Origin: Candidatus Spyradenecus sp.
GTDB taxonomy: Bacteria > Verrucomicrobiota > Verrucomicrobiia > Opitutales > UBA953
Direction: 5' to 3'
Assembly (NCBI GenBank): GCA_045535075.1
Contig: JAZSKX010000014.1
Span: 32,001 to 96,000, forward strand
DNA length: 64,000 nt
This document shows, piece by piece, positions 1-64,000 of the stretch (position 1 is the stretch's first letter; each line of letters starts with the position of its first letter). Both the position numbers and the translations under genes were made by a program. The notes beneath the pieces are model-generated. The model was given only the letters and a program-made list of their open reading frames with translations. It searched no databases and had not been told where the DNA came from.

Positions 1-1538
1 GCTTCGACAAAATTTTCTCGGGCTTCGACAATAACGCCCGGACGTAATCCCGCGCAGAAAATCGTGCGGGATTTTTTTGTTGCCGTTCCCGTCGCATCGG
101 CTTCAAGCCAGATTTCGATTTCGGCGACAGTTACGGCTGCCGGATGCGGGACTTCGGAAATCGTTTTCCACCAACCGACGCGTTCTCGTCGCAAATACCA
201 CGGGAGCGGCCAATATTCCGGTCCGACAAGCGCGACAAAAAAGTTTCTCGGATTTCCGCCGCCCGCGATGAAATTCGCTTTCGATTTTTCAATTGCGGGA
301 ACGATTTTTACGATGTCGTCGTACGGATGTTCGTATCGAAGCCCGCTTTCGCTTTTCCCGAAATCCGGAACCCGACAAAGTGCCCAAAACAGGAAAATCG
401 CGATAATTCCCCGTTTGATCCGGTTTTCATAAATCGTACGTAAGACCCGGGATTCAGCGACAAGCGCCGGCATCAAGGCGATTCCGGGAATAAGCCCCAA
501 AACGCACCACGGTGTTTTGTAAGGAAGTAGTGAATACAAGATGAGTATGGCGAGTGTCGCTGATGCGGTGAAAACGATTTTTGAAAAATCGCTCAGCATG
601 AAACGGCATCCGAATTTGCGTTCTTTGCGTGTGGGAAAAAATGTTCGCAGGAGAAACAGCGCGAGCGGCGTTCCCGCGAAAAAGAGAAGCCAACGCTCAT
701 TTTGAGAAAGGAGCTTCGCATAATAAAAAAACGATTTGCCGTGCGGCGATTCCGAGTTCGTTCCCGTAAAAAAATAATTTTTGAAGGCAACGAAAAAATC
801 CGCCAATCCGCCGGGATTTTGTCCGAATGAACTGTAAAAAAGCGCGGCAATCGTTCCCGCAGCGACGGTGGCGATACCAAGGCGATTGGCAAATTGCTTT
901 GCAGATTCTCCCGGCTCGTGAAAATGCCGCCGCAAGAGGATAATTCCTGCGCCGCCGAGCGCGAATGCCGCCGCCATGAGAAGCCAAGTTTCTTTGCTCG
1001 CAACGGCGATTCCCGCGCAGATTCCTGCGAGCAAGGCGTTTAATAAATTTTTTTTCCTAAAAAACCAAATGCCCGCCGCCGTCCAGGCAAAGACGACTAA
1101 GACTGTTTCCTGAATAAAATAGCCGGAATAAAAAGCGGCAATTTGCGAGGCGGCGAGAAGTGTCCCCGCAAGTGCTACAGGAAGAATTTTCTTCCCGAAA
1201 AAACTCAGCGGAATCAGCACGCAACCGAGCGCTCCGACAATCGCGGGAACGGCGCGCACAAGCGTTTCCGTCAACTCGGCGAAACTGGCGATTCCGAAAA
1301 TTTTGCAAAGCCAAAACGTGAAAAAATAAAGCGTCGGACCGTGAAAATCCTGAGGATTATAGACGAACGTTTTCCCGGCGAGCATTTCTCCGACGCGGTA
1401 AGCCTGAACGGCTTCGTCGCTGTGCATTGCGCGTGTGTCGATTCCCTCAAAACGTAAGTAAATCGAAAATACGAAAATCGCCGCGAGCGTTCCCGCGAAA
1501 ATCAGATTTCGGGTAATCGGCGACGGATTTTTCGGCAT
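1..1538 (-). CDS. TIGR03663/Agl23-like membrane glycosyltransferase (GT-C fold, PMT_2-like); runs off the left edge; not in the ORF track
   Basis: Manual translation from ATG 1538 (TGATG overlap with the rarA stop) stays open to position 1. Family motifs: RAMHSDEA, YNPQDFHGPTLY, FYSGYFIQE, SKET, FYSSFGQNPGG, YSLLPYKTPW, YWPLPWYLR, plus many hydrophobic segments. Confidence 0.85.
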   Translation of the reverse strand, partial: MPKNPSPITRNLIFAGTLAAIFVFSIYLRFEGIDTRAMHSDEAVQAYRVGEMLAGKTFVYNPQDFHGPTLYFFTFWLCKIFGIASFAELTETLVRAVPAIVGALGCVLIPLSFFGKKILPVALAGTLLAASQIAAFYSGYFIQETVLVVFAWTAAGIWFFRKKNLLNALLAGICAGIAVASKETWLLMAAAFALGGAGIILLRRHFHEPGESAKQFANRLGIATVAAGTIAALFYSSFGQNPGGLADFFVAFKNYFFTGTNSESPHGKSFFYYAKLLSQNERWLLFFAGTPLALFLLRTFFPTRKERKFGCRFMLSDFSKIVFTASATLAILILYSLLPYKTPWCVLGLIPGIALMPALVAESRVLRTIYENRIKRGIIAIFLFWALCRVPDFGKSESGLRYEHPYDDIVKIVPAIEKSKANFIAGGGNPRNFFVALVGPEYWPLPWYLRRERVGWWKTISEVPHPAAVTVAEIEIWLEADATGTATKKSRTIFCAGLRPGVIVEARENFVE

Positions 1539-2920
1539 CAGGATTTTTTCTTGCGGGAAGGCTTTGCGTTTTGGCGGCGAATTTTTTCGCGAAGTTCGTT
1601 CCATCGTGCAAGGCGTTCGGCGATGGCGGCTTCCGTTCCGTTTGTTTTCGGCGTGTAGATTTTAAGCGGCGTTTCCAAATAGGTCTGCCCGGAAATGCCT
1701 TCGGGAAATTCGTGCGAATAAAGATAATCCGCGCCGTTCCCGAGCGATTTGTTCAGCTTGTTATGGGCATCGCGCAAATGCGCGGGAACACGTTGGCGAG
1801 GCGTTTCGCGAATCAGGGCGCGCGCGGCGAAAATGGCTTCCGTTGCGCTGTTGCTTTTCGGGCAAGTCGCAAGAAAAAGTGTGGCGTGCGCGAGCGTCAG
1901 CTGTGCTTCCGGCATTCCGATAAAATCGCAAGCCTGTTGCGCGGCCACGGCAACCGTGAGCGCGCGTGAGTCCGCCAATCCGATGTCTTCGCTTGCTAAA
2001 ATTACAAGCCGACGCGCAATAAAACGCGGGTCTTCGCCGCCTTCGAGCATAACGGCGAGCCAATAAACCGCCGCATCCGGGTCGCTCCCGCGAACCGATT
2101 TGATAAACGCCGAAATCGTGTCGTAATGCTCGTCTTCGTTGCGGTCGTAGCGGATTTGGCGTTCCCGTGCGAAGGCGGCGATATCGTCGAGGGTCAGGGC
2201 GGAATTCGGCGCGTGCCCGAGGGCGACGGTTTCGAGCGCGTTTAAGGCGCGGCGCATATCGCCTTCGCTCATGCGTGCGAGCGCGAGCAAGACTTCTTCG
2301 GTTGCGGAAATTTTTAGAGAGCCCAATCCGCGTTCTTCGTCGGCGAGCGCGCGTGCGAGCGACGCGACAACGTGTTTTTCCGCGACGGGTTCGAGCCGGA
2401 AAAGATGCGAGCGCGACAGCAACGGAGGAATGACGTAAAAGCCCGGATTGTGCGTCGTGCAACCGATGATGCGGACGTTGCCGGCTTCGACGTCGGGCAA
2501 AAGCAAATCCTGTTGCGCTTTGTTAAAGCGATGAATTTCGTCGATGAGCAGAAGCGTTCGCTGCGACGGATTCGCGCGCGCCATGCGCAAAATATCGCGC
2601 AGTTCCGCCGTGTTTGAAAGTACGGCGTTGATTCGGACGCAACGGCAATGCGTGACGGCGGCGATGACTTCCGCGAGCGTGGTTTTTCCGCAACCGGGCG
2701 GACCGTAGAAAAGCAGACTGCCGAAATTGTCCGTCGAAATCAGACGCGGCAAAAGTGTTCCCGCGCCGAGAATTTTTTCGTGTCCGAAAATTTCTTCCAG
2801 ATTGCGCGGGCGCATACGTGCCGCCAACGGACGCCGGAAACCGTGTTCCCGCGTTTCTTCGTGCGGCGTGTTTTCTTCAATATTTTCCGCAAAAAGCGAA
2901 TCTGTAAAGTCGTCGGACAT
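1538..2920 (-). CDS. rarA: Replication-associated recombination protein A (RarA/MgsA AAA+ ATPase)
   Basis: PLAARMRP, Walker A GPPGCGKTT, IDEIHRFNKAQQD, HYDTISAFIKSVRGSDPDAA. Confidence 0.95.
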   Translation of the reverse strand: MSDDFTDSLFAENIEENTPHEETREHGFRRPLAARMRPRNLEEIFGHEKILGAGTLLPRLISTDNFGSLLFYGPPGCGKTTLAEVIAAVTHCRCVRINAVLSNTAELRDILRMARANPSQRTLLLIDEIHRFNKAQQDLLLPDVEAGNVRIIGCTTHNPGFYVIPPLLSRSHLFRLEPVAEKHVVASLARALADEERGLGSLKISATEEVLLALARMSEGDMRRALNALETVALGHAPNSALTLDDIAAFARERQIRYDRNEDEHYDTISAFIKSVRGSDPDAAVYWLAVMLEGGEDPRFIARRLVILASEDIGLADSRALTVAVAAQQACDFIGMPEAQLTLAHATLFLATCPKSNSATEAIFAARALIRETPRQRVPAHLRDAHNKLNKSLGNGADYLYSHEFPEGISGQTYLETPLKIYTPKTNGTEAAIAERLARWNELREKIRRQNAKPSRKKKS

Positions 2921-2983
2921 TGAGACGTCAGTCTAAGCCTTAGCGCTTTATTCTTAAAGAAAAATTCCGGTTTGCAGCGGGAG

Positions 2984-3817
2984 TTACTGCGCTGTCGCGT
3001 TTTTACTTTCCTCCTGAATGTTGTTGCAAATTTCGATAAATTCGGCGAGGGGAACAGGAAAAATTTCTTCCCGGTCCAAGTTGAGGTTTTCCGGATTACC
3101 GGTAAAGCGGATACTGTTTTCTACGTTGCTCGGGTAAAACGAAAATTCGGTCGACGGGGGAGAAATTTGTTTTGAGATTGCACTTCCGTTGCGGGCGAAC
3201 ATTTTTACGGATACCGTTTCCTTTTCTTTGACGAGGTAGATGTGCGGAGCAAGCGAAAGTTGCGGATTATGTTTGTCGGGGAAGTTGACAATCAGAAGGA
3301 AAATCGCCGGGAGTACAATCCAGGCAAGCTTTATACCCCATGTTGCGGGAACGGTTTTTCCGTACTTTTGCATTCCCGCGGGATTACTTTTTTTCAGAAG
3401 CAGATAAAGAAAGATAGTGACTGTTACAATTGAAAGATAGGGAATCGGAAAGTCTCCGAAGAGTAGAATCCACCAACCGCTAAGTCCGGCATCGTGAAAA
3501 CGGCGAACCGTATGCGTCCAGAAAAAGAAAGTTATTTGTAGCGCGACTAAAATCTGCAGATTGTACAGGACGATTCCGGTCCAAAACGGAAAACTCGCCT
3601 GAAAGTAAAGCTCTTTGAGCGAATAAGCACCAAAAATTCGGAGGAGAAGCTCGAAGCCGAGTTGATCAAGCAAAAGTCCGACGGCTGTAATCGGAATCAC
3701 GGCAAGCCAGTAATTCTGCCTCGACATGCAACCTGAAAAAGTTCCATGATTTCGATAGGCATCAAGCCAAGCTTTTTTTAATGTTTCCACGATTGCGGCG
3801 GAGTCGGGAGAATTCAA
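2984..3817 (-). CDS. DUF805-family membrane protein with a C-terminal soluble extension
   Basis: FSGCMSRQNYW and TVRRFHDAGLSGWW match DUF805 motifs; TTG start overlaps the upstream stop. Confidence 0.75.
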   Translation of the reverse strand: MNSPDSAAIVETLKKAWLDAYRNHGTFSGCMSRQNYWLAVIPITAVGLLLDQLGFELLLRIFGAYSLKELYFQASFPFWTGIVLYNLQILVALQITFFFWTHTVRRFHDAGLSGWWILLFGDFPIPYLSIVTVTIFLYLLLKKSNPAGMQKYGKTVPATWGIKLAWIVLPAIFLLIVNFPDKHNPQLSLAPHIYLVKEKETVSVKMFARNGSAISKQISPPSTEFSFYPSNVENSIRFTGNPENLNLDREEIFPVPLAEFIEICNNIQEESKNATAQ

Positions 3818-4818
3818 TTCCGGATTGCGGAGAGAACTTGAAACGCGTGCCCCATTTTCCCCGGATGAATAATTTCGATGAGTTTGGCGCGTTCCCGTAT
3901 GGCGCTTTCCGAGTGTTGGCGCTCGCCGGCATCAATGATTTTTTGAATCGCGGGCAGGGCGAATTTCATGAAAAAAGCTTCTTGTCGAAGCGTTCGGACG
4001 CGGGAAAATCCGGCGGCTTCGGCAATCGGTTCGAGGCGATCCCAAAGGACGTGGCAAGTCAAGTCCTGCTCTCCCGGGCGTGCCGTTAGTGCATTGCTCT
4101 GTGAGTGGCGGAAATAAGCGCGTGCCGTTCCCGCAGGAAACGTGTCGAGGCAATCGGCGAGGCGTTTCCCGTAATCGGGAAAAATCATTGCGCCGTGCCA
4201 ATTGCCGGCGAGAATTTTTTGCAAAAGCATTTCGGCGTCGAGCGCAATGTCCAAGTGCCAGTCTTCGTCTATTTGTTGCGGGAGCGCCTCTGAGATGAAT
4301 CGGGCGAGGGCGTCTGTCGAAATTTCGGGTAAGACGGTTTCAAGCCATTCGCCGTCGCGGGAACGGAAGACACCGATTTCCCGCCATTTTCCTTCTTTAA
4401 AAACGAGTCGGTGAAACGGTTGCGCGTCCAGGAGTTCGTTTGCAAAGACAACGGACTTTTCGGGAATTTCAATAGTTTCGCCGAGGCGGAATGTTTTTGT
4501 TTCTGCGAAAACGCCGGCGGCTTCCTCCAAATGGCATTGTCCCGGTTCGGCGCCGATTTCGACGAATGTGCATTCGCGGGAGTCTATGCCGGCTTCCGCC
4601 AAAAGGCTTTGCGCCGAGGCGACGAGGAGTTTCCCGAAAACATCACCCATCGTCGCGGAGGTGTAAAAATCCGTGCCCGCCGCCGTACCGACGCGTTCCC
4701 GTTTGCGTGCGTAGTAACCGTACTTGGGCGCAAAAAGCGCGATTTCGCAAAAATCCCGAAAACTCAAAATTCCGCCGCGTTCCCGCGCCGCAATGTTTAA
4801 TAGCGCATCTATTCCCAT
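3814..4818 (-). CDS. SAM-dependent methyltransferase, MidA/NDUFAF7 family
   Basis: YGYY...DFYTS, VEIGAEPG, ANELLDAQP, DYG, PGEQDLTCHV. Confidence 0.9.
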   Translation of the reverse strand: MGIDALLNIAARERGGILSFRDFCEIALFAPKYGYYARKRERVGTAAGTDFYTSATMGDVFGKLLVASAQSLLAEAGIDSRECTFVEIGAEPGQCHLEEAAGVFAETKTFRLGETIEIPEKSVVFANELLDAQPFHRLVFKEGKWREIGVFRSRDGEWLETVLPEISTDALARFISEALPQQIDEDWHLDIALDAEMLLQKILAGNWHGAMIFPDYGKRLADCLDTFPAGTARAYFRHSQSNALTARPGEQDLTCHVLWDRLEPIAEAAGFSRVRTLRQEAFFMKFALPAIQKIIDAGERQHSESAIRERAKLIEIIHPGKMGHAFQVLSAIRN

Positions 4819-4830
4819 CGGGTTTCCCGT

Positions 4831-6786
4831 TTATTTTTTGGCGCGCACACGGGAACGCTTTTTGCGCGCGGGAACGAGGTAGGATTTGTTTTTAATGAGA
4901 TTTTCGTAGAGCGCAAGCAACGCGATGCCTTCCCGCGGGCGCACTTTATCCGCCTTGGTCGCTCGATCGATTTCGCGTTTGAGCATACGGCAAAGATCGT
5001 CGGCGTTGTATTGAATCATGTTCAGAATTTTATCGACCGAGTAGCCGGAGATGGCTTCTTCGATGTAAAACCCGTCTTCTTCGTCGTCTTCGAGGAAGAC
5101 GTGTGCCTCATCAACGCGTCCGAAAAGATTGTGCAAATCGCCGATGATGTCCTGATAGGCGCCGACGAGGAAGACGCCGAGGTAATAAGGCGCATTCGGC
5201 GTGATCTTGTGCAGATTGAGCGTGTTGCGAATATCTTCGAAATCAACGAATTCGGAAACCTTCCCGTCGCTGTCGCAGGTGATATCGACGAGCGTTGTCG
5301 GCACCGTCGGTTTTTCGGTTAGGCGATGGACGGGAGCGATCGGGAAGAGTTGTCCGATTGCCCAACTGTCGAGCAAAGATTGAAAAACGGAGAAATTGCA
5401 GACGTATTGTTCCGAGAGCATGACGTCCAAATCGAGCAAGTCTTCGGGAACGTTGCCTTCGAGCGAGGGAATTTCCTTGTGAATTTGGCGGCAGATGTGC
5501 CAAAAAAGGCGGTCGGCTTCGGCGCGGTTTTCGAGGTTGAGATAGCCGTGTTGGAAAAGCGAATGCGCTTCTTCCCGTTTTTGTCGCGCATCGTGGAAGC
5601 GTTCAAGCAGTCCGTAATGGCTTCCGCCGTTGAGAATTTCTTCGAGTTCCCGCACGATGGGCGCTTTTTTGCGCGTGACGAGCGGTTGCGCCGTGTCGTC
5701 CGCCGTTACGATGCGCCCGACGGCTTCGGTAATCAAAATCGCGTGCGGTGCAACGATTGCTCTGCCGCTTTCCGAAGTAATTGTCGGGTGGGCAATATCC
5801 GCGTCATCGCAAACCGTCTTGATGTTGGCAACGACGTCGCGCGCGTAAACTTCCATCGAATAATTCATGGAGCTTTCGTAGTTTGAGCGGGAACCGTCGT
5901 AGTCGATCCCGAGCCCGCCGCCGACATCCAGATGTCCCATCGGGAAGCCCATTTTAACCAGCTCGCAGTAAAAGCGTGCCGCTTCCGTAACCGCTTTTTT
6001 GATGGTTAGAATATTCGGTACCTGCGAGCCGATGTGGAAATGCAGGAGGCGGAGCGACGCCGTCATTCTCGCGCGCTTCAGTTTTTTTGCCGCCAGAATA
6101 ATTTCGCCCGGCGTCAGTCCGAATTTCGCATATTCGCCGGTTGATTTTGCCCATTTGCCTTCACCGCTGGTCGTGAGTTTAACACGAAATCCGATTTGCG
6201 GTTCCGCGTTCATTTCCTTGGCGATGCGGATAATTTGATCTACTTCATCGAGTTGCTCGACGACAATAATCGTGCGCTTGCCGAGACGTTGTCCGAGCAA
6301 CGCAAGACGAATGTAATCTTCGTCCTTGTATCCGTTGCAAATCAGCAGGGCTTTTTTGTTCTCAAGCAATGCGAGCGCGATTTGAAGTTCCGGTTTACTT
6401 CCTGCTTCGAGACCGTAATCGTAGTCGTCTCCCGCATCTAAAATTTCTTCAACGACTTCCCGTAACTGGTTTACTTTAATCGGGAAAACTCCCTGGTAGC
6501 GCCCGCGGTAGTTCTCATCTTCAATTGCCGCGCGGAAAGCCCGATTGAGTTGAATCACGCGGGAACGCAAAATGTCCTGGACGCGAATGGTCATCGGCGG
6601 ACGCAACCCCATGCTTTCCGCTTCTTTAATGATGTCCGTGATGCGAATGTGTCGGGCGTCGCCTTGCGGATGAACGTTCAGGAAGCCTTCTTCGTCCACG
6701 GAAAACAGATTCGCACCCCAGCGTTTAAATCCGTAATAATCTTCGGCTTGAGCCGGCGTCCACACAGTCGTCTGATTTTTTTTCAT
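4831..6786 (-). CDS. speA: Biosynthetic arginine decarboxylase
   Basis: FPIKVNQ (PLP lysine), GLEAGSKPEL, LHFHIGSQ, DITCDSDG, GAYQDIIGDLHNLFG. Confidence 0.96.
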   Translation of the reverse strand: MKKNQTTVWTPAQAEDYYGFKRWGANLFSVDEEGFLNVHPQGDARHIRITDIIKEAESMGLRPPMTIRVQDILRSRVIQLNRAFRAAIEDENYRGRYQGVFPIKVNQLREVVEEILDAGDDYDYGLEAGSKPELQIALALLENKKALLICNGYKDEDYIRLALLGQRLGKRTIIVVEQLDEVDQIIRIAKEMNAEPQIGFRVKLTTSGEGKWAKSTGEYAKFGLTPGEIILAAKKLKRARMTASLRLLHFHIGSQVPNILTIKKAVTEAARFYCELVKMGFPMGHLDVGGGLGIDYDGSRSNYESSMNYSMEVYARDVVANIKTVCDDADIAHPTITSESGRAIVAPHAILITEAVGRIVTADDTAQPLVTRKKAPIVRELEEILNGGSHYGLLERFHDARQKREEAHSLFQHGYLNLENRAEADRLFWHICRQIHKEIPSLEGNVPEDLLDLDVMLSEQYVCNFSVFQSLLDSWAIGQLFPIAPVHRLTEKPTVPTTLVDITCDSDGKVSEFVDFEDIRNTLNLHKITPNAPYYLGVFLVGAYQDIIGDLHNLFGRVDEAHVFLEDDEEDGFYIEEAISGYSVDKILNMIQYNADDLCRMLKREIDRATKADKVRPREGIALLALYENLIKNKSYLVPARKKRSRVRAKK

Positions 6787-6898
6787 TTCTCGAAAAAGCA
6801 GTGTAAAGATTCGAACTTCGAAGTTTAGGAATTAACGGGATAAAATTAAAGATTAAAGAGCGACCGGAAGCGAAGCGGGAATTGAAAATGAGCAAGAC

Positions 6899-6945
6899 AA
6901 AAACGCGTTCCCGCGGAGTCAGTCACGGGAACGCGTTTGTTTTTT
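6899..6945 (-). terminator. Intrinsic terminator of ilvE, formed by an inverted pair of the CGGGAAC motif
   Basis: AAACGCGTTCCCGCG-n8-CACGGGAACGCGTTT; the one mismatch is a G-U pair on the - strand, followed by a U tract. Confidence 0.85.
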
Positions 6946-6966
6946 CGGATGATAAAATTCGGGAAA

Positions 6967-7836
6967 TTACGCAATCATCGTGCCGTCGATGCGGACTTTT
7001 TTGCGGAAGAGTTCGAGGATTTTTTCCGTGAGCGGACCGCATTTGCCTGCGCCGATTTTGCGTCCGTCGAGTTCGACGACGGGAACGACTTCTGCCGCCG
7101 ATCCCGTAATAAAAGCTTCGTCCGCATTCCAAATGTCATAGCGCGTCATGTCCGTTTCGACGACGGGAATGCCGAGTTCGCGTGCGCATTCCATCGCCGC
7201 CGAGCGCGTAATGCCGATGAGCAGCCCGGACGCGGGAGCAGGCGTGATGAGCTTTCCTTTGTGAATGATGAAAATGTTGTCGCCGGAGCATTCTGCGACG
7301 TTGCCCTGGTCGTTGAGCAAGAGGCATTCGTCGTAGCCGCAGTTAATCGCTTCGATTTTGGCGAGAATATTGTTCAAATAATTCAGCGATTTGACCATCG
7401 GCGGGAGCGCGGCAACGCTCATGCGGCGCGTCGGCACCGTGATGAGTTTAATGCCGTTGGTGTATACTTCCGGCGGATACAATTTAATGGAATCCGCGAT
7501 GATAATCATCGACGGTTTGGAGCAGTTGCGCGGGCTGAGTCCGAGGTCTCCCACGCCGCGCGTGATGACGGTGCGGATGTAGCCGTTGGCAACGCCGTTG
7601 CGGCGGCAGGCTTCGACGTGTGCCTGCGCGATTTCCTCACGGCTCCACGGCAAATCGAGCGCGATGGCTTTCGCCGAGTATTCGATGCGTTCGAGGTGCG
7701 CGTCGAGTTTGAAAATGCAGTTGTCGTAAACGCGAATGCCTTCAAAAAGCCCGTCGCCGTAGAGCAAACCGTGGTCGAAAACAGAGATTTTAGCGTCTTC
7801 TTTTTTGTAAAATTGTCCGTCGATGTAAACTTCCAT
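6967..7836 (-). CDS. ilvE: Branched-chain amino acid aminotransferase
   Basis: ISVFDHGLLYGDGLFEGIR, VKSLNYLNNILAK, ECSGDNIF; ATG 7836 (MEVYIDG) is preferred over the longer ORF start. Confidence 0.95.
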   Translation of the reverse strand: MEVYIDGQFYKKEDAKISVFDHGLLYGDGLFEGIRVYDNCIFKLDAHLERIEYSAKAIALDLPWSREEIAQAHVEACRRNGVANGYIRTVITRGVGDLGLSPRNCSKPSMIIIADSIKLYPPEVYTNGIKLITVPTRRMSVAALPPMVKSLNYLNNILAKIEAINCGYDECLLLNDQGNVAECSGDNIFIIHKGKLITPAPASGLLIGITRSAAMECARELGIPVVETDMTRYDIWNADEAFITGSAAEVVPVVELDGRKIGAGKCGPLTEKILELFRKKVRIDGTMIA

Positions 7837-7921
7837 AAGTGCGCCTATGGAATCACTCGGCGAGCCGAAACGCAAAGATTTTCTTTCCGGAATTAAAATT
7901 GCGGAAAAATCTGCGGGAACG

Positions 7922-9679
7922 CTATTCTGCGGGAAGAATTGCGTTGATGAAAAGTGTCATGCGTTCCTGAATGCTGCGCGGGTTAGAATCCGTCAGGCAT
8001 TCCCGGGCGAGTTTTTGCATGTCCGAGAGCGCGCAATGCCTTAAAATATAGCGAATTCGCGGAGCCGAATTTGCCGTCATGCTGAGAGAATCCGCGCCGA
8101 AGCCGATGAGGAGCGGCGCGAACGCGGGATCGCCGGCGACTTCTCCGCATACGGCACACGGGATTTTTGCCCGGTGCGCCGTGGCGATGGTTCGCGCAAT
8201 TGCACGAATAACAGCGGGGTGGTAAGAATCGTAAAGATGCGAAATCTTTTCGTTCCCGCGATCCACGGCAAGCATGTATTGCGTGAGATCGTTGGTGCCG
8301 ATACTGAAGAAATCCGCTTCGCGGGCAAGATCTTCGGAGACGGAAACGGCGGCGGGAACTTCAATCATCGTCCCGACGGGAATGTCTTCGTCGAAGGGAA
8401 TTCCGGCGGTGCGCAACTCGTTTTTGGCTTCTTCCAAAACGTCCTTGGCGTTGATTAGCTCGGCAAGAGAACTAATCATCGGAAAAAGAATGCGGACGTT
8501 CCCGCGAACGCTCGTTCGTAGGATTGCACGTAATTGCTCCTTAAATATATCCCGGAATTCGAGGCAAAAACGAATGGCGCGAAATCCCATAAACGGATTT
8601 TCCTCCGCCGGCATCAGCCCGCTCGAAATATGTTTGTCGCCGCCGATATCAAGCGTGCGTATGATGACATTGCTGTGTTTCGGCAGAGCATCGACGACTT
8701 GGCGGTATTCTTCGTATTGAACTTCTTCCGGCGGGAAACGATCCGAACGCAAAAAAACACCTTCGGAGCGGAAAAGCCCGATGTCGTAAATATGCATTTT
8801 CCGCATCGTATCCAAATTTTCCTTACCGGAAATATTGGCTTCAATGTGGAAGAAATGACCGTCCGCAGTCGTATCCGGCTTGGCGCTTTCTTCCGCGATA
8901 AGTGCTTCAAGGCGGGAACGACGCAACGAAATCTGCTCGTAGATATCGAGCGTTTTCTTACTCGGATTGACGTAGACAAGCCCCTTGTCGCCGTCGACAA
9001 GGACTTCGTCGTCTTGCGCAATTCTCAGAGTCGCCTTGCGAAGCCCGACGACGGCGGGAATGCCGAGCGAGCGCGCAATAATTGCGGCGTGCGATGTGTG
9101 GTTTCCCGTATCCGTCAAAATTGCTAAGACGCGGGAACGATCAAACGCAATCGTTTCGGAGGGCGTGAGTTCTTCGGCAACGACAACCCGATTACAAAGG
9201 CGTTCCGAAGTGTTTTCCTGGGCTTTTCCGAGAAGATTTTTCAAAACGCGTTGTAAAACGTCCCGAATATCGGCGACGCGCTCTTTGAGATAGCTGTCGT
9301 CCATCCCGGAAAAAAAATCAATGTAATGTCCGGCAACGGAATTAACGCAATGTTCGGCGTTGAGCTTGGAGGTTTGAATCGCGCGCTTGGTTTCGTCAAT
9401 AACGGCGGGATCGTCCAAAACAAGCAGATGCGCGTCAAAAATCTCGGCATTGGCGGGACCGACTTGCGAGATAACTTCCTCAATGAGCTTGGAAATTTGT
9501 TTGCGGGTCTGAGCGACAGCTTTGTCAAAGCGGAGAATTTCGGCTTCGACGTCGTCAATTTTGTAGCAGGGCAGATCGACTTTTTTTTGAAGGAAAACAA
9601 ACGCCTTCCCGCGCGCAACGCCCGGCGCGCAACCGATGCCTTGAAGCCGATATTCCGTTTTGCCTGCCGTCTCGTTCAT
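7922..9679 (-). CDS. ptsI: Phosphoenolpyruvate-protein phosphotransferase (PTS enzyme I)
   Basis: TSHAAIIARS (phospho-His), RTLDIGGDK, EENPFMGFRAIR, FFSIGTNDLTQY, VCGE; start uncertain (9679 or 9715). Confidence 0.93.
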   Translation of the reverse strand: MNETAGKTEYRLQGIGCAPGVARGKAFVFLQKKVDLPCYKIDDVEAEILRFDKAVAQTRKQISKLIEEVISQVGPANAEIFDAHLLVLDDPAVIDETKRAIQTSKLNAEHCVNSVAGHYIDFFSGMDDSYLKERVADIRDVLQRVLKNLLGKAQENTSERLCNRVVVAEELTPSETIAFDRSRVLAILTDTGNHTSHAAIIARSLGIPAVVGLRKATLRIAQDDEVLVDGDKGLVYVNPSKKTLDIYEQISLRRSRLEALIAEESAKPDTTADGHFFHIEANISGKENLDTMRKMHIYDIGLFRSEGVFLRSDRFPPEEVQYEEYRQVVDALPKHSNVIIRTLDIGGDKHISSGLMPAEENPFMGFRAIRFCLEFRDIFKEQLRAILRTSVRGNVRILFPMISSLAELINAKDVLEEAKNELRTAGIPFDEDIPVGTMIEVPAAVSVSEDLAREADFFSIGTNDLTQYMLAVDRGNEKISHLYDSYHPAVIRAIARTIATAHRAKIPCAVCGEVAGDPAFAPLLIGFGADSLSMTANSAPRIRYILRHCALSDMQKLARECLTDSNPRSIQERMTLFINAILPAE

Positions 9680-9973
9680 GAAAACAACGATAAGAGCCCG
9701 TCTTCCCCGGCGCAAGCGCTATTATAAAACAAAACTTTTCTTTGTCTCTTTCGCTGTCCCGGCAAGCGAAACGCGGGAACGCTTTGAATTTTTTAGTCTT
9801 AAGTAAAGCAATTTTGCGTTACTGATGCTTCGCGAAAAAAACGAGGCGCCTGAAAGGTAGAAATCAGCGAAATCGGAGTTCGAGATTTGGTGAAAAATTT
9901 GTGCGTGTTTTTCAAGTTTTGTGAGAAAAACAAGAAATCCGCTTTCCATTTTTCGGGTATTGGCGTATTTTAA

Positions 9974-11608
<1,635 letters not shown>

Positions 11609-11650
11609 GGGGCTTCGAAATTGTAATTAAAAAACGAATATTTTGTTATC

Positions 11651-12208
11651 ATGAAAATCCAAGAAAAAAACGTGGTGGGTTTCCATTACACGCTGAAAGA
11701 TAAAGACGGGAACGTGCTTGATTCCTCCGAAGGACGCACGCCGCTCGAATATTTACACGGCGCCGGCAATATTATTCCCGGGCTCGAAAAGGAACTGATC
11801 GGACTCGCCGTCGGCGATAAAAAACAGGTTGAAGTCGCTCCGGAACTCGCTTACGGAGTAAAGCAAGACGCACTCGTCATTTCCGTTCCGCGTAAAAATA
11901 TCGAATTCGACGGCGAAATCGTTGCGGGAATGCGTTTCCATGCACAAGCCGCCGACGGGAACGTTCACGCGTTTACGGTCGTCGAAGTTGATGCCGAAAA
12001 CGTTAAAATGGACGGGAATCATCCGCTCGCGGGCGTTACGCTGTTTTTTGACGTGGAAATTACGTCGATTCGCGAAGCCACGGCGCGGGAACTCGCCGAA
12101 GGACATCCGCACATGGAAGGTTGTTCCTGTGGTTGCCACGGCGGGAACGACCATGAATGCGATTGTGACGGGGATTGCGACTGCGACGGCGGTTGCGGGT
12201 GCCACTAA
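11651..12208 (+). CDS. slyD: FKBP-type peptidyl-prolyl isomerase SlyD with a Cys/His/Asp-rich tail
   Basis: YLHGAGNIIPGLE, DGNHPLAG, IREAT..EL..GH followed by a metal-binding-type tail. Confidence 0.92.
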   Translation: MKIQEKNVVGFHYTLKDKDGNVLDSSEGRTPLEYLHGAGNIIPGLEKELIGLAVGDKKQVEVAPELAYGVKQDALVISVPRKNIEFDGEIVAGMRFHAQAADGNVHAFTVVEVDAENVKMDGNHPLAGVTLFFDVEITSIREATARELAEGHPHMEGCSCGCHGGNDHECDCDGDCDCDGGCGCH

Positions 12209-12222
12209 GCGAGGGAAAAATC

Positions 12223-14076
12223 ATGGCTCCTTTAACGCCTATTGAAGAACTTCGCCACAGCGCGGCGCACGTGCTCGGCGCCGCCGTTTTGCGCCTTTTC
12301 CCGGAAGCGCAACTCGATGTCGGGCCGGCCGTTGAAAACGGTTTTTATTACGACTTCGATCTCGACCATAAATTCACTTCTGAAGACCTCGAAAAAATCG
12401 AGGCGGAAATGAAAAAAATCGCGAAGGAAAATCAGAAATTCGAATTTACCGAAGTTTCGCGGGAAGAAGCCGAAAAGCTCGTTTCGGAAACGCCTTACCT
12501 GCAGGAATTCAAGCCCGGACGCCTTGCCGATATTCCCGAAGGCGAAAAAATCACGTTTTACCGCAACGGCGAGTTCATCGATTTGTGCCGCGGTCCGCAC
12601 GTGCGTTACACTTCGCAAATCAAAGCGTTTAAGCTGATGTCCGTCGCGGGAGCCTATCACCGCGGGAACGAAAACAATAAGCAGCTTCAGCGAATTTACG
12701 GCGTGGCGTTTGCCTCGAAAGCGGAACTTGATGAGTATTTACACAATCTCGACGAAGCCAAAAAGCGCGATCACCGCAAGCTCGGGCGGGAACTCAAGCT
12801 TTTCCATATCGACGAAGATGTCGGGCAGGGCTTGATTCTTTGGACGCCGAACGGTGCAATCGTTCGTCAGGAACTCCAAACCTTTATTTCCGAACAGCTT
12901 TTTAAGCAGGATTACAAACAGGTCTTCACGCCGAATATCGGCAACTTAAATCTCTATCGTACGTCCGGGCACTTTCCGTATTACCGTGAATCGCAGTTCA
13001 CGCCGGTTATCGATCAGGAACAAATCCAGAAGCTCGCGACCGAAGGAAAATCCTGCGGGGACTTGGCGAATTTGCTGACAGCCGGACAGCTCGACGGCTT
13101 CCTGCTTAAGCCGATGAATTGTCCGCACCACATCAAAATTTTTGCATCGCAACCGCATTCCTATCGCGATCTTCCCGTGCGCCTCGCCGAATTCGGTACG
13201 GTTTACCGCTGGGAACAATCCGGCGAACTTAACGGACTGACGCGTGTGCGCGGGTTTACGCAGGATGACGGACACCTTTTCTGCACCGAAGACCAAATCG
13301 GACAGGAAGTGCTCGGGTGCCTCGAACTCGTGAAGATTATTCTTTCCACGCTCGGAATGACGAATTACACCGTGCGCGTCGGTTTGCGCGATCCGGAATC
13401 GTCGAAATATATCGGGAAAGCCGAGAACTGGGAAAAAGCCGAAAATGCCTGCCGTATCGCAGCTGCAACGCTTGGCGTTCCCGTCAGAGAAGAAAAGGGC
13501 GAAGCCGCATTTTACGGACCGAAAATCGACTTTGTTGTTAAAGACGTGCTCGGGCGCGGTTGGCAACTCGGAACGGTTCAGGTGGACTTCAATTTGCCGG
13601 AACGCTTCAAACTCGAATACACGGGGGCGGACAACAAGCCGTGCCGTCCGGTGATGATTCACCGCGCGCCGTTCGGCTCCATGGAGCGTTTTGTCGGTAT
13701 TTTGATTGAGCATTTTGCGGGCGATTTTCCGACATGGCTCGCGCCCGAACAGGTTCGCATTCTTCCGCTTAACGATTCGCTCGTTCCCGCCGCCCGCGAA
13801 ATGCGCGAAACGCTCAAGGCAAAAGGAATTCGTGCGAGCGTCGATGAACATTCCGACAAGCTTGGTGCGAAAATCCGCCGCGCGGAATTGGAAAAAGTAC
13901 CGCACATGCTTGTGGTTGGCGCCAAGGAAATGGAAGCCGGCTTGGTCAACGTGCGTTCCCGCGCGGACAAATCGCTCGAAGGCTCCTGCACGCTTCAGGA
14001 ATTTATCGACAAACTTCTTCCGATTATCAAAGAGCGTCGCCTTTCGCCCGACGCGCCTTTGGCGAAGAAGGCTTAA
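12223..14076 (+). CDS. thrS: Threonine--tRNA ligase (short form without N-terminal TGS domain)
   Basis: LRHSAAH, DLCRGPH, RDHRKLG, KPMNCPHH, RVRGFTQDD, HRAPFGSMERF; ATG 12223. Confidence 0.97.
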   Translation: MAPLTPIEELRHSAAHVLGAAVLRLFPEAQLDVGPAVENGFYYDFDLDHKFTSEDLEKIEAEMKKIAKENQKFEFTEVSREEAEKLVSETPYLQEFKPGRLADIPEGEKITFYRNGEFIDLCRGPHVRYTSQIKAFKLMSVAGAYHRGNENNKQLQRIYGVAFASKAELDEYLHNLDEAKKRDHRKLGRELKLFHIDEDVGQGLILWTPNGAIVRQELQTFISEQLFKQDYKQVFTPNIGNLNLYRTSGHFPYYRESQFTPVIDQEQIQKLATEGKSCGDLANLLTAGQLDGFLLKPMNCPHHIKIFASQPHSYRDLPVRLAEFGTVYRWEQSGELNGLTRVRGFTQDDGHLFCTEDQIGQEVLGCLELVKIILSTLGMTNYTVRVGLRDPESSKYIGKAENWEKAENACRIAAATLGVPVREEKGEAAFYGPKIDFVVKDVLGRGWQLGTVQVDFNLPERFKLEYTGADNKPCRPVMIHRAPFGSMERFVGILIEHFAGDFPTWLAPEQVRILPLNDSLVPAAREMRETLKAKGIRASVDEHSDKLGAKIRRAELEKVPHMLVVGAKEMEAGLVNVRSRADKSLEGSCTLQEFIDKLLPIIKERRLSPDAPLAKKA

Positions 14077-14092
14077 TGCCGACGATGCTTAG

Positions 14093-14135
14093 AAAAAAGG
14101 CGTTCCCGCATGAAATTTCGCGGGAACGCCTTTTT
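14093..14135. terminator. Bidirectional terminator (thrS / TatD) formed by an inverted motif pair
   Basis: AAAAAGGCGTTCCCGC-n10-GCGGGAACGCCTTTTT, a perfect 16-bp stem between convergent genes. Confidence 0.9.
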
Positions 14136-14137
14136 GT

Positions 14138-14734
14138 TTAAATTGAGCCGAGTGCGGCATCGGATTCTTCAAAAATCCGTTCCGGAGGAATTGCTTCGCG
14201 TACTCGGCGCAGTTTTTCGGAGCCGCGTTGTTTCGGGGAAAACGAAAAAGTTGCGTCGGCAAGCCGAAGAAGTTCCCGTGCGATTTCAGGCGAACCGGAA
14301 AATGCATGAAAATGAAGCTTCGGGATTTGTTTTTCGGCATGAAAAATTCTTAAAAGCTCGTTCCATGCGCGGACGCAATGAATGTTTGCGGGAATATTCA
14401 GTTCGATTGCAAGTTGTAACTGTGAGGTAAAAATATCCGTCTGCTCGTCAAGAGAAACCTCGTGAACACGAATTTTATCCAGCCCGATTTCGCCGACTTG
14501 CGCGCGCGGTGTGCTTTCGAGAAATCGGCGAAGCACTTCGAGCCAATTTGCGCCGCGTTCCCGCAAGAACCAGGGATGTAGCCCGAATGCGGGAATAATG
14601 CCGCCGTTTTTTTTCGCGAGCGAGCTCAAGTTCTCAAAATCGCTTTCGCGAACGGCACAGACAACGCCGCTCCAATCTGCGGGAAGTGAAAAATCTTCCC
14701 GCTCCGGCAAGTGCGCGTGTGCGTCAAACTTCAT
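14138..14734 (-). CDS. TatD-family deoxyribonuclease
   Basis: DAHAHL, FGLHPW, VGEIGLD, IHCVRAW, HAFSGS, ESDA; ATG 14734. Confidence 0.88.
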   Translation of the reverse strand: MKFDAHAHLPEREDFSLPADWSGVVCAVRESDFENLSSLAKKNGGIIPAFGLHPWFLRERGANWLEVLRRFLESTPRAQVGEIGLDKIRVHEVSLDEQTDIFTSQLQLAIELNIPANIHCVRAWNELLRIFHAEKQIPKLHFHAFSGSPEIARELLRLADATFSFSPKQRGSEKLRRVREAIPPERIFEESDAALGSI

Positions 14735-14735
14735 T

Positions 14736-15725
14736 TTACTCGCCGTCCGCTTCGGCGTGATCTTTCGCTTCGGGAATCGCGGGAACGCCGTCCCAGGCCT
14801 GCTCGCGTGTCCACGGAACGTCTGCCGGAAACCAGCGTAAATCAAGGCAGCGTTTGCCGACTTCCGTCTTCGGGCAACGAATTGCGAGCATTTTGTAAAA
14901 ATCGTCCGCTACTTCCGGGTCGCGTGCTTTCAGCCAAACGCCGGCAGTGAATAGCAGACGCGCCGTGCGTTCGTCGTTGTTGGGAAGAAGCCCGGCGGCG
15001 TAGCGTGCCAAAGTTGCGGCGCGGAGGCGAATTGTGCTGACCGGTTCGGTAATTCCTCGGGAAAGGACGCGTTCGCGTTCGTCTTCAGTCGCGAAGTTTT
15101 TTTCTGCGACAAATTCCGGGACGGAGAAAAGCGAGAAAAGCGCATCGCCGTTCCCGCGAACAATCATGGCGGCGTCCCAAAAACCGCGCGCCCGGGAAAA
15201 GTCGTCGGAATTAAAATTATAGCCGCGACGAATTGCCTCTACGTAGGCATCGAAAATGGGAATGAGTTCTTGCGGGAAGTATTTCCGAGATTCCTGAGGG
15301 CGGTTTTCCCGCATGAGGCGCCGCGCCAGCGTGTAGCGAATTTCATTGGCGATTTCATCGGAGTCGCACCCGATTTCTCCGGCATCGTTTTCATTCGGCA
15401 TGCTTTCCTTCGGCGCGTCCGGATAATTTTTTTCAACGAAATCAATGAGTTCGTTTGTTTCCATGACGCATTCGGCAATGTAATTGGAAACGCCATACAT
15501 TTTTTCTTTGAGCGAGGCGGCAAGCGCGTCGTCGTAACGGCAATCTTTGAGCGACTCGGCAATCTGTTCCGAGTCGGATTCGGGAACAAGATCTGCTGTG
15601 GTTGCGGTCGTTGCGGCAGAATCGGATTCGTCCGCTAAGGTCAAATCGGAATCGGTCGTCGCGCATGAGCACAATAAAAGTGCCGAAGCGGCAATTGCGG
15701 CAAAACTTGTGGGCTTTCTCTGCAT
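14736..15725 (-). CDS. Putative lipoprotein with a helical-repeat-like C-terminal domain
   Basis: Basic N-terminus, hydrophobic core and LLLCSC lipobox-like site; tightly packed with tatD. Confidence 0.7.
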   Translation of the reverse strand: MQRKPTSFAAIAASALLLCSCATTDSDLTLADESDSAATTATTADLVPESDSEQIAESLKDCRYDDALAASLKEKMYGVSNYIAECVMETNELIDFVEKNYPDAPKESMPNENDAGEIGCDSDEIANEIRYTLARRLMRENRPQESRKYFPQELIPIFDAYVEAIRRGYNFNSDDFSRARGFWDAAMIVRGNGDALFSLFSVPEFVAEKNFATEDERERVLSRGITEPVSTIRLRAATLARYAAGLLPNNDERTARLLFTAGVWLKARDPEVADDFYKMLAIRCPKTEVGKRCLDLRWFPADVPWTREQAWDGVPAIPEAKDHAEADGE

Positions 15726-15787
15726 AAATCCATCCTATGCCTTTTTACTCTCAATTCGCGACAAATTTTTGTAGAGTTTCCGATACG

Positions 15788-16252
15788 ATGAATACGATTA
15801 CGCTTAAAGTAAAGAAAGTGCACCCGGACGCGGTCGTTCCGCGCTACGCAAAACCGGGAGACGCCGGAATGGACTTAACAGCCGTTTCCGCCGAATTTGT
15901 TGCTCCGAAAAAAATTAAAGTCGATTTCGGCTTGCAGATGGAAATTCCCGAAGGTCACGTCGGGCTTATTTTCCCGCGCAGTTCGGTTCAGAAAACGTTT
16001 TGCCGGCTTTCCAACAGTGTAGGCGTTATCGATAGCGGCTATCGCGGGAACGTAATGGCGGTATTTGATATTTTGGACGTTTGTCCGGAAGGCGAAAATG
16101 ATGCATTGATTGCGGCGGAAAAACTTTATGCGCCCGGAATGCGTTGCGCCCAAATTATCATCATGCCTTATCCGCAGGTGGCGGTTGTCGAAGCGGATGA
16201 ACTTTCATCGACGGAACGCGGCGCCGGCGGCTACGGCTCCAGCGGAATTTGA
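15788..16252 (+). CDS. dut: dUTP diphosphatase
   Basis: DAGMDL, IFPRSS, GVIDSGYRG, RGAGGYGSSG. Confidence 0.95.
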   Translation: MNTITLKVKKVHPDAVVPRYAKPGDAGMDLTAVSAEFVAPKKIKVDFGLQMEIPEGHVGLIFPRSSVQKTFCRLSNSVGVIDSGYRGNVMAVFDILDVCPEGENDALIAAEKLYAPGMRCAQIIIMPYPQVAVVEADELSSTERGAGGYGSSGI

Positions 16253-16983
16253 CACAGGTGAAAAACTCGGTGGAAATCGTCGTTCCCGCGTTTGACGAAG
16301 CTTTGCGCTTGGAACGGGGATTTTGGAGCTTGCGCACGTGGCTTGACGGGAACGGATTCGCCGACGTGCGCATTTGCATTGCCGAAAACGGTTCCCGCGA
16401 TACAACACCGAAAATAGCCGATAAACTGGCGGAAATTTGCGCGGGAACGCGGGTGCTGCATCTGCCGGAGCCGAGCCTTTCCGACGCGCTGAAAACGGCG
16501 TGGAGGACTTCAGATGCCGCAATTCTAGGCTATTGCGATGCGGATATGTCCACCGGGTTTGAACACATCGCGGAAGCCTTGAGTGTTTTACGCGAGTTTC
16601 CGAATTGCGTTCTGGTTTCTGGCTCGCGACATTTGGCGCAATCACGCGTCAGCGGGCGCAATTGGCGGCGGCGGATTGTTTCCCGCGTTTACGCCGCATG
16701 CGTGAATTTTGCACTCGGGACGGATTTTTCGGATACTGCCTGCGGCTTTAAATTTCTGCGGCGCGCGTGGTTTGACTCGGTCGAAAAAAGCCTTGTCGCG
16801 GAAAAATTTACATTAGGCGCGGAATTGGCGTTGCTCGCTACGCGGCGTTCCCGCGACGCATTAAAAGAAATTCCCGTGCGCTGGGAAGAACGCACGGGAA
16901 CGCATATTCGTTTATTGTCGGCAATTTTTTCGTCTGCGTATGGCGTGTTGAAAATTCGGAGTGCGCATCGTCAGACGAAGTAA
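16249..16983 (+). CDS. Glycosyltransferase family 2 (polyprenol-phosphate sugar synthase-like)
   Basis: VVPAFDE, ENGSRDTT, YCDADMS, SGSRH, DTACGFK, EIPVRW. Confidence 0.8.
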   Translation: MTQVKNSVEIVVPAFDEALRLERGFWSLRTWLDGNGFADVRICIAENGSRDTTPKIADKLAEICAGTRVLHLPEPSLSDALKTAWRTSDAAILGYCDADMSTGFEHIAEALSVLREFPNCVLVSGSRHLAQSRVSGRNWRRRIVSRVYAACVNFALGTDFSDTACGFKFLRRAWFDSVEKSLVAEKFTLGAELALLATRRSRDALKEIPVRWEERTGTHIRLLSAIFSSAYGVLKIRSAHRQTK

Positions 16984-16986
16984 AAT

Positions 16987-18264
16987 CTAAGCCAGCGCTT
17001 GGCTGAGGTCGCCGAGAATGTCGTCGATATGTTCGATTCCGACGGAAAGTCGGATTGTGTTCGGGCGAATTCCGCAGGCGTTAAGCTCTTCCCGTGTCAT
17101 TTGCGAATGTGTCGTCGATGCCGGATGAATAACGAGTGATTTGGCATCTGCGACGTTGGCGAGTAGGGAAAATAGCTTCAATCGGTCGATGAAGTTGCGC
17201 GCGTCCGTGTCGTTCCCGCGAATGTCAAAGGTGAAAATCGATCCGCCTCCCTGCGGAAAATATTTTTTGTAAAGAGCGTGTGTCGGCGCATCGGAAAGTG
17301 ACGGATGGCTGACGCGCTCGACTTTCGGATGAGCTTTTAGAAATTCGACGACTTTGAGCGCGTTTTGCACGTGGCGCTCAATTCTCAGCGAAAGCGTTTC
17401 CAAGCCTTGCAAAAATAAAAACGCGTGGAAAGGCGAAATCGCCGCTCCCGTGTCGCGAAGTAAAGTCGCTCGAATTTTGGTTGCGTATGCGGCGTTCCCG
17501 CAGGCTTGAGCAAAGGAAATTCCGTGATAACTCGGATTCGGCTCCGAAAGCCCGGGAAACTTTTTGCTTGCCGCCCAATCGAAGTTCCCACCGTCAACGA
17601 TAATTCCGCCGATCGCCGTACCGTGTCCGCCGATGAATTTTGTCGCCGAATGAACAACGACATTAGCTCCGTATTCAATCGGACGAAGCAGAAAAGGAGT
17701 TCCGAAAGTGTTGTCGACAATCAGCGGAATCGCATGCCGGTTGGCGATTTCCGCGACGGCGGCGATGTCGGAAACGTCACTGTTGGGATTTCCCAAAGTT
17801 TCGATAAAAATCGCTTTCGTGTTCGGACGAATTGCCGCTTCATAGGTTTCCGCCAGCGGATCAACGAATGTTGTCGTAATGCCTGATTCCGCAAGCGTGT
17901 AGGCGAGCAAATTGTATGTACCGCCGTAAATGCTGCGTTGCGCGACGATGTGATCCCCCGAGCGGGCGATATTCTGAATCGCGTAGGTGATGGCGGCGGC
18001 TCCGGAGGCGACGGCAAGCGCGGCACTCCCGCCTTCGAGCGCCGCGACGCGTCGTTCGAAAACGTCTTGGGTAGGGTTCGTCAAACGTCCGTAAATATTG
18101 CCTGCTTTTTGCAGAGCAAAGCGATCGGCGGCATCTTGAGCATTGTGAAAGACAAAGGACGTACTCGCGTAAATCGGTACGGCACGAGCGTCTGTCGCGG
18201 AATCCGGCGTTTCTTGTCCGGCATGAACTTGTAGCGTTTCGAAGCGAGGTTGATTCTGTTTCAT
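16987..18264 (-). CDS. metY: O-acetylhomoserine/O-acetylserine sulfhydrylase
   Basis: [51 protein letters not shown]. Confidence 0.93.
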
Positions 18265-18270
18265 AATTTT

Positions 18271-18295
18271 AATTCCTATTAAATTGGTATGAAAT
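18271..18295. promoter_or_regulatory. Possible Rrf2/CymR-type operator immediately upstream of metY
   Basis: AT-rich imperfect inverted repeat AATTCCTA-TTAAATTGG-TATGAAAT (6/8 arm match). Confidence 0.35.
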
Positions 18296-18401
18296 AATCC
18301 TGTAGAAAGCTTTCTTTCGTATCAAGTGTTTTCGAGCTCCCGATACGACTCTTTTTTGTTTTGTTTCGGCGGGAACGCGGGATTAGATTTTTTCGGAAAA
18401 T

Positions 18402-20447
18402 ATGAACGCAGAACATCCTTTTCTTTCGGAAGATTTTTATGTCGATTGGGCGCAACTGACGCCGGAACGCATCGTGCCCGACATCACATTCGCGCTTGAA
18501 CGCGCACGCGGGAACGTTGAAGCGATTTGCTCGCAAACGCCCGAATGTATTTCTTTTGAAAATACAATTCTCGGTTTCGCCCGCGCCACGCGGGAACTCG
18601 GTCGCGCGTGGGGACGCGTCTGCCACCTCGAAAGCGTGGAAAACACGCCCGCGCTCCGCGAAGCCTACAACACCGTTTTGCCGAAAGTAACGGAATTTTT
18701 CAGCTCGCTCACGCTCAACGCGCGACTTTGGGAAAAAATCAAAGCCGCCGCAGAACGCATTCCCGCGGGAACGCTCGGTGCCGTGCAGCAGCGTTTTCTC
18801 GACGAAGCACTCGCCGATTTCCGTGAAAACGGCGCGGATTTGCCCGACGACAAAAAATCCCGCCTCGCCGCCATCAACGCCAAGCTCGCCGAGCTCACGA
18901 CGAAATTCGGTGAAAACGTGCTCGATTCCACCAACGCGTGGGAAAAATTGGTTGCCGACGAAACGCTTCTCGCCGGCATTCCCGCGAGCGCGAAAACCGC
19001 AGCCGCCGCTTCCGCCAAAGCGAAAAACTGCGACGGCGAATTCCGCTTCACGCTCCAAGCGCCGTCGCTCGTTCCCGTGATGCAATACGCGGAAAACGAC
19101 GCTCTGCGCCGCGAGTTTTGGGAAGCCTCCAACGCCGTCGCCCGCGACGACGCAAAGTTTGACAACGCGCCGCTCATCCGCGAAATCCTCGCCCTGCGCG
19201 ACGAAAAAGCAAAGCTTCTCGGTTTCGCCGATTTTGCCGATTACACGACTTCGCGCCGCATGGCGAAAAGCGGGAAAACCGCGCGCGATTTTGTCGAAAA
19301 TTTGCGCTCCCGCGTGGATTCTTTTTTCAAAAAAGAGACGGAAGATCTCGTAAATTTTGCGCGGGAACGCGGCGACGCGACGGCTGCGAAAACGGGAAAA
19401 CTCGCTCCGTGGGCGCTCGGTTTTTGGGCGGAAAAACTGCGACGCGAACGCTACGATTTTGATGCGGAAAGCCTGCGACCGTATTTTGAAGTCAACGCCG
19501 TTATCGCCGGAGCTTTCGCGATCGCGGAAAAACTTTTCGGCGTAAAAATTGTCGAAAAAACGGGCGTTCCCGCGTGGCATCCGGAAGTGAAAACCTATGA
19601 AGTTTTCGACGGCGAAAAAATGCTCGGCGCATTTTACACGGATTGGCATCCGCGCGAAACTAAGCGCGCCGGCGCATGGATGAATTTTCTCGCAACGCGC
19701 GGCGAAGGCGTTCCCGCGCACCTCGGGCTGATTTGCGGCAATATGTCGCCCGCTGTGGACGGCAAGCCGGCGTTGCTTTCGTTCGATGAAGTGCTGACAA
19801 TTTTTCACGAGTTCGGGCACTTGCTGCACCACGTTTTGAGCGAAGTCGAAATTCCCGAGCTCGCGGGAACGAATGTCGCGTGGGATTTCGTCGAACTTCC
19901 CTCGCAAATCATGGAAAACTGGTGCAAGCACGCAGAGTCGCTGAGCCTTTTCGCCAAGCATTTTGAAACCGGCGAGCCGCTCCCGCAGGAATTGTTGGAA
20001 AAACTTCTTCGTGCGCAAAACTTCCGCGCCGCAAGTGCCTGCGTGCGCCAGCTTTCCTTCGGGAAAATGGACTTGGATTTCCACATCGAAACCGCGAAAT
20101 ACAAGGACTGCGATTTGGAAAACTACTGGAACGAAACGCTCGCCGATTACCTCGTGCCGACCGCGTTCCCGCAGGTTTCCATGGCGCGGAAATTCCTGCA
20201 CCTGTTTTCCGAATCCACGGGCTACGCGGCGGGTTATTATTCCTACAAATGGGCGGAAATGCTCGAAGCCGACTGCTTCACGCGCTTTTTGAACGAGGGA
20301 ATTTTGAACGAAAAAACCGGACGCGAATTTCGCGAAAAAATCCTCGCGCGCGGGAACGCCGCTCCTGCCGAAGCACTCTTCCGCGATTTCATGGGACGCG
20401 CGCCCGACCCCGCTGCTCTCCTCAAGCGCGAAGGCTTAGCGGAGTAA
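18402..20447 (+). CDS. prlC: Oligopeptidase A (M3 metallopeptidase)
   Basis: HEFGH zinc motif, KRAGAWM, WDFVELPSQIMENW, GYAAGYYSYKWAE. Confidence 0.93.
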   Translation: MNAEHPFLSEDFYVDWAQLTPERIVPDITFALERARGNVEAICSQTPECISFENTILGFARATRELGRAWGRVCHLESVENTPALREAYNTVLPKVTEFFSSLTLNARLWEKIKAAAERIPAGTLGAVQQRFLDEALADFRENGADLPDDKKSRLAAINAKLAELTTKFGENVLDSTNAWEKLVADETLLAGIPASAKTAAAASAKAKNCDGEFRFTLQAPSLVPVMQYAENDALRREFWEASNAVARDDAKFDNAPLIREILALRDEKAKLLGFADFADYTTSRRMAKSGKTARDFVENLRSRVDSFFKKETEDLVNFARERGDATAAKTGKLAPWALGFWAEKLRRERYDFDAESLRPYFEVNAVIAGAFAIAEKLFGVKIVEKTGVPAWHPEVKTYEVFDGEKMLGAFYTDWHPRETKRAGAWMNFLATRGEGVPAHLGLICGNMSPAVDGKPALLSFDEVLTIFHEFGHLLHHVLSEVEIPELAGTNVAWDFVELPSQIMENWCKHAESLSLFAKHFETGEPLPQELLEKLLRAQNFRAASACVRQLSFGKMDLDFHIETAKYKDCDLENYWNETLADYLVPTAFPQVSMARKFLHLFSESTGYAAGYYSYKWAEMLEADCFTRFLNEGILNEKTGREFREKILARGNAAPAEALFRDFMGRAPDPAALLKREGLAE

Positions 20448-20528
20448 AATCGGGAATAAAAACGCAAAGTTTTTAGAACCACGAAAGCGCACGGATTTTT
20501 TACGGTAACGAAACATTGTTTAAAGGAG

Positions 20529-20550
20529 AACAGGCCGGACGCCTGTTTTT
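20529..20550 (+). terminator. Probable intrinsic terminator downstream of prlC
   Basis: AACAGGC-CGGAC-GCCTGTT followed by TTT. Confidence 0.55.
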
Positions 20551-20560
20551 ACTTCTTCCA

Positions 20561-20684
20561 ACGCTCTGAAGGAGTGAACATTAACAACCCCATGCGAAGC
20601 GAGCAACGCGAGCGGAGCTTGGGAAGTCGGACAAAACAAAAACCGTGCCGCGCCGGGAACGCGCTTCACCCCTGGCGTTCCCGC
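20561..20684. repeat. REP-like extragenic element remnant plus a motif hairpin
   Basis: GCTCTGAAGGAGT..AACAACCCCATGCGAAGCGAGCAACGCGAGCGGAGCTTGGG, then CGGGAACGC-n12-GCGTTCCCG (20654-20683), in the longest intergenic gap of the window. Confidence 0.35.
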
Positions 20685-20908
20685 AGCGCAATCGCGCAAA
20701 GACTTCCTATACGTGCTTCCGGGCGCTATGACGTCTTTCGTATATTTTGTTCTTGCGAGAAACGGAAATAGTTTATAGCCCTATACCCTATGAACTCGAA
20801 AAGCGGAAGTTTCTCATTGCCCGATGCGGAAAAAGCGTCTCGCAGTTTGTTTTCATCGCATTGTATGTGCGTTGACGGATTGATTGAGCCTTTGAAAAAG
20901 ATTTGATT

Positions 20909-22921
20909 ATGAGTTGCCCGAATTGTCAGAAAAAGAAATCGGAAGTAAGCGTTCCCGCGAAGGGTGAGGGAGCCTGTTGCGGCGGCACGAAGCGTGCGCC
21001 TTCCCGCGAAGCGCTTTGCCTTTGGGTCGCGTTTGCAAGTCTTGTTGCAAGTTTCGCAATTACGTATTTTGAATTGCCGCTTCCCGGCTTTCCACTGAGT
21101 GATCCGGCCTGGATTGCGGTTTTTCTTTGCGGCTTTCCGATTTTGCGAGTCGCTGTTGAATCGCTTTTTCTTTCGAAAAAAATCTCTTCGGCGCTTTTGG
21201 TTTCCGTCGGAATTCTTGCTGCTATCGCATTGCAGTTTTTTATGAGTTTCGGTGCAAATGCTGCGGGAACGCATTGCCACGACAGTTATATTTTCGCCGC
21301 AGGTGAAATCGCGTTTTTGATGGCGCTCGGCGAAATGCTCGAAAATCGGACCTTGCGGAAAACGCGCGAAGGGATTGAGGCTCTCGTACGCGTTTCCCCG
21401 AAGCTGGCGACGCGGATCAAGCCTTGCGGGAACACCGAAAGTATTCCCGTGGAAGCGCTTGAAATCGGCGATTGCGTTGTTGTGCGTTCGGACGAAATGA
21501 TTCCCGTTGACGGTGTCATCGTCGAAGGAACGAGTTCCGTCAATCAGGCTTCGCTGACCGGCGAGGGGCTCCCTCTGGATAAAATGCCGGGCGATACGGT
21601 TTTGGCGGGAACGCGTAACCTCCACGGCGTGCTGACGGTGCGTGTGACGAAGCGTTCCGGCGATACGGCGATTGCGCGCTTGATTCGCCTTGTCGAAGAA
21701 GCCGAAGCGAAAAAAGCGCCGATTCAGCATGTTGCTGATCGCTGGGCATCGAAAATTGTTCCCGCGGCGATTCTTTTTTCAGTGGCGGTTTTCGCATTTG
21801 CGTTTTGGTTTTTAGGTGTCGGCGCGGAAGCGGCGCTTGTTCGCGGGGTAACGATTCTTGTTGTCTTTTGCCCTTGTGCGTTTGCGTTGGCAACACCGAC
21901 TGCGATTGCGGCGGGTATCGGAAATGCGGCGCGTCGCGGAGTGCTTATTAAAAGCGGCGCGGCGCTCGAACGCCTTGCGGAAACGGATACGGCGGTTTTC
22001 GACAAGACGGGAACGCTGACGCGTGCGGAATTGCGCGTGCAGGCGATTTTCCCGGCAAACGGATTTTCTGAAAAAGAAATTTTGGAGTTTTGCGGTGCGG
22101 CGGAGAAACATTCGCAGCATCCGATTGCGCGTGCGATTGTTGCTGCCTGCGGGAATGCGTCGTTGCCGTTTGCGGAAGATTTTAAAACCGAAAACGGAGT
22201 CGGCATTTCCTGCAAAATCGGCGGGAAAAACGTGGAAGTTTCTTCCCGTCGGGCATTGGAAAAATCGCTTTCTCCGGAAGAAGAAGATTTTTCAAACGCA
22301 CATGCGAATCGCGGAGAAAGTCTCGTGTTTCTTGCGATTAACGGGACTCTCTCCGGGATCATTGCGCTTTCGGATACGCTTCGCGAGGGCGTTCCCGCGA
22401 CTGTGCGTTCTCTAAAAAATGCGGGAATTCGTACCGTGATGCTCACGGGAGATAATCGAGCTGCGGGATCGTACGCCGCGAAGCTTGCCGGGGTTGATTC
22501 CGTTTTTTCCGAGTTGCTTCCGGAAGATAAGGCAAATGCCTTGAATCGTTTGCGTAAAGAGGGCGTGCGCGGCTTGCTAATGGTCGGCGACGGCGTGAAT
22601 GACGCGCCCGCGCTTGCGGCGGCGGATTGTTCGGTCGCGATGGGTGCGCTCGGCTCGGAACTTGCCGTCGAGACGGCGGAAATTGCGTTGTTAAACGATC
22701 GTATTGAGTTCGTTCCCGCGCTGATTAAATTTTCGAAAACGGTTTTGCGGACAATTCATTCGAACTTTGCGATTTCGATTCTGATCAATTTGAGCTCGGT
22801 TGTGCTCAGTGCGGCGGGAATTCTTGATCCTGTCAGCGGAGCGCTTGTTCACAATGCGTCGTCGTTGTTGGTCGTGATGAATTCGGCATCGCTGCTCACT
22901 CGGAAATTTGATACACGTTAA
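20909..22921 (+). CDS. Heavy-metal translocating P1B-type ATPase
   Basis: LTGE, intramembrane CPC, DKTGTLT, HP, MLTGD, GDGVNDAPALA; short Cys-rich N-terminus. Confidence 0.93.
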   Translation: MSCPNCQKKKSEVSVPAKGEGACCGGTKRAPSREALCLWVAFASLVASFAITYFELPLPGFPLSDPAWIAVFLCGFPILRVAVESLFLSKKISSALLVSVGILAAIALQFFMSFGANAAGTHCHDSYIFAAGEIAFLMALGEMLENRTLRKTREGIEALVRVSPKLATRIKPCGNTESIPVEALEIGDCVVVRSDEMIPVDGVIVEGTSSVNQASLTGEGLPLDKMPGDTVLAGTRNLHGVLTVRVTKRSGDTAIARLIRLVEEAEAKKAPIQHVADRWASKIVPAAILFSVAVFAFAFWFLGVGAEAALVRGVTILVVFCPCAFALATPTAIAAGIGNAARRGVLIKSGAALERLAETDTAVFDKTGTLTRAELRVQAIFPANGFSEKEILEFCGAAEKHSQHPIARAIVAACGNASLPFAEDFKTENGVGISCKIGGKNVEVSSRRALEKSLSPEEEDFSNAHANRGESLVFLAINGTLSGIIALSDTLREGVPATVRSLKNAGIRTVMLTGDNRAAGSYAAKLAGVDSVFSELLPEDKANALNRLRKEGVRGLLMVGDGVNDAPALAAADCSVAMGALGSELAVETAEIALLNDRIEFVPALIKFSKTVLRTIHSNFAISILINLSSVVLSAAGILDPVSGALVHNASSLLVVMNSASLLTRKFDTR

Positions 22922-22924
22922 GAC

Positions 22925-23254
22925 ATGTCCAAAGAAAAAGCACTTCAGCTGTTTCGTTCTCCGCCGCACAATTACAATTGTGCGCAAACTGTTGCCGCCG
23001 GCTTCGGGAACGAAGATTTTATCGAACCTTTTAAAGCATGCGGCGGCGGGCGCGCTCCCGAAGGGCTTTGCGGTGCGCTTCATGCGGCGATGGAATTGGC
23101 GCCGGAAGCCAAGCGCGCGGAAATTCTTGAGGCGTTTCGCCAAAAAAACGGAGCGATTAGCTGTCGTGAATTGAAGCAAACGTTTCGTGTTCCCTGCCCG
23201 CAGTGCGTTGCCGTTGCCGCCGAGCTTTTGGAAAAAGCGAAAGCCGGTGCGTAA
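22925..23254 (+). CDS. C-GCAxxG-C-C family putative redox-active protein
   Basis: YNCAQTV, GGG..GLCGAL, GAISCREL, CPQCV; starts 3 bp after the ATPase. Confidence 0.8.
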   Translation: MSKEKALQLFRSPPHNYNCAQTVAAGFGNEDFIEPFKACGGGRAPEGLCGALHAAMELAPEAKRAEILEAFRQKNGAISCRELKQTFRVPCPQCVAVAAELLEKAKAGA

Positions 23255-23305
23255 GCGCTTTTCTTTTGATTCGAGCCGCGGGAACGCGCATACTCAGCAA
23301 TCACT

Positions 23306-23878
23306 ATGAATCCCGAAATCCAAGAAGAAGTTCTCAATATTTTCAAAGAAAGCGGCGCATTATTGTCCGGACATTTTATTTTGCGCAGCGGATTGCACAG
23401 CGCGAATTATTTTCAGTGTGCGCAGGTTTGCCAATACATGGACAAGGTTTCGCGTCTTGTTGAATTGCTTTTGCCGAAGCTGAAAGATCTTGGTGTCGAA
23501 ACCGTACTTGCTCCCGCAATGGGCGGCTTGGTTGTCGGTCAGGAAATTGCGCGTCAACTCGGTGTCCGCTTTATTTTTGCGGAAAAAGAAGACAACAAGC
23601 TGGTGCTTCGTCGTAATTTTAAAATTGCCCCCGGCGAAAAAATTCTTGTCGCCGAAGACGTGGTTACGCGCGGCGGTCGCGTCATCGAATGCGCGGATAT
23701 TATCAAGGCTTGGGGCGGTGTTCCCGTCGCCTGCGCGATGCTTGTCGATCGTTCCGCCGGAAACGCGACGCTTCCGATGCCGGCAGTTTCCCTGCTTGAA
23801 CTCTCGTTCCCGACTTATCAGCCGGATGCGCTCCCGCCGGAGCTTGCGGCGATTCCCGCCGTTCATCCCGGGTCTTAA
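23306..23878 (+). CDS. pyrE: Orotate phosphoribosyltransferase
   Basis: GHFILRSGLHS, VAEDVVTRGG PRPP-binding loop. Confidence 0.93.
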   Translation: MNPEIQEEVLNIFKESGALLSGHFILRSGLHSANYFQCAQVCQYMDKVSRLVELLLPKLKDLGVETVLAPAMGGLVVGQEIARQLGVRFIFAEKEDNKLVLRRNFKIAPGEKILVAEDVVTRGGRVIECADIIKAWGGVPVACAMLVDRSAGNATLPMPAVSLLELSFPTYQPDALPPELAAIPAVHPGS

Positions 23879-23891
23879 ATTGTTTTTCGAC

Positions 23892-23929
23892 AAAAAGCCG
23901 TTCCCGCAACAAGCGGAAACGGCTTTTTT
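23892..23929. terminator. Bidirectional terminator (pyrE / ruvC); left arm is the motif
   Basis: AAAAAGCCGTTCCCGC-n5-GCGGAAACGGCTTTTT with one mismatch. Confidence 0.8.
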
Positions 23930-24563
23930 AATTTTCGCGGAAAGTGTAGGCGTGGCAAAGCGCGGCGGCGGCGGCATCGGATTCGTCAAACGGAAGTGTT
24001 TCGCTCAAATGAAGAATCTGCTTTGTCATGCCGGCGACTTGCGCTTTTCCCGCACGCCCGAATCCGACGACTGCCTGTTTGATGCGCAAAGGCGGATACT
24101 CGAAAACCGGTTTGCCGATAACGTTTGCTGCCGCAATCGCCGCGCCGCGAGCCGCACCGAGGACTTGAGCGACTTTGAAGTTGTTGACGTAAATGGTTTC
24201 TTCGAGCGCAACGTGGCGAATCGGATATTCGTGGCAACAGTCCGAGCAAAGTTTGTAGATTTCGCCGAGGCAATCGGCGAGCGGGAGCGTCGGCTTGAGG
24301 CGAAGTGTTCGGGAAAAATAAAGCTTCGGGTCTTCGTGTAATGAAAACTTAACTACGGCAAATCCGCTCCCGCGCAAGCTCGGGTCGATGCCGAGAACGA
24401 ACCCTTCGTAGGGAAGGCGTTTGCCCGGAATGATTTCAGCGTTGCGGTGTTTCTCGGGAAGGCGCTCGATTAAATTATTGCGTGCATTCTGCGGTGCGCT
24501 GTTTTTTGAGGCGTTCCCGCCGCCGAGAATTTTCTGAGTCCAAAGGTTGCGAGCCGACGGCAT
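23928..24563 (-). CDS. ruvC: Holliday junction resolvase
   Basis: VLGIDPS, ALEE, ARGAAI, IKQAVVGFGRAGKAQV, DESDAAA. Confidence 0.93.
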   Translation of the reverse strand: MPSARNLWTQKILGGGNASKNSAPQNARNNLIERLPEKHRNAEIIPGKRLPYEGFVLGIDPSLRGSGFAVVKFSLHEDPKLYFSRTLRLKPTLPLADCLGEIYKLCSDCCHEYPIRHVALEETIYVNNFKVAQVLGAARGAAIAAANVIGKPVFEYPPLRIKQAVVGFGRAGKAQVAGMTKQILHLSETLPFDESDAAAAALCHAYTFREN

Positions 24564-24564
24564 T

Positions 24565-25443
24565 TTACGAAATCCGTTTTTGCATTTGGGAAATTAATGC
24601 GATGAGAAAATCCGTGTTCCCGCCGATTTTTTTGCATGTTTCGGTCGCATGCTCGGAAAGCGCGTTTGCGCGTTCCCGCGATTTTTGTATTCCGTGAAAG
24701 CGCGGATAGGTGAGCTTGCGGTTTTCGAGGTCGGCGCGAACGGGTTTTCCCATTGTCTCCGCGTCGCCGGTTTCGTCTAAAATATCGTCGATAATTTGAA
24801 AGGCGATGCCGATGTCGTGTCCGATTTCGCGGGCGGATTTTCGTATCTCGTCAGGCGCATTTCCGAGGACGAAGCCCATTTCGACTGCGGCAGTAATGAG
24901 CGCGGCGGTCTTGTTTTCGTGGATGAAATCGAGCCGTTCGGCGGAGGCTTCGCCGCGTTCGCCTATCATGTCTTCGACTTGCCCGCCGATGAGTTCCCGC
25001 GAGCCGGCGGCTTTGCCGAGAATGCGGATGAGTTTTACCGCGAGCTCCGGTTTGTCGGCGTAAGCGTCCGCAAGCAGAGTAAGCGCGTGCGTGAGCAGGG
25101 CATCGCCGGCGAGTAGGGCAATCGGTTCGTCGAATGCCTTGTGGCAAGTCGGTTTTCCGCGCCGCAAATCCGAATTATCCATGCAGGGCAAATCGTCGTG
25201 GATCAGCGAATACGTGTGCAGGCATTCGACGGCGACGGCGGCGGGAAGCGGGTTGTTTTCTGAAGGGAAAATTTCAAATGCGGCAAGCAGAAGAATCGGG
25301 CGAATACGTTTCCCGCCCGCATTTAAGCTGTAATTCATGGCGCGGTGCAGCAGAGCGGGGCGCGTGGTTTCTGCGGGAACGTATTGCGCGAAGGCATGTT
25401 CGATGCGAGCGGCGTATTCTTTGACTTTTTCGGAGATCGACAT
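24565..25443 (-). CDS. ispA: Farnesyl/geranylgeranyl diphosphate synthase
   Basis: GGKRIRP, SLIHDDLPCMD..RRGKPT, FQIIDDILD. Confidence 0.92.
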   Translation of the reverse strand: MSISEKVKEYAARIEHAFAQYVPAETTRPALLHRAMNYSLNAGGKRIRPILLLAAFEIFPSENNPLPAAVAVECLHTYSLIHDDLPCMDNSDLRRGKPTCHKAFDEPIALLAGDALLTHALTLLADAYADKPELAVKLIRILGKAAGSRELIGGQVEDMIGERGEASAERLDFIHENKTAALITAAVEMGFVLGNAPDEIRKSAREIGHDIGIAFQIIDDILDETGDAETMGKPVRADLENRKLTYPRFHGIQKSRERANALSEHATETCKKIGGNTDFLIALISQMQKRIS

Positions 25444-25568
25444 ACATAAATGGAAAAACCGGAAGCCGCGAAAGGCGAGAAAAATTTCGCCGTAAAATAG
25501 GCAGTCCGGAGGGAAGAGGAGGGGAAAAATTTGCTATTTCGGGGAAAAATCGTTGCAATGGACAAATT

Positions 25569-26033
25569 ATGGCAAAAGTAGACTTGGATATTTTACAACT
25601 CGTTCTGGCACGCAATAACGTCGATGCGCGTATGACGGCGAAAATTATTTCCGAAATTCAGGAGGAAATTAAGCTCGAACAGATGGAAAACAAAGAAAAC
25701 AAGGTTCCCGCCGCGAAGAAAAAATATGTTTTCGTCGCTTGCGACCCGAACGGCGTCTTGGAAGATCAGGAGCTGACCGGCTATGTCGTGCAAATTCCTG
25801 AAGATGAAAGCGAATTTACCGCGACGGAAAAAATTACGGTCGCCGCCTACGAATACAACCGCACGCGCAAAGGGCGACGCAATCCCGTGAAAACGATTGC
25901 CGAAGCTTGCGAGTTCGTTCCCGCAAAATTTTTCAAGGATCAAAATGTTTGGGTGAAAAACAAAGAAGCCGCTTTCCTGCTTCCGACGGACAATATCATT
26001 CCGACCGAAACCAAGCTGAAATCCTTCGAATAA
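25569..26033 (+). CDS. Hypothetical protein
   Basis: 154-aa ORF with protein-like composition filling the gap between ispA and a terminator. Confidence 0.75.
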   Translation: MAKVDLDILQLVLARNNVDARMTAKIISEIQEEIKLEQMENKENKVPAAKKKYVFVACDPNGVLEDQELTGYVVQIPEDESEFTATEKITVAAYEYNRTRKGRRNPVKTIAEACEFVPAKFFKDQNVWVKNKEAAFLLPTDNIIPTETKLKSFE

Positions 26034-26051
26034 TCTAACGAAAAATCGTAC

Positions 26052-26094
26052 AAAAAAGCGTTCCCGTGAAGTTTATCACGGGAACGCTTTTTTT
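26052..26094. terminator. Bidirectional terminator (hypothetical / galE) formed by an inverted motif pair
   Basis: AAAAAAGCGTTCCCGTGA-n6-TCACGGGAACGCTTTTTT, perfect stem. Confidence 0.9.
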
Positions 26095-26112
26095 AGGCTC
26101 TAAGCCTTAATC

Positions 26113-27129
26113 TTAGCCTTCGTAGCCGTTCGGATTCATCGACTGCCACTTCCAGCTGGACGCGCACATGTCGTCGAGCGTATGCGTGGCTTCCCAGCCG
26201 AGAAGTTCCTTGGCGTATTTCGGGTCGGCGTAGCATTCCGGAGCATCGCCCGGGCGGCGCGGCGCAATCGCATACGGAATGTCTTTTCCGCAGGCTTTGG
26301 AAAACGCTTTAATCATTTCGAGGACGGAATAGCCCGTTCCCGTGCCGAGATTGACGGTGTAAATTTCACCCGGCGTTTTTTCGAGCTTCTTGAGCGCGGC
26401 GAGGTGCCCGCGAGCGAGGTCGACGACGTGGATGTAGTCGCGAACGCCCGTGCCGTCTTTCGTCGGGTAGTCATCGCCGAAGACGTTGACCTTCGGGAGG
26501 CGACCGACGGCGACTTGCGCGATGTAGGGCATGAGGTTGTTCGGAATGCCGTTCGGGTTTTCGCCGATGCGTCCCGACGGGTGCGCGCCGACGGGATTGA
26601 AGTAGCGCAGAAGCACGACGCCGAGATCCGGTTCCGCAGCCTTGACGTCGGAAATGACGCGTTCGAGGAAGAGCTTTGTTGCGCCGTAAGGATTGAGCGC
26701 TCCCGTGGAGCAACCTTCGTCCAGCGGTACTTTTTCCGGCATACCGTAAACCGTTGCCGAGGAGGAAAACACGATGTTGCGGCAACCGTATTTTTTCATC
26801 AAATCGAGCAGGTTGAACGTTCCCGTCATGTTGTTGTGGTAGTAGAACAACGGCTTGGCGACGGATTCGCCGACGGCTTTCAGCCCTGCAAAGTGGATGA
26901 CGGCGTCAAATTTATGCGTTTTGAAAACTTCTTCAAGAGCCGCGTAGTCGAGCAAATCGACTTTGTGGAATTCCGGCGTCTTGCCCGCGAGTTCCGCGCC
27001 GCGTTTGACGGCTTCTTCCTGCGAGTTGTAAAGGTTGTCGACAATCGTGATGTCGTAGCCTGCCTGGAGCAGTTCGATGACGGTGTGCGTGCCGATGTAG
27101 CCGGCGCCTCCGGTAACGAGAATTCTCAT
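26113..27129 (-). CDS. galE: UDP-glucose 4-epimerase
   Basis: [49 protein letters not shown] 27129. Confidence 0.96.
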
Positions 27130-27271
27130 AATATTTTTGTGTTGTGGGTTAATTGGAAAAGAAGTTCCCACTGCGGGAACGAATGGGGATTCTATGCTTC
27201 AAAAGCTTGTTCCTACAAGTCTATTTTCGGAATGGATCGCACGGGAACGGCGTTTGTGTTATGATTCGCGC

Positions 27272-28093
27272 ATGCAAGAAAATCACGGAAATTTCAGAGA
27301 TGTTTTTCTTTACGGAAAGGCTGCCGTTCAAGCGGCTTTCAAGTTTCGGCGGATTGCGATTGAAAAACTTTTTTTAACGGCGGAAAACCATAAGACGTTT
27401 TCCGAGCTTTGCTCTTGGCTTGCTTCCGAGCGGCGTCCGTATGAGTCGCAGGATTTCAACGCGCTTTCCCGCATGGTCGGAAGTACAAAGCACGAAGGCG
27501 TTGTTGCGATTACACGTCGTCCCGTTCCCGCGAGCATTCGTCCCGTTATGCGGGATGAATGGCATGCCGCCGGAGAGAAAATTCTTTTTATCGACGGTGT
27601 CGAAGATGCCGCGGAGCTTGCCCGTCTGGCGCACGTTGCGGCGGTTTGCGGAATTTCCCGTTTGATCGTTTCCGAAAATGCCGTTCCCGCATTGATGAGT
27701 GCGGACGCATGGAGCCTTTCGGCAGGAGCGTTAGATGTGCTCAAAATTTATTCCACGGAATCGATGGCAGGATTACTTCGCATGATGCGTGAAAAATTCT
27801 TCATCGTCGGTGCGGTGCGTGAAGGCGGGCGCCGTATTGATTATTCCAAGCCGATTGCGTTTCCCGGGCATCCGGTGGCGCTTTATGTCAGCGGGGATTC
27901 CAACGGTGTTCCCGCTGATTTGGTTGCTCGATTCGATTATTTACTCCACATTGCGGAACCGACGGATGCGTTTTTCCGCTATTCGCCTTCGGAGATTGCG
28001 ACACACTTGCTTCCGTGGCTGAACGCCAAAATCAAGAAACCCGGCGAAGGATTTTTTGCCCGGAAAAAAGAACGCTCCGGAAAACGTAATTAA
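27272..28093 (+). CDS. SpoU/TrmH (RlmB-like) RNA methyltransferase homologue with degenerate catalytic motifs
   Basis: N-terminal YG..AV..A...HEGVVA substrate-binding-like domain, IDGVED, SAGA; the NLG..R, GxE and SLNV motifs are altered. Confidence 0.65.
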   Translation: MQENHGNFRDVFLYGKAAVQAAFKFRRIAIEKLFLTAENHKTFSELCSWLASERRPYESQDFNALSRMVGSTKHEGVVAITRRPVPASIRPVMRDEWHAAGEKILFIDGVEDAAELARLAHVAAVCGISRLIVSENAVPALMSADAWSLSAGALDVLKIYSTESMAGLLRMMREKFFIVGAVREGGRRIDYSKPIAFPGHPVALYVSGDSNGVPADLVARFDYLLHIAEPTDAFFRYSPSEIATHLLPWLNAKIKKPGEGFFARKKERSGKRN

Positions 28094-28107
28094 ATTTTAC
28101 AAACAAA

Positions 28108-29538
28108 ATGTTAAACGGCGCATTTGTCGAAAAAACGCTTGGCGCGAAATGGCGCGGCGGGAACGTTCCCGGAAAAATCGCGGGCGCGGCAATTGATACG
28201 CGGAAAATTCTTCCCGGCGAAATTTTTATCGCCATCAAAACCGGAAATCGCGACGGGCACGATTTCCTCGAAACGGCGCGGGAACGCGGCGCGGCGGGAG
28301 CGCTCGTCTCGCGTTTTGTTCCTGAAGTCGCGCTTCCGCAAATTGTCGTTCCCGACACTGTCGCGGCTCTGCAGAAGCTCGCGGCGGCGCATCGCATCGA
28401 AAATTTCCGCGTCGGGAAAACGGTTTTCGGCGTTACGGGAAGCGTCGGGAAAACTTCGACGAAGGATTTACTCGCGCTGATTTTGTCGCAGGAAGCACCG
28501 ACCTTGGCGACGGAGAAAAATTTGAACAACACGCTCGGCGTTCCGCTTACGCTTTTGAAAATAAATCCGGGAGTCCACCGCTTTGCTGTGGTTGAATCGG
28601 GCATGAGCGTTCCCGGCGAACTTGGAGTCTCCGCGCAAATGATTTTTCCGGATGTCGCGTTGGTTACCAATGTCAAGCCGGCGCATCTCGAAGGCTTGGG
28701 CACAATGGAAAACATCGCGCGGGAAAAAGCCTCGCTCGCGGCGGATGTTCACGACGGGAGCGTGATTTTCAATGCGGATTTGTTGCAATACGAAAGTTTC
28801 CGAAAGATTCGCGCGGCATTTGCCGATGTGCTTTCCCGCAATGCGGAAGAAGCGACGCTTACAGAATCATGGAAGCAAAGCGATGAATTCGGAATCGCTT
28901 ATTTTGCGGATAGCGTCGCTTGCGAAATTCTGGATGCGGGAAATAATGTATTTTATTTAAAAATACAGGCGACGCACGAAAAGAAAGGTGTTTTTACCGT
29001 GCGGAACGTTTCGCGCGGCTTGGCGGAAAACGCGGCTTTGGCGATTCAGGCTGCGAGCGAATTCGTTTCGCCGGAAAAAATTCAGGCGGCACTTGATGCG
29101 TGGAAGCCGTCTGCAAATCGCGGCGAGGTGCGGGAACGCGCGTGCGGCGGAAAAATTTTTGTCGATTGCTACAATGCGTCTCCGGCATCGATGCTGGATT
29201 CGGCGGATGCTTTTGCGAAGCGTTTTGCGGGAACTCCGGAAATGCCGCGCCTTTTCGTGCTCGGCGGCATGGGAGAACTGGGGGAAACTTCGGAAGCCCT
29301 TCATCGCGAAGTCGGCGAAAAATTGCCGCTTTGTGCGGAGACGGATTTTCTTGCGCTTTTCGGCGGGAACGCCGCGCAAATCGGGCAGGGCGCAATCGCG
29401 GCGGGCTTTCCGCGGGAACGCGTGCGCGTGTTTGCGGATATTGACGCGCTTCGCGAATTCATCGCCGCGTTTCGCGGGAACGTCATGCTCAAAGGCTCGC
29501 GCGCTTTTGCCCTCGAGCGAGCAATCCCGGAGAATTAA
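28108..29538 (+). CDS. murF: UDP-MurNAc-tripeptide--D-Ala-D-Ala ligase
   Basis: DGHDF, GVTGSVGKTSTKD, NLNNTLGVPLT, DCYNASP, MGELG, LKGSR. Confidence 0.95.
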   Translation: MLNGAFVEKTLGAKWRGGNVPGKIAGAAIDTRKILPGEIFIAIKTGNRDGHDFLETARERGAAGALVSRFVPEVALPQIVVPDTVAALQKLAAAHRIENFRVGKTVFGVTGSVGKTSTKDLLALILSQEAPTLATEKNLNNTLGVPLTLLKINPGVHRFAVVESGMSVPGELGVSAQMIFPDVALVTNVKPAHLEGLGTMENIAREKASLAADVHDGSVIFNADLLQYESFRKIRAAFADVLSRNAEEATLTESWKQSDEFGIAYFADSVACEILDAGNNVFYLKIQATHEKKGVFTVRNVSRGLAENAALAIQAASEFVSPEKIQAALDAWKPSANRGEVRERACGGKIFVDCYNASPASMLDSADAFAKRFAGTPEMPRLFVLGGMGELGETSEALHREVGEKLPLCAETDFLALFGGNAAQIGQGAIAAGFPRERVRVFADIDALREFIAAFRGNVMLKGSRAFALERAIPEN

Positions 29539-29566
29539 GCCCTGCGAAATTTCGTCCTCCGGATAC

Positions 29567-29611
29567 AAAAGGACGCTCCCGCGAGAAATTCTGCGGGAGC
29601 GTCTTTCTTTT
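29567..29611. terminator. Bidirectional terminator (murF / sdhB); both arms are a one-base motif variant
   Basis: AAAAGGACGCTCCCGC...GCGGGAGCGTCTTTCTTTT. Confidence 0.8.
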
Positions 29612-29629
29612 AGACTCTAAACCTTTTGA

Positions 29630-30424
29630 TTAGGCTTTGACTTTTTTGCCGGTGGTCTTGAAGAGCTTCTTGACCGAGGCTACGGCGTAGTCGCGATTCA
29701 TCTTTGCGATGAAGTCGAGCGTTTGTCCTTTCGGGCAAACCGCTTGGCATTCGCCGAGGTTGGAGCAGTTACCGAATCCGGCTTCGTCCATTGCCTTGAC
29801 CATTGCGAGAACGCGTTTGTCCTTTTCAGGCTGTCCCTGCGGGAGCGAGTTGAGCTGCGTAACTTTCGAGGAAACGAAGAGCATCGCGGAAGCGTTTTTA
29901 CACGCAGCAACGCAAGCACCGCAACCGATGCATTCCGCAGCGTCCATCGCCGTGTCGGCGACTTCCTTCGGAATCGGCATGATGTTTGCGTCAATCGCGG
30001 AACCCGTGCGCACGGAAACGAAGCCGCCCGCCTGGATGATCTTGTCAAACGCCGTGCGATCAACGATGAGGTCGCGAATAACCGGGAACGGTTTTGCGCG
30101 CCAAGGCTCAATCGTGACGGTTTCGCCGTCCTTGAAGTGGCGCATGTGAAGCTGGCAGGTCGTTACGCCCGGGAGCGGACCGTGCGGCATCCCGTTAATC
30201 GTCATTGAGCACATCCCGCAAATGCCTTCGCGGCAGTCGTGGTCGAATGCGATCGGTTCTTTGCCTTGGGCGACGAGATCTTCATTGAGAATGTCAAGCA
30301 TTTCAAGGAAGGACGATCCCGTGGAGACATTCGAAACCTTGTGGGTTTCGAAGTAGCCTTGGGTGTTTGCGTCTTTTTGGCGCCAAACCTTGATTGTAAG
30401 AGAAATCGTTTTTTCTTCGGACAT
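29630..30424 (-). CDS. sdhB: Succinate dehydrogenase/fumarate reductase iron-sulfur subunit
   Basis: [17 protein letters not shown]...[13 protein letters not shown]. Confidence 0.95.
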
Positions 30425-30458
30425 GATTTATTCCTTATCTTTAAGCATTAAGCTCTCA

Positions 30459-32465
30459 TTATTTGTACGAGCGCGTCGCGAAGTGGACGTTTTCGTAAAC
30501 GAGCGGTTCCTGAACGCGGACCGGTTCCTTGTCGTCGCCTTGGTATTCCCAAACGCCGACGTGAGCGAATTTTTCGTCCACGCGTTGTGCTTCGCCTTCG
30601 TCCGTCGCGTGTTCGAGACGGAAGTGCCCGCCGCAGGATTCGTCGCGTTCCCGTGCATCGAGGCAGAGGAGTTCTGCGAATTCAAGGAAGTCTGCCACGC
30701 GAGCGGCGCGTTCGAGTTCAACGTTGAGCGTATTTTTGTCGCCGACGACACGAACGTTTTTCCAGAATTCTTCACGAAGGGCTTTGACTTCTGCGATGGC
30801 TTCGGTGAGGCCTTCGCGGGTGCGCGCCATACCGCATTTTTCCCAGATGATGTGACCGAGCTTCTGGTGGTAGTAACGGGGCGATTTTGTGCCTTTGACC
30901 GCCATGAGCTTTTCAATGCGTTCCTTAACAGCGGCTTCCGCAGCTGCATATTCCGGGTGGTCCTCCTTCTTCGGAGCGCCTTTGAGGCCGCACTTTGCAA
31001 GGTAGTCCGGGATCGTTGCCGGAAGCACGAAGTAGCCGTCGGAAAGCCCTTGCATGAGAGCGGACGCGCCGAGGCGGTTCGCGCCGTGGTCGGAGAAGTT
31101 GGCTTCGCCGCCGACGAAAAGACCCGGAATCGTGGACATCAAATTGTAGTCTACCCAAAGACCGCCCATCGTGTAGTGGGAAGCCGGGAAGATCTGCATC
31201 GGATTTTTGTACGGGTTAACGCCGGTGATGTTTTCGTACATGTCGAAAAGGTTCCCGTAGCGTTCGCGAATCGTCTGTTCGCCGAGGCGGTTGATGGCAT
31301 CGGAGAAATCGAGGAAGACGCCGTAGCCGGTCGGGGCAACGCCGCGTCCGTCGTCGCAAGCTTCTTTCGCTGCTCGGGAAGAAATATCGCGCGGTGCCAA
31401 GTTCCCGAAGCTCGGGTATTTGCGTTCCAAGTAGTAGTCGCGATCTTCGTCCTTGATGTCGTTCGGATTGAGTTTGCCTTCGCGAACGAGCTTTGCCATT
31501 TCACGTGTTTTCGGCACCCAGATGCGACCGTCGTTGCGGAGCGATTCCGACATAAGCGTGAGCTTGGATTGCTGTTCGCCGTGAACCGGAATGCAGGTCG
31601 GGTGAATTTGCGTGTAGCACGGATTCGCGAAACCGGCGCCGTGTTTGTAGGCGCGGAAAGCCGCCGTGACGTTACAGCCTTGCGCATTCGTCGACAGGTA
31701 GAAGACGTTCCCGTAGCCGCCGGTGCAGAGAACGACGCAGTCTGCGTTCCATGCCTTGACTTCGCCGGTAACCATGTTGCGGGTTACGATACCCTTAGCC
31801 GCGCCGTCAACAATGACGAGATCCATCATTTCGTGGCGGTTGTACATCTTAACCGTGCCGAGGCCGATTTGCTTCGAGAGCGCGGAGTAAGCGCCGAGAA
31901 GGAGCTGCTGACCGGTTTGACCGCGTGCATAGAACGTACGGGAAACCTGCGCGCCGCCGAAAGAGCGGTTGGCGAGTGTTCCTCCGTATTCGCGTGCAAA
32001 CGGAACGCCTTGCGCGACGCATTGGTCAATGATGGCGTTGGAAACTTCGGCGAGGCGATAAACGTTGGCTTCGCGGGCACGGAAGTCGCCGCCTTTAACC
32101 GTATCGTAGAAAAGGCGATAAACGGAGTCGCCGTCGTTTTGGTAATTTTTTGCGGCGTTGATCCCGCCTTGAGCGGCGATGGAGTGAGCGCGGCGCGGGC
32201 TGTCCTGATAGCAGAAGCAGCTGACGTTGAAGCCCATTTCGCCGAGCGAAGCGGCGCAGGCGCCTCCGGCGAGACCGGAACCGACGACGATTACGTGATA
32301 TTTACGACGGTTTGCCGGGTTGACGAGTTTGAGGTCAAACTTGCGCTTGCTCCATTTTCCGGCAATCGGACCTTCCGGAATTTTGGAAATTTCCGAAACA
32401 AACTTCTGATTGTCCGTGCAAGCCTGCCAAGTTTTCGAGAAAGAAACTTCAGGGGTGTTACTCAT
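30459..32465 (-). CDS. sdhA: Succinate dehydrogenase/fumarate reductase flavoprotein subunit
   Basis: [40 protein letters not shown]. Confidence 0.96.
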
Positions 32466-32491
32466 GGTATAAATTCTCCTTTAGTGTTAGA

Positions 32492-33355
32492 TTATTTTAC
32501 GTCGGCAGCGGGAGCGTCGCAGCTGTTGCAGCAGGAAACCGGGCAACAAACTTTTTCAACCGGAGCCGTTGTGTTCGGATTCGGTTTGATAACGCCTGTC
32601 AGCACGCCGACGGGAACGGCGATGAGTCCGAAGCAAACGAAGAGCGCGTAGAGCACGGCGATACCGCGGAAGATCGGGCGCATTTTTTCGTTGCGGAGAC
32701 CGACCGATTGGAACATCGAATGTGCGCCGTGCGAAAGGTGCGAGAGCAAAAGAAGCATCGCGACGATGTAGCCGAGCGAAATCCACGGATTGGCGAATGC
32801 GTTGTAAACCATTTGGTAGACGTCAAACACCTTGTAGGAAACAGCCGCCGTGTCGTTCCCGTGTTGTCCGAGATAGCCGAAGATGCCTTCGCCGCCGACA
32901 GCCGTAATCGTCGTCGCGTTTTCATAAGCCGCGAGGCAACCCGCTTCTTTGAAAATCGTGAATTGGCAGAGGTGCCAAATGATGAACGCGATGATGGCAA
33001 TTCCCGTGAGAATCATGGCGCGTGCCGACCAAGCCGCGTAGCGGGTCGATTTAACCGCATAGCTTTCGGTTCCGCGAGCCGCGAGGTTTTCAAGCTTGAG
33101 CTTGATTGCCAAAGCGAAGTGGACCACGATGCAGGTGAGAATCACTACGCGGAATCCCCAAAGCGCTACCGGCGGCAACGCATGAAGAAGGTGCGCATAG
33201 GTATTGATTTTTTCCGGAGCCTGGAACATCTGCAAGTTACCAACGACGTGGACAAGCAGGAACAGGACGAGGACGAGACCCGTCACAGCCATCAGGTATT
33301 TTTTTACCAGAGAAGGCATGCGGCAGGAGCAGGAACAACAGCACTTTTTGCTCAT
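32492..33355 (-). CDS. sdhC: Succinate dehydrogenase cytochrome b558 subunit with Cys-rich termini
   Basis: KKYLMAVTG..FL.VH..GN, several heme-type His residues in TM helices, HLSHG..SMFQSVG; first gene of sdhCAB. Confidence 0.9.
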   Translation of the reverse strand: MSKKCCCSCSCRMPSLVKKYLMAVTGLVLVLFLLVHVVGNLQMFQAPEKINTYAHLLHALPPVALWGFRVVILTCIVVHFALAIKLKLENLAARGTESYAVKSTRYAAWSARAMILTGIAIIAFIIWHLCQFTIFKEAGCLAAYENATTITAVGGEGIFGYLGQHGNDTAAVSYKVFDVYQMVYNAFANPWISLGYIVAMLLLLSHLSHGAHSMFQSVGLRNEKMRPIFRGIAVLYALFVCFGLIAVPVGVLTGVIKPNPNTTAPVEKVCCPVSCCNSCDAPAADVK

Positions 33356-33528
33356 AGTTTTTGTGGGTGGTTTATTTTTGGTTAGAAAAGTGTATTACTC
33401 GGCGGGAACGCGCCGAACTTCACTCAACAATGATTTTCCCGGCGGATTTTTTCAAGAGTAAAACAGGTTCGCGTCGGGTGTTTTCCCGTCTTGTTTTTAC
33501 TATTTTTAAGGTTGTTCGGGAGCGCTTT

Positions 33529-34506
33529 TCAGAGCCCGGCGAGCACCGATTCGACGGCGCGGCATTCTTCGGGCGAGAAACCCGGGGAATTTAGCGCCTC
33601 GAGGTTTTCCGTCAGTTGCTCAGGAGAGCTGGCGCCGAGCAGTACGCTTGTTACGCGGGGATTGTGAAGAAGCCGGGTGATTGCCATTTGCGCGAGCGTT
33701 TCGCCGCGGGAACGGGCGATTCGGTTCAGTTGGCGAGCGGCGGATATTTTCTCTTCGGTAACCTGTTCCCGCTTGAGAAAACCGCTTGCTTTGCCGGCGC
33801 GGGAATTTTCGGGAATGCCGTTCAGGTATTTATCCGTGAGTAAGCCTTGTGCAAGCGGCGAAAAGGCAATGAAGCCGGCTCCGTTTTTGTACGCCGTTTC
33901 AAGGCGATCGTTTTCGACGCCGCGTTCGAAAAGACTGTAGCGATCCTGAAAGACAAGACAGGGAGTTTTATTTTCGTTCAGTATTTTACATGCCGCTTCC
34001 GCGATTTCGCTCGGAAACTTAGAGAGACCGACGTACAGCGCTTTTCCCGCACGGACCAAATCCGACAGCGCATTGGCGGTTTCTTCAATCGGCGTAAGCG
34101 CATCGTAGCGATGTGCGTAAAAAATGTCGAAATAGTCCAAGCCGGTGCGTTTTAAACTTTGGTCGCAACTTGCGATGAGGCTTTTGCGGGAGGTGCCGTC
34201 GCCGTACGGGCCGTTCCACATGCGGTGTCCGGCTTTCGAAGAAACAATGATTTCGTCCCGATGCCCGGCAAGCGACCCGCGGAGCATTTTCCCGAAATTT
34301 TCTTCCGCTGCTCCGGGAGGCGGGCCGTAGTTATTTGCAAGGTCAAAATGTGTGATTCCGCGTTCGAACGCCGTGAGAAGAATTTTTTCGGAGACGGAGA
34401 AATTGTCGCAGTGCCCGAAATTGTGCCAAAGCCCGAGAGAAATTCTGGGAAGAAAAAGCCCGCTGTTCCCGCAACGAACATAGAGTGTTTCCGGAGTTGC
34501 TTTCAT
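33529..34506 (-). CDS. Aldo/keto reductase (L-glyceraldehyde 3-phosphate reductase YghZ-like)
   Basis: SLGLWHNFG, THFDLANNYGPPPG, DIFYAHR, FSPLAQGLLTDKYL; ATG 34506. Confidence 0.9.
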   Translation of the reverse strand: MKATPETLYVRCGNSGLFLPRISLGLWHNFGHCDNFSVSEKILLTAFERGITHFDLANNYGPPPGAAEENFGKMLRGSLAGHRDEIIVSSKAGHRMWNGPYGDGTSRKSLIASCDQSLKRTGLDYFDIFYAHRYDALTPIEETANALSDLVRAGKALYVGLSKFPSEIAEAACKILNENKTPCLVFQDRYSLFERGVENDRLETAYKNGAGFIAFSPLAQGLLTDKYLNGIPENSRAGKASGFLKREQVTEEKISAARQLNRIARSRGETLAQMAITRLLHNPRVTSVLLGASSPEQLTENLEALNSPGFSPEECRAVESVLAGL

Positions 34507-34622
34507 AATCGGATTTTCAGTCGTTGCGGGAATTATCGCAAGCGGCATTTTCGATTTGCGCGGGAACGGGAGCGCGGATTTTATTAAACTATATGAAAAA
34601 ATCATTGGAAAACATGCCGGGA

Positions 34623-35528
34623 ATGGCACATCAACTGACGTGGGAAAAAATCGATCCCGCGTATGTCGAAAAAGTTATTTGCCTCGCACGCGACGAAGAT
34701 ATCGCGGGAGAAGGTCTGATTGCCGCGATGCGACCGGCGCGCGCCGGCGATCCGACGACCGAAGTTTCCGCACCGCGCGGGAAAATGGCTGCTGCCTATT
34801 TGGTGGCGCGCAAGCCTTGCACGCTTTCCGGGTTGAGCATGATTCCTGCGATTTTGAAAATCTACGGCGGGAACGCGACGGCGGAATTTCACGCTAAAGA
34901 CGGTGATTCCGTTCCCGCGGGAACGGTTGTAGCGACCATTCGCGGCGATGCCTCCGAAATGCTTATGGCGGAACGCATCATGTTGAATTTCCTACAGCGA
35001 ATGAGCGGAATCGCTACGCAAACCGCGCGTTACGTCGCCGCGCTCGGAAACACGAAGACGCGCTTGCTTGACACTCGAAAAACCACGCCTTGTCACCGCG
35101 TTCTCGACAAATACGCCGTTGCCTGCGGCGGTGCTTGGAATCACCGATTGGGATTGTTCGATCAATTGATGCTAAAAGATAATCATTTGGCGGCGGACGA
35201 TGCGACGGCGGGGGCGGCGCTCGCGAATTTAGTGAGCCGCGCACGTGCCGAGCGTCCGGATTTGCCCTGTGAAGTCGAAGTAGATCGCATTGAGCAAATT
35301 CCGCCGGTTTTGGAAGCAGGAGCGGACATTATTCTCTTGGATAATTTCTCTGTCGAAAATCTTCGCAAAGCCGTTGAACTTATCGGCGATGCCGCGTGGA
35401 CGGAAATCAGCGGCGGGGTTTCGCTCGAAAGCCTTCCCGTGCTCGGAACCGTCGGCGCAGACTTTGTTTCCTGCGGCGCGCTTACGCACAATGTTCCGTG
35501 GATTGATATCGGTTTGGACTGGAAATAA
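34623..35528 (+). CDS. nadC: Nicotinate-nucleotide diphosphorylase (carboxylating)
   Basis: ERIMLNFLQRMSGIAT, DTRKTTP, NHRLGLFD..MLKDNH, LLDNF; start uncertain. Confidence 0.93.
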   Translation: MAHQLTWEKIDPAYVEKVICLARDEDIAGEGLIAAMRPARAGDPTTEVSAPRGKMAAAYLVARKPCTLSGLSMIPAILKIYGGNATAEFHAKDGDSVPAGTVVATIRGDASEMLMAERIMLNFLQRMSGIATQTARYVAALGNTKTRLLDTRKTTPCHRVLDKYAVACGGAWNHRLGLFDQLMLKDNHLAADDATAGAALANLVSRARAERPDLPCEVEVDRIEQIPPVLEAGADIILLDNFSVENLRKAVELIGDAAWTEISGGVSLESLPVLGTVGADFVSCGALTHNVPWIDIGLDWK

Positions 35529-35547
35529 TTTTGCGTTCCCGTAATTG

Positions 35548-35583
35548 AAAAAAACGACGAGCCCGAAAGTTCGTCGTTTTTTT
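35548..35583. terminator. Bidirectional terminator (nadC / fusion gene)
   Basis: AAAAAAACGACGAGC-loop-GTTCGTCGTTTTTTT. Confidence 0.8.
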
Positions 35584-35597
35584 GTATAAACAGTTTC

Positions 35598-38513
35598 TTA
35601 GTGCTCCGTTTCGGAGGGTTCCTTGACGTAGTTGTCGGAGCGTCCGCGAGCGGTTCCCCAAAGCTCAAAAAGTTTCCACGCGGATATTTTAGGTTGGGCG
35701 TGTTGATCGTCGCGTAATTCTGCCCCGACGGAAAAACAGAAGTTCAGTTGCTTATAAATACGGGCGTAGGCTTTGCCCATGCGCACGTAGCCGTCGTAAA
35801 GCGCGGAGGAGGTTGCGCCGGCGCCTTTGACGCTTGTGATGCGGATGTTTTCTCCGTTGGAAAGTGCTTCATCGCTTGCGGCTCGAATGTCGAGGCAAAC
35901 GTAATGAACGTCTCCGCAAGCATCCGCGATTGCATCAATCGCCTTAGAGAGCGTTCCCGCGCGCAGTTCCGGCCGTGCGATAAAACGTGCGCCGCGAATG
36001 CGGGATCCGGTCGGAGCCAAGGGATAATACTTTCCGGGTTTGAGCACCATATCCGCTTTTCGGAAGTTTTGTTTCGAAAAAAGTTTTCCGTTACAAACAC
36101 CGTGATCATCAGCCCAAATGAGATCTTCGAGCTTGCGTTCTCCGTCGCCTTTCACGCAGACGAAGTCCTTCTGGACGACGGATTGGATTCTGCCTTCCTT
36201 GCGTCCGGGGCGGCGCGACCAAATCACTTCATATTCGTTCCCGCCGACAAATTCCTGTGCTACGGCATCGTCCACGTTTGCGTCCAGCCATGCGCGCAGA
36301 TGTGCTGCGGACTGCGCGATGTAAACGCCGATCCCGCCGTCTCCGATTTCGGGTTTGATGACGCACGGGAACGCGATTTTCTCATTCTTGAGAATTTTAA
36401 GCGCATTTTCCCAGCGCATATTTAAATCTTTTTCTGCGGGAATGCGGACGGTTTTTACGCCGACGGAGTTATTGCCGATGAATTTTTTGTAAATGTCGAA
36501 TTTGGAGCCTGCGGGAACGCCGCCGTCCGGACCGAACGCACGATTGGCGAGCGTGAAAATCGTAAATGAACGGTAAATGATTCCGAGCCAAATAAATTGG
36601 AAAAGAACCGGCGTGTTCAGGATGAAATTCGGCCAAAATTCGTGGCGCGTGATTTGTCGTCGCGTCATGACGTGGCGCCGCCTGCCGCGCCATGTAAACG
36701 CGGGAATAATGTAATGGCTGATTAAATACAGCGCGAGAATGGCGCCGATGACAATCCATGCGGCATTGTGGTGCCATTCCTTAAACTGCTCAATGACACC
36801 GGCTCCGACGTATTCCGCGAGGAGAATCAGTGGCGGCGTCCAAAGCGCTGCGGCTATGAAGAAAAGGAAAATGAGTTTGTGCCAGTCGAGCTTCATAATC
36901 CCGGCAGCGACAAACGTCGGCACACGCGAGCCGGGAATAAAGCGAGAGGAGACAATGAGCGCGAGGCCTTTCGGATTTTTGGAAAAACGTTCGGACATTT
37001 CGTCGATTTGCTGCTCCGAAACAAGCCATTTCAGAGGCGGCTTTCTTAAAATGGGGCGACCGAGGAAACGACCGATAAGGTAAAGCGCCAAATCGCCGAT
37101 GAAAATTCCGATGAGGCAGGCAAGCGACGCGGGAACGAAGCCGATTAAGCCTTGGGCTACTAACAAGCCGGCAGCAAGGCAGGTCGGGTCTTCCGCGACA
37201 AAGGTGCAAACAAGAATGATGAGCATGAGAACGACGACGCGTGCGCCGCCGGCAGGCTCAATCGGCGGATAGTTGTCGTTGCCGTTGTTCGCGGGAACGC
37301 TTTGTTCCGGGCGTGAAAGTGATTTGACTTCGGCGGGCGAAGCTAACCGGATGAGGAAGCTCGCGTAGCTGTCGGCAAGCGCTTGCGGGTTCTCTAAAAG
37401 CGCGTAGTGCCCGCCGTCGCAAAAGTAGGTTTGAGCTTGCGGTGCGAGTGCGGCGGAATACTCCGCAGAGGCAAACGATGAAAGCAAATCGTCCTTCCCG
37501 TGGGCGATGTAGGTCGGTCCGTTCCATTCATGAATGTATTTTTTCAATTCGCTGATGTCGGAATCCCAAAGTACACGGGCATAGGCTTTATTGACGTTCC
37601 CGCGATCCATCAGCCCAAAATGCGGCAATACGTCTTGTGCGATTTTAAAAAATCCCAAATGGAACGTATAAACGATTTTGTTGACGATGTGGTTGCCGAG
37701 TAATTCGAATTCCTGGGCTCCGACGGACGAAACGAGCGCGAGCGATTTTACGCGAGCCGGTTGCTGGTGAGCCATGTAAACGGCAACGCCGCCGCCTTCG
37801 CCGAAGCCGAGTACATTAACCGAGGAAACCCCGAGCTTGTCGAGGAGTGAGTAGAGCATTCCCGCGTAAGCTTCGATCGAATAATCGTCAAGCTCGCGTT
37901 GGCTCGAACCTGCTCCCGGGAGATCCGGAACGATGACGCGCTCAACGCCTTTTTTCGTAAGCTCCCGCGCAACGGCATCCAGTTGTGTTCCGTCGGCGCC
38001 GACTCCGTGAATCAGCAAAACCGGCGCTTGTTTTTCCGTCGTGAATTTTTCCCACGTTTCTTCGATGAACTTGCGGGATTTTTCCAGAAATTCATCGGTT
38101 TTTCCGCGAATTGAGGTATTTTCGTTCGCGGGAACCTTAGGCGTTTCCGGAGCGGGAACACGAAAAAATTCTTTGTATGCGATACGCACGTTCCCGCCGG
38201 TTTCAACAAGCTTCGAAACATAAACACCGCTCACGCGTGCTTTGCGCGGTTTACCTTTGATCGCCTCGGCTAATTTTTCCCTATTTTGCGGAGAAATCTC
38301 CTTTTTCGCCGCATCCGGCGTTTCAAAAACAGTTTCGACGCTGAGCTCTTTAACGTCCGCAAATTGTTGTCCTTCCCGTAGCGACGGCGTCATCGGGAAA
38401 AAGTGTCGAACACCGTAAGATGCGGCAATTAACGCGATTATCGTAAAAATAACCCGCCAGCGGACGGGAAGGCGTTGCCACAAATTTTTCTCGGAAGTTG
38501 TTTTCGGGGGCAT
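35598..38513 (-). CDS. Membrane-anchored fusion: alpha/beta-hydrolase fold + DedA/VTT domain + ATP-grasp-like domain
   Basis: N-terminal TM; LIHG, PDLPGAGSS, HGKDD; EDPTCLAAG, GDLALYLIGR, SRFIPGSRVPTFVAAG; FPCVIKPEIGDGG.GV, QEFV. Confidence 0.85.
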   Translation of the reverse strand: MPPKTTSEKNLWQRLPVRWRVIFTIIALIAASYGVRHFFPMTPSLREGQQFADVKELSVETVFETPDAAKKEISPQNREKLAEAIKGKPRKARVSGVYVSKLVETGGNVRIAYKEFFRVPAPETPKVPANENTSIRGKTDEFLEKSRKFIEETWEKFTTEKQAPVLLIHGVGADGTQLDAVARELTKKGVERVIVPDLPGAGSSQRELDDYSIEAYAGMLYSLLDKLGVSSVNVLGFGEGGGVAVYMAHQQPARVKSLALVSSVGAQEFELLGNHIVNKIVYTFHLGFFKIAQDVLPHFGLMDRGNVNKAYARVLWDSDISELKKYIHEWNGPTYIAHGKDDLLSSFASAEYSAALAPQAQTYFCDGGHYALLENPQALADSYASFLIRLASPAEVKSLSRPEQSVPANNGNDNYPPIEPAGGARVVVLMLIILVCTFVAEDPTCLAAGLLVAQGLIGFVPASLACLIGIFIGDLALYLIGRFLGRPILRKPPLKWLVSEQQIDEMSERFSKNPKGLALIVSSRFIPGSRVPTFVAAGIMKLDWHKLIFLFFIAAALWTPPLILLAEYVGAGVIEQFKEWHHNAAWIVIGAILALYLISHYIIPAFTWRGRRRHVMTRRQITRHEFWPNFILNTPVLFQFIWLGIIYRSFTIFTLANRAFGPDGGVPAGSKFDIYKKFIGNNSVGVKTVRIPAEKDLNMRWENALKILKNEKIAFPCVIKPEIGDGGIGVYIAQSAAHLRAWLDANVDDAVAQEFVGGNEYEVIWSRRPGRKEGRIQSVVQKDFVCVKGDGERKLEDLIWADDHGVCNGKLFSKQNFRKADMVLKPGKYYPLAPTGSRIRGARFIARPELRAGTLSKAIDAIADACGDVHYVCLDIRAASDEALSNGENIRITSVKGAGATSSALYDGYVRMGKAYARIYKQLNFCFSVGAELRDDQHAQPKISAWKLFELWGTARGRSDNYVKEPSETEH

Positions 38514-38645
38514 CGTTTTCAAAATTTCCTCCAAGAATAACGCGTTTTTCGATTTGCGGGAACGTTTTTTTTGTGAGTTGTTGAATGTTTATTGATTTTG
38601 TCGGAAAAAAACTATATGAGTTAAGCCAAGTATAAAAGTGGATCT

Positions 38646-39134
38646 ATGACTATCTCGACAAAAGGACGTTACGCATTGCGCTTCATGATTGATCTTGCCA
38701 GTCACGGGGACGATGCCTGTGTTAATCTCAAGGAAATTGCGGTGCGCCAGGAAATCTCCGTTAAGTATTTGGAGCAAATCGTCATTCGCCTTTGTCAGGC
38801 GGATTTGTTGGTGAGTGTTCGCGGCGCACACGGAGGTTATTGCCTTACGCGTCCCGCAAAGGAATACACGGTCGCTGATATTCTTATTGCAACGGAATCT
38901 TCGCTTTGTCCGGTTACTTGCTTGGAAGGAGATGAAAACAACTGTCCGCACCGCGAGCGGTGTACGACGCTTAAGTTTTGGGAGAAACTGGATACGATTG
39001 TTTGGAATTATTTCAGACGGACGACACTTGCTCAACTTGCCAAAGGCGGTCCGAACAGAGGCTGCCGAAAGGCCCCGGCGAAGAAAAAGAATTCGGGAGT
39101 TGCGAAATCCCAAGCGGAAGAAAACAAAGCTTAG
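38646..39134 (+). CDS. Rrf2-family transcriptional regulator with three Cys (possible Fe-S)
   Basis: ISTKGRYALR, ISVKYLEQI, SVRGAHGGY, C-LEGDENN-C-PHRER-C. Confidence 0.92.
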   Translation: MTISTKGRYALRFMIDLASHGDDACVNLKEIAVRQEISVKYLEQIVIRLCQADLLVSVRGAHGGYCLTRPAKEYTVADILIATESSLCPVTCLEGDENNCPHRERCTTLKFWEKLDTIVWNYFRRTTLAQLAKGGPNRGCRKAPAKKKNSGVAKSQAEENKA

Positions 39135-39145
39135 TTGTTCTGACG

Positions 39146-39183
39146 CGAAAAAGGCGTTCCTGGTTGCGGGAACGCCTTTTTCG
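39146..39183. terminator. Bidirectional terminator (Rrf2 / hypothetical) formed by a motif pair
   Basis: CGAAAAAGGCGTTCCTG-n4-CGGGAACGCCTTTTTCG. Confidence 0.85.
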
Positions 39184-39202
39184 TAATTGCACCTTAAAAT
39201 TT

Positions 39203-40468
39203 TCAGTCTCCCGGGATTGCGTTTTCGGAGAGCAGGGCTCGGATTTCGGCATGAAGTTGTTCCGCTTCGCGCCGGGCTGTTTCTGCTTTCTTCCATTGCT
39301 CGCGGAGCGCGGTGATTTCAATCTTGGCACGGGTTCCGCGTTCCGGAGCCCAGACGGAACTGCCTTCCTGCAATTCTCCGGACGTGTCGTCGCGCAAAAC
39401 AATCATTTCAAAAAAAATACCGAGTTCGATGAAGGCGTTGTGCCAGACGGGATTGGTTTGCGAGAGCATTTCGTTGAGTTCCCGCAGTCGGATGTAGGCG
39501 AGTTTTTTGATGCCGAGCAGTTGGCGATGTTCAATCAGTTGTTCGGCGTCTAAAATTTTTTCCGCTGATTCGATTTGAACATGAAAACGCCGCATGCGCT
39601 CGAAGCGCTCTTTTGAATCGGAAAGCGATTCCGTTCCCGCCGGCGTCTTGTCGATTATCGCAAAAAAGGCAGTTGCCCAAGCCAAATCTTCGGCGCCTTC
39701 CGCCGCGTCTTTTTCTGCGGGAAACGCCAGTTCGGGATTTTTCAAAATTCCGCGTAAAAAGCTCGGAAAATTTTGCCAGGACGCTAATTCGCGCCTGCGG
39801 AGAGAACGGTAAAACCAAAATGCGCTTGTGCGGAATTGTACGTCGGGAAGGGAATCCGGTCTTGCGTTGCAACGCGGCTCTAAAAGAGGCTTCAGCGGTA
39901 GCGGAACGGCTTTTTCCGAGCGTTCCCGCAGAAGTAAAAGGCGCCCGCTATTGTGCGTGATTGCAGTTTCCGTCGCAATTGCCGAAACCGCCCAAAGCGG
40001 GGGAAGCAAATCCTTAAATTTTAAGTCGAATTCGCTCCCGTATTGAAGAAGTACCGTTTGCGACAGCCCAAATGCAACGGCGTAATCACTGAGCCGGGTT
40101 GTATCCGAAAAATAAGTACAAGTGGCGTTGTGTCGAAAGTCGTAAGACGTTTCAAAGAGAAGTTTTGATTTGGGATCGGGAGCGACCCAAACGGAAAGTT
40201 TGGCTCCGTCTGCGACCAAATTCCAGCCGAGAACGGTCGAAAGATGCCCTTCGAGTTTTTTGGCGATTGCGGCAACGCGGCGCATCTGAGCAACGTCCTC
40301 GGAGAGAATCGTGAAGACGCGTGTGCGGGTTTCATAAATCGTCGGAAGCGATTCCAAGGCTTCCTTGACGAGCGCATCTTCGCTTTTTTCGGCGGGAACG
40401 GATTCTTGTGCCGGCAAAAGAATCGCCGCGAGCGCGAGCGTCGACAGGGCTGCGAGCGATTTTTTCAT
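39203..40468 (-). CDS. Secreted hypothetical protein
   Basis: Signal-peptide-like N-terminus MKKSLAALSTLALAAILLPA; in an apparent operon. Confidence 0.7.
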   Translation of the reverse strand: MKKSLAALSTLALAAILLPAQESVPAEKSEDALVKEALESLPTIYETRTRVFTILSEDVAQMRRVAAIAKKLEGHLSTVLGWNLVADGAKLSVWVAPDPKSKLLFETSYDFRHNATCTYFSDTTRLSDYAVAFGLSQTVLLQYGSEFDLKFKDLLPPLWAVSAIATETAITHNSGRLLLLRERSEKAVPLPLKPLLEPRCNARPDSLPDVQFRTSAFWFYRSLRRRELASWQNFPSFLRGILKNPELAFPAEKDAAEGAEDLAWATAFFAIIDKTPAGTESLSDSKERFERMRRFHVQIESAEKILDAEQLIEHRQLLGIKKLAYIRLRELNEMLSQTNPVWHNAFIELGIFFEMIVLRDDTSGELQEGSSVWAPERGTRAKIEITALREQWKKAETARREAEQLHAEIRALLSENAIPGD

Positions 40469-40480
40469 TGTCGGAAGCGT

Positions 40481-41728
40481 TTATGCGTTCGGCGAAAACG
40501 CGAGAGTCGTTACTTTCCCCGCGCGCAGTTTGAACGGCGCTCCGAGCGCTTCGTTGGTGTCGTTGCGAAAGATTGTAATTTCCGCATCTTCTTTCATCGG
40601 ACCGAAATCAAACCGCCAAACATGCGAACCGGAATAATCCATGGGAACGGATTTTTTCTTTGAAAGTCCCGGGGCGTTCCCGCGCAGATAAGGGCGATCG
40701 CCGGTTCCGAATTCCGCTTTGAGAATCAGCGCCGTGTGCGGTAAATCTTCAATTAGCGGTAATTCGTCCGCCGCAATCGGACGCTGCTCGGAGACGATTT
40801 CTTCCGAGATTTTCGGCGCTTCCGGAAGATTTTCGGAAACGTTTTTTTCCGGAGTCGAAAAATATTCAATTACGAGCAGGCGTTTGGGCGACGCGGGATT
40901 TGCTTCCTTGGCGGGAACGTCGGAAATAAGCTTGGAAACGGCAGAAGCAACACTTTCCGCATTTGCCGCCTGTGCACGTTCAAACATGTTTTGCGGGAGC
41001 GGGAAATCCGCATCGGAGCTTTCTTCCTCGCCTTCGTTTTCGTCGATGAAAATTTCGTCGCCGAGCGTTTCCTCGTCGCTGAGGGCGTTCGCAAATTCGA
41101 GTTTTTCAAGAATTTCGTCTTGCGTGGCAGCGATGGCTTCGAGGCGTTCGTTGACTTCGTTTAAGTCGGCGCTTTCGTTCTTCGCGGGAGCCAAGCGCGT
41201 CTGAAGCGCATCGGTTTGCTCGTCAATGCGTTCGGCAAATTCTTTGGAAATTTCGTTGAGCTTTTCCTGGAGCTTTGCAATTTCCTCCGCGAGCTCATCC
41301 GTCGAATCGGCGGCGGGAGCGGTATTCTTGGCGGTTTCCTCCTGGCGGTTTGCCAAATACTTCAGCGCATTTTCAAGCGAAGCCAGTTGCTTGGAGAGGG
41401 CTTCGAAATCTTTGTGAACCTCGTTGTGGATGATTTCCTGATTTGCGAACGACTGCTTCATGCGCATGTCGAACGCTTCAAGAATGCGCGGCGCGGCATC
41501 GTTGACGGCCTGGCGTTTGGATTCCCGATACCATTGATATGCCGCCAAAATTTCTCCGACGAGAAGAACCGAACACAAAATCGCGAGAGTAACGATGTCG
41601 TGTTCCTGCTGAGAGGCATAAACGAGCACTGCGACAACGGCGATAACGAAAACGATAATGCCGAGCCAACGCGTTCCCGCGCCGGACGGACCGGTCGAAG
41701 TAGGAGTTTCCTGTGACGAGAATTCCAT
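40481..41728 (-). CDS. Membrane protein: 2 TM + coiled coil + acidic linker + C-terminal CBM20-like domain
   Basis: Two hydrophobic helices, heptad-rich middle, C-terminal FGTGDRPYLRGNAPGLS...VPM...W. Confidence 0.7.
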   Translation of the reverse strand: MEFSSQETPTSTGPSGAGTRWLGIIVFVIAVVAVLVYASQQEHDIVTLAILCSVLLVGEILAAYQWYRESKRQAVNDAAPRILEAFDMRMKQSFANQEIIHNEVHKDFEALSKQLASLENALKYLANRQEETAKNTAPAADSTDELAEEIAKLQEKLNEISKEFAERIDEQTDALQTRLAPAKNESADLNEVNERLEAIAATQDEILEKLEFANALSDEETLGDEIFIDENEGEEESSDADFPLPQNMFERAQAANAESVASAVSKLISDVPAKEANPASPKRLLVIEYFSTPEKNVSENLPEAPKISEEIVSEQRPIAADELPLIEDLPHTALILKAEFGTGDRPYLRGNAPGLSKKKSVPMDYSGSHVWRFDFGPMKEDAEITIFRNDTNEALGAPFKLRAGKVTTLAFSPNA

Positions 41729-41746
41729 GGGGTTTTTCAATAGATC

Positions 41747-42763
41747 TTAACGGGCGCGTTCGGGAAAACCGACTTTGCGGTAAACTTTAGAAAGTGTTTT
41801 CCAAGCCGTTTTTTGTGCAGCTTCCGCGCCGGCTTTGAGCACTTCGTCGAGATAAGCCTGATTCTTAATTAACACATCGTAGCGTTGGCGAACGGGATCG
41901 AGCACTGCGATAACGGCATCGGCAACGGTTTTTTTGAAGTCGCCGTAGCCTTTCCCTGCGAATTCGTCTTCGATTTCGGGAACGGTTTTTTCGGTAATCG
42001 CCGAATAAATTGAAATCAGATTCGTAACACCGGGTTTGTTTTCCGCATCAGCGCGAATCGAACCTTCCGAGTCCGTAACCGCCGACATGATTTTTTTGCG
42101 AATGACGTCCGCCGTATCAATCAAATCCACGGTTCCGAGCTGGTTCGGATCGGATTTCGACATCTTCGAAGTCGGATTTTGCAATGACATGACGCGCGCG
42201 CCCGCTTTGCCGATATAAGGCTCGGGAACGTTGAACGTAGGCGAGTAAGTGGCGTTGAATTTTTCCGCAAGGTCGCGCGTGAGCTCAAGATGTTGCTTCT
42301 GGTCTTCGCCGACGGGAACGACGTGCGCGTTGTAGAGTAGGATGTCCGCCGCCATGAGCACCGGATAAAAGAGCAGGCCGGAGTTGACGGAAATTTGCTT
42401 TTTCGCTTTGTCCTTAAACTGCGTCATGCGCTCAAGCTGGCCGAGCGGGCAGATGCAGGAAAGGACCCACGCGAGCTCGTTGTGCCCGTAGACATGGCTT
42501 TGGACGAAGAGGTGGCTCTTGGCGGGATCGAGTCCGCATGCCATGTACTGCGCGAGGCAGGAGTAGGTATTTTTGCGAAGTTCGGCGGGAACTTTCGGAA
42601 GCGTGATTGCGTGCTGATTCGTTACGAAAAAATAACATTCGTAGTCATTTTGCATCGCGCTCCAATTGCGCACGGCGCCGAGGTAGTTCCCGAGATGGAG
42701 CCTTCCCGTGGGTTGCGCTCCCGTTAAAATGACCGGTTTGGAAATAGGTGCAGAATCTGCCAT
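41747..42763 (-). CDS. trpS: Tryptophan--tRNA ligase
   Basis: TGAQPTGRLHLGNYLGA, YPVLMAADIL, VPVGEDQKQH, KMSKS; ATG 42763. Confidence 0.97.
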   Translation of the reverse strand: MADSAPISKPVILTGAQPTGRLHLGNYLGAVRNWSAMQNDYECYFFVTNQHAITLPKVPAELRKNTYSCLAQYMACGLDPAKSHLFVQSHVYGHNELAWVLSCICPLGQLERMTQFKDKAKKQISVNSGLLFYPVLMAADILLYNAHVVPVGEDQKQHLELTRDLAEKFNATYSPTFNVPEPYIGKAGARVMSLQNPTSKMSKSDPNQLGTVDLIDTADVIRKKIMSAVTDSEGSIRADAENKPGVTNLISIYSAITEKTVPEIEDEFAGKGYGDFKKTVADAVIAVLDPVRQRYDVLIKNQAYLDEVLKAGAEAAQKTAWKTLSKVYRKVGFPERAR

Positions 42764-42775
42764 AAATTTTGTTGT

Positions 42776-42803
42776 AAAAAGTTGCCGGGGCATTTCGCCC
42801 CGG
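42776..42803 (-). terminator. GC-rich hairpin between purL and trpS (terminator or attenuator-like)
   Basis: CCGGGGC-n5-GCCCCGG followed on the - strand by CAACTTTTT. Confidence 0.45.
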
Positions 42804-42829
42804 AGTGAAAACGCTGCGCCCGGCGTGCC

Positions 42830-45800
42830 TTACGCAAAGTAAGCAACACCGGCGGCGAAAAGCGGTTGGTTTTTGTTGCCGGGAATGTTTTTCCCGACGT
42901 TGTTCCCGCGGCGTTCCGAGTGGCCCATTTTCCCGAGTACGCGTCCGTCCGGCGAGATGATGCCTTCAATCGCCTGATACGAACCGTTCGGATTGCAGGA
43001 AATGTCGTAGCTCGGCGTTCCGTTTGCCGTACAATACTGGAATGCGATTTGTCCGTTCGCGGCGAGTTGCGCGACAACTTCCGGCGATGCCGTGAAATTG
43101 CCTTCGCCGTGAGACGCGGGAACGGTAAACACGTCGCCCACGTTTACGTTTGCAAGCCACGGCGACTTTACCGTCGCGACGCGCGTGTGAACGTAACGCG
43201 AGATGTGGCGTCCGATGCGATTGTGGAAAAGCGTCGGGCAATTGGCGTCCATGTCACGGATTTCGCCGAACGGCACCAATCCGAGTTTGATCAATGCTTG
43301 GAAGCCGTTGCAAATACCGAGAATTAAGCCGTCGCGCTCCTTGATGAGCGCATTCGTGGCATCGCGAACCGCCGGGTTTTTGAAGACGGCGGCAATGAAT
43401 TTTCCGGAGCCGTCCGGTTCGTCGCCGGCGGAGAAGCCGCCCGGAATCATCAGGATTTGCGTGTTCGAGATTTTGTCTGCAAGCGCACGCAGAGATTCGT
43501 CAACGGCGGCGGTTGTCAGATTGCGCACGACGAAAATTTCCGGTTCGGCGCCGGCTTCACAGAACGCGCGCGCCGTATCGTATTCGCAGTTCGAGCCCGG
43601 GAAGACCGGGATAAGAACACGCGGCTTTGCGACGCTGATTTTGGCGTGTTTTTGTGCCGGGCGCTCGTTGCAGGAGAATGTTTGCGGCGCGGGAGCGGTG
43701 TCTGCGGGAACGGCGCGCGTCGGGAAGACGTTTTCGAGAGCAAATTCCCAAGCATCGCGCATTTCGGAAAGGGCGAGCGAATCGCCGTTCCAAGCGGCTT
43801 CCGGTTTTTCCTGTGTTGTCCCGATGACGCAGTGTTCCAAGCCGTCGAGCGTTTCGCCGGCGTTGACCTCGAGAATCCATGCGCCGTGTTCGACTGCAAA
43901 GAACGAAGCATCCGGCGCTTTCTCCAACTTGAAACCGATTTCGTTCCCGAGCGCCATTTCCGCAAGAGCAACTGCTTTCCCGCCTTCGCGAATCGTACGC
44001 GCCGCAAGGATTTTTCCTTCCGTCGCGAGAGTGTAAATTTTTGCGAGTTTCGCGCGCAGATCCGCCCAGTCCGGCATTTGATCCGCCGCGAGCTTTGCGG
44101 GAACGTAAACAATCTTTGAGCCGACTTTCTTAAACTCCGGAGAAATCACCCGGGAAGCCTTCGCGGGAACGATGGCGAAAGAAACTAGAGTCGGCGGAAC
44201 GTCGAGATTTTTAAACGAGCCGGACATCGAGTCCTTCCCGCCGATGGCACCGTTGCCGAGCTCAAGTTGCGCCGTGAACGCGCCGAGCAAGGCGGCAAGC
44301 GGTTTGCCCCAGCGCTTCGGATCGTCGCCGAGCTTTTCAAAGTATTCCTGAAGCGTCAGTCGCGCATTCGCGGGATTGCCGCCGGCGGCAACGAGGCGCG
44401 CCACGGAATCGACGACGGCAAACGCCGCGCCGTGTGCCGGAGACCAGCTCGAGACTTCCGGATCGAAACCGAAGCTCATCAGCGTGCAATCATCGGTTTC
44501 GCCTTCGAGCACCGGAATTTTTGCCGCCATGGCTTCGGTCGGCGTCGTTTGCGTTTTTCCGCCAAACGGATGCAAAACCGTTCCCGCGCCGATGGAGGCG
44601 TCAAAGCGTTCCACCAAGCCGCGTTGTCCGCAGCAGCGCAAATCGCCGAGCGCATTCAGCCAAGTTGCTTTCGCATCGCCGTTTAGAAGCGGTTTCGGCA
44701 AGAACGGATTGGCAATCGGATCCGGCGCGCAAACGTGCGCGTCCGCTTCCTGCGTCGCTCCGTTCGTATCAAGAAATGCGCGCAACAAATCGACGATCGT
44801 GTTGCCTTGCCAGAACATGCGCAGGCGACCGGTGTCGGTAACGTCCGCAACGTGCGTGGATTCCAAATTTTCGCGTTCGGCGGCAGCGCGGAATTTTTCC
44901 AAGTCCGCGGGATCGATGACAACCGCCATGCGTTCCTGCGATTCGGAAATTGCAAGTTCCGTTCCGTTCAGTCCTTCATATTTGCGCGGAACGCGGTCGA
45001 GATGAATATCGAGCGACGGCGCAAGTTCGCCGATGGCAACGGAAACGCCGCCCGCTCCGAAGTCGTTGCAACGCTTGATGAGGCGGGAAACTTCCGCGTC
45101 GCGGAAAAGGCGCTGCAATTTGCGCTCGGTCGGAGCGTCGCCTTTTTGAACTTCCGCGCTGTTTTCGAGCGCTTTTTCCGTGTGTTCTTTGGACGATCCC
45201 GTCGCGCCGCCGATTCCGTCGCGCCCGGTGCGTCCGCCGACGAGCACGATAATGTCTCCGGGAGCGGGCGTGCCGCGAACAACGTTTTTCTTCAATCCTG
45301 CGGCGACAACGGCTCCGATTTCAAGACGCTTGGCAACGTAGCCCGGGTGATAAATTTCGTGAACCATTCCCGTTGCGAGTCCGATTTGGTTTCCGTAGGA
45401 AGAATAACCCTGCGCCGCGCCGCGCACAATTTTGCGCTGCGGGAGCTTGCCCGGAATCGTTTTGGAGAAAGGCACGCGCGGATCCGCCGCGCCGGTAACG
45501 CGCATCGCCTGATAAACGTAGCTGCGCCCGGAAAGCGGGTCGCGAATCGCACCGCCGAGGCAGGTTGCCGCACCGCCGAAGGGCTCGATTTCTGTCGGGT
45601 GATTGTGCGTTTCGTTTTTAAACATCACGAGCCAGTCTTCCGTTACGCCGTCAATGGTGACGGGAACGACGATGGAGGCGGCGTTGATTTCTTCGGAAAC
45701 TTCGAGATCGTCGAGCTTGCCCTGCTTTTTGAGTTCGCGCATCGCGAGCAAAGCGACGTCCATGAGACAAACGGTTTTTTCTTCGCGACCGAGTGCTTTG

Positions 45801-46570
45801 CGGAGTTCGAGATAATTTTTCCACGCTTTTTCGACGGGCGCGACAAGCGGCGAGTTGTCGAAAGAAACTTTGTTGAGGCGCGTGAGAAACGTGGTGTGGC
45901 GGCAGTGGTCGGACCAATATGTGTCGAGCACTCGGATTTCGGTGAGCGTCGGGTTGCGCTTTTCTTCGTCGCGATAATATTTTTGAACAAAAGCAATGTC
46001 CGCATCGCTCATCGCTAAGCCGAGCTCTTTGCGCAGAGCAGAAAGTTCTTCGGCGGATTTTTCGCAGAAGTTTTCAATGCTCGGAATTGCGGCGGGAGCG
46101 GGAATTTCCTGCTTAAGCGTCGCGGGAACGTCCAGAGAGGCTTCGCGGGAATCGACGGGGTTGATGAGGTAAGCCTTGATGCGTTCCAAGTCCTCCGCAC
46201 TTGCTCCGCAAACAGCGTAGACACGAGCCGACGCAATGAGCGGACGTTCCTTGAGCGTGAGCATTTGCACGCACTGCGCGGCGGAATCGGCGCGTTGGTC
46301 GAATTGTCCGGGTAAGTATTCTACCGCGAAAACAGCCGCGTCTTTGTCGCACGGGAACACGTCTTCGTAAACATCGTCCACTTGCGGTTCTGCAAAGACG
46401 GTCGGGAGTGTTTTGCGAAAATCCTCTTCGGAAAGCCCGTCGATATCGTAGCGCTGGGCGATGCGCAAATCGGAAAGCCCGGAGAGTCCGAGCGATTCGC
46501 GAAGGTCCTGAAGGACACTGTGCGTTTGTTCACGGAAAGCGTTTTTTTTCTCAACAAAGATGCGTTTCAT
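42830..46570 (-). CDS. purL: Phosphoribosylformylglycinamidine synthase, single-chain (clostridial-type)
   Basis: DTYWSDHCRHTTF, KNETHNHPTEIEPFGGA, CNDFGAGG; glutaminase domain LGICNGFQ ... MGHSER. Confidence 0.96.
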   Translation of the reverse strand: MKRIFVEKKNAFREQTHSVLQDLRESLGLSGLSDLRIAQRYDIDGLSEEDFRKTLPTVFAEPQVDDVYEDVFPCDKDAAVFAVEYLPGQFDQRADSAAQCVQMLTLKERPLIASARVYAVCGASAEDLERIKAYLINPVDSREASLDVPATLKQEIPAPAAIPSIENFCEKSAEELSALRKELGLAMSDADIAFVQKYYRDEEKRNPTLTEIRVLDTYWSDHCRHTTFLTRLNKVSFDNSPLVAPVEKAWKNYLELRKALGREEKTVCLMDVALLAMRELKKQGKLDDLEVSEEINAASIVVPVTIDGVTEDWLVMFKNETHNHPTEIEPFGGAATCLGGAIRDPLSGRSYVYQAMRVTGAADPRVPFSKTIPGKLPQRKIVRGAAQGYSSYGNQIGLATGMVHEIYHPGYVAKRLEIGAVVAAGLKKNVVRGTPAPGDIIVLVGGRTGRDGIGGATGSSKEHTEKALENSAEVQKGDAPTERKLQRLFRDAEVSRLIKRCNDFGAGGVSVAIGELAPSLDIHLDRVPRKYEGLNGTELAISESQERMAVVIDPADLEKFRAAAERENLESTHVADVTDTGRLRMFWQGNTIVDLLRAFLDTNGATQEADAHVCAPDPIANPFLPKPLLNGDAKATWLNALGDLRCCGQRGLVERFDASIGAGTVLHPFGGKTQTTPTEAMAAKIPVLEGETDDCTLMSFGFDPEVSSWSPAHGAAFAVVDSVARLVAAGGNPANARLTLQEYFEKLGDDPKRWGKPLAALLGAFTAQLELGNGAIGGKDSMSGSFKNLDVPPTLVSFAIVPAKASRVISPEFKKVGSKIVYVPAKLAADQMPDWADLRAKLAKIYTLATEGKILAARTIREGGKAVALAEMALGNEIGFKLEKAPDASFFAVEHGAWILEVNAGETLDGLEHCVIGTTQEKPEAAWNGDSLALSEMRDAWEFALENVFPTRAVPADTAPAPQTFSCNERPAQKHAKISVAKPRVLIPVFPGSNCEYDTARAFCEAGAEPEIFVVRNLTTAAVDESLRALADKISNTQILMIPGGFSAGDEPDGSGKFIAAVFKNPAVRDATNALIKERDGLILGICNGFQALIKLGLVPFGEIRDMDANCPTLFHNRIGRHISRYVHTRVATVKSPWLANVNVGDVFTVPASHGEGNFTASPEVVAQLAANGQIAFQYCTANGTPSYDISCNPNGSYQAIEGIISPDGRVLGKMGHSERRGNNVGKNIPGNKNQPLFAAGVAYFA

Positions 46571-46741
46571 AAAGGAAAGTGTAAGCGCCGATTCTCCCTA
46601 ATCCGTTCCCGCGAGGCAATGAAAAATCCCTTGAAGGAGGTTTAGTTTTAAGAAATCGGAATTAGGTAAAGCGAAACGGAAACTGCGAATGAATGCTGAC
46701 AAACGCAGTTTTTTATTTGACTCTAAGCGCTCGGAGCGGCT

Positions 46742-47461
46742 TTAAAGCATGGCGACTGCGGGAACGTAATCCCGGACGGCAAGCATGCACGCTTGTATCG
46801 CTTCAGGAGACATTTCCTGTATGGCATCAAGGGTGAGTGCTCGATCGAGGTTAAATTTTCCTGATGCGATGCGGCGAAGCGCTGTCAGGTGCGCGCCGGG
46901 GCCGAGTTTGCGCCCGAGATCGTGTGCGATTGTTCGTACGTAGGTTCCTTTTGAACATTCGACGTAGAAATCGACATCCCGATTTTCGCGCATTTCGCGC
47001 AATTCGAATTTGGAAATACGGATAAAGCGCTTTTCGCGTTCGACTTCTTTGCCTTTTCGTGCGGCTTTGTAAAGCGGTTGTCCGTTGATTTTAATCGCGG
47101 AAAACATCGGCGGAATCTGGTATTGGTCGCCTTCCATCTCGCGCATGGCATCGGCAATTTTTTCGCGGCTCAAATCGGCGGGAACGGGATTTGTTTCCAT
47201 GATTTCGCCGTCGGCATCCTGTGAATTGGTAATAACACCGAGGCGTAGCGTTCCCGTGTAGATTTTGTCCTGGCTCATCAGGTATTGGGAGGCTTTACAA
47301 GCGGGCCCGACGAGAATGACGAGCAGTCCCGTCGCGAGCGGATCGAGCGTTCCCGCGTGTCCGATGCGTTTGGTATGCAAAATGCCGCGTAATTTGGCGA
47401 CGACGTCATGCGAAGTCCATTCCTGCGGTTTGTCGATGAGAAGGATGCCGTTAAAATCCAT
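46742..47461 (-). CDS. truB: tRNA pseudouridine(55) synthase
   Basis: [32 protein letters not shown]. Confidence 0.96.
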
Positions 47462-47581
47462 GCGAACATCTTTCCCGAAAATGAGCGGGAAATCAATGCT
47501 TGAGAAAATCCGTATGTTTTATTTCTTGCCGATTCTTTAAAAATCGGACATCCTCTGCAGCTTAATCATTTTTTTACCAAC

Positions 47582-47794
47582 GTGAGAGAAGAATATCTTA
47601 AACAAGCTAACAAAATCGTTAAAGACCCGAACATTCTTATCAATGTCGTCTCGCGCCGCGTTCATCAGCTTCAGCACGAAGGTATGGAGCCGCTCGTTGA
47701 TACGCTCGAAAAGCTCGCTCCCGAAGATATCGCATTGCGCGAAATCATCGAAGGAAAGCTTTCTTTCGAACTGCCGGACGATTTGTTGCAATAA
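47582..47794 (+). CDS. rpoZ: DNA-directed RNA polymerase subunit omega
   Basis: 70 aa; LINVVSRRVHQL...IALREI.EGK. Confidence 0.85.
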   Translation: MREEYLKQANKIVKDPNILINVVSRRVHQLQHEGMEPLVDTLEKLAPEDIALREIIEGKLSFELPDDLLQ

Positions 47795-47857
47795 TTGCGA
47801 TTATGTAAATTTCGGGCAGGCTTTCCTTGCGGGAAGGACCTGCCTTATTTTTTTTAA

Positions 47858-48331
47858 GTGAGCAAAAAAAAGGACAACAACAAGCAAGCCGAAATTCGGA
47901 ATCCGAAAGCATCACGGGATTACGAACTCGGCGAACGTTACGAGGCAGGGCTCGTTCTCACGGGAACGGAAGTCAAGGCGTTGCGTGCCGGGCGTGCGAA
48001 TATTGCGGACGCGTTTATACGCATCGATTCCGACAATATTCCGACTCTTTATCATGCGCATGTCTCCGAGTATGATTTCGGGAACACCAACAATCACAAC
48101 CCGTACCGTCCGCGCCGCCTCTTGCTTCACGCAAAGGAAATCCGGAAAATCCTCACTTCAATCCAATCCGGAGGCATGTCAATCGTCCCTTTAAAAATTT
48201 ACTTCTCTCACGGACTTGCGAAGTTGCAGTTGGCTGTCGGAAAGGGGAAAAAGCTTTTTGACAAGCGAAACGACATTAAAAACCGGGATGATGAGCGCTA
48301 CATTCGCCGCGCGCTCTCTTCAAGACGCTAA
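47858..48331 (+). CDS. smpB: SsrA-binding protein
   Basis: NPKASRDY, EAGLVLTGTEVKALR, RRLLLH, GKKLFDKR. Confidence 0.96.
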   Translation: MSKKKDNNKQAEIRNPKASRDYELGERYEAGLVLTGTEVKALRAGRANIADAFIRIDSDNIPTLYHAHVSEYDFGNTNNHNPYRPRRLLLHAKEIRKILTSIQSGGMSIVPLKIYFSHGLAKLQLAVGKGKKLFDKRNDIKNRDDERYIRRALSSRR

Positions 48332-48391
48332 ATACGACTTGACTGACGCTTTGTAAATAGTAAACTTAAAATCTTTAGTGTTAATTTGGAT

Positions 48392-48865
48392 ATGAAAACG
48401 AAAGCAACGAAAAGCAAAACCACGAAAAAAGTTACCGAAAAAGCGGCTCCGAAGGCAAAAGCGGCTCCCGCGAAACCGGTTGCGAAGGTAGCGGAAAAAC
48501 CGGCGGCAAAAACCGCTGCACCTAAAAAAGCTTGCGCTACGAAAAAGGTTTGCGAAAAGAAGACGACAACGGAGAAAAAAACGACGGCAAAGGCTGCTCC
48601 CGCTAAATTGAAGCTGACGCGCATTGTCGCTCACGTCGATGTCGGGTGGGGAAAACAACTCTACATCCGCGGTGAAGGCGCCGGACTGAGCTGGGAACAG
48701 GGAATTCCGATGCTTTGCGAAAACGATACCGAATGGCATTGGGTTGCGGAAACGGACGTTTGCCCGATTTCCTTCAAATTCCTTATCGACGACAAGGTTT
48801 GGGCGCTCGGCGAAAATATTACGATTAACGCCGGCGACGTTCATATCTCCGAACCGAGCTTCTAA
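48392..48865 (+). CDS. Lys/Ala/Thr-rich histone-H1-like N-terminus fused to a CBM20-like C-terminal domain
   Basis: KAAPKAKAAPAKP-type repeats followed by DVGWGKQLYIRGEGAGLSWEQGIPM...FKFLIDD. Confidence 0.8.
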   Translation: MKTKATKSKTTKKVTEKAAPKAKAAPAKPVAKVAEKPAAKTAAPKKACATKKVCEKKTTTEKKTTAKAAPAKLKLTRIVAHVDVGWGKQLYIRGEGAGLSWEQGIPMLCENDTEWHWVAETDVCPISFKFLIDDKVWALGENITINAGDVHISEPSF

Positions 48866-48880
48866 ATTTTAGCTTAGACG

Positions 48881-48913
48881 AAACGCGCAGTTTAAAAATC
48901 TGCGCGTTTTTTT
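48881..48913 (+). terminator. Intrinsic terminator
   Basis: AAACGCGCAG-loop-CTGCGCGTTT followed by a T tract. Confidence 0.8.
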
Positions 48914-48953
48914 ATTTCTTAAAAAATCGAAGCTTCCGTTGAATCCGGTTTCG

Positions 48954-48994
48954 AAAAAAAAGCGCGTTCCCGTGGACTGCGGGAACGCGCTTTT
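48954..48994 (-). terminator. Terminator of rph formed by an inverted motif pair
   Basis: AAAAGCGCGTTCCCGT-n5-GCGGGAACGCGCTTTT with an A8 tract on the left. Confidence 0.85.
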
Positions 48995-49003
48995 CGCTTC
49001 TAT

Positions 49004-49729
49004 TTAGCCCAAAATGCGTTTTTGAATTTCTGAAATCTCGCAGATGCCTTTCTTCGCCAGGTCGATCATCGAGGCGAGTTCCTCAGGCGAGAAAGTGGCT
49101 TCTTCGCCGGTGGATTGAAGCTCGACGAAACGTCCCGTTCCCGTCATGACAACGTTTGCGTCTACTGCGGCATCTTTGTCTTCGATGTAGCATAAATCGA
49201 GAATCGGCGTTTCCTGATACATGCCGACGCTGATGGCGGCGACGGAGTCCGTAAACGGATCTTCTTTAATTTTCCCGGCTTCCATGAATTTACGAATTGC
49301 CATTTTGGCGGCGACGTAAGCCCCGGAAATTGATGCGGTTCGCGTTCCGCCGTCAGCCTGCAAAACATCGCAATCGATCCAAAGCGTCATTCCCTCTAAT
49401 TTTTCTAAGTCGAGCACGGCTCGGAGAGAGCGCCCGATGAGGCGTTGGATTTCAACCGTTCGCCCGTCGAGCTTACCGCGTGAAATATCGCGTGCTTTGC
49501 GGTCGAGTGTCGAGTAGGGCAGCAGGGAATATTCGGCGGTTAACCAACCGCCTTTTACGCCTTGAACACGCATCCATGTCGGAACTTTTTCTTCGAGCGT
49601 TGCGGCGCAGATGACGCGTGTGTTGCCGAAGCAGGCGAGCACGGAGCCGGCGGCGTGCGGCGCAATGCCGGGTTGGAAGGAAATCGGGCGAAGTTCGTTT
49701 GCTTCGCGGTTGTCAGGTCGGATAATCAT
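49004..49729 (-). CDS. rph: Ribonuclease PH
   Basis: RPDNR..ELR, GWLTAEYSLLP, EIQRLIGRSLRA, DCDVLQADGGTRTASI; ATG 49729. Confidence 0.96.
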   Translation of the reverse strand: MIIRPDNREANELRPISFQPGIAPHAAGSVLACFGNTRVICAATLEEKVPTWMRVQGVKGGWLTAEYSLLPYSTLDRKARDISRGKLDGRTVEIQRLIGRSLRAVLDLEKLEGMTLWIDCDVLQADGGTRTASISGAYVAAKMAIRKFMEAGKIKEDPFTDSVAAISVGMYQETPILDLCYIEDKDAAVDANVVMTGTGRFVELQSTGEEATFSPEELASMIDLAKKGICEISEIQKRILG

Positions 49730-49772
49730 AGTTTGAAAAATCGGAGGATTGCGGAAAGTTTTTTGCTTTGTC

Positions 49773-50606
49773 CTACTTGTGAGTGGAGATTGCGCGCTGG
49801 CGAACGGCTTCGAAGAGACAGATTCCCGCTGCCATGGAAACGTTGAGCGAGTCCGCCAAGCCGCGCTGCGGAATCGCGACGGGAATGACCGATTTAGCTT
49901 CCGGATTCTCAAGCCAAAAAGGAGAAAGTCCGGTCGCCTCCGTCCCGAGGAGAATTGCGCAGGATTGGCGAAAATCGCAGCTCCAATAAAGTTTTTCCGC
50001 GTCGGGAGTGGTTGCGAAAACGGCGACATTGCGTTCCCGCAACCACGTGTAAACCGTTTCTGCGGGAGCGATGGCAAGCGGCATGGAAAAGAGCGTTCCC
50101 TGCGAAGCACGCACGGCGTTCGGATTGTAAACGTCCGTTCCCGCGCCGCAACAAATCAGTGCCGTGCAACCGGCGGAATCCGCGGTTCGAAGGAGGGCGC
50201 CGAGATTTCCGGGCTTTTCGATGGATTCGGCAACAAGGTAGAGCGGAGCTTCTCCGGGATGAGGTTGCGGGAGCGCATCCAGCGTGTGTTTGCGCATTTC
50301 GGCGACTGCAAGAACGCCTTCGGGTTTGTCGCGATAACTGATTTTTTCGAATGCGCTCGCCGAAAGTTCAAAGCAGTTTTCCTCGGGAACGATTTGCCGC
50401 ATTTTTTCGGCGATTAATTGAGCCGGGCGCGAGCGGATTTGCTCCGGGCAAAAATAAAATTCCGTGATGCGAATTCCTCCGGTTACGGCGCGTTCGATTT
50501 CTCGAAGTCCTTCCAAAAGAAAGACGCCTTCGCGTTCCCGCGAGGAGCGTTCCCGTAGGCGGACAAGGCGCAAAATTCTGGGGTTTTGGCGGGATGTGAT
50601 CAGCAT
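49773..50606 (-). CDS. TrmH/SpoU-family RNA 2'-O-methyltransferase
   Basis: ITSRQNP, EKPGNLGALLRTADSAG, LGTEATGL, DSLNVSMAAG. Confidence 0.92.
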   Translation of the reverse strand: MLITSRQNPRILRLVRLRERSSREREGVFLLEGLREIERAVTGGIRITEFYFCPEQIRSRPAQLIAEKMRQIVPEENCFELSASAFEKISYRDKPEGVLAVAEMRKHTLDALPQPHPGEAPLYLVAESIEKPGNLGALLRTADSAGCTALICCGAGTDVYNPNAVRASQGTLFSMPLAIAPAETVYTWLRERNVAVFATTPDAEKLYWSCDFRQSCAILLGTEATGLSPFWLENPEAKSVIPVAIPQRGLADSLNVSMAAGICLFEAVRQRAISTHK

Positions 50607-50608
50607 AT

Positions 50609-51910
50609 TTATTCTCCCAAAAATTCTGACGGCATATCCGTGTGGTTGAGGCGCACGATGTCGACTCCGAGTTGAGCGAGTTGAACTTCAAATTTTTCGT
50701 AACCGCGGTCGAGGTGATAAATTCGCTGGACCCAGGTTTCTCCCTCAGCGGCAAGCCCGGCAAGGACAAGCGCTGCCGACGCACGTAAATCTGATGCCAT
50801 CACCGGAGCACCTGAAAGCGCGGGAACGCCTTTGATAATTGCACTCGGACCTTCGATTGCGATGTCTGCGCCCATGCGCAGGAGCTCGGGAACATGCATA
50901 AAGCGATTCGGATAAATGCGTTCCGTAATGATGCTGAGGCCGGAAGTCAACGCAAGTACGGCGGAAAATTGTGCCTGCAAATCCGTCGGAAAGCCCGGAT
51001 GCGGAAGTGTAACGATGTCAATCGGCCGCAGTTTTTTTATTAAATCGCCTCGTACTCGAATCGTATCCTGCGAGAGAACATCAAACGGAATTCCCGCTTC
51101 ATCCATTTTGTCCAAAAACGCTCCGAGGTGTGCGGAAACGGCACCATGAACGGTAACATCGCCGCGCGTAATTGCTCCGCAAAGCAGATGAGTTCCCGCT
51201 TCAATGCGGTCCGGAATTACGGAATATTCACAGCCGTGAAGTTTTTTTACGCCCTCAATTTCAAGCATCGGGGACCCGATTCCCGAAATTTTCGCTCCCA
51301 TTTTAACGAGCATGCGGCAGAGATCCTGCACTTCGGGCTCACAGGCGGCACAATCAATCCGAGTAACTCCCGGCGCAAGAACCGCCGCCATCAGGATGTT
51401 TGCCGTTCCCGTGACCGTGCTTCCGTAGCGCCCGCCGAGAAAAACGTAATCGCCGCGCAGTTTTGAAGCGTCGATGCGCATCATTCCCGCATGGTTTTCA
51501 ATTTCACAACCGAGTTTTTTTAGCCCTTTAATATGTAAGTCAATAGGACGTTGCCCGATGACGCAGCCGCCCGGAAGCGGAATTTCCGCATGCCGGAGGC
51601 GTCCGACAAGCGCACCCATTACGCATATGGAAGCGCGCATTTTCCGGACGAGTTCGTAGGGCGTTTTAGCCTGAATCGTTCCCGCGCAAACGCGCCACGC
51701 GTTCCCGCCGAGAGGCTCGACCGTCGCGCCCTGATGGCGCAGAATTTCAATCATGAACCGAGAATCGCTCAGCTCCGGGACATTACGTAAAATACAGGCT
51801 TCGTCCGTTAAAAGCGTTGCAGCGAGTAAAGGCAGGCAGGCGTTTTTTGCGCCGCCGACCGTAACTTCTCCGTGCAAGGCTTTCCCGCCTCTGATTCGTA
51901 AAACATCCAT
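50609..51910 (-). CDS. murA: UDP-N-acetylglucosamine 1-carboxyvinyltransferase
   Basis: GAKNACLP, MRASI, LPGGCVIGQRPIDLH, PGFPTDLQ, DLRASAAL, HLDRGYE; ATG 51910. Confidence 0.97.
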   Translation of the reverse strand: MDVLRIRGGKALHGEVTVGGAKNACLPLLAATLLTDEACILRNVPELSDSRFMIEILRHQGATVEPLGGNAWRVCAGTIQAKTPYELVRKMRASICVMGALVGRLRHAEIPLPGGCVIGQRPIDLHIKGLKKLGCEIENHAGMMRIDASKLRGDYVFLGGRYGSTVTGTANILMAAVLAPGVTRIDCAACEPEVQDLCRMLVKMGAKISGIGSPMLEIEGVKKLHGCEYSVIPDRIEAGTHLLCGAITRGDVTVHGAVSAHLGAFLDKMDEAGIPFDVLSQDTIRVRGDLIKKLRPIDIVTLPHPGFPTDLQAQFSAVLALTSGLSIITERIYPNRFMHVPELLRMGADIAIEGPSAIIKGVPALSGAPVMASDLRASAALVLAGLAAEGETWVQRIYHLDRGYEKFEVQLAQLGVDIVRLNHTDMPSEFLGE

Positions 51911-52071
51911 AAATAGACTAAGTCTGAAGATTGCACCCTTGTTCCGCGATTCAAAAAATGAATAAACACCCGCGTGTGCATAGTTTCCGGTTCCCGCGTT
52001 CAGAAAAATCAATATCTGAAAGAAATCAAAACATTGTGAAGTTTATTTAATTTTGTAATAATTTCAAAAAC

Positions 52072-52524
52072 ATGAAACAAAATATCTATAAAAATCATTC
52101 TCTTCCGGAAGGGCTTGTTCCCGCACTGCGTGTTGAACCGATGCCCAAAGATACAAATCAGAACGGAGATGTGTTCGGAGGCTGGGTTATGAGCCACGTT
52201 GATTTGGCGGGAGCAAGCACCGCGATGCGTTATGCTCAAAGTCGTTATATTGTTACGCGAGCCGTGAGTAGCCTGACGTTTGAGGCGCCTGTTATGGTCG
52301 GCGATGTTGTTTCGTTTTATGCCGATATCATTAAAATCGGTCGTACGTCCCTAACGGTAAAAGTCGTTGTCTATTCCGAGCGCCTTGCGAAACTTTGCAA
52401 TAGTGTGGAAAAAATCACCGAAGCGGAACTTGTTTTTGTCGCTTTGGACGAGCATAAAAATCCGATTGCTCTTGATGAGTCGCGAGCCCGATTCGCGGAA
52501 TCATGCCCGCTTTCGCCTCGATGA
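52072..52524 (+). CDS. Acyl-CoA thioesterase (YciA-like hotdog fold)
   Basis: MPKDTNQNGDVFGGWVMSHVDLAG, GRTSL.V.V. Confidence 0.88.
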   Translation: MKQNIYKNHSLPEGLVPALRVEPMPKDTNQNGDVFGGWVMSHVDLAGASTAMRYAQSRYIVTRAVSSLTFEAPVMVGDVVSFYADIIKIGRTSLTVKVVVYSERLAKLCNSVEKITEAELVFVALDEHKNPIALDESRARFAESCPLSPR

Positions 52525-52614
52525 GTGTTGCGGGAACGAATTCTTCTTGATGCTTGCAAGTGTTTCTACACAATAAAGCGGATTCTTCCTTCCGCTAACT
52601 CCGATTTCGTTACA

Positions 52615-53439
52615 ATGAAGCTTTCTATTTTCCTTCTTATGATTGCGGGAGCGTTTGTTTCCGCTTACGCGTCTGCTTCCGGCGATGATGAAATTGTCGT
52701 AAAGTGGGTGCGCGGCGAGTGGTTACTTTCTGCGGAGTCGGATGAGTCGCCCAAGGAAGCGTTTTTCAAGGCTCAAAACGAAGCGCGGCGCAAAGCGATT
52801 GCGGAAGTTTGCGGGGAAACCGTTGCTTCTTGGGAGACGCTGATGTCGCGCACGAACGAACAGATTTACAGCGGAGTTGTTGTTACCAACAGCGTCGGTA
52901 TTGTTCATCGCATGAAAGAGTTGCGCCGAGGCTGGATTTTCCCTCGGGCGGGTGAAGTCGACGCTCGCGATTATCCCGGCGTTTTTTTCGAGGCGGAAAT
53001 TGCCGTGAAGAAATCGACCCGGAGCCCGGATCCCGCGTTTACGGCTTTGATTGAAGGCGGGAAGAGCCGTTACAAACACAACGAGCAGGATATTTTTTCC
53101 GTGACGGTGGCTCAGGATGCATTCCTTACTGTTTTTTGGCTGAATCACGATTTTCAGGCGGACGTTGTTTTTCCCGCAAATCAGTGGGAAAGCAATCGAA
53201 TTCGAACCGGGAAAAAATCTCCGAATTTCCCGCTTGTTTTTCTTATCTCGTCCCCGCGAGCCAAAAAAGAAACGGGAACGCTCTTTTTCGTACTGACGAA
53301 AAAATATTATCCCTTTCTTAAGACTGATTCCAAGCAGCAAAGCCTTGAGGCAAATCGCGAGCGTATTGAACAATGGATGGCGTCCGTTCCCGTGGACGAG
53401 CGTTTTATCTACGCTGTTCCGTTTGTAATCGAACGATAA
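52615..53439 (+). CDS. Secreted hypothetical protein (possible DUF4384-like C-terminal domain)
   Basis: Signal peptide MKLSIFLLMIAGAFVSAYASA; C-terminal Y..NE..F.V...QDAFL.VF...VFP.N. Confidence 0.6.
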   Translation: MKLSIFLLMIAGAFVSAYASASGDDEIVVKWVRGEWLLSAESDESPKEAFFKAQNEARRKAIAEVCGETVASWETLMSRTNEQIYSGVVVTNSVGIVHRMKELRRGWIFPRAGEVDARDYPGVFFEAEIAVKKSTRSPDPAFTALIEGGKSRYKHNEQDIFSVTVAQDAFLTVFWLNHDFQADVVFPANQWESNRIRTGKKSPNFPLVFLISSPRAKKETGTLFFVLTKKYYPFLKTDSKQQSLEANRERIEQWMASVPVDERFIYAVPFVIER

Positions 53440-53458
53440 TTACAAAAAAATATTCTCT

Positions 53459-53494
53459 AAAAAAAGTCGCTTCCCGAACGAGAAGCGACTTTTT
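53459..53494. terminator. Bidirectional terminator (hypothetical / gmhA)
   Basis: AAAAAGTCGCTTC-CCGAACGA-GAAGCGACTTTTT. Confidence 0.8.
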
Positions 53495-53497
53495 AGT

Positions 53498-54109
53498 TTA
53501 AGCAAAGAAAATGTCCTCGAGTGCGAGGCAAATTGCGTGGTAAATCGGCAAGTGCATTTCCTGGATTTGAAAGGTTTCCGAATCCGGAACGCAGATGCAG
53601 ACCGATGCGAGAGTTTTGAGCTTTCCGCCGCTCTTTCCGGAAAGCCCGATTGTCGTTAGGCCTTTTGCTTTTGCGACTTCCATCGCGTGGCAAACGTTTT
53701 TGGAATTTCCCGAGGTCGATATGCCTAGGAGCGCATCATTGGCGTTCCCGAGCCCCCAAACTAACTGCGCGTAGCCGTAATACGGGTCGCAGTCGTTGAG
53801 CCATGCGGTATTGATTGCTCCGAGCGAGTGCAGGGAAATCGCCGGAAGTGCATCCTGAAGCTTGGACGCGAGCTCTTCGCCGAGGCGTTCCCGCGCATCG
53901 GATTTGAGCGGGCGTTTGGAGCAGAAGCCTTTCAGGAGTTCGCCTGCGATATGATCGGCATCTGCCGCACTCCCGCCGTTCCCGCAAAGCAAAAGCTTGC
54001 CGCCGGACTGATAGGTCGCCGCAAGTGCGTCAACCGCTTTTTGAATGTCGTTCCCGCAAGGAGCGAGAACCGGATAACGGGTGAGAAGCTTTTCGATTTG
54101 CGGATGCAT
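53498..54109 (-). CDS. gmhA: Phosphoheptose isomerase (SIS domain)
   Basis: CGNGGSAADADHIAGEL, ISTSGNSKNV, IQEMHL. Confidence 0.88.
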   Translation of the reverse strand: MHPQIEKLLTRYPVLAPCGNDIQKAVDALAATYQSGGKLLLCGNGGSAADADHIAGELLKGFCSKRPLKSDARERLGEELASKLQDALPAISLHSLGAINTAWLNDCDPYYGYAQLVWGLGNANDALLGISTSGNSKNVCHAMEVAKAKGLTTIGLSGKSGGKLKTLASVCICVPDSETFQIQEMHLPIYHAICLALEDIFFA

Positions 54110-54130
54110 GGTTTTTGCGGGGGAAGGGGA

Positions 54131-55519
54131 TTATTTGTAGGAGGCGTTGATTTTTTCGGAAACGTCCTTATAAGACGCATCTGCCATGTAGATTGCTTTG
54201 TACTCGGCAATGGCGTTTTCCTGTTTGCCGGCTTTTTCGTATGCCGTCGCCAATTCGTAGACGATGTCTTTTTTGATTTCGGACATGACTTTGATTTCGT
54301 CTTTGGCAACGGAAAGCTGGTCGGCAGCGAGGTCAAACTTGCCGCTTGCGATAAAGGCGCGTCCGAGATTGAGCATCGCGGCATGGCGATTTTTCGGCGC
54401 GCGTTGTGCGAGCTGAAGTTCGCGAATTGCGCCTTCGACGTTGCCGGATTCGAGCAATTTGATCCCGAATTCGTAACGATAATTGTAATCGTTCGGGTAT
54501 TTTTCGACGAGCGTCTGAATTGCCTGAAGCGTGTATTCCTCGAACGATTTGCGCAATTCTTCGAGGTAGTTTTTGTATTCTTCGTTTGACGGGTCTTCGG
54601 CAATAACAGCTTCGGCTTCCTTGATACGGCGTTCGTAGTTTTCCCGAGTGAGCTCGTGTTCCTGTTTTTCGAGCGTTGCGTCAACTTTCCCGTTGGTCGT
54701 TTCGCGGGCACGCTGAATGGCGAGAACCGCATTGTCGAGGTCGCCCATGATTTTATAATTGCGGGCAAGGTTGCGGTAGAGCTGGAGGTCTTCCGGATTC
54801 TTTTCGATGGCTTCGAGAAGCTTCGGAACTTCCTCTGCTGCAGAATCGGCATCGGAGACGACACGGCTTTTCTTTTCGAGTTCGAGAGCCTTTTCCGTAT
54901 TTGCCAGCTTTGAACGATAGTCCTTGCTTTCGTCCCATTGTCCGTTGTCCATCGTTTGTGCGACGGAGACTTGGCGGGCCAATTCCTGGAGATCCCCGTT
55001 ATTCGGATATTTTTTGAGCGCGCCGTCAACCGCCTTGAGCGCTCCCGCGACATCTTTGTCTTTCAGATATGCGGAGACGAGCAAAGAGTAGTTTTCCGTC
55101 TTAGGCTCAACGGCGACAATATCTTCGTACGCGAGCGCCACAACATCCCAAAGCCCGGCGGCTTCGGCGGCAAATGCGAGTTGTTTGTTGGCGTTAATAT
55201 CGTAGGGGTTGGCGTTAAGCTTTTTTTCCGCTTCAAGCATCGATTTTTGCGGATCTTTCGCGCAGGCGGCTTTGCTCGGAGCTCCGATGGCACCAAGCAG
55301 TTTCCCCAAGCCGCTCACGGGAACGGGGCGTTTGCCGGTGGCGACTTTCTGCGCGCGACGCAAAATACGACGAACTTCCGTGCACTCAGGGTGGCGGCGG
55401 AGAACGGCGGAGCAGGTTTCGACGGCAACTTTGGCATTACCTGTTTTGATGGCTTTTTCGGCGGCGTCCACTTGCGCCTGTTCGCGTTTGTCGATGCTGG
55501 AGAGGAGAACTTTTGGCAT
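54131..55519 (-). CDS. Tetratricopeptide-repeat protein
   Basis: Repeated helical TPR-like units (e.g. YRNLARNY..MGDLDNA, YELATAYEKAGK..NA..EY). Confidence 0.8.
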   Translation of the reverse strand: MPKVLLSSIDKREQAQVDAAEKAIKTGNAKVAVETCSAVLRRHPECTEVRRILRRAQKVATGKRPVPVSGLGKLLGAIGAPSKAACAKDPQKSMLEAEKKLNANPYDINANKQLAFAAEAAGLWDVVALAYEDIVAVEPKTENYSLLVSAYLKDKDVAGALKAVDGALKKYPNNGDLQELARQVSVAQTMDNGQWDESKDYRSKLANTEKALELEKKSRVVSDADSAAEEVPKLLEAIEKNPEDLQLYRNLARNYKIMGDLDNAVLAIQRARETTNGKVDATLEKQEHELTRENYERRIKEAEAVIAEDPSNEEYKNYLEELRKSFEEYTLQAIQTLVEKYPNDYNYRYEFGIKLLESGNVEGAIRELQLAQRAPKNRHAAMLNLGRAFIASGKFDLAADQLSVAKDEIKVMSEIKKDIVYELATAYEKAGKQENAIAEYKAIYMADASYKDVSEKINASYK

Positions 55520-55662
55520 TTTCCGATAGAATAGGGGGTGAATTAAATGAATGTGTTAGAACCAGTATGAAGCGCCCGACGGGAACGTCAAGCGTTCAAA
55601 CATGAGTGAGGCGATTCCTGAAATTAAAATTTACGAAAAGGCGGTTTGAATTTCGGGTTGAG

Positions 55663-57852
55663 CTACTGTTTGTGTGTTTGCGTCGTTTGATAAAGCTTCC
55701 ATTCGCTTGTGGCATCGCGTGCGGCAAATGCCGCATAAACGGCATTTCCCCAGTCGCCCATTTCGGCATAAACTTGAGAAATCGCTTGCCAGTAGGCGGA
55801 GGCATAAACGTCGCCGCTTCCGATGATGTTGCGATATGCGAGAATTAAAACGGGAAGATTTGCCGCACGAAGATCCAGATTCGAATTGAGGATGTTGAGT
55901 TGCATTTTTGCAATGTAGTCAACATTCGGATACGTTTGCATGATTTCTTCGCAAAACTTTCCGACGGCGGCGAAATCGTTGCGCGCATAAGCTGTTTCCG
56001 CGAGAATATTGGTTGCACGCATGTAGAGCGTCGGCTGCTCTTTCAACGTTTCGCGAAACGCTTTGATTTGCTCTTCGCTTTCGGGCGCTCCGGAGCTCGC
56101 ACTTTGCCGTATTTCGCGAAGGCGGTTTAATTTTCGGCGATAGTCCTTTTTCTCGCGGGAACGCCGTGCTTCCGCGTCCGAGTGATTGTAGTCCGGAAGC
56201 GCAGCTTCTTCAATTATCCACGCGGGAAGGTCTTGCGCGCTGCCTTGCCAGATGGCTTTTCCGTCGCGCAAAATTTGCGTTGTCGGCAGGTGTTGTGCGT
56301 CGATTTTGCTTCCGAAATCTTTAAGGAATCGTTCCTGCGAAATAACGCCTACGGGGAAATCCGTTGCGTAGGCGGGAGAATTTAAAACTTTTCGGGCTCT
56401 TCCGGGTTTATTTTCAATTGCGATTATGATGACGGGAACGCCCGTGTCGGCGAGCCATTCGTCGGGGCGGCGCATGAGAAAATCACGCGGTCCGGGGTGC
56501 GGAGTGTTCCAGAAGTTAAGGGCTACGATGCCGTTTGCGGGAAGCTCTTTCGGCGCGTTCCCGTGAATCCACTCGATTGAATCAAAAAATTTCAATATCT
56601 GCGCGCTTTCCGGTGTTTCGGATTTTTCGCTTGCAGGCGCAATTTTCGTTTTTCCCTCTGTGCTCAGGGGCTGTGAAAACTCGCGCGGAAGCGTTGCTTC
56701 GCCGTTTGCAAGCGCTGTGTAAATTTTCAAGGAATCGGAGTTCCCGGAGTCGTCTTTAAGTTTTTTCTCGATTTGATTTAGCCAATCGCACTCCGAACTC
56801 GAGAGCCAAGACGCTTCCCGGGCTTTTGCCTCGGCTTCTCTGTCGCCGCGCCTTTGATAAATATCGCCGAGCATGCGCAGTTGTTTGCGGTGGAGCGAAA
56901 TGAACGAGCGGATTTCGCGGGTAATTGCCGTCGAACGAATCAGGCATTCTTCGGCAAGAGCAAGGTCGAGTTCGTCGCTCGGAATGTCGTTGCTTGTCAA
57001 AATGAAATAGGCGACCGCGTGAAGATTTTCGGGGCTTTGCGGGAACGCGTCCGCTTTGCGGCGCAGGCAAGCGTTCATTTTCCGGTAGTCTTCGCGGGCG
57101 AGCGCATTAAGAGCCGGAAGTTCCAGCGCATTTTGTTTTATTGAGGACGGAATGCGTTTGTCATCCAAAATTCGGCTGAGTTCTTTTTCCGCGAGTTCCG
57201 TTTTGCCGCTTGCATAAAGCCCGGCGATTTTTTCGAGATGCACGCGGAATGTGCTCGGCTCTATCTTTTCGGGTTTCTTTGGTTGTGTTCCCGCGACAAA
57301 ATCCGGCGATGTCATTGACTCGACAAAATCCGCATTCAGTTTTGTCGGATGCCCGGCCCAAATGACGTTCCCGTTTTTGATGGCGATTGCGTGCGGAATT
57401 CCGATGACCTTTCGCGGACGCAACCAAAGATTTTCCGTGTTTCGTGATGTGTCCACTGCGATTGCGTAGCTCGGTTTCACGGTGCGCTTCGCGAGAAACT
57501 GCTTAAGCCGTTCCGGAGAAGAGGCGTCTTTTACATTTACGCCGACAATCTGCGCGTTGATGTTTTTTGCGGTAATTTGCTTGTGAATCGCGTCAATATG
57601 CGGAATTGCGGCAAGACACGGGCCGCACCAGGTTGCCCAAAATTCGAAGACATAAACCTTATCCTTTTCCCAGTGCGTCACGGGAACGCCTTGAATCCAG
57701 GTTGCGGGAATTCCTTTTTCGGGAAGTACGGAAATCGGTTCCAATTCCGCTTGTTTTCGGGGATTGTCGGCTTCCGTAGCATCGGAAGAAATCGCGGGAA
57801 CGGTCGCGATAAGCGGAAGCAGGGCGAGGGCAATCAGTTGGCGGAAAAGCAT
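55663..57852 (-). CDS. Exported TlpA/ResA-like redoxin with a helical region and a second, CxxC-less thioredoxin-like domain
   Basis: Signal peptide; WIQG...VFEFWATWCGPC...GIP...IW.GHP; repeated later as WIHG...LNFWNTP...LP...IWQG. Confidence 0.8.
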   Translation of the reverse strand: MLFRQLIALALLPLIATVPAISSDATEADNPRKQAELEPISVLPEKGIPATWIQGVPVTHWEKDKVYVFEFWATWCGPCLAAIPHIDAIHKQITAKNINAQIVGVNVKDASSPERLKQFLAKRTVKPSYAIAVDTSRNTENLWLRPRKVIGIPHAIAIKNGNVIWAGHPTKLNADFVESMTSPDFVAGTQPKKPEKIEPSTFRVHLEKIAGLYASGKTELAEKELSRILDDKRIPSSIKQNALELPALNALAREDYRKMNACLRRKADAFPQSPENLHAVAYFILTSNDIPSDELDLALAEECLIRSTAITREIRSFISLHRKQLRMLGDIYQRRGDREAEAKAREASWLSSSECDWLNQIEKKLKDDSGNSDSLKIYTALANGEATLPREFSQPLSTEGKTKIAPASEKSETPESAQILKFFDSIEWIHGNAPKELPANGIVALNFWNTPHPGPRDFLMRRPDEWLADTGVPVIIIAIENKPGRARKVLNSPAYATDFPVGVISQERFLKDFGSKIDAQHLPTTQILRDGKAIWQGSAQDLPAWIIEEAALPDYNHSDAEARRSREKKDYRRKLNRLREIRQSASSGAPESEEQIKAFRETLKEQPTLYMRATNILAETAYARNDFAAVGKFCEEIMQTYPNVDYIAKMQLNILNSNLDLRAANLPVLILAYRNIIGSGDVYASAYWQAISQVYAEMGDWGNAVYAAFAARDATSEWKLYQTTQTHKQ

Positions 57853-57880
57853 ATTGAGGAGAGAAATTTTGAGATAAAAG

Positions 57881-57915
57881 AAAAATTCCCTCCGCCGAGA
57901 TGCGGGAGGGAATTT
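57881..57915 (-). terminator. Terminator downstream of the FKBP gene
   Basis: AAATTCCCTCCGC...GCGGGAGGGAATTT with a U tract on the - strand. Confidence 0.7.
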
Positions 57916-57932
57916 CTGTGTGAGAAAACGCG

Positions 57933-58787
57933 TTAGGCGCCTTCTTCTTCCGGTGCTTCCTGTTCGGGGGCTTTGTCTGAAATATCGACCAGCTCGACAT
58001 CGAAAACAAGCGTCGAACCCGGCGGCAATTGCCCTGGTTGGTCGCCGTAAGCTTGGTCGGACGGGATGACGAGCGTTGCTTTTGCGCCTTTCCCGAGTTG
58101 TTGGAATGCTTCAATCCAACCCGGGATAAGTCCTTCAAGCGGGAAGGGGAATTTCGCCGGTTCGCTGTCGGCTGTAAATTGTTTCGGTTCGCCGGTTTCC
58201 GGATCGCGAAGCGAGCTGTCGAAAATCGTGCCGTCAACAAGCTTTCCGGTATAACGAACGGTGAGGAAACTTTCCGGCGTCGGCTTATTCTCTTTATCTC
58301 CGGGATTTTCGACTTTCATGAGAACGCCGGACTCAAGAACTTCAAACGCCTTGTCCTGCTTGCATTTTTCGATATAGGCGGCTCCGAGGGCTTTGTTCTT
58401 TTCTGCAATTTCCCCGATTTCAGCGATGGATGCGGCTTGTGCATTCGCGCTGATTTTGCTCATGAGACCTTGCATGAACATCGTGAATTCGGCTTCATTC
58501 GCGCGAACGTCGGGTTCCATGTCCTTGAATTTTCCTTGGATTCCGAGCTTGAAGCCTTCGAGAAGCGAAGCGCTTTCTTCCGGCGTAAATTCGGCAAACT
58601 CGAGTCCGTTTTGTGCGGCGAAATAGCAGCCCGCAATTTTCAGAAAAAGCGCTTTCTTTTCTGCGGAAAGCTCGGGCGCTTGTTGTGCGAGGGCTTCCGG
58701 CGCGGGAGTGGCAGTGTCTGCTTCTGCGGCTCCGAGGAACGGAGCGACGGCAAGGGCTCCGATGAGGGGGAGAATTTTTTTAATCAT
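57933..58787 (-). CDS. FKBP-type peptidyl-prolyl isomerase (FkpA/Mip-like, exported)
   Basis: Signal peptide; VRYTGKLVDGTIFDSS, LIPGWIE, LVIPSDQAYG, PPGSTLVFDVELV. Confidence 0.92.
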   Translation of the reverse strand: MIKKILPLIGALAVAPFLGAAEADTATPAPEALAQQAPELSAEKKALFLKIAGCYFAAQNGLEFAEFTPEESASLLEGFKLGIQGKFKDMEPDVRANEAEFTMFMQGLMSKISANAQAASIAEIGEIAEKNKALGAAYIEKCKQDKAFEVLESGVLMKVENPGDKENKPTPESFLTVRYTGKLVDGTIFDSSLRDPETGEPKQFTADSEPAKFPFPLEGLIPGWIEAFQQLGKGAKATLVIPSDQAYGDQPGQLPPGSTLVFDVELVDISDKAPEQEAPEEEGA

Positions 58788-58817
58788 AATCTTTTAATGT
58801 AATAAAATCGGGTAATT

Positions 58818-59498
58818 TCAAAAGCTTTTCGTTTTTTGTGCGGGCTGTCCACGCTTTAATTTTTCCCCGGAAGGCTTCTCGCCGTTGAGCGTGCGGCAAA
58901 TTTCGCAACTGTGGCCGTCGCAACCGCGCGCCGTGCAGTGTTCCCGCCCGTAGAAGATGATTCGGAGGTGAAGCTTGTTCCAGTTTTCCCGGGGAAAAAC
59001 TTCTTTTAAATCCTTTTCCGTTTGAACGACATTTTTCCCTTCGGAAAGTTTCCAGCGCGCCGCTAGGCGGTGAATATGCGTGTCCACCGGAAACGCGGGA
59101 ACGCCGAACGCTTGAGACATCACGACCGAAGCCGTTTTGTGCCCGACGCCGTCCAGCGACTCCAGCGCTTCAAATGTCGCGGGAACGCGTCCGGCAAAGC
59201 GCTCGGCGATCGTCTTCGAAAGATTTTTAATGGCCTCGGATTTTCGCGGAGCCAAGCCGCACGGACGGATGACGGATTCGATACGCTCCCGCGGAAGCCG
59301 AGCCATCTTTTCCGGCGTGTCGGCAAGCGCAAAAAGTTCCGGCGTTACTTCGTTTACACGCTTGTCCGTGCACTGGGCTGAAAGAACGACGGCGACGAGC
59401 AAGGTGAACGGATCTTTGTGTTTTAGCGGAATCGGCGTCTCCGGATAAAGGCGTTCCAACACGGATTCGATGAATCGGGCTCGTTCGAATTTGTTCAT
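58818..59498 (-). CDS. nth: Endonuclease III
   Basis: LLVAVVLSAQCTDKRVN, HhH LDGVGHKTA, FPVDTHIHR; C-terminal Cys cluster; ATG 59498. Confidence 0.94.
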   Translation of the reverse strand: MNKFERARFIESVLERLYPETPIPLKHKDPFTLLVAVVLSAQCTDKRVNEVTPELFALADTPEKMARLPRERIESVIRPCGLAPRKSEAIKNLSKTIAERFAGRVPATFEALESLDGVGHKTASVVMSQAFGVPAFPVDTHIHRLAARWKLSEGKNVVQTEKDLKEVFPRENWNKLHLRIIFYGREHCTARGCDGHSCEICRTLNGEKPSGEKLKRGQPAQKTKSF

Positions 59499-59604
59499 AA
59501 AGGCAATTCTTTCAGCGATGAAAAAACAAATTTTTGTTTTTTTATTTTTTACGGGCAATCCATTTTGCTCGCGGGAACGCCGAAATTTGTAATTATCGTT
59601 AATT

Positions 59605-60174
59605 ATGAAAACTCAATCTCACGGGAACGACACGACTACGCCGGCGGCGCTTTTCCTTGATCGCGACGGAACGCTCATTTTCGATAAAGACTATTTGCAC
59701 GAACCGGAAAAGGTAGAACTGATTCCCGGTGTTCGCGATGCCGTTCATCGTGCGCTTGAGTCCGGATGTAAGTTGTTTTTACTTACGAATCAGAGCGGAA
59801 TCGGACGCGGATTTTTTTCGATGGCGGATTATGAAAAATGCCATGCCCGCTTTCTTGAATTGCTCGGAATTCCCGCGTCTGCGTTCAGCGCGTGCGGTAT
59901 TGCCCCGGAAGCCCCGGATCAACCGTCAAAATACCGAAAACCCAAGCCCGATTTTATTCTCGAACAACTTGCCGCGTTCCCGGACCTGAACCCGCAATGC
60001 TGTTGGATGATCGGCGACAGAAAATCCGATTGGCAATGCGGCTTAAACGCGGGAATTCGCTCTGCGGCAGTTGCCACGGGAAAGCCGATTGATGACGCAG
60101 CGCGCGCGTGGCTTGCGGAAAACGCCGTTCCGCTTTACGACGACTTCCCGGGTTTTGTCGGCGCGCGATTTTAG
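59605..60174 (+). CDS. gmhB: D-glycero-D-manno-heptose 1,7-bisphosphate phosphatase (HAD-IIIA)
   Basis: FLDRDGTL, TNQSGIGRG, RKPKP, MIGDR.SD. Confidence 0.85.
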   Translation: MKTQSHGNDTTTPAALFLDRDGTLIFDKDYLHEPEKVELIPGVRDAVHRALESGCKLFLLTNQSGIGRGFFSMADYEKCHARFLELLGIPASAFSACGIAPEAPDQPSKYRKPKPDFILEQLAAFPDLNPQCCWMIGDRKSDWQCGLNAGIRSAAVATGKPIDDAARAWLAENAVPLYDDFPGFVGARF

Positions 60175-60794
60175 TTGCCGAGAGCGACGCGGACGAGCGT
60201 TTCCGTCGAAGCCGAGGCGCCGCATTTTTGAAGCGCTTGGCGAACCGCTTTGTCTGCTTGGTCGAGTTTGAATCCGAGCGCTGTCAGCGCGGCGACGGCA
60301 TCGGCTTGCGCTGAAGGCGCTTCCGAAACCGGAGGAAGCGGCGTTCCCGTGACACCGGAAGTTCCCGCCGCAACGGCGGATTTTTTGACAACTCCGATTT
60401 TGTCGCGCAATTCGACGACGAGCCTTTCCGCAGTTTTTTTCCCGATCCCGGGGCACTGCGAGAGCTGGGCAATGTCGCTATTTTGAATCGCGTGCTGCAA
60501 GACGGGCAGGGAAAGGCGGGAGAAAATTTTTAGCGCGGTGCCGGGGCCGATGCCGCTGACTTTTTCTACCAGCATCTTGAAAAAATCGCGTTCCTCTGCA
60601 GAAGAAAATCCGTAGAGCGATTGCCCGTCTTCGCGAAATGTTTGCAGAGTGAAGAGCCGGACGTTGCCGCCGATGTCCGGAAGTTTTTCCGCGGTCGAAA
60701 CGGGAATGTTGACTTCGTAGCCGACTCCGGCGCATTCGATTACGGCGCGAAAAATGCCTGCTTCAATGAGTTTTCCGTTTAGGGAGACAATCAT
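60171..60794 (-). CDS. ruvA: Holliday junction branch migration protein RuvA
   Basis: GVGYEV, REDGQSLYGF, VSGIGP, PGIGKKTAERLVVELRDK, AL.ALGF. Confidence 0.95.
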   Translation of the reverse strand: MIVSLNGKLIEAGIFRAVIECAGVGYEVNIPVSTAEKLPDIGGNVRLFTLQTFREDGQSLYGFSSAEERDFFKMLVEKVSGIGPGTALKIFSRLSLPVLQHAIQNSDIAQLSQCPGIGKKTAERLVVELRDKIGVVKKSAVAAGTSGVTGTPLPPVSEAPSAQADAVAALTALGFKLDQADKAVRQALQKCGASASTETLVRVALGN

Positions 60795-61804
60795 GATTTT
60801 CCTTTGTAGATATTTACTAAGTCCGAAAATGCTTCGTCGGGATTGATGGCGGGCGCGTAGCCCAAATCGCGCCGGATCGCATCGATTTTAAACCAATGAT
60901 TTTTGGAGAGTTCCGACGCAACGAAGCGCGTCATCGGAGGTTCGCCTGCCACGGCGAAAATTTTCCAAAACGTTTCGAGAAGCGTTCCCGCAAAGTAGGC
61001 GGCTTTGAACGGCACGGCAGCTTCCGCGCGCAAACGGGACAGACCGATTGCCTCAAGAAAACGGTTGATCCAATCCCAAAGAACGACGGGCGATCCGTCC
61101 GAAACAAAATAGGCGTTCCCGCAAGCTTGCGTTTCTTCCCGAAAAAGCGATTCCGCCGCGAGCAAGTGTGCGTGTGCGGCATTTTCGACGTGCGTCAGGT
61201 CCACTTTATTTTTCCCGTTGCCGACAATGCGCAGTTTGCCTTGCGCAGCTTGCTCGACGACGCGCGGAATCAGGTGCGGATCTCCCGGCCCCCAAATCAG
61301 ATGCGGGCGAATGGAAATCGTCCGAAGCGAATTGCCGTCTGCCGCGCGCACGCGTTGTTCGGCTTCCGCCTTGCTTGCCGCGTAATGGCTCAGTTTTGAA
61401 CGACAATACGGGAGCGTTTCGTCGCCGCCCTCGATTTCGCATTCGTTGAACGTAACGCTCGGCGTGCTTGTGTAAACGAGTTTAGCAACTCCGGCGGCGC
61501 AGCAGGCATCCAAAACATTTTGCGTTCCCGCGACATTGACTTTGAAAAATGATTTGTGCGAGCCCCAAACGCCGGCTTTGGCGGCGACATGAAATACGAG
61601 ATCCGTTCCCGCGAAAATTTCTTTGAGCGCGTCGGCATCGCCGGAAATATCCGTTCGGACAAATTCTATGCCGGGAGTCGCGGCAAGATCCGGTTGCTCG
61701 CTTCGTCCGATGGCGCGCACCTGCCAGCCGCGGGAAAGGCAATGGCGAATAATGGCTCTTCCGAGGAATCCGCCTCCGCCCGTAACCGCAATTTTTTTAC
61801 TCAT
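60791..61804 (-). CDS. NAD-dependent 3-beta-hydroxysteroid-dehydrogenase-like SDR (OleD-like)
   Basis: VTGGGGFLG, HVAAKAGVWG, YTSTPSV, HYAASKA, RPHLIWGPGDPHL. Confidence 0.82.
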   Translation of the reverse strand: MSKKIAVTGGGGFLGRAIIRHCLSRGWQVRAIGRSEQPDLAATPGIEFVRTDISGDADALKEIFAGTDLVFHVAAKAGVWGSHKSFFKVNVAGTQNVLDACCAAGVAKLVYTSTPSVTFNECEIEGGDETLPYCRSKLSHYAASKAEAEQRVRAADGNSLRTISIRPHLIWGPGDPHLIPRVVEQAAQGKLRIVGNGKNKVDLTHVENAAHAHLLAAESLFREETQACGNAYFVSDGSPVVLWDWINRFLEAIGLSRLRAEAAVPFKAAYFAGTLLETFWKIFAVAGEPPMTRFVASELSKNHWFKIDAIRRDLGYAPAINPDEAFSDLVNIYKGKS

Positions 61805-61952
61805 AGAAAAAACATAACTCATCGGGCAATTTCTAGAAATTCAAAATTTTATAAGAAAGCCCCGTTCCCTGCGTCGAAAGCGAAAGCTTCCCTTTGAGGC
61901 TTGTTTTTATTCGGGAAAACAAGATTAAATCTGTGAAAAACTCCATTCCGCC

Positions 61953-63035
61953 ATGCACGCAATTGACGAAATAATCGAACACGCTTACAAAACAACGGAT
62001 TTTCCCGCACTCAATTTCCAGACGGAAACGTGGGCAAAAAATCGCCCGCTCGACGGCTTGCGCATTATTGATGCGTCGCCGATTTTCCGTAATACGCTTA
62101 CAAAATATCGTGCGCTGATTGCGGCGGGAGCACAACTTTCCGTCGGATTGACCGAGCTGTTCCCGCATGACCCGAAAATCAAAAAAATGCTCGAAGAGGC
62201 AGGCGTTCCCGTGGTTCGCAATGACGGACAAACATTCGACGTTGACCTGATTTTAGATAACGCCGGATCGTTTTCCGCGTGGTCGCCGCGACTCGGATAC
62301 GTTGAGCTGACACGCTCCGGAGCCGAGAAATATGCCGTTGCGGAAAAACCTGTTTTCTTTGCGGATGGCGGCCGGATTAAACGCATTGAAACCTGTCTCG
62401 GAACCGGCGAAGGTTTTTACCGCGCGATGGAACAGCTTGGCTACGCCGATTGGAACGGGAAAAAACTGCTTGTGTTCGGTAGCGGAAAGGTCGGCTCCGG
62501 GCTTGTCTTTTATGCGAAACGTAAAGGCGCGCATGTTACCGTTGTTTCTGACCCGGCAAGCGCGACTCCGCTGGTGCGTTCCCGCGCCGACGCAATTATT
62601 GATTTTCGCGATGAAGCTGCCGTGATTGCCGCCGTTTCCGATGCCTTTGCCGTTGTTTCCGCAACCGGAGTTTGCGGCGCGCACGACCGGGGAAGCCTTC
62701 CCGAAGCGCTCGCGGCTTCGTCGGCATTGCTCGCAAATATGGGCGTGGAAGACGAGTTCGGACCGCGCGTTCCCGCAACGCGTGTTTTGGGAGAGAAAAA
62801 ATCTCTGAATTTTTTCCTCGAAGAACCGACGCACTTGCGCTACATCGACGCGACTTTGGCGCTTCACAATGCGGGAGCGGTTTTTCTCGCAAAACATGCG
62901 GGAACTCTTGCATCCGGTTTGTTGACCCCGCCGGAAAGCGTTGAAGAGGAAATTCTGCGCATTACGCGGGAACGCGGAATTATCGCGGAAGAAATGAAAA
63001 TTCTCGGCGAGCTTGAAGACGGAAAGAAAGCTTAA
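61953..63035 (+). CDS. Divergent S-adenosylhomocysteine hydrolase-like NAD-binding protein
   Basis: RPLDGLRI, LILDNAG, ELTRSG, IKRIETCLGTGEG, VFGSGKVG.G, SATG, NMG.EDEF. Confidence 0.7.
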   Translation: MHAIDEIIEHAYKTTDFPALNFQTETWAKNRPLDGLRIIDASPIFRNTLTKYRALIAAGAQLSVGLTELFPHDPKIKKMLEEAGVPVVRNDGQTFDVDLILDNAGSFSAWSPRLGYVELTRSGAEKYAVAEKPVFFADGGRIKRIETCLGTGEGFYRAMEQLGYADWNGKKLLVFGSGKVGSGLVFYAKRKGAHVTVVSDPASATPLVRSRADAIIDFRDEAAVIAAVSDAFAVVSATGVCGAHDRGSLPEALAASSALLANMGVEDEFGPRVPATRVLGEKKSLNFFLEEPTHLRYIDATLALHNAGAVFLAKHAGTLASGLLTPPESVEEEILRITRERGIIAEEMKILGELEDGKKA

Positions 63036-63150
63036 AACTCAAAGATTAGAGGCGGAAGAGTTCTCAGACAATTTTCCTCTCCGCTCTCGCTTTTCTTGCA
63101 TGTCTGCAACCGGCAGAGTAAATTTCCCGCGAAGTTTAATGACATAAATT

Positions 63151-64000
63151 ATGAAAATTTCTGAAAAAATCGGAGTCCTGAAATTCGGATTCTGTATTCT
63201 TGTTTTACTTACATTATCCGGAATTTGCGCGCTAGCGGAAGATTTGCGCGTCCGTATCTCGCCCGGACGAGTCACGGAAAATCAAATGGCGCATCTCAAT
63301 ATTTATAGCGACGACGGCGGAAAAATTAGGATTAATGCGCTCCCGCAGGTCGACGGTTTAACGTGGCATCCGAATGTGACGGGTTCGCAAACAACGATTG
63401 TCAACGGAAAGCTTTCTTCTTCTGTCAGTATCGGCTTCACGGTTTCTCGGGCCGGCGAGGTTGTCATTCCGCGAATTCAACTTGAAACACCCGAAGGAAA
63501 ACAGTTTACGCAGTCCGTGAAATTTACGGTCGGCAAACTTTCTACGGGAATGTTTCGCGAAGACGGAACGGAAATGCCGCTTTCCGAAGCCGTTTTTTTG
63601 CACATTCAGCCGCAGGACCAAACGCGCACGACCTATTTTGTCGGAGAAGAAATTCCGCTTTACGTCGCCGCGCTTTCGCGTCCTGACATTAATGTTTCTT
63701 TGAATGCGGCGCCGCAACTCGGCGGGAACGACTCCGCGTTCACCGCTACGGAACGCGGGGCGACGCGTCAGGAAGTGCGTTTCCGTGGTGAAGCTTACAA
63801 CGCGTCCTTATTTCTCTTTGATTTACGCGCGATGAAAACCGGGAAATTCGACATCGTGTTTTCCGCAACGGCGTCTTGCGTTTTCGGCGGCGCGCGCGAC
63901 CCGTTTGAAGAACAATTCTTCGGAGGAAGTCTTCGCGTGAGCGGACTCGGATTCGGGATGTCCGGCGGGAATCGCGTCGCGCTCCCGCTCAAAGGAGAGC
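63151..64000 (+). CDS. BatD-family (oxygen tolerance) exported protein; runs off the right edge; not in the ORF track
   Basis: Manual translation from ATG 63151 stays open to the end: signal peptide, SQTTIVNGK.SSS...AG.VVIP, YFVGEEIP, DPFEEQFFG. Confidence 0.75.
   Translation, partial: MKISEKIGVLKFGFCILVLLTLSGICALAEDLRVRISPGRVTENQMAHLNIYSDDGGKIRINALPQVDGLTWHPNVTGSQTTIVNGKLSSSVSIGFTVSRAGEVVIPRIQLETPEGKQFTQSVKFTVGKLSTGMFREDGTEMPLSEAVFLHIQPQDQTRTTYFVGEEIPLYVAALSRPDINVSLNAAPQLGGNDSAFTATERGATRQEVRFRGEAYNASLFLFDLRAMKTGKFDIVFSATASCVFGGARDPFEEQFFGGSLRVSGLGFGMSGGNRVALPLKGE

Follow-up and report, generated by a model that had tools for sequence, protein, structure and literature searches.

The window, by which we mean the whole stretch of 64,000 nucleotides analysed, carries mgsA-like, speA, ptsI, pyrG, thrS, purL, murA-like and other housekeeping genes (Pfam names were assigned to 16 of its ORFs), and copies of one short word are found in these genes as well as in the spacers. 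The 7-mer core of the word, CGGGAAC/GTTCCCG, is present in 224 copies on both strands (85..63729; the first copy occupies 85-91 and the last ends at 63729), and this field was characterized by counts and strands in the window and by reading frames and codon-aware shuffles genome-wide. In 100 dinucleotide-preserving shuffles of the window the core occurs on average 14.0 times (sd 3.7, maximum 25), so that the original prediction, with a hand tally of about 220 copies, was right in placing the number far above chance. The even strand split it described is borne out as well: 108 cores lie on the plus and 116 on the minus strand, with exactly 59 of the first 122 on plus. Copies were said to occur both in and between genes, and indeed 191 of the 224 lie within crudely called ORFs, which account for 89% of the window, and the others outside them. 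In 182 of the 224 copies the core is followed by G, which gives the 8-mer CGGGAACG; the base before this 8-mer is G in 120 cases, A in 46, T in 10 and C in 6, i.e. G or A in 166. The word can thus be written (G/A)CGGGAACG, or RCGGGAACG; it has 8-9 bases, and it is found in genes and terminators about once per 300-400 bases.

Some copies in the window form close inverted pairs. At 14102..14127 on the plus strand, 25 nt past the stop codon of thrS (12175-14076, plus strand), GTTCCCG-N12-CGGGAAC is preceded by an A-run and followed by a T-run, and we read the pair as a putative bidirectional, intrinsic-terminator-like hairpin made of two word copies. The same arrangement with A-run/T-run flanks, likewise terminator-like, is seen at 26060..26085 (plus strand), 26 nt past the end of a plus-strand ORF, and, with N7 as the spacer, at 48966..48986 on the minus strand, 17 nt beyond the stop of the minus-strand ORF 49004-50110. 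Another N12 pair with these flanks, to which no strand is assigned, lies at 6907..6932 in the spacer between speA (4831-6786, minus strand) and the next ORF. At 34911..34924, outside ORF calls and again with no strand assigned, GTTCCCG directly abuts CGGGAAC in a 14-nt perfect palindrome without a T-run; this abutting form recurs elsewhere in the genome.

The genome as a whole comprises 1,949,087 bases in 18 contigs, and it contains the 7-mer CGGGAAC 6528 times, CGGGAACG 5159 times (one per 378 bases), the 9-mer GCGGGAACG 3244 times and ACGGGAACG 1266 times; the reversed control of the 9-mer has only 34 copies. The form GCGGGAACGC occurs 1614 times, while its single-base variants at the eight central positions number 0-192. 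Across the genome, sequence information is limited to positions -2 to +8, about 11 positions. An AT-rich flank like that of the USS, which the original prediction had proposed to look for, is absent from this profile, where information outside positions -3 to +8 does not exceed 0.02 bits. CGGGAACG differs from its own reverse complement, confirming that the word is asymmetric and not a palindrome of the HIP type. Copies are spaced in a Poisson-like manner (CV 1.02-1.10); nothing suggests that an even spacing is selected for.

The inverted pairs in terminators, predicted by analogy with DUS and USS, are a genome-wide feature. Within 40 nt, the order CGTTCCCG...CGGGAACG is found in 203 pairs and the opposite order in 49; of the 228 convergent core pairs, 151 are found outside ORFs, in most cases ~25 nt past an ORF end and with A/T tails. 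The core is present in 219 of 537 terminator-like hairpins after ORFs, in 139 of them in both arms, and copies peak 20-60 nt past stop codons. Close inverted copies thus form intrinsic-terminator-like stems with one preferred configuration, as is typical of uptake sequences.

RCGGGAACG is a clade-specific word of one uncultured gut genus of the Opitutales (Verrucomicrobia), whose relatives are named Candidatus Spyradenecus or Spyradosoma in public records. In the other genomes of the genus GCGGGAACG is hyperabundant in 18 of 18 (340-5581 copies, control 37-100); it is at control level in all 42 genomes of four sister genera and at chance level in all 8 genomes from other families of the order. 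Four genomes of the sister genera, sampled over 57-100 kb, yielded no comparable word. Dialects, which the original prediction had expected among related Opitutales, were not found in the low-density members of the genus or in the sister genera, and the word is the same across GC contents of 52-65%. We found no prior description of it in the literature.

Comparison of two dense species, G000 and G033 (340 orthologue pairs, 73.3% nucleotide identity, GC 52% vs 64%), shows that the word is maintained at the DNA level between them: the exact word is found at the same column at 604 of 1066 sites (57%), compared to 13.4% of 6648 random 8-mers, and where the amino-acid context is identical, 487 of 558 motif 8-mers are identical (87%), compared to 26.3% of other 8-mers. 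By contrast, the word decays neutrally in a nested low-density clade, and its gain there has ceased. Of the G000 sites, this sister clade keeps 19/120 (G001) and 35/205 (G002), no more than of other 8-mers, while most of its own sites (19/20 and 35/49, respectively) are common to G000. In 35 genes compared three ways, the low clade has lost 38 of the 48 sites that G000 has in common with the outgroup, and it has 2 private sites where the dense genomes have 36 and 54. Where copies are gained, this happens mostly in variable regions of proteins and often along with amino-acid changes.

DNA of foreign origin is poor in the word. A Mu-like prophage has 0.77 copies per kb, compared to 3.40 per kb elsewhere, and restriction-modification islands are word-poor too, i.e. 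the word is under-represented in recently acquired DNA, as uptake sequences are. At the same time, the prophage with its 35 kb has 27 copies and the viral contig L124 with its 19 kb has 14, which is, by simple arithmetic, several times more than base composition predicts; this excess counts against an uptake signal, since an intracellular process would also produce it.

The original prediction had also suggested a search for competence genes, which was successful only in part: a type IV pilus, a secretin, ComEC, DprA and ComM are present, while ComEA was not detected. The pilus genes comprise two PilB, a PilT-like protein and PilC, along with a PilM-to-secretin operon and seven prepilin-like genes. 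ComEA was sought with the Pfam HHH_3 and TIGR00426 profiles in a genome that is 99.45% complete, and the sole match was a Tex-like frame of 805 residues, below the curated cut-off. ComEC is found in 19/19 genomes of the genus, including the decaying lineages, as are DprA, ComM, the PilB/PilT cluster and two orphan pilin-like genes; the TPR-secretin is found in 18/19, the miss being a dense genome, and the four-pilin cluster in all three low-clade genomes examined (80-90% identity). As the tested competence and pilus genes are intact in decaying lineages, their loss does not explain the switch. The same searches also give matches in most non-competent control genomes, so that having these genes is no more than permissive. 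Unlike ComP, the seven pilin-like proteins all lack a basic character, with a pI of 7.7 for the putative major pilin and of 4.3-5.1 for the others, and no candidate receptor stood out among the pilin-like genes examined. In the literature accessible to us we found no report of natural transformation in Verrucomicrobiota.

With the anatomy, clade distribution, DNA-level conservation and on/off dynamics of the word established by these comparisons, we suggest that it is best read as an uptake signal of the DUS/USS type, at a probability of roughly 45%. All sequence-level hallmarks of such a signal that were tested are present: asymmetry, occurrence on both strands and in all frames, terminator pairs, restriction to one clade and depletion from foreign DNA. 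We infer that the reader would be the uptake machinery itself, where a component of the type IV pilus/ComEC route, at the surface or in the periplasm, might bind word-bearing double-stranded DNA, so that conspecific fragments would preferentially be imported and recombined. Alleles that spell the word would spread because uptake favours them (molecular drive), and those losing it would be replaced; over time the word would fill every tolerant codon context as well as terminator stems, while DNA arriving by other routes, such as prophages and restriction-modification islands, would stay word-poor. If the reader or the habit of transformation were lost, the word would decay at the neutral rate, which matches the low-density lineages. 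Against uptake we count the missing ComEA, the competence genes kept where the word decays, the non-basic pilins, the Poisson-like spacing, the enrichment in the prophage and L124, the location of ~86% of copies in ORFs, and the fact that our literature search turned up no natural transformation in Verrucomicrobiota.

That the word simply follows from codon, dipeptide or amino-acid usage, or forms the core of a REP/MITE mobile repeat, is refuted by frames, shuffles, flank profile and orthologue conservation, and we give it practically no weight. The 1496 crude ORFs of the genome contain CGGGAACG 4435 times; shuffling of synonymous codons with the protein kept gives 500 (sd 19) copies and shuffling of codon order 160 (sd 13; 30 shuffles each), excesses of ~9-fold and ~28-fold, so that the enrichment survives the codon-aware control that the original prediction had called for. 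Protein sequence is ~3-fold more compatible with the word than the codon-order shuffle (500 vs 160), and the frames xCG-GGA-ACG (1446 copies) and xxC-GTT-CCC-G (1156) prevail over the others, but the 9-fold excess is left with protein sequence and codon usage both fixed, all six frames are used (294 to 1446 copies apiece), and 729 of the 5159 copies lie outside ORFs, which make up 90% of the genome. A mobile repeat would be a longer conserved unit and mostly intergenic, whereas here no flank is conserved past about 11 bases, and copies sit at orthologous columns of housekeeping genes. A role as a polar signal of the chromosome, like Chi (RecBCD/AddAB) or KOPS (FtsK), seems very improbable to us, although the word is a G-rich 8-mer with a slight excess on the G-rich strand (2273 vs 1854, or 55%, in 78 skewed 20-kb bins), and its strand asymmetry tracks GC skew (r = 0.58) and gene strand (r = 0.49). 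The richness of the word in G and the gene-strand bias suffice to give a ratio of 55:45; the 9-mer GCGGGAACG is found 1581 times in forward and 1663 times in reverse orientation, contig-level data are near-symmetric without strong co-orientation with replication, and frequent inverted pairs make no sense for a polar signal. The strong polarity of Chi and KOPS, which are far more skewed and 10-100 times rarer, is thus absent.

A methyltransferase or restriction-modification enzyme whose target is the word, with methylation and biased repair spreading it, is improbable too. Genomes as a rule avoid restriction targets and do not accumulate them. Restriction-modification genes are easily lost, which could explain the switch, and G000 does encode a complete MmeI-family type IIL protein with all five MmeI Pfam domains (contig 2, 15779-18763), the only asymmetric-site enzyme found. 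The 7-mer core ends in AC, and in this form it resembles the asymmetric 6-8 bp sites, likewise ending in AC, that relatives of the enzyme recognise. This gene was, however, detected in only 10/19 genus members (35-80% identity); several genomes among the densest (G003, G006, G009) gave no match, and low-density G001 has the gene with one in-frame stop. C5 methylases are likewise found in 10/19 members and in none of eight dense genomes; this patchiness of C5 and MmeI-type methylases disfavours a methylase-driven origin. No N6_N4 methylase was found in G000 and no Vsr was found; Dam-like genes are confined to the end of the prophage, and of three HsdM-like genes two adjoin composition-atypical, word-poor windows and the third is on a small contig, type I sites being bipartite in any case. 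Among the C5, MmeI, N6_N4 and Dam-like families searched there is thus no conserved cognate methyltransferase of the HIP kind. The original prediction had allowed for a methylation- or repair-driven motif; its methylase part is weakened, while a reader inside the cell deserves more consideration. The word might be read there by a sequence-specific system with no role in uptake. Examples would be mismatch correction or gene conversion that favours the word, nicking or repair that uses it as a signal, or a protein organising the chromosome; RCGGGAACG would then be a non-palindromic, methylase-independent counterpart of HIP1. This is possible, but we regard it as doubtful. Conservation at the DNA level beyond codons is the same kind of evidence as that described for HIP1 (Xu et al. 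2018, PMC5861425), the on/off pattern fits the loss of any reader, and the missing ComEA, the persistence of tested competence genes where the word decays and the moderate enrichment of the prophage and phage-like contig all fit as well. On the other hand, no candidate was found, known HIPs are palindromic while RCGGGAACG is asymmetric, paired copies in terminators with a favoured order are documented as typical of uptake sequences, neither a Vsr nor a conserved methylase was found, and spacing shows no short-range regularity. We can tentatively speculate that the word is the footprint of a switchable genome-maintenance system, e.g. conversion or repair biased to an asymmetric 9-mer without a methylase; if so, two independent decaying lineages would mark the loss of its reader.

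Returning to the uptake signal as our preferred reading, one close likeness is to the uptake sequence of Neisseriaceae, the DUS (GCCGTCTGAA and dialects), whose reader is the minor pilin ComP. The DUS, too, is short and asymmetric, has thousands of exact copies on the two strands, in genes and spacers, is restricted to one clade and is rare in prophage and island DNA; the type IV pilus and ComEC/DprA route is present in our genome. The DUS occurs about once per kb, so that RCGGGAACG is about 2.5-3 times denser; it also differs in sequence and phylum, in being ~86% intragenic, in that neither dialects nor a ComEA were found, and in that no basic ComP-like pilin is evident, as judged by pI and not by direct comparison with ComP. 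Paired inverted copies serving as terminator stems, biased to one configuration, are described for DUS and USS in Kingsford 2007 (PMC1852404), and terminator pairs have one preferred order here too; according to a recent preprint (10.1101/2025.10.24.684340), about half of DUS/USS copies are in terminators. The USS of Pasteurellaceae (AAGTGCGGT core with an AT-rich flank) is likewise abundant, strand-symmetric, used in all frames and found in terminator pairs, while RCGGGAACG has no AT-rich extension and a higher density. The gain of new copies chiefly in variable parts of proteins, often with amino-acid changes, has a similar counterpart reported for the USS. The USS receptor was long unknown, and a 2025 preprint (10.1101/2025.06.16.659825) gives the minor pilin ComN as a prediction. 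Cyanobacterial HIP1 (GCGATCGC) has a comparable density, conservation beyond codons and no gene-level function; Xu et al. 2018 (PMC5861425) link it with maintenance of the chromosome and describe its function and reader as still unknown. HIP1 is palindromic and RCGGGAACG asymmetric, and no conserved methylase was found in this genus. In 2015 Elhai reportedly linked HIP1 to cognate methyltransferases. Chi and the KOPS/AIMS polar octamers, finally, are also G-rich and over-represented on the chromosome, but they are strongly strand-polarised and far rarer, whereas here the ratio is 55:45 and inverted pairs are common.

The core 7-mer CGGGAAC/GTTCCCG was counted 224 times in the 64-kb window, spanning positions 85-63729, which bears out the original tally of about 220; 100 dinucleotide-preserving shuffles of the window contained a mean of 14.0 core copies (sd 3.7, maximum 25). 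The strand split first reported, 59 of the first 122 copies on the plus strand, was reproduced exactly, and the full set divides into 108 plus and 116 minus copies. The core was also said to be usually extended, and a G indeed follows it in 182 of the 224 copies, the base before these 182 being mostly G or A (G 120, A 46, T 10, C 6). The source genome (G000; 1,949,087 bases in 18 contigs, GC 52%, the window being contig 1, 32001-96000) contains, on both strands together, 6528 copies of the core, i.e. one per 299 bases, as well as 5159 copies of the 8-mer form CGGGAACG, 3244 of the 9-mer form GCGGGAACG and 1266 of ACGGGAACG. The logo of 6527 copies has its information limited to positions -2 to +8, roughly y-R-CGGGAAC-G-c; its flanks hold at most 0.02 bits per position, with no AT-rich extension like that of USS, and since the information is confined in this way, a repeat artefact was rejected. 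The word is sharply defined: GCGGGAACGC is present 1614 times, single-base variants at its eight central positions 0-192 times.

Our ORF set consists of 1496 crude calls (longest non-overlapping, minimum length 300 nt, together 90% of G000), some of them on the wrong strand. By this set 729 of the 5159 8-mers lie outside ORFs and the remainder inside, in agreement with the earlier description of a motif found within and between genes; all six frames hold intra-ORF copies (294-1446 per frame). The enrichment persists in a codon-aware shuffle: when synonymous codons were permuted inside individual ORFs, so that protein and codon usage stayed the same, 500 8-mers (sd 19, n=30) were left in ORFs vs 4435 observed, and shuffling of codon order left 160 (sd 13, n=30). 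With protein and codon usage fixed in this way, and with six frames used, a coding artefact can be rejected. The ORFs of the window encode ordinary housekeeping functions (MgsA-like, arginine decarboxylase, PtsI, CTP synthase, ThrRS, PurL, EPSP-synthase family and others); three long ones match no Pfam family at E <= 1e-5, namely 30363-32651 (+), 39203-40468 (-) and 40481-41740 (-), of 762, 421 and 419 residues, respectively. Density along genes is flat, with a peak 20-60 nt past stop codons. Spacing in G000 is Poisson-like (CV 1.10, or 1.02 once close pairs are collapsed; 8.1% of 1843 1-kb windows are empty vs 7.0% expected), and this analysis gave no sign of even spacing. GC skew is clear in 78 of 86 bins of 20 kb, and there the G-rich strand carries 2273 copies vs 1854 on the other; such a share (55%) is a long way from the polarity of Chi and KOPS, from which the original prediction had set the motif apart.

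Close pairs of copies have a preferred order. CGTTCCCG followed by CGGGAACG within 40 nt occurs 203 times in G000, with a start-to-start mode of 20, and the opposite order (CGGGAACG first) occurs 49 times within that distance; the window has five inverted pairs. There are 228 core pairs in convergent orientation within 30 nt; the 151 of them that fall outside ORFs are typically found about 25 nt past an ORF end, with A-runs and T-runs on their flanks. A crude hairpin-plus-T-run predictor, run after 1494 ORFs, returned 537 terminator-like sites, 219 with the core and 139 with it in both arms. In Kingsford et al. 2007 (PMC1852404), DUS and USS are described as forming terminator stems from paired copies, with one configuration strongly favoured; our word has both the paired-copy stems and the order bias described there. 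Directly abutting cores, which make a 14-base perfect palindrome and are frequent in the ORFs and spacers of G000 (in the window at 34911-34924), come without a T-run and differ from the terminator pairs.

The word is restricted to one genus. Using the reversed form of GCGGGAACG as a control, we counted 3244 copies of the 9-mer in G000 vs 34 of the control, and 340-5581 vs 37-100 in 18/18 other genomes of the genus, whereas the counts are at or near control level in 42/42 genomes of four sister genera of the family and in 8/8 genomes of other families of the order. This distribution would place the origin of the word on the stem of the genus. Within the genus, 14 of the 18 other genomes are dense (3060-5581 copies) and four are of low density: G001 (746), G002 (732), G049 (760) and G065 (340). 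Density was also taken from loci of 14-21 kb from relatives, found via the window's CTP synthase and recorded as Candidatus Spyradenecus, Candidatus Spyradosoma and ruminant-gut MAGs of Opitutales: Spyradenecus-type loci (GC 56%) have 0.7-0.9 copies per kb, 2.7-3.9 were counted both in Spyradosoma-type loci (GC 65%) and in gut MAGs at a greater distance (GC 52%), and the most distant Opitutales loci have nearly none. The dialects that had been expected among relatives did not appear: no alternative word was seen in samples of G001 (137 kb) and G002 (129 kb), where the word itself ranks 1st and 2nd among the most frequent 8-mers and is about four times rarer, nor any comparable word in samples (57-100 kb each) of four genomes from sister genera. 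One sister-genus genome, G023 (loci L230-L234), has overlapping 10-mers that each occur 13-14 times in 60 kb and point to a repeated palindrome some 17 bases long, unrelated to the word. The stretch of the window is itself present at about 98-99% identity in gut and feces metagenome runs from 10 studies, whose named hosts are sheep and goats.

To follow the word through divergence we used blast-based orthologues from stretches of G001, G002 and the dense genome G033, as pyrG synteny gave just three usable genes. The G033 stretch (795 kb, GC 63.6%, 3.27 8-mers per kb) yielded 340 pairs with G000, at a mean protein identity of 74.5% and a nucleotide identity of 73.3%. The exact word stands in the same alignment column of G033 for 604/1066 G000 sites, and for 604/1193 in the reverse direction; random 8-mers are identical in 13.4% of 6648 cases. 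If only cases with identical residues at the 3-4 overlapped positions are taken, 487/558 motif 8-mers (87%) are identical vs 51,823/197,338 other 8-mers (26%), a difference which shows that synonymous positions inside the word have been almost frozen across a 12-point shift in GC. In contigs of four metagenome runs, window positions 1-20000 have 527 variant positions, 40 of them listed; within 1-3010, the 12 core copies contain 0 of the 37 variants listed, with about 1 expected, so that this comparison has no power.

The low-density genomes behave differently. G001 and G002, at about 80% nucleotide identity to G000 (47 and 61 orthologue pairs), keep 19/120 and 35/205 of its sites, and given identical amino acids, motif 8-mers are identical in 28% and 29% of cases vs 32% and 29% for other 8-mers, i.e. 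in neither genome is the word conserved more than other 8-mers. Of the sites that they do have, 19/20 and 35/49, respectively, are common with G000. In 35 genes (34,155 aligned bases) aligned three ways, with sites scored as present (1) or absent (0) in G000, the low-density genome and G033 in that order, we found 10 sites of pattern 111, 38 of 101, 6 of 110, 36 of 100, 54 of 001, 2 of 010 and 0 of 011. Identity values (0.80 between G000 and the low-density genome, 0.75-0.76 to G033) make G033 the outgroup, and these patterns then indicate a common ancestor that would already have been dense. The low clade has lost 38/48 ancestral sites with almost no gains; the dense lineages have kept old sites and added private ones. 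Most private sites fall where the protein is variable: residues are identical in all three taxa for just 8/90, and for 27/90 the residue change is confined to the motif-bearing lineage. In a protein tree of a single gene (RluB-like, 17 genomes), G000 is sister to G001/G002/G049 with support 98/96 and G065 is separate from them, at the end of a long branch; two changes of the low label are required in 200/200 bootstrap trees. Because this is one gene with one long branch, we regard two independent switches to low density as likely and go no further.

Foreign DNA is poor in the word. The 5-kb windows of G000 with at most 5 copies (mean about 17) coincide with regions of atypical composition, among them the surroundings of two HsdM genes and a low-GC (40%) defence island among housekeeping genes on contig 12, ~44600-50200 (L137), with a C5 methylase, an NgoBV-like endonuclease, an AAA_15/AbiEii-like ATPase and an HpaII-like endonuclease. 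A 35-kb Mu-like prophage lies outside the window on contig 16, ~185000-220000 (L134, L135), with genes for a TniB/MuB-like ATPase, a Mu portal and a tail-fibre-like protein, Dam-like methylase genes at its end, and an ORF weakly matching an ADP-ribosyltransferase-exoenzyme domain. Its density is 0.77 copies per kb vs 3.40 in the rest of G000, its 27 copies being about five times the prediction from base composition. Among 29 viral contigs matching the terminator-pair pattern, none has host-like density (maximum 0.73 copies per kb), a result of little weight.

We believe that biased uptake plus recombination is the most economical mechanism for the word, with a probability of about 0.45, because it is asymmetric, forms terminator pairs with a preferred order, is restricted to a clade and is scarce in prophage DNA. 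The original prediction had asked for a search for competence genes, and G000 does have ComEC (570 residues, Competence domain only), DprA, ComM, a cluster of two PilB-like ATPases, a PilT-like ATPase and PilC, a PilM-to-TPR-secretin operon and seven prepilin-like genes, four of them clustered between ruvX-like and rluB-like genes; ComEA was not found, HHH_3 and TIGR00426 matching only a Tex-like 805-residue frame, below cut-off. The pilin-like proteins are acidic, and no obvious ComP-like receptor is among the G000 candidates. The import genes found can be regarded as permissive only, because most non-competent control genomes match them too. ComEC, the PilB/PilT ATPase cluster, DprA, ComM and two orphan pilin-like genes occur in 19/19 genomes of the genus and the large secretin in 18/19; the four-pilin cluster is intact in G001, G002 and G049, its synteny being lost beyond the closest clade (12/16 loci uninformative). 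As a switch, these tested import genes were rejected, all being kept in low-density genomes. The lack of a ComEA match and of an obvious receptor, and the retention of each tested competence gene where the word decays, speak against uptake. A second, shorter secretin (~790 residues) occurs in 7/19 genomes (G001, G002, G004, G012, G033, G049, G065), including all four of low density, and is absent from G000. In G065, the genus's lowest in density, an orphan pilin-like gene (contig 88, 4259-4915; G000 homologue next to recF on contig 2, 45148-45810) carries a single in-frame TGA; no such break is seen in G001, G002 and G049, though the G002 copy is split by contig ends, and this is too little on which to base a switch.

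An intracellular reader, which would make the word a non-palindromic, methylase-free counterpart of HIP1, accounts for the same conservation and the same switch; we hold it to be possible but less likely than uptake. HIP1 is conserved beyond codons, its function being given as still unknown in Xu et al. 2018 (PMC5861425). The methylase-driven, HIP-like origin also raised in the original prediction is disfavoured. Methyltransferases do exist, as C5 methylases and an MmeI-family type IIL protein (complete, 995 residues; G000 contig 2, 15779-18763, L011/L139), but each occurs in just 10/19 genomes of the genus. The MmeI-family relatives are 35-80% identical; no copy was detected in G003, G006 or G009, all among the densest genomes, and the copy of low-density G001 has an in-frame TAA. 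Neither Vsr nor the N6_N4 methylase family was found in G000, and its Dam-like genes are only in prophage. With the families searched (Vsr, N6_N4, C5, MmeI, Dam-like) patchy or absent, a conserved methylase is unlikely to be the driver.

We found no literature on this word or on any hyperabundant word in the genus, nor on natural transformation in Verrucomicrobiota, in a search outside whose scope lay subscription journals and supplements. To our knowledge, a genomic 'self' word for sequence-specific DNA uptake is established for two proteobacterial families only, and we know of HIP1 as the only other well-known hyperabundant word; the density of the word in its genus is about 2.5-3 times that of DUS and USS. 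With at least two lineages in apparently neutral decay and without new copies, while close relatives still gain the word, the genus offers a natural experiment: the contrast should make the reader, i.e. the factor recognising the word, findable by gene-content and substitution comparisons, and is a direct test of spread by molecular drive. The word could also mark this genus's DNA in binning and host assignment and, if uptake is confirmed, provide a handle for the genetics of an uncultured-type gut lineage. In a 2025 preprint (10.1101/2025.10.24.684340), uptake-enhancing sequences are presented as characteristic of Neisseriaceae and Pasteurellaceae; here a gut Verrucomicrobia genus independently shows the anatomy of such sequences, and it matches that of DUS and USS feature for feature.
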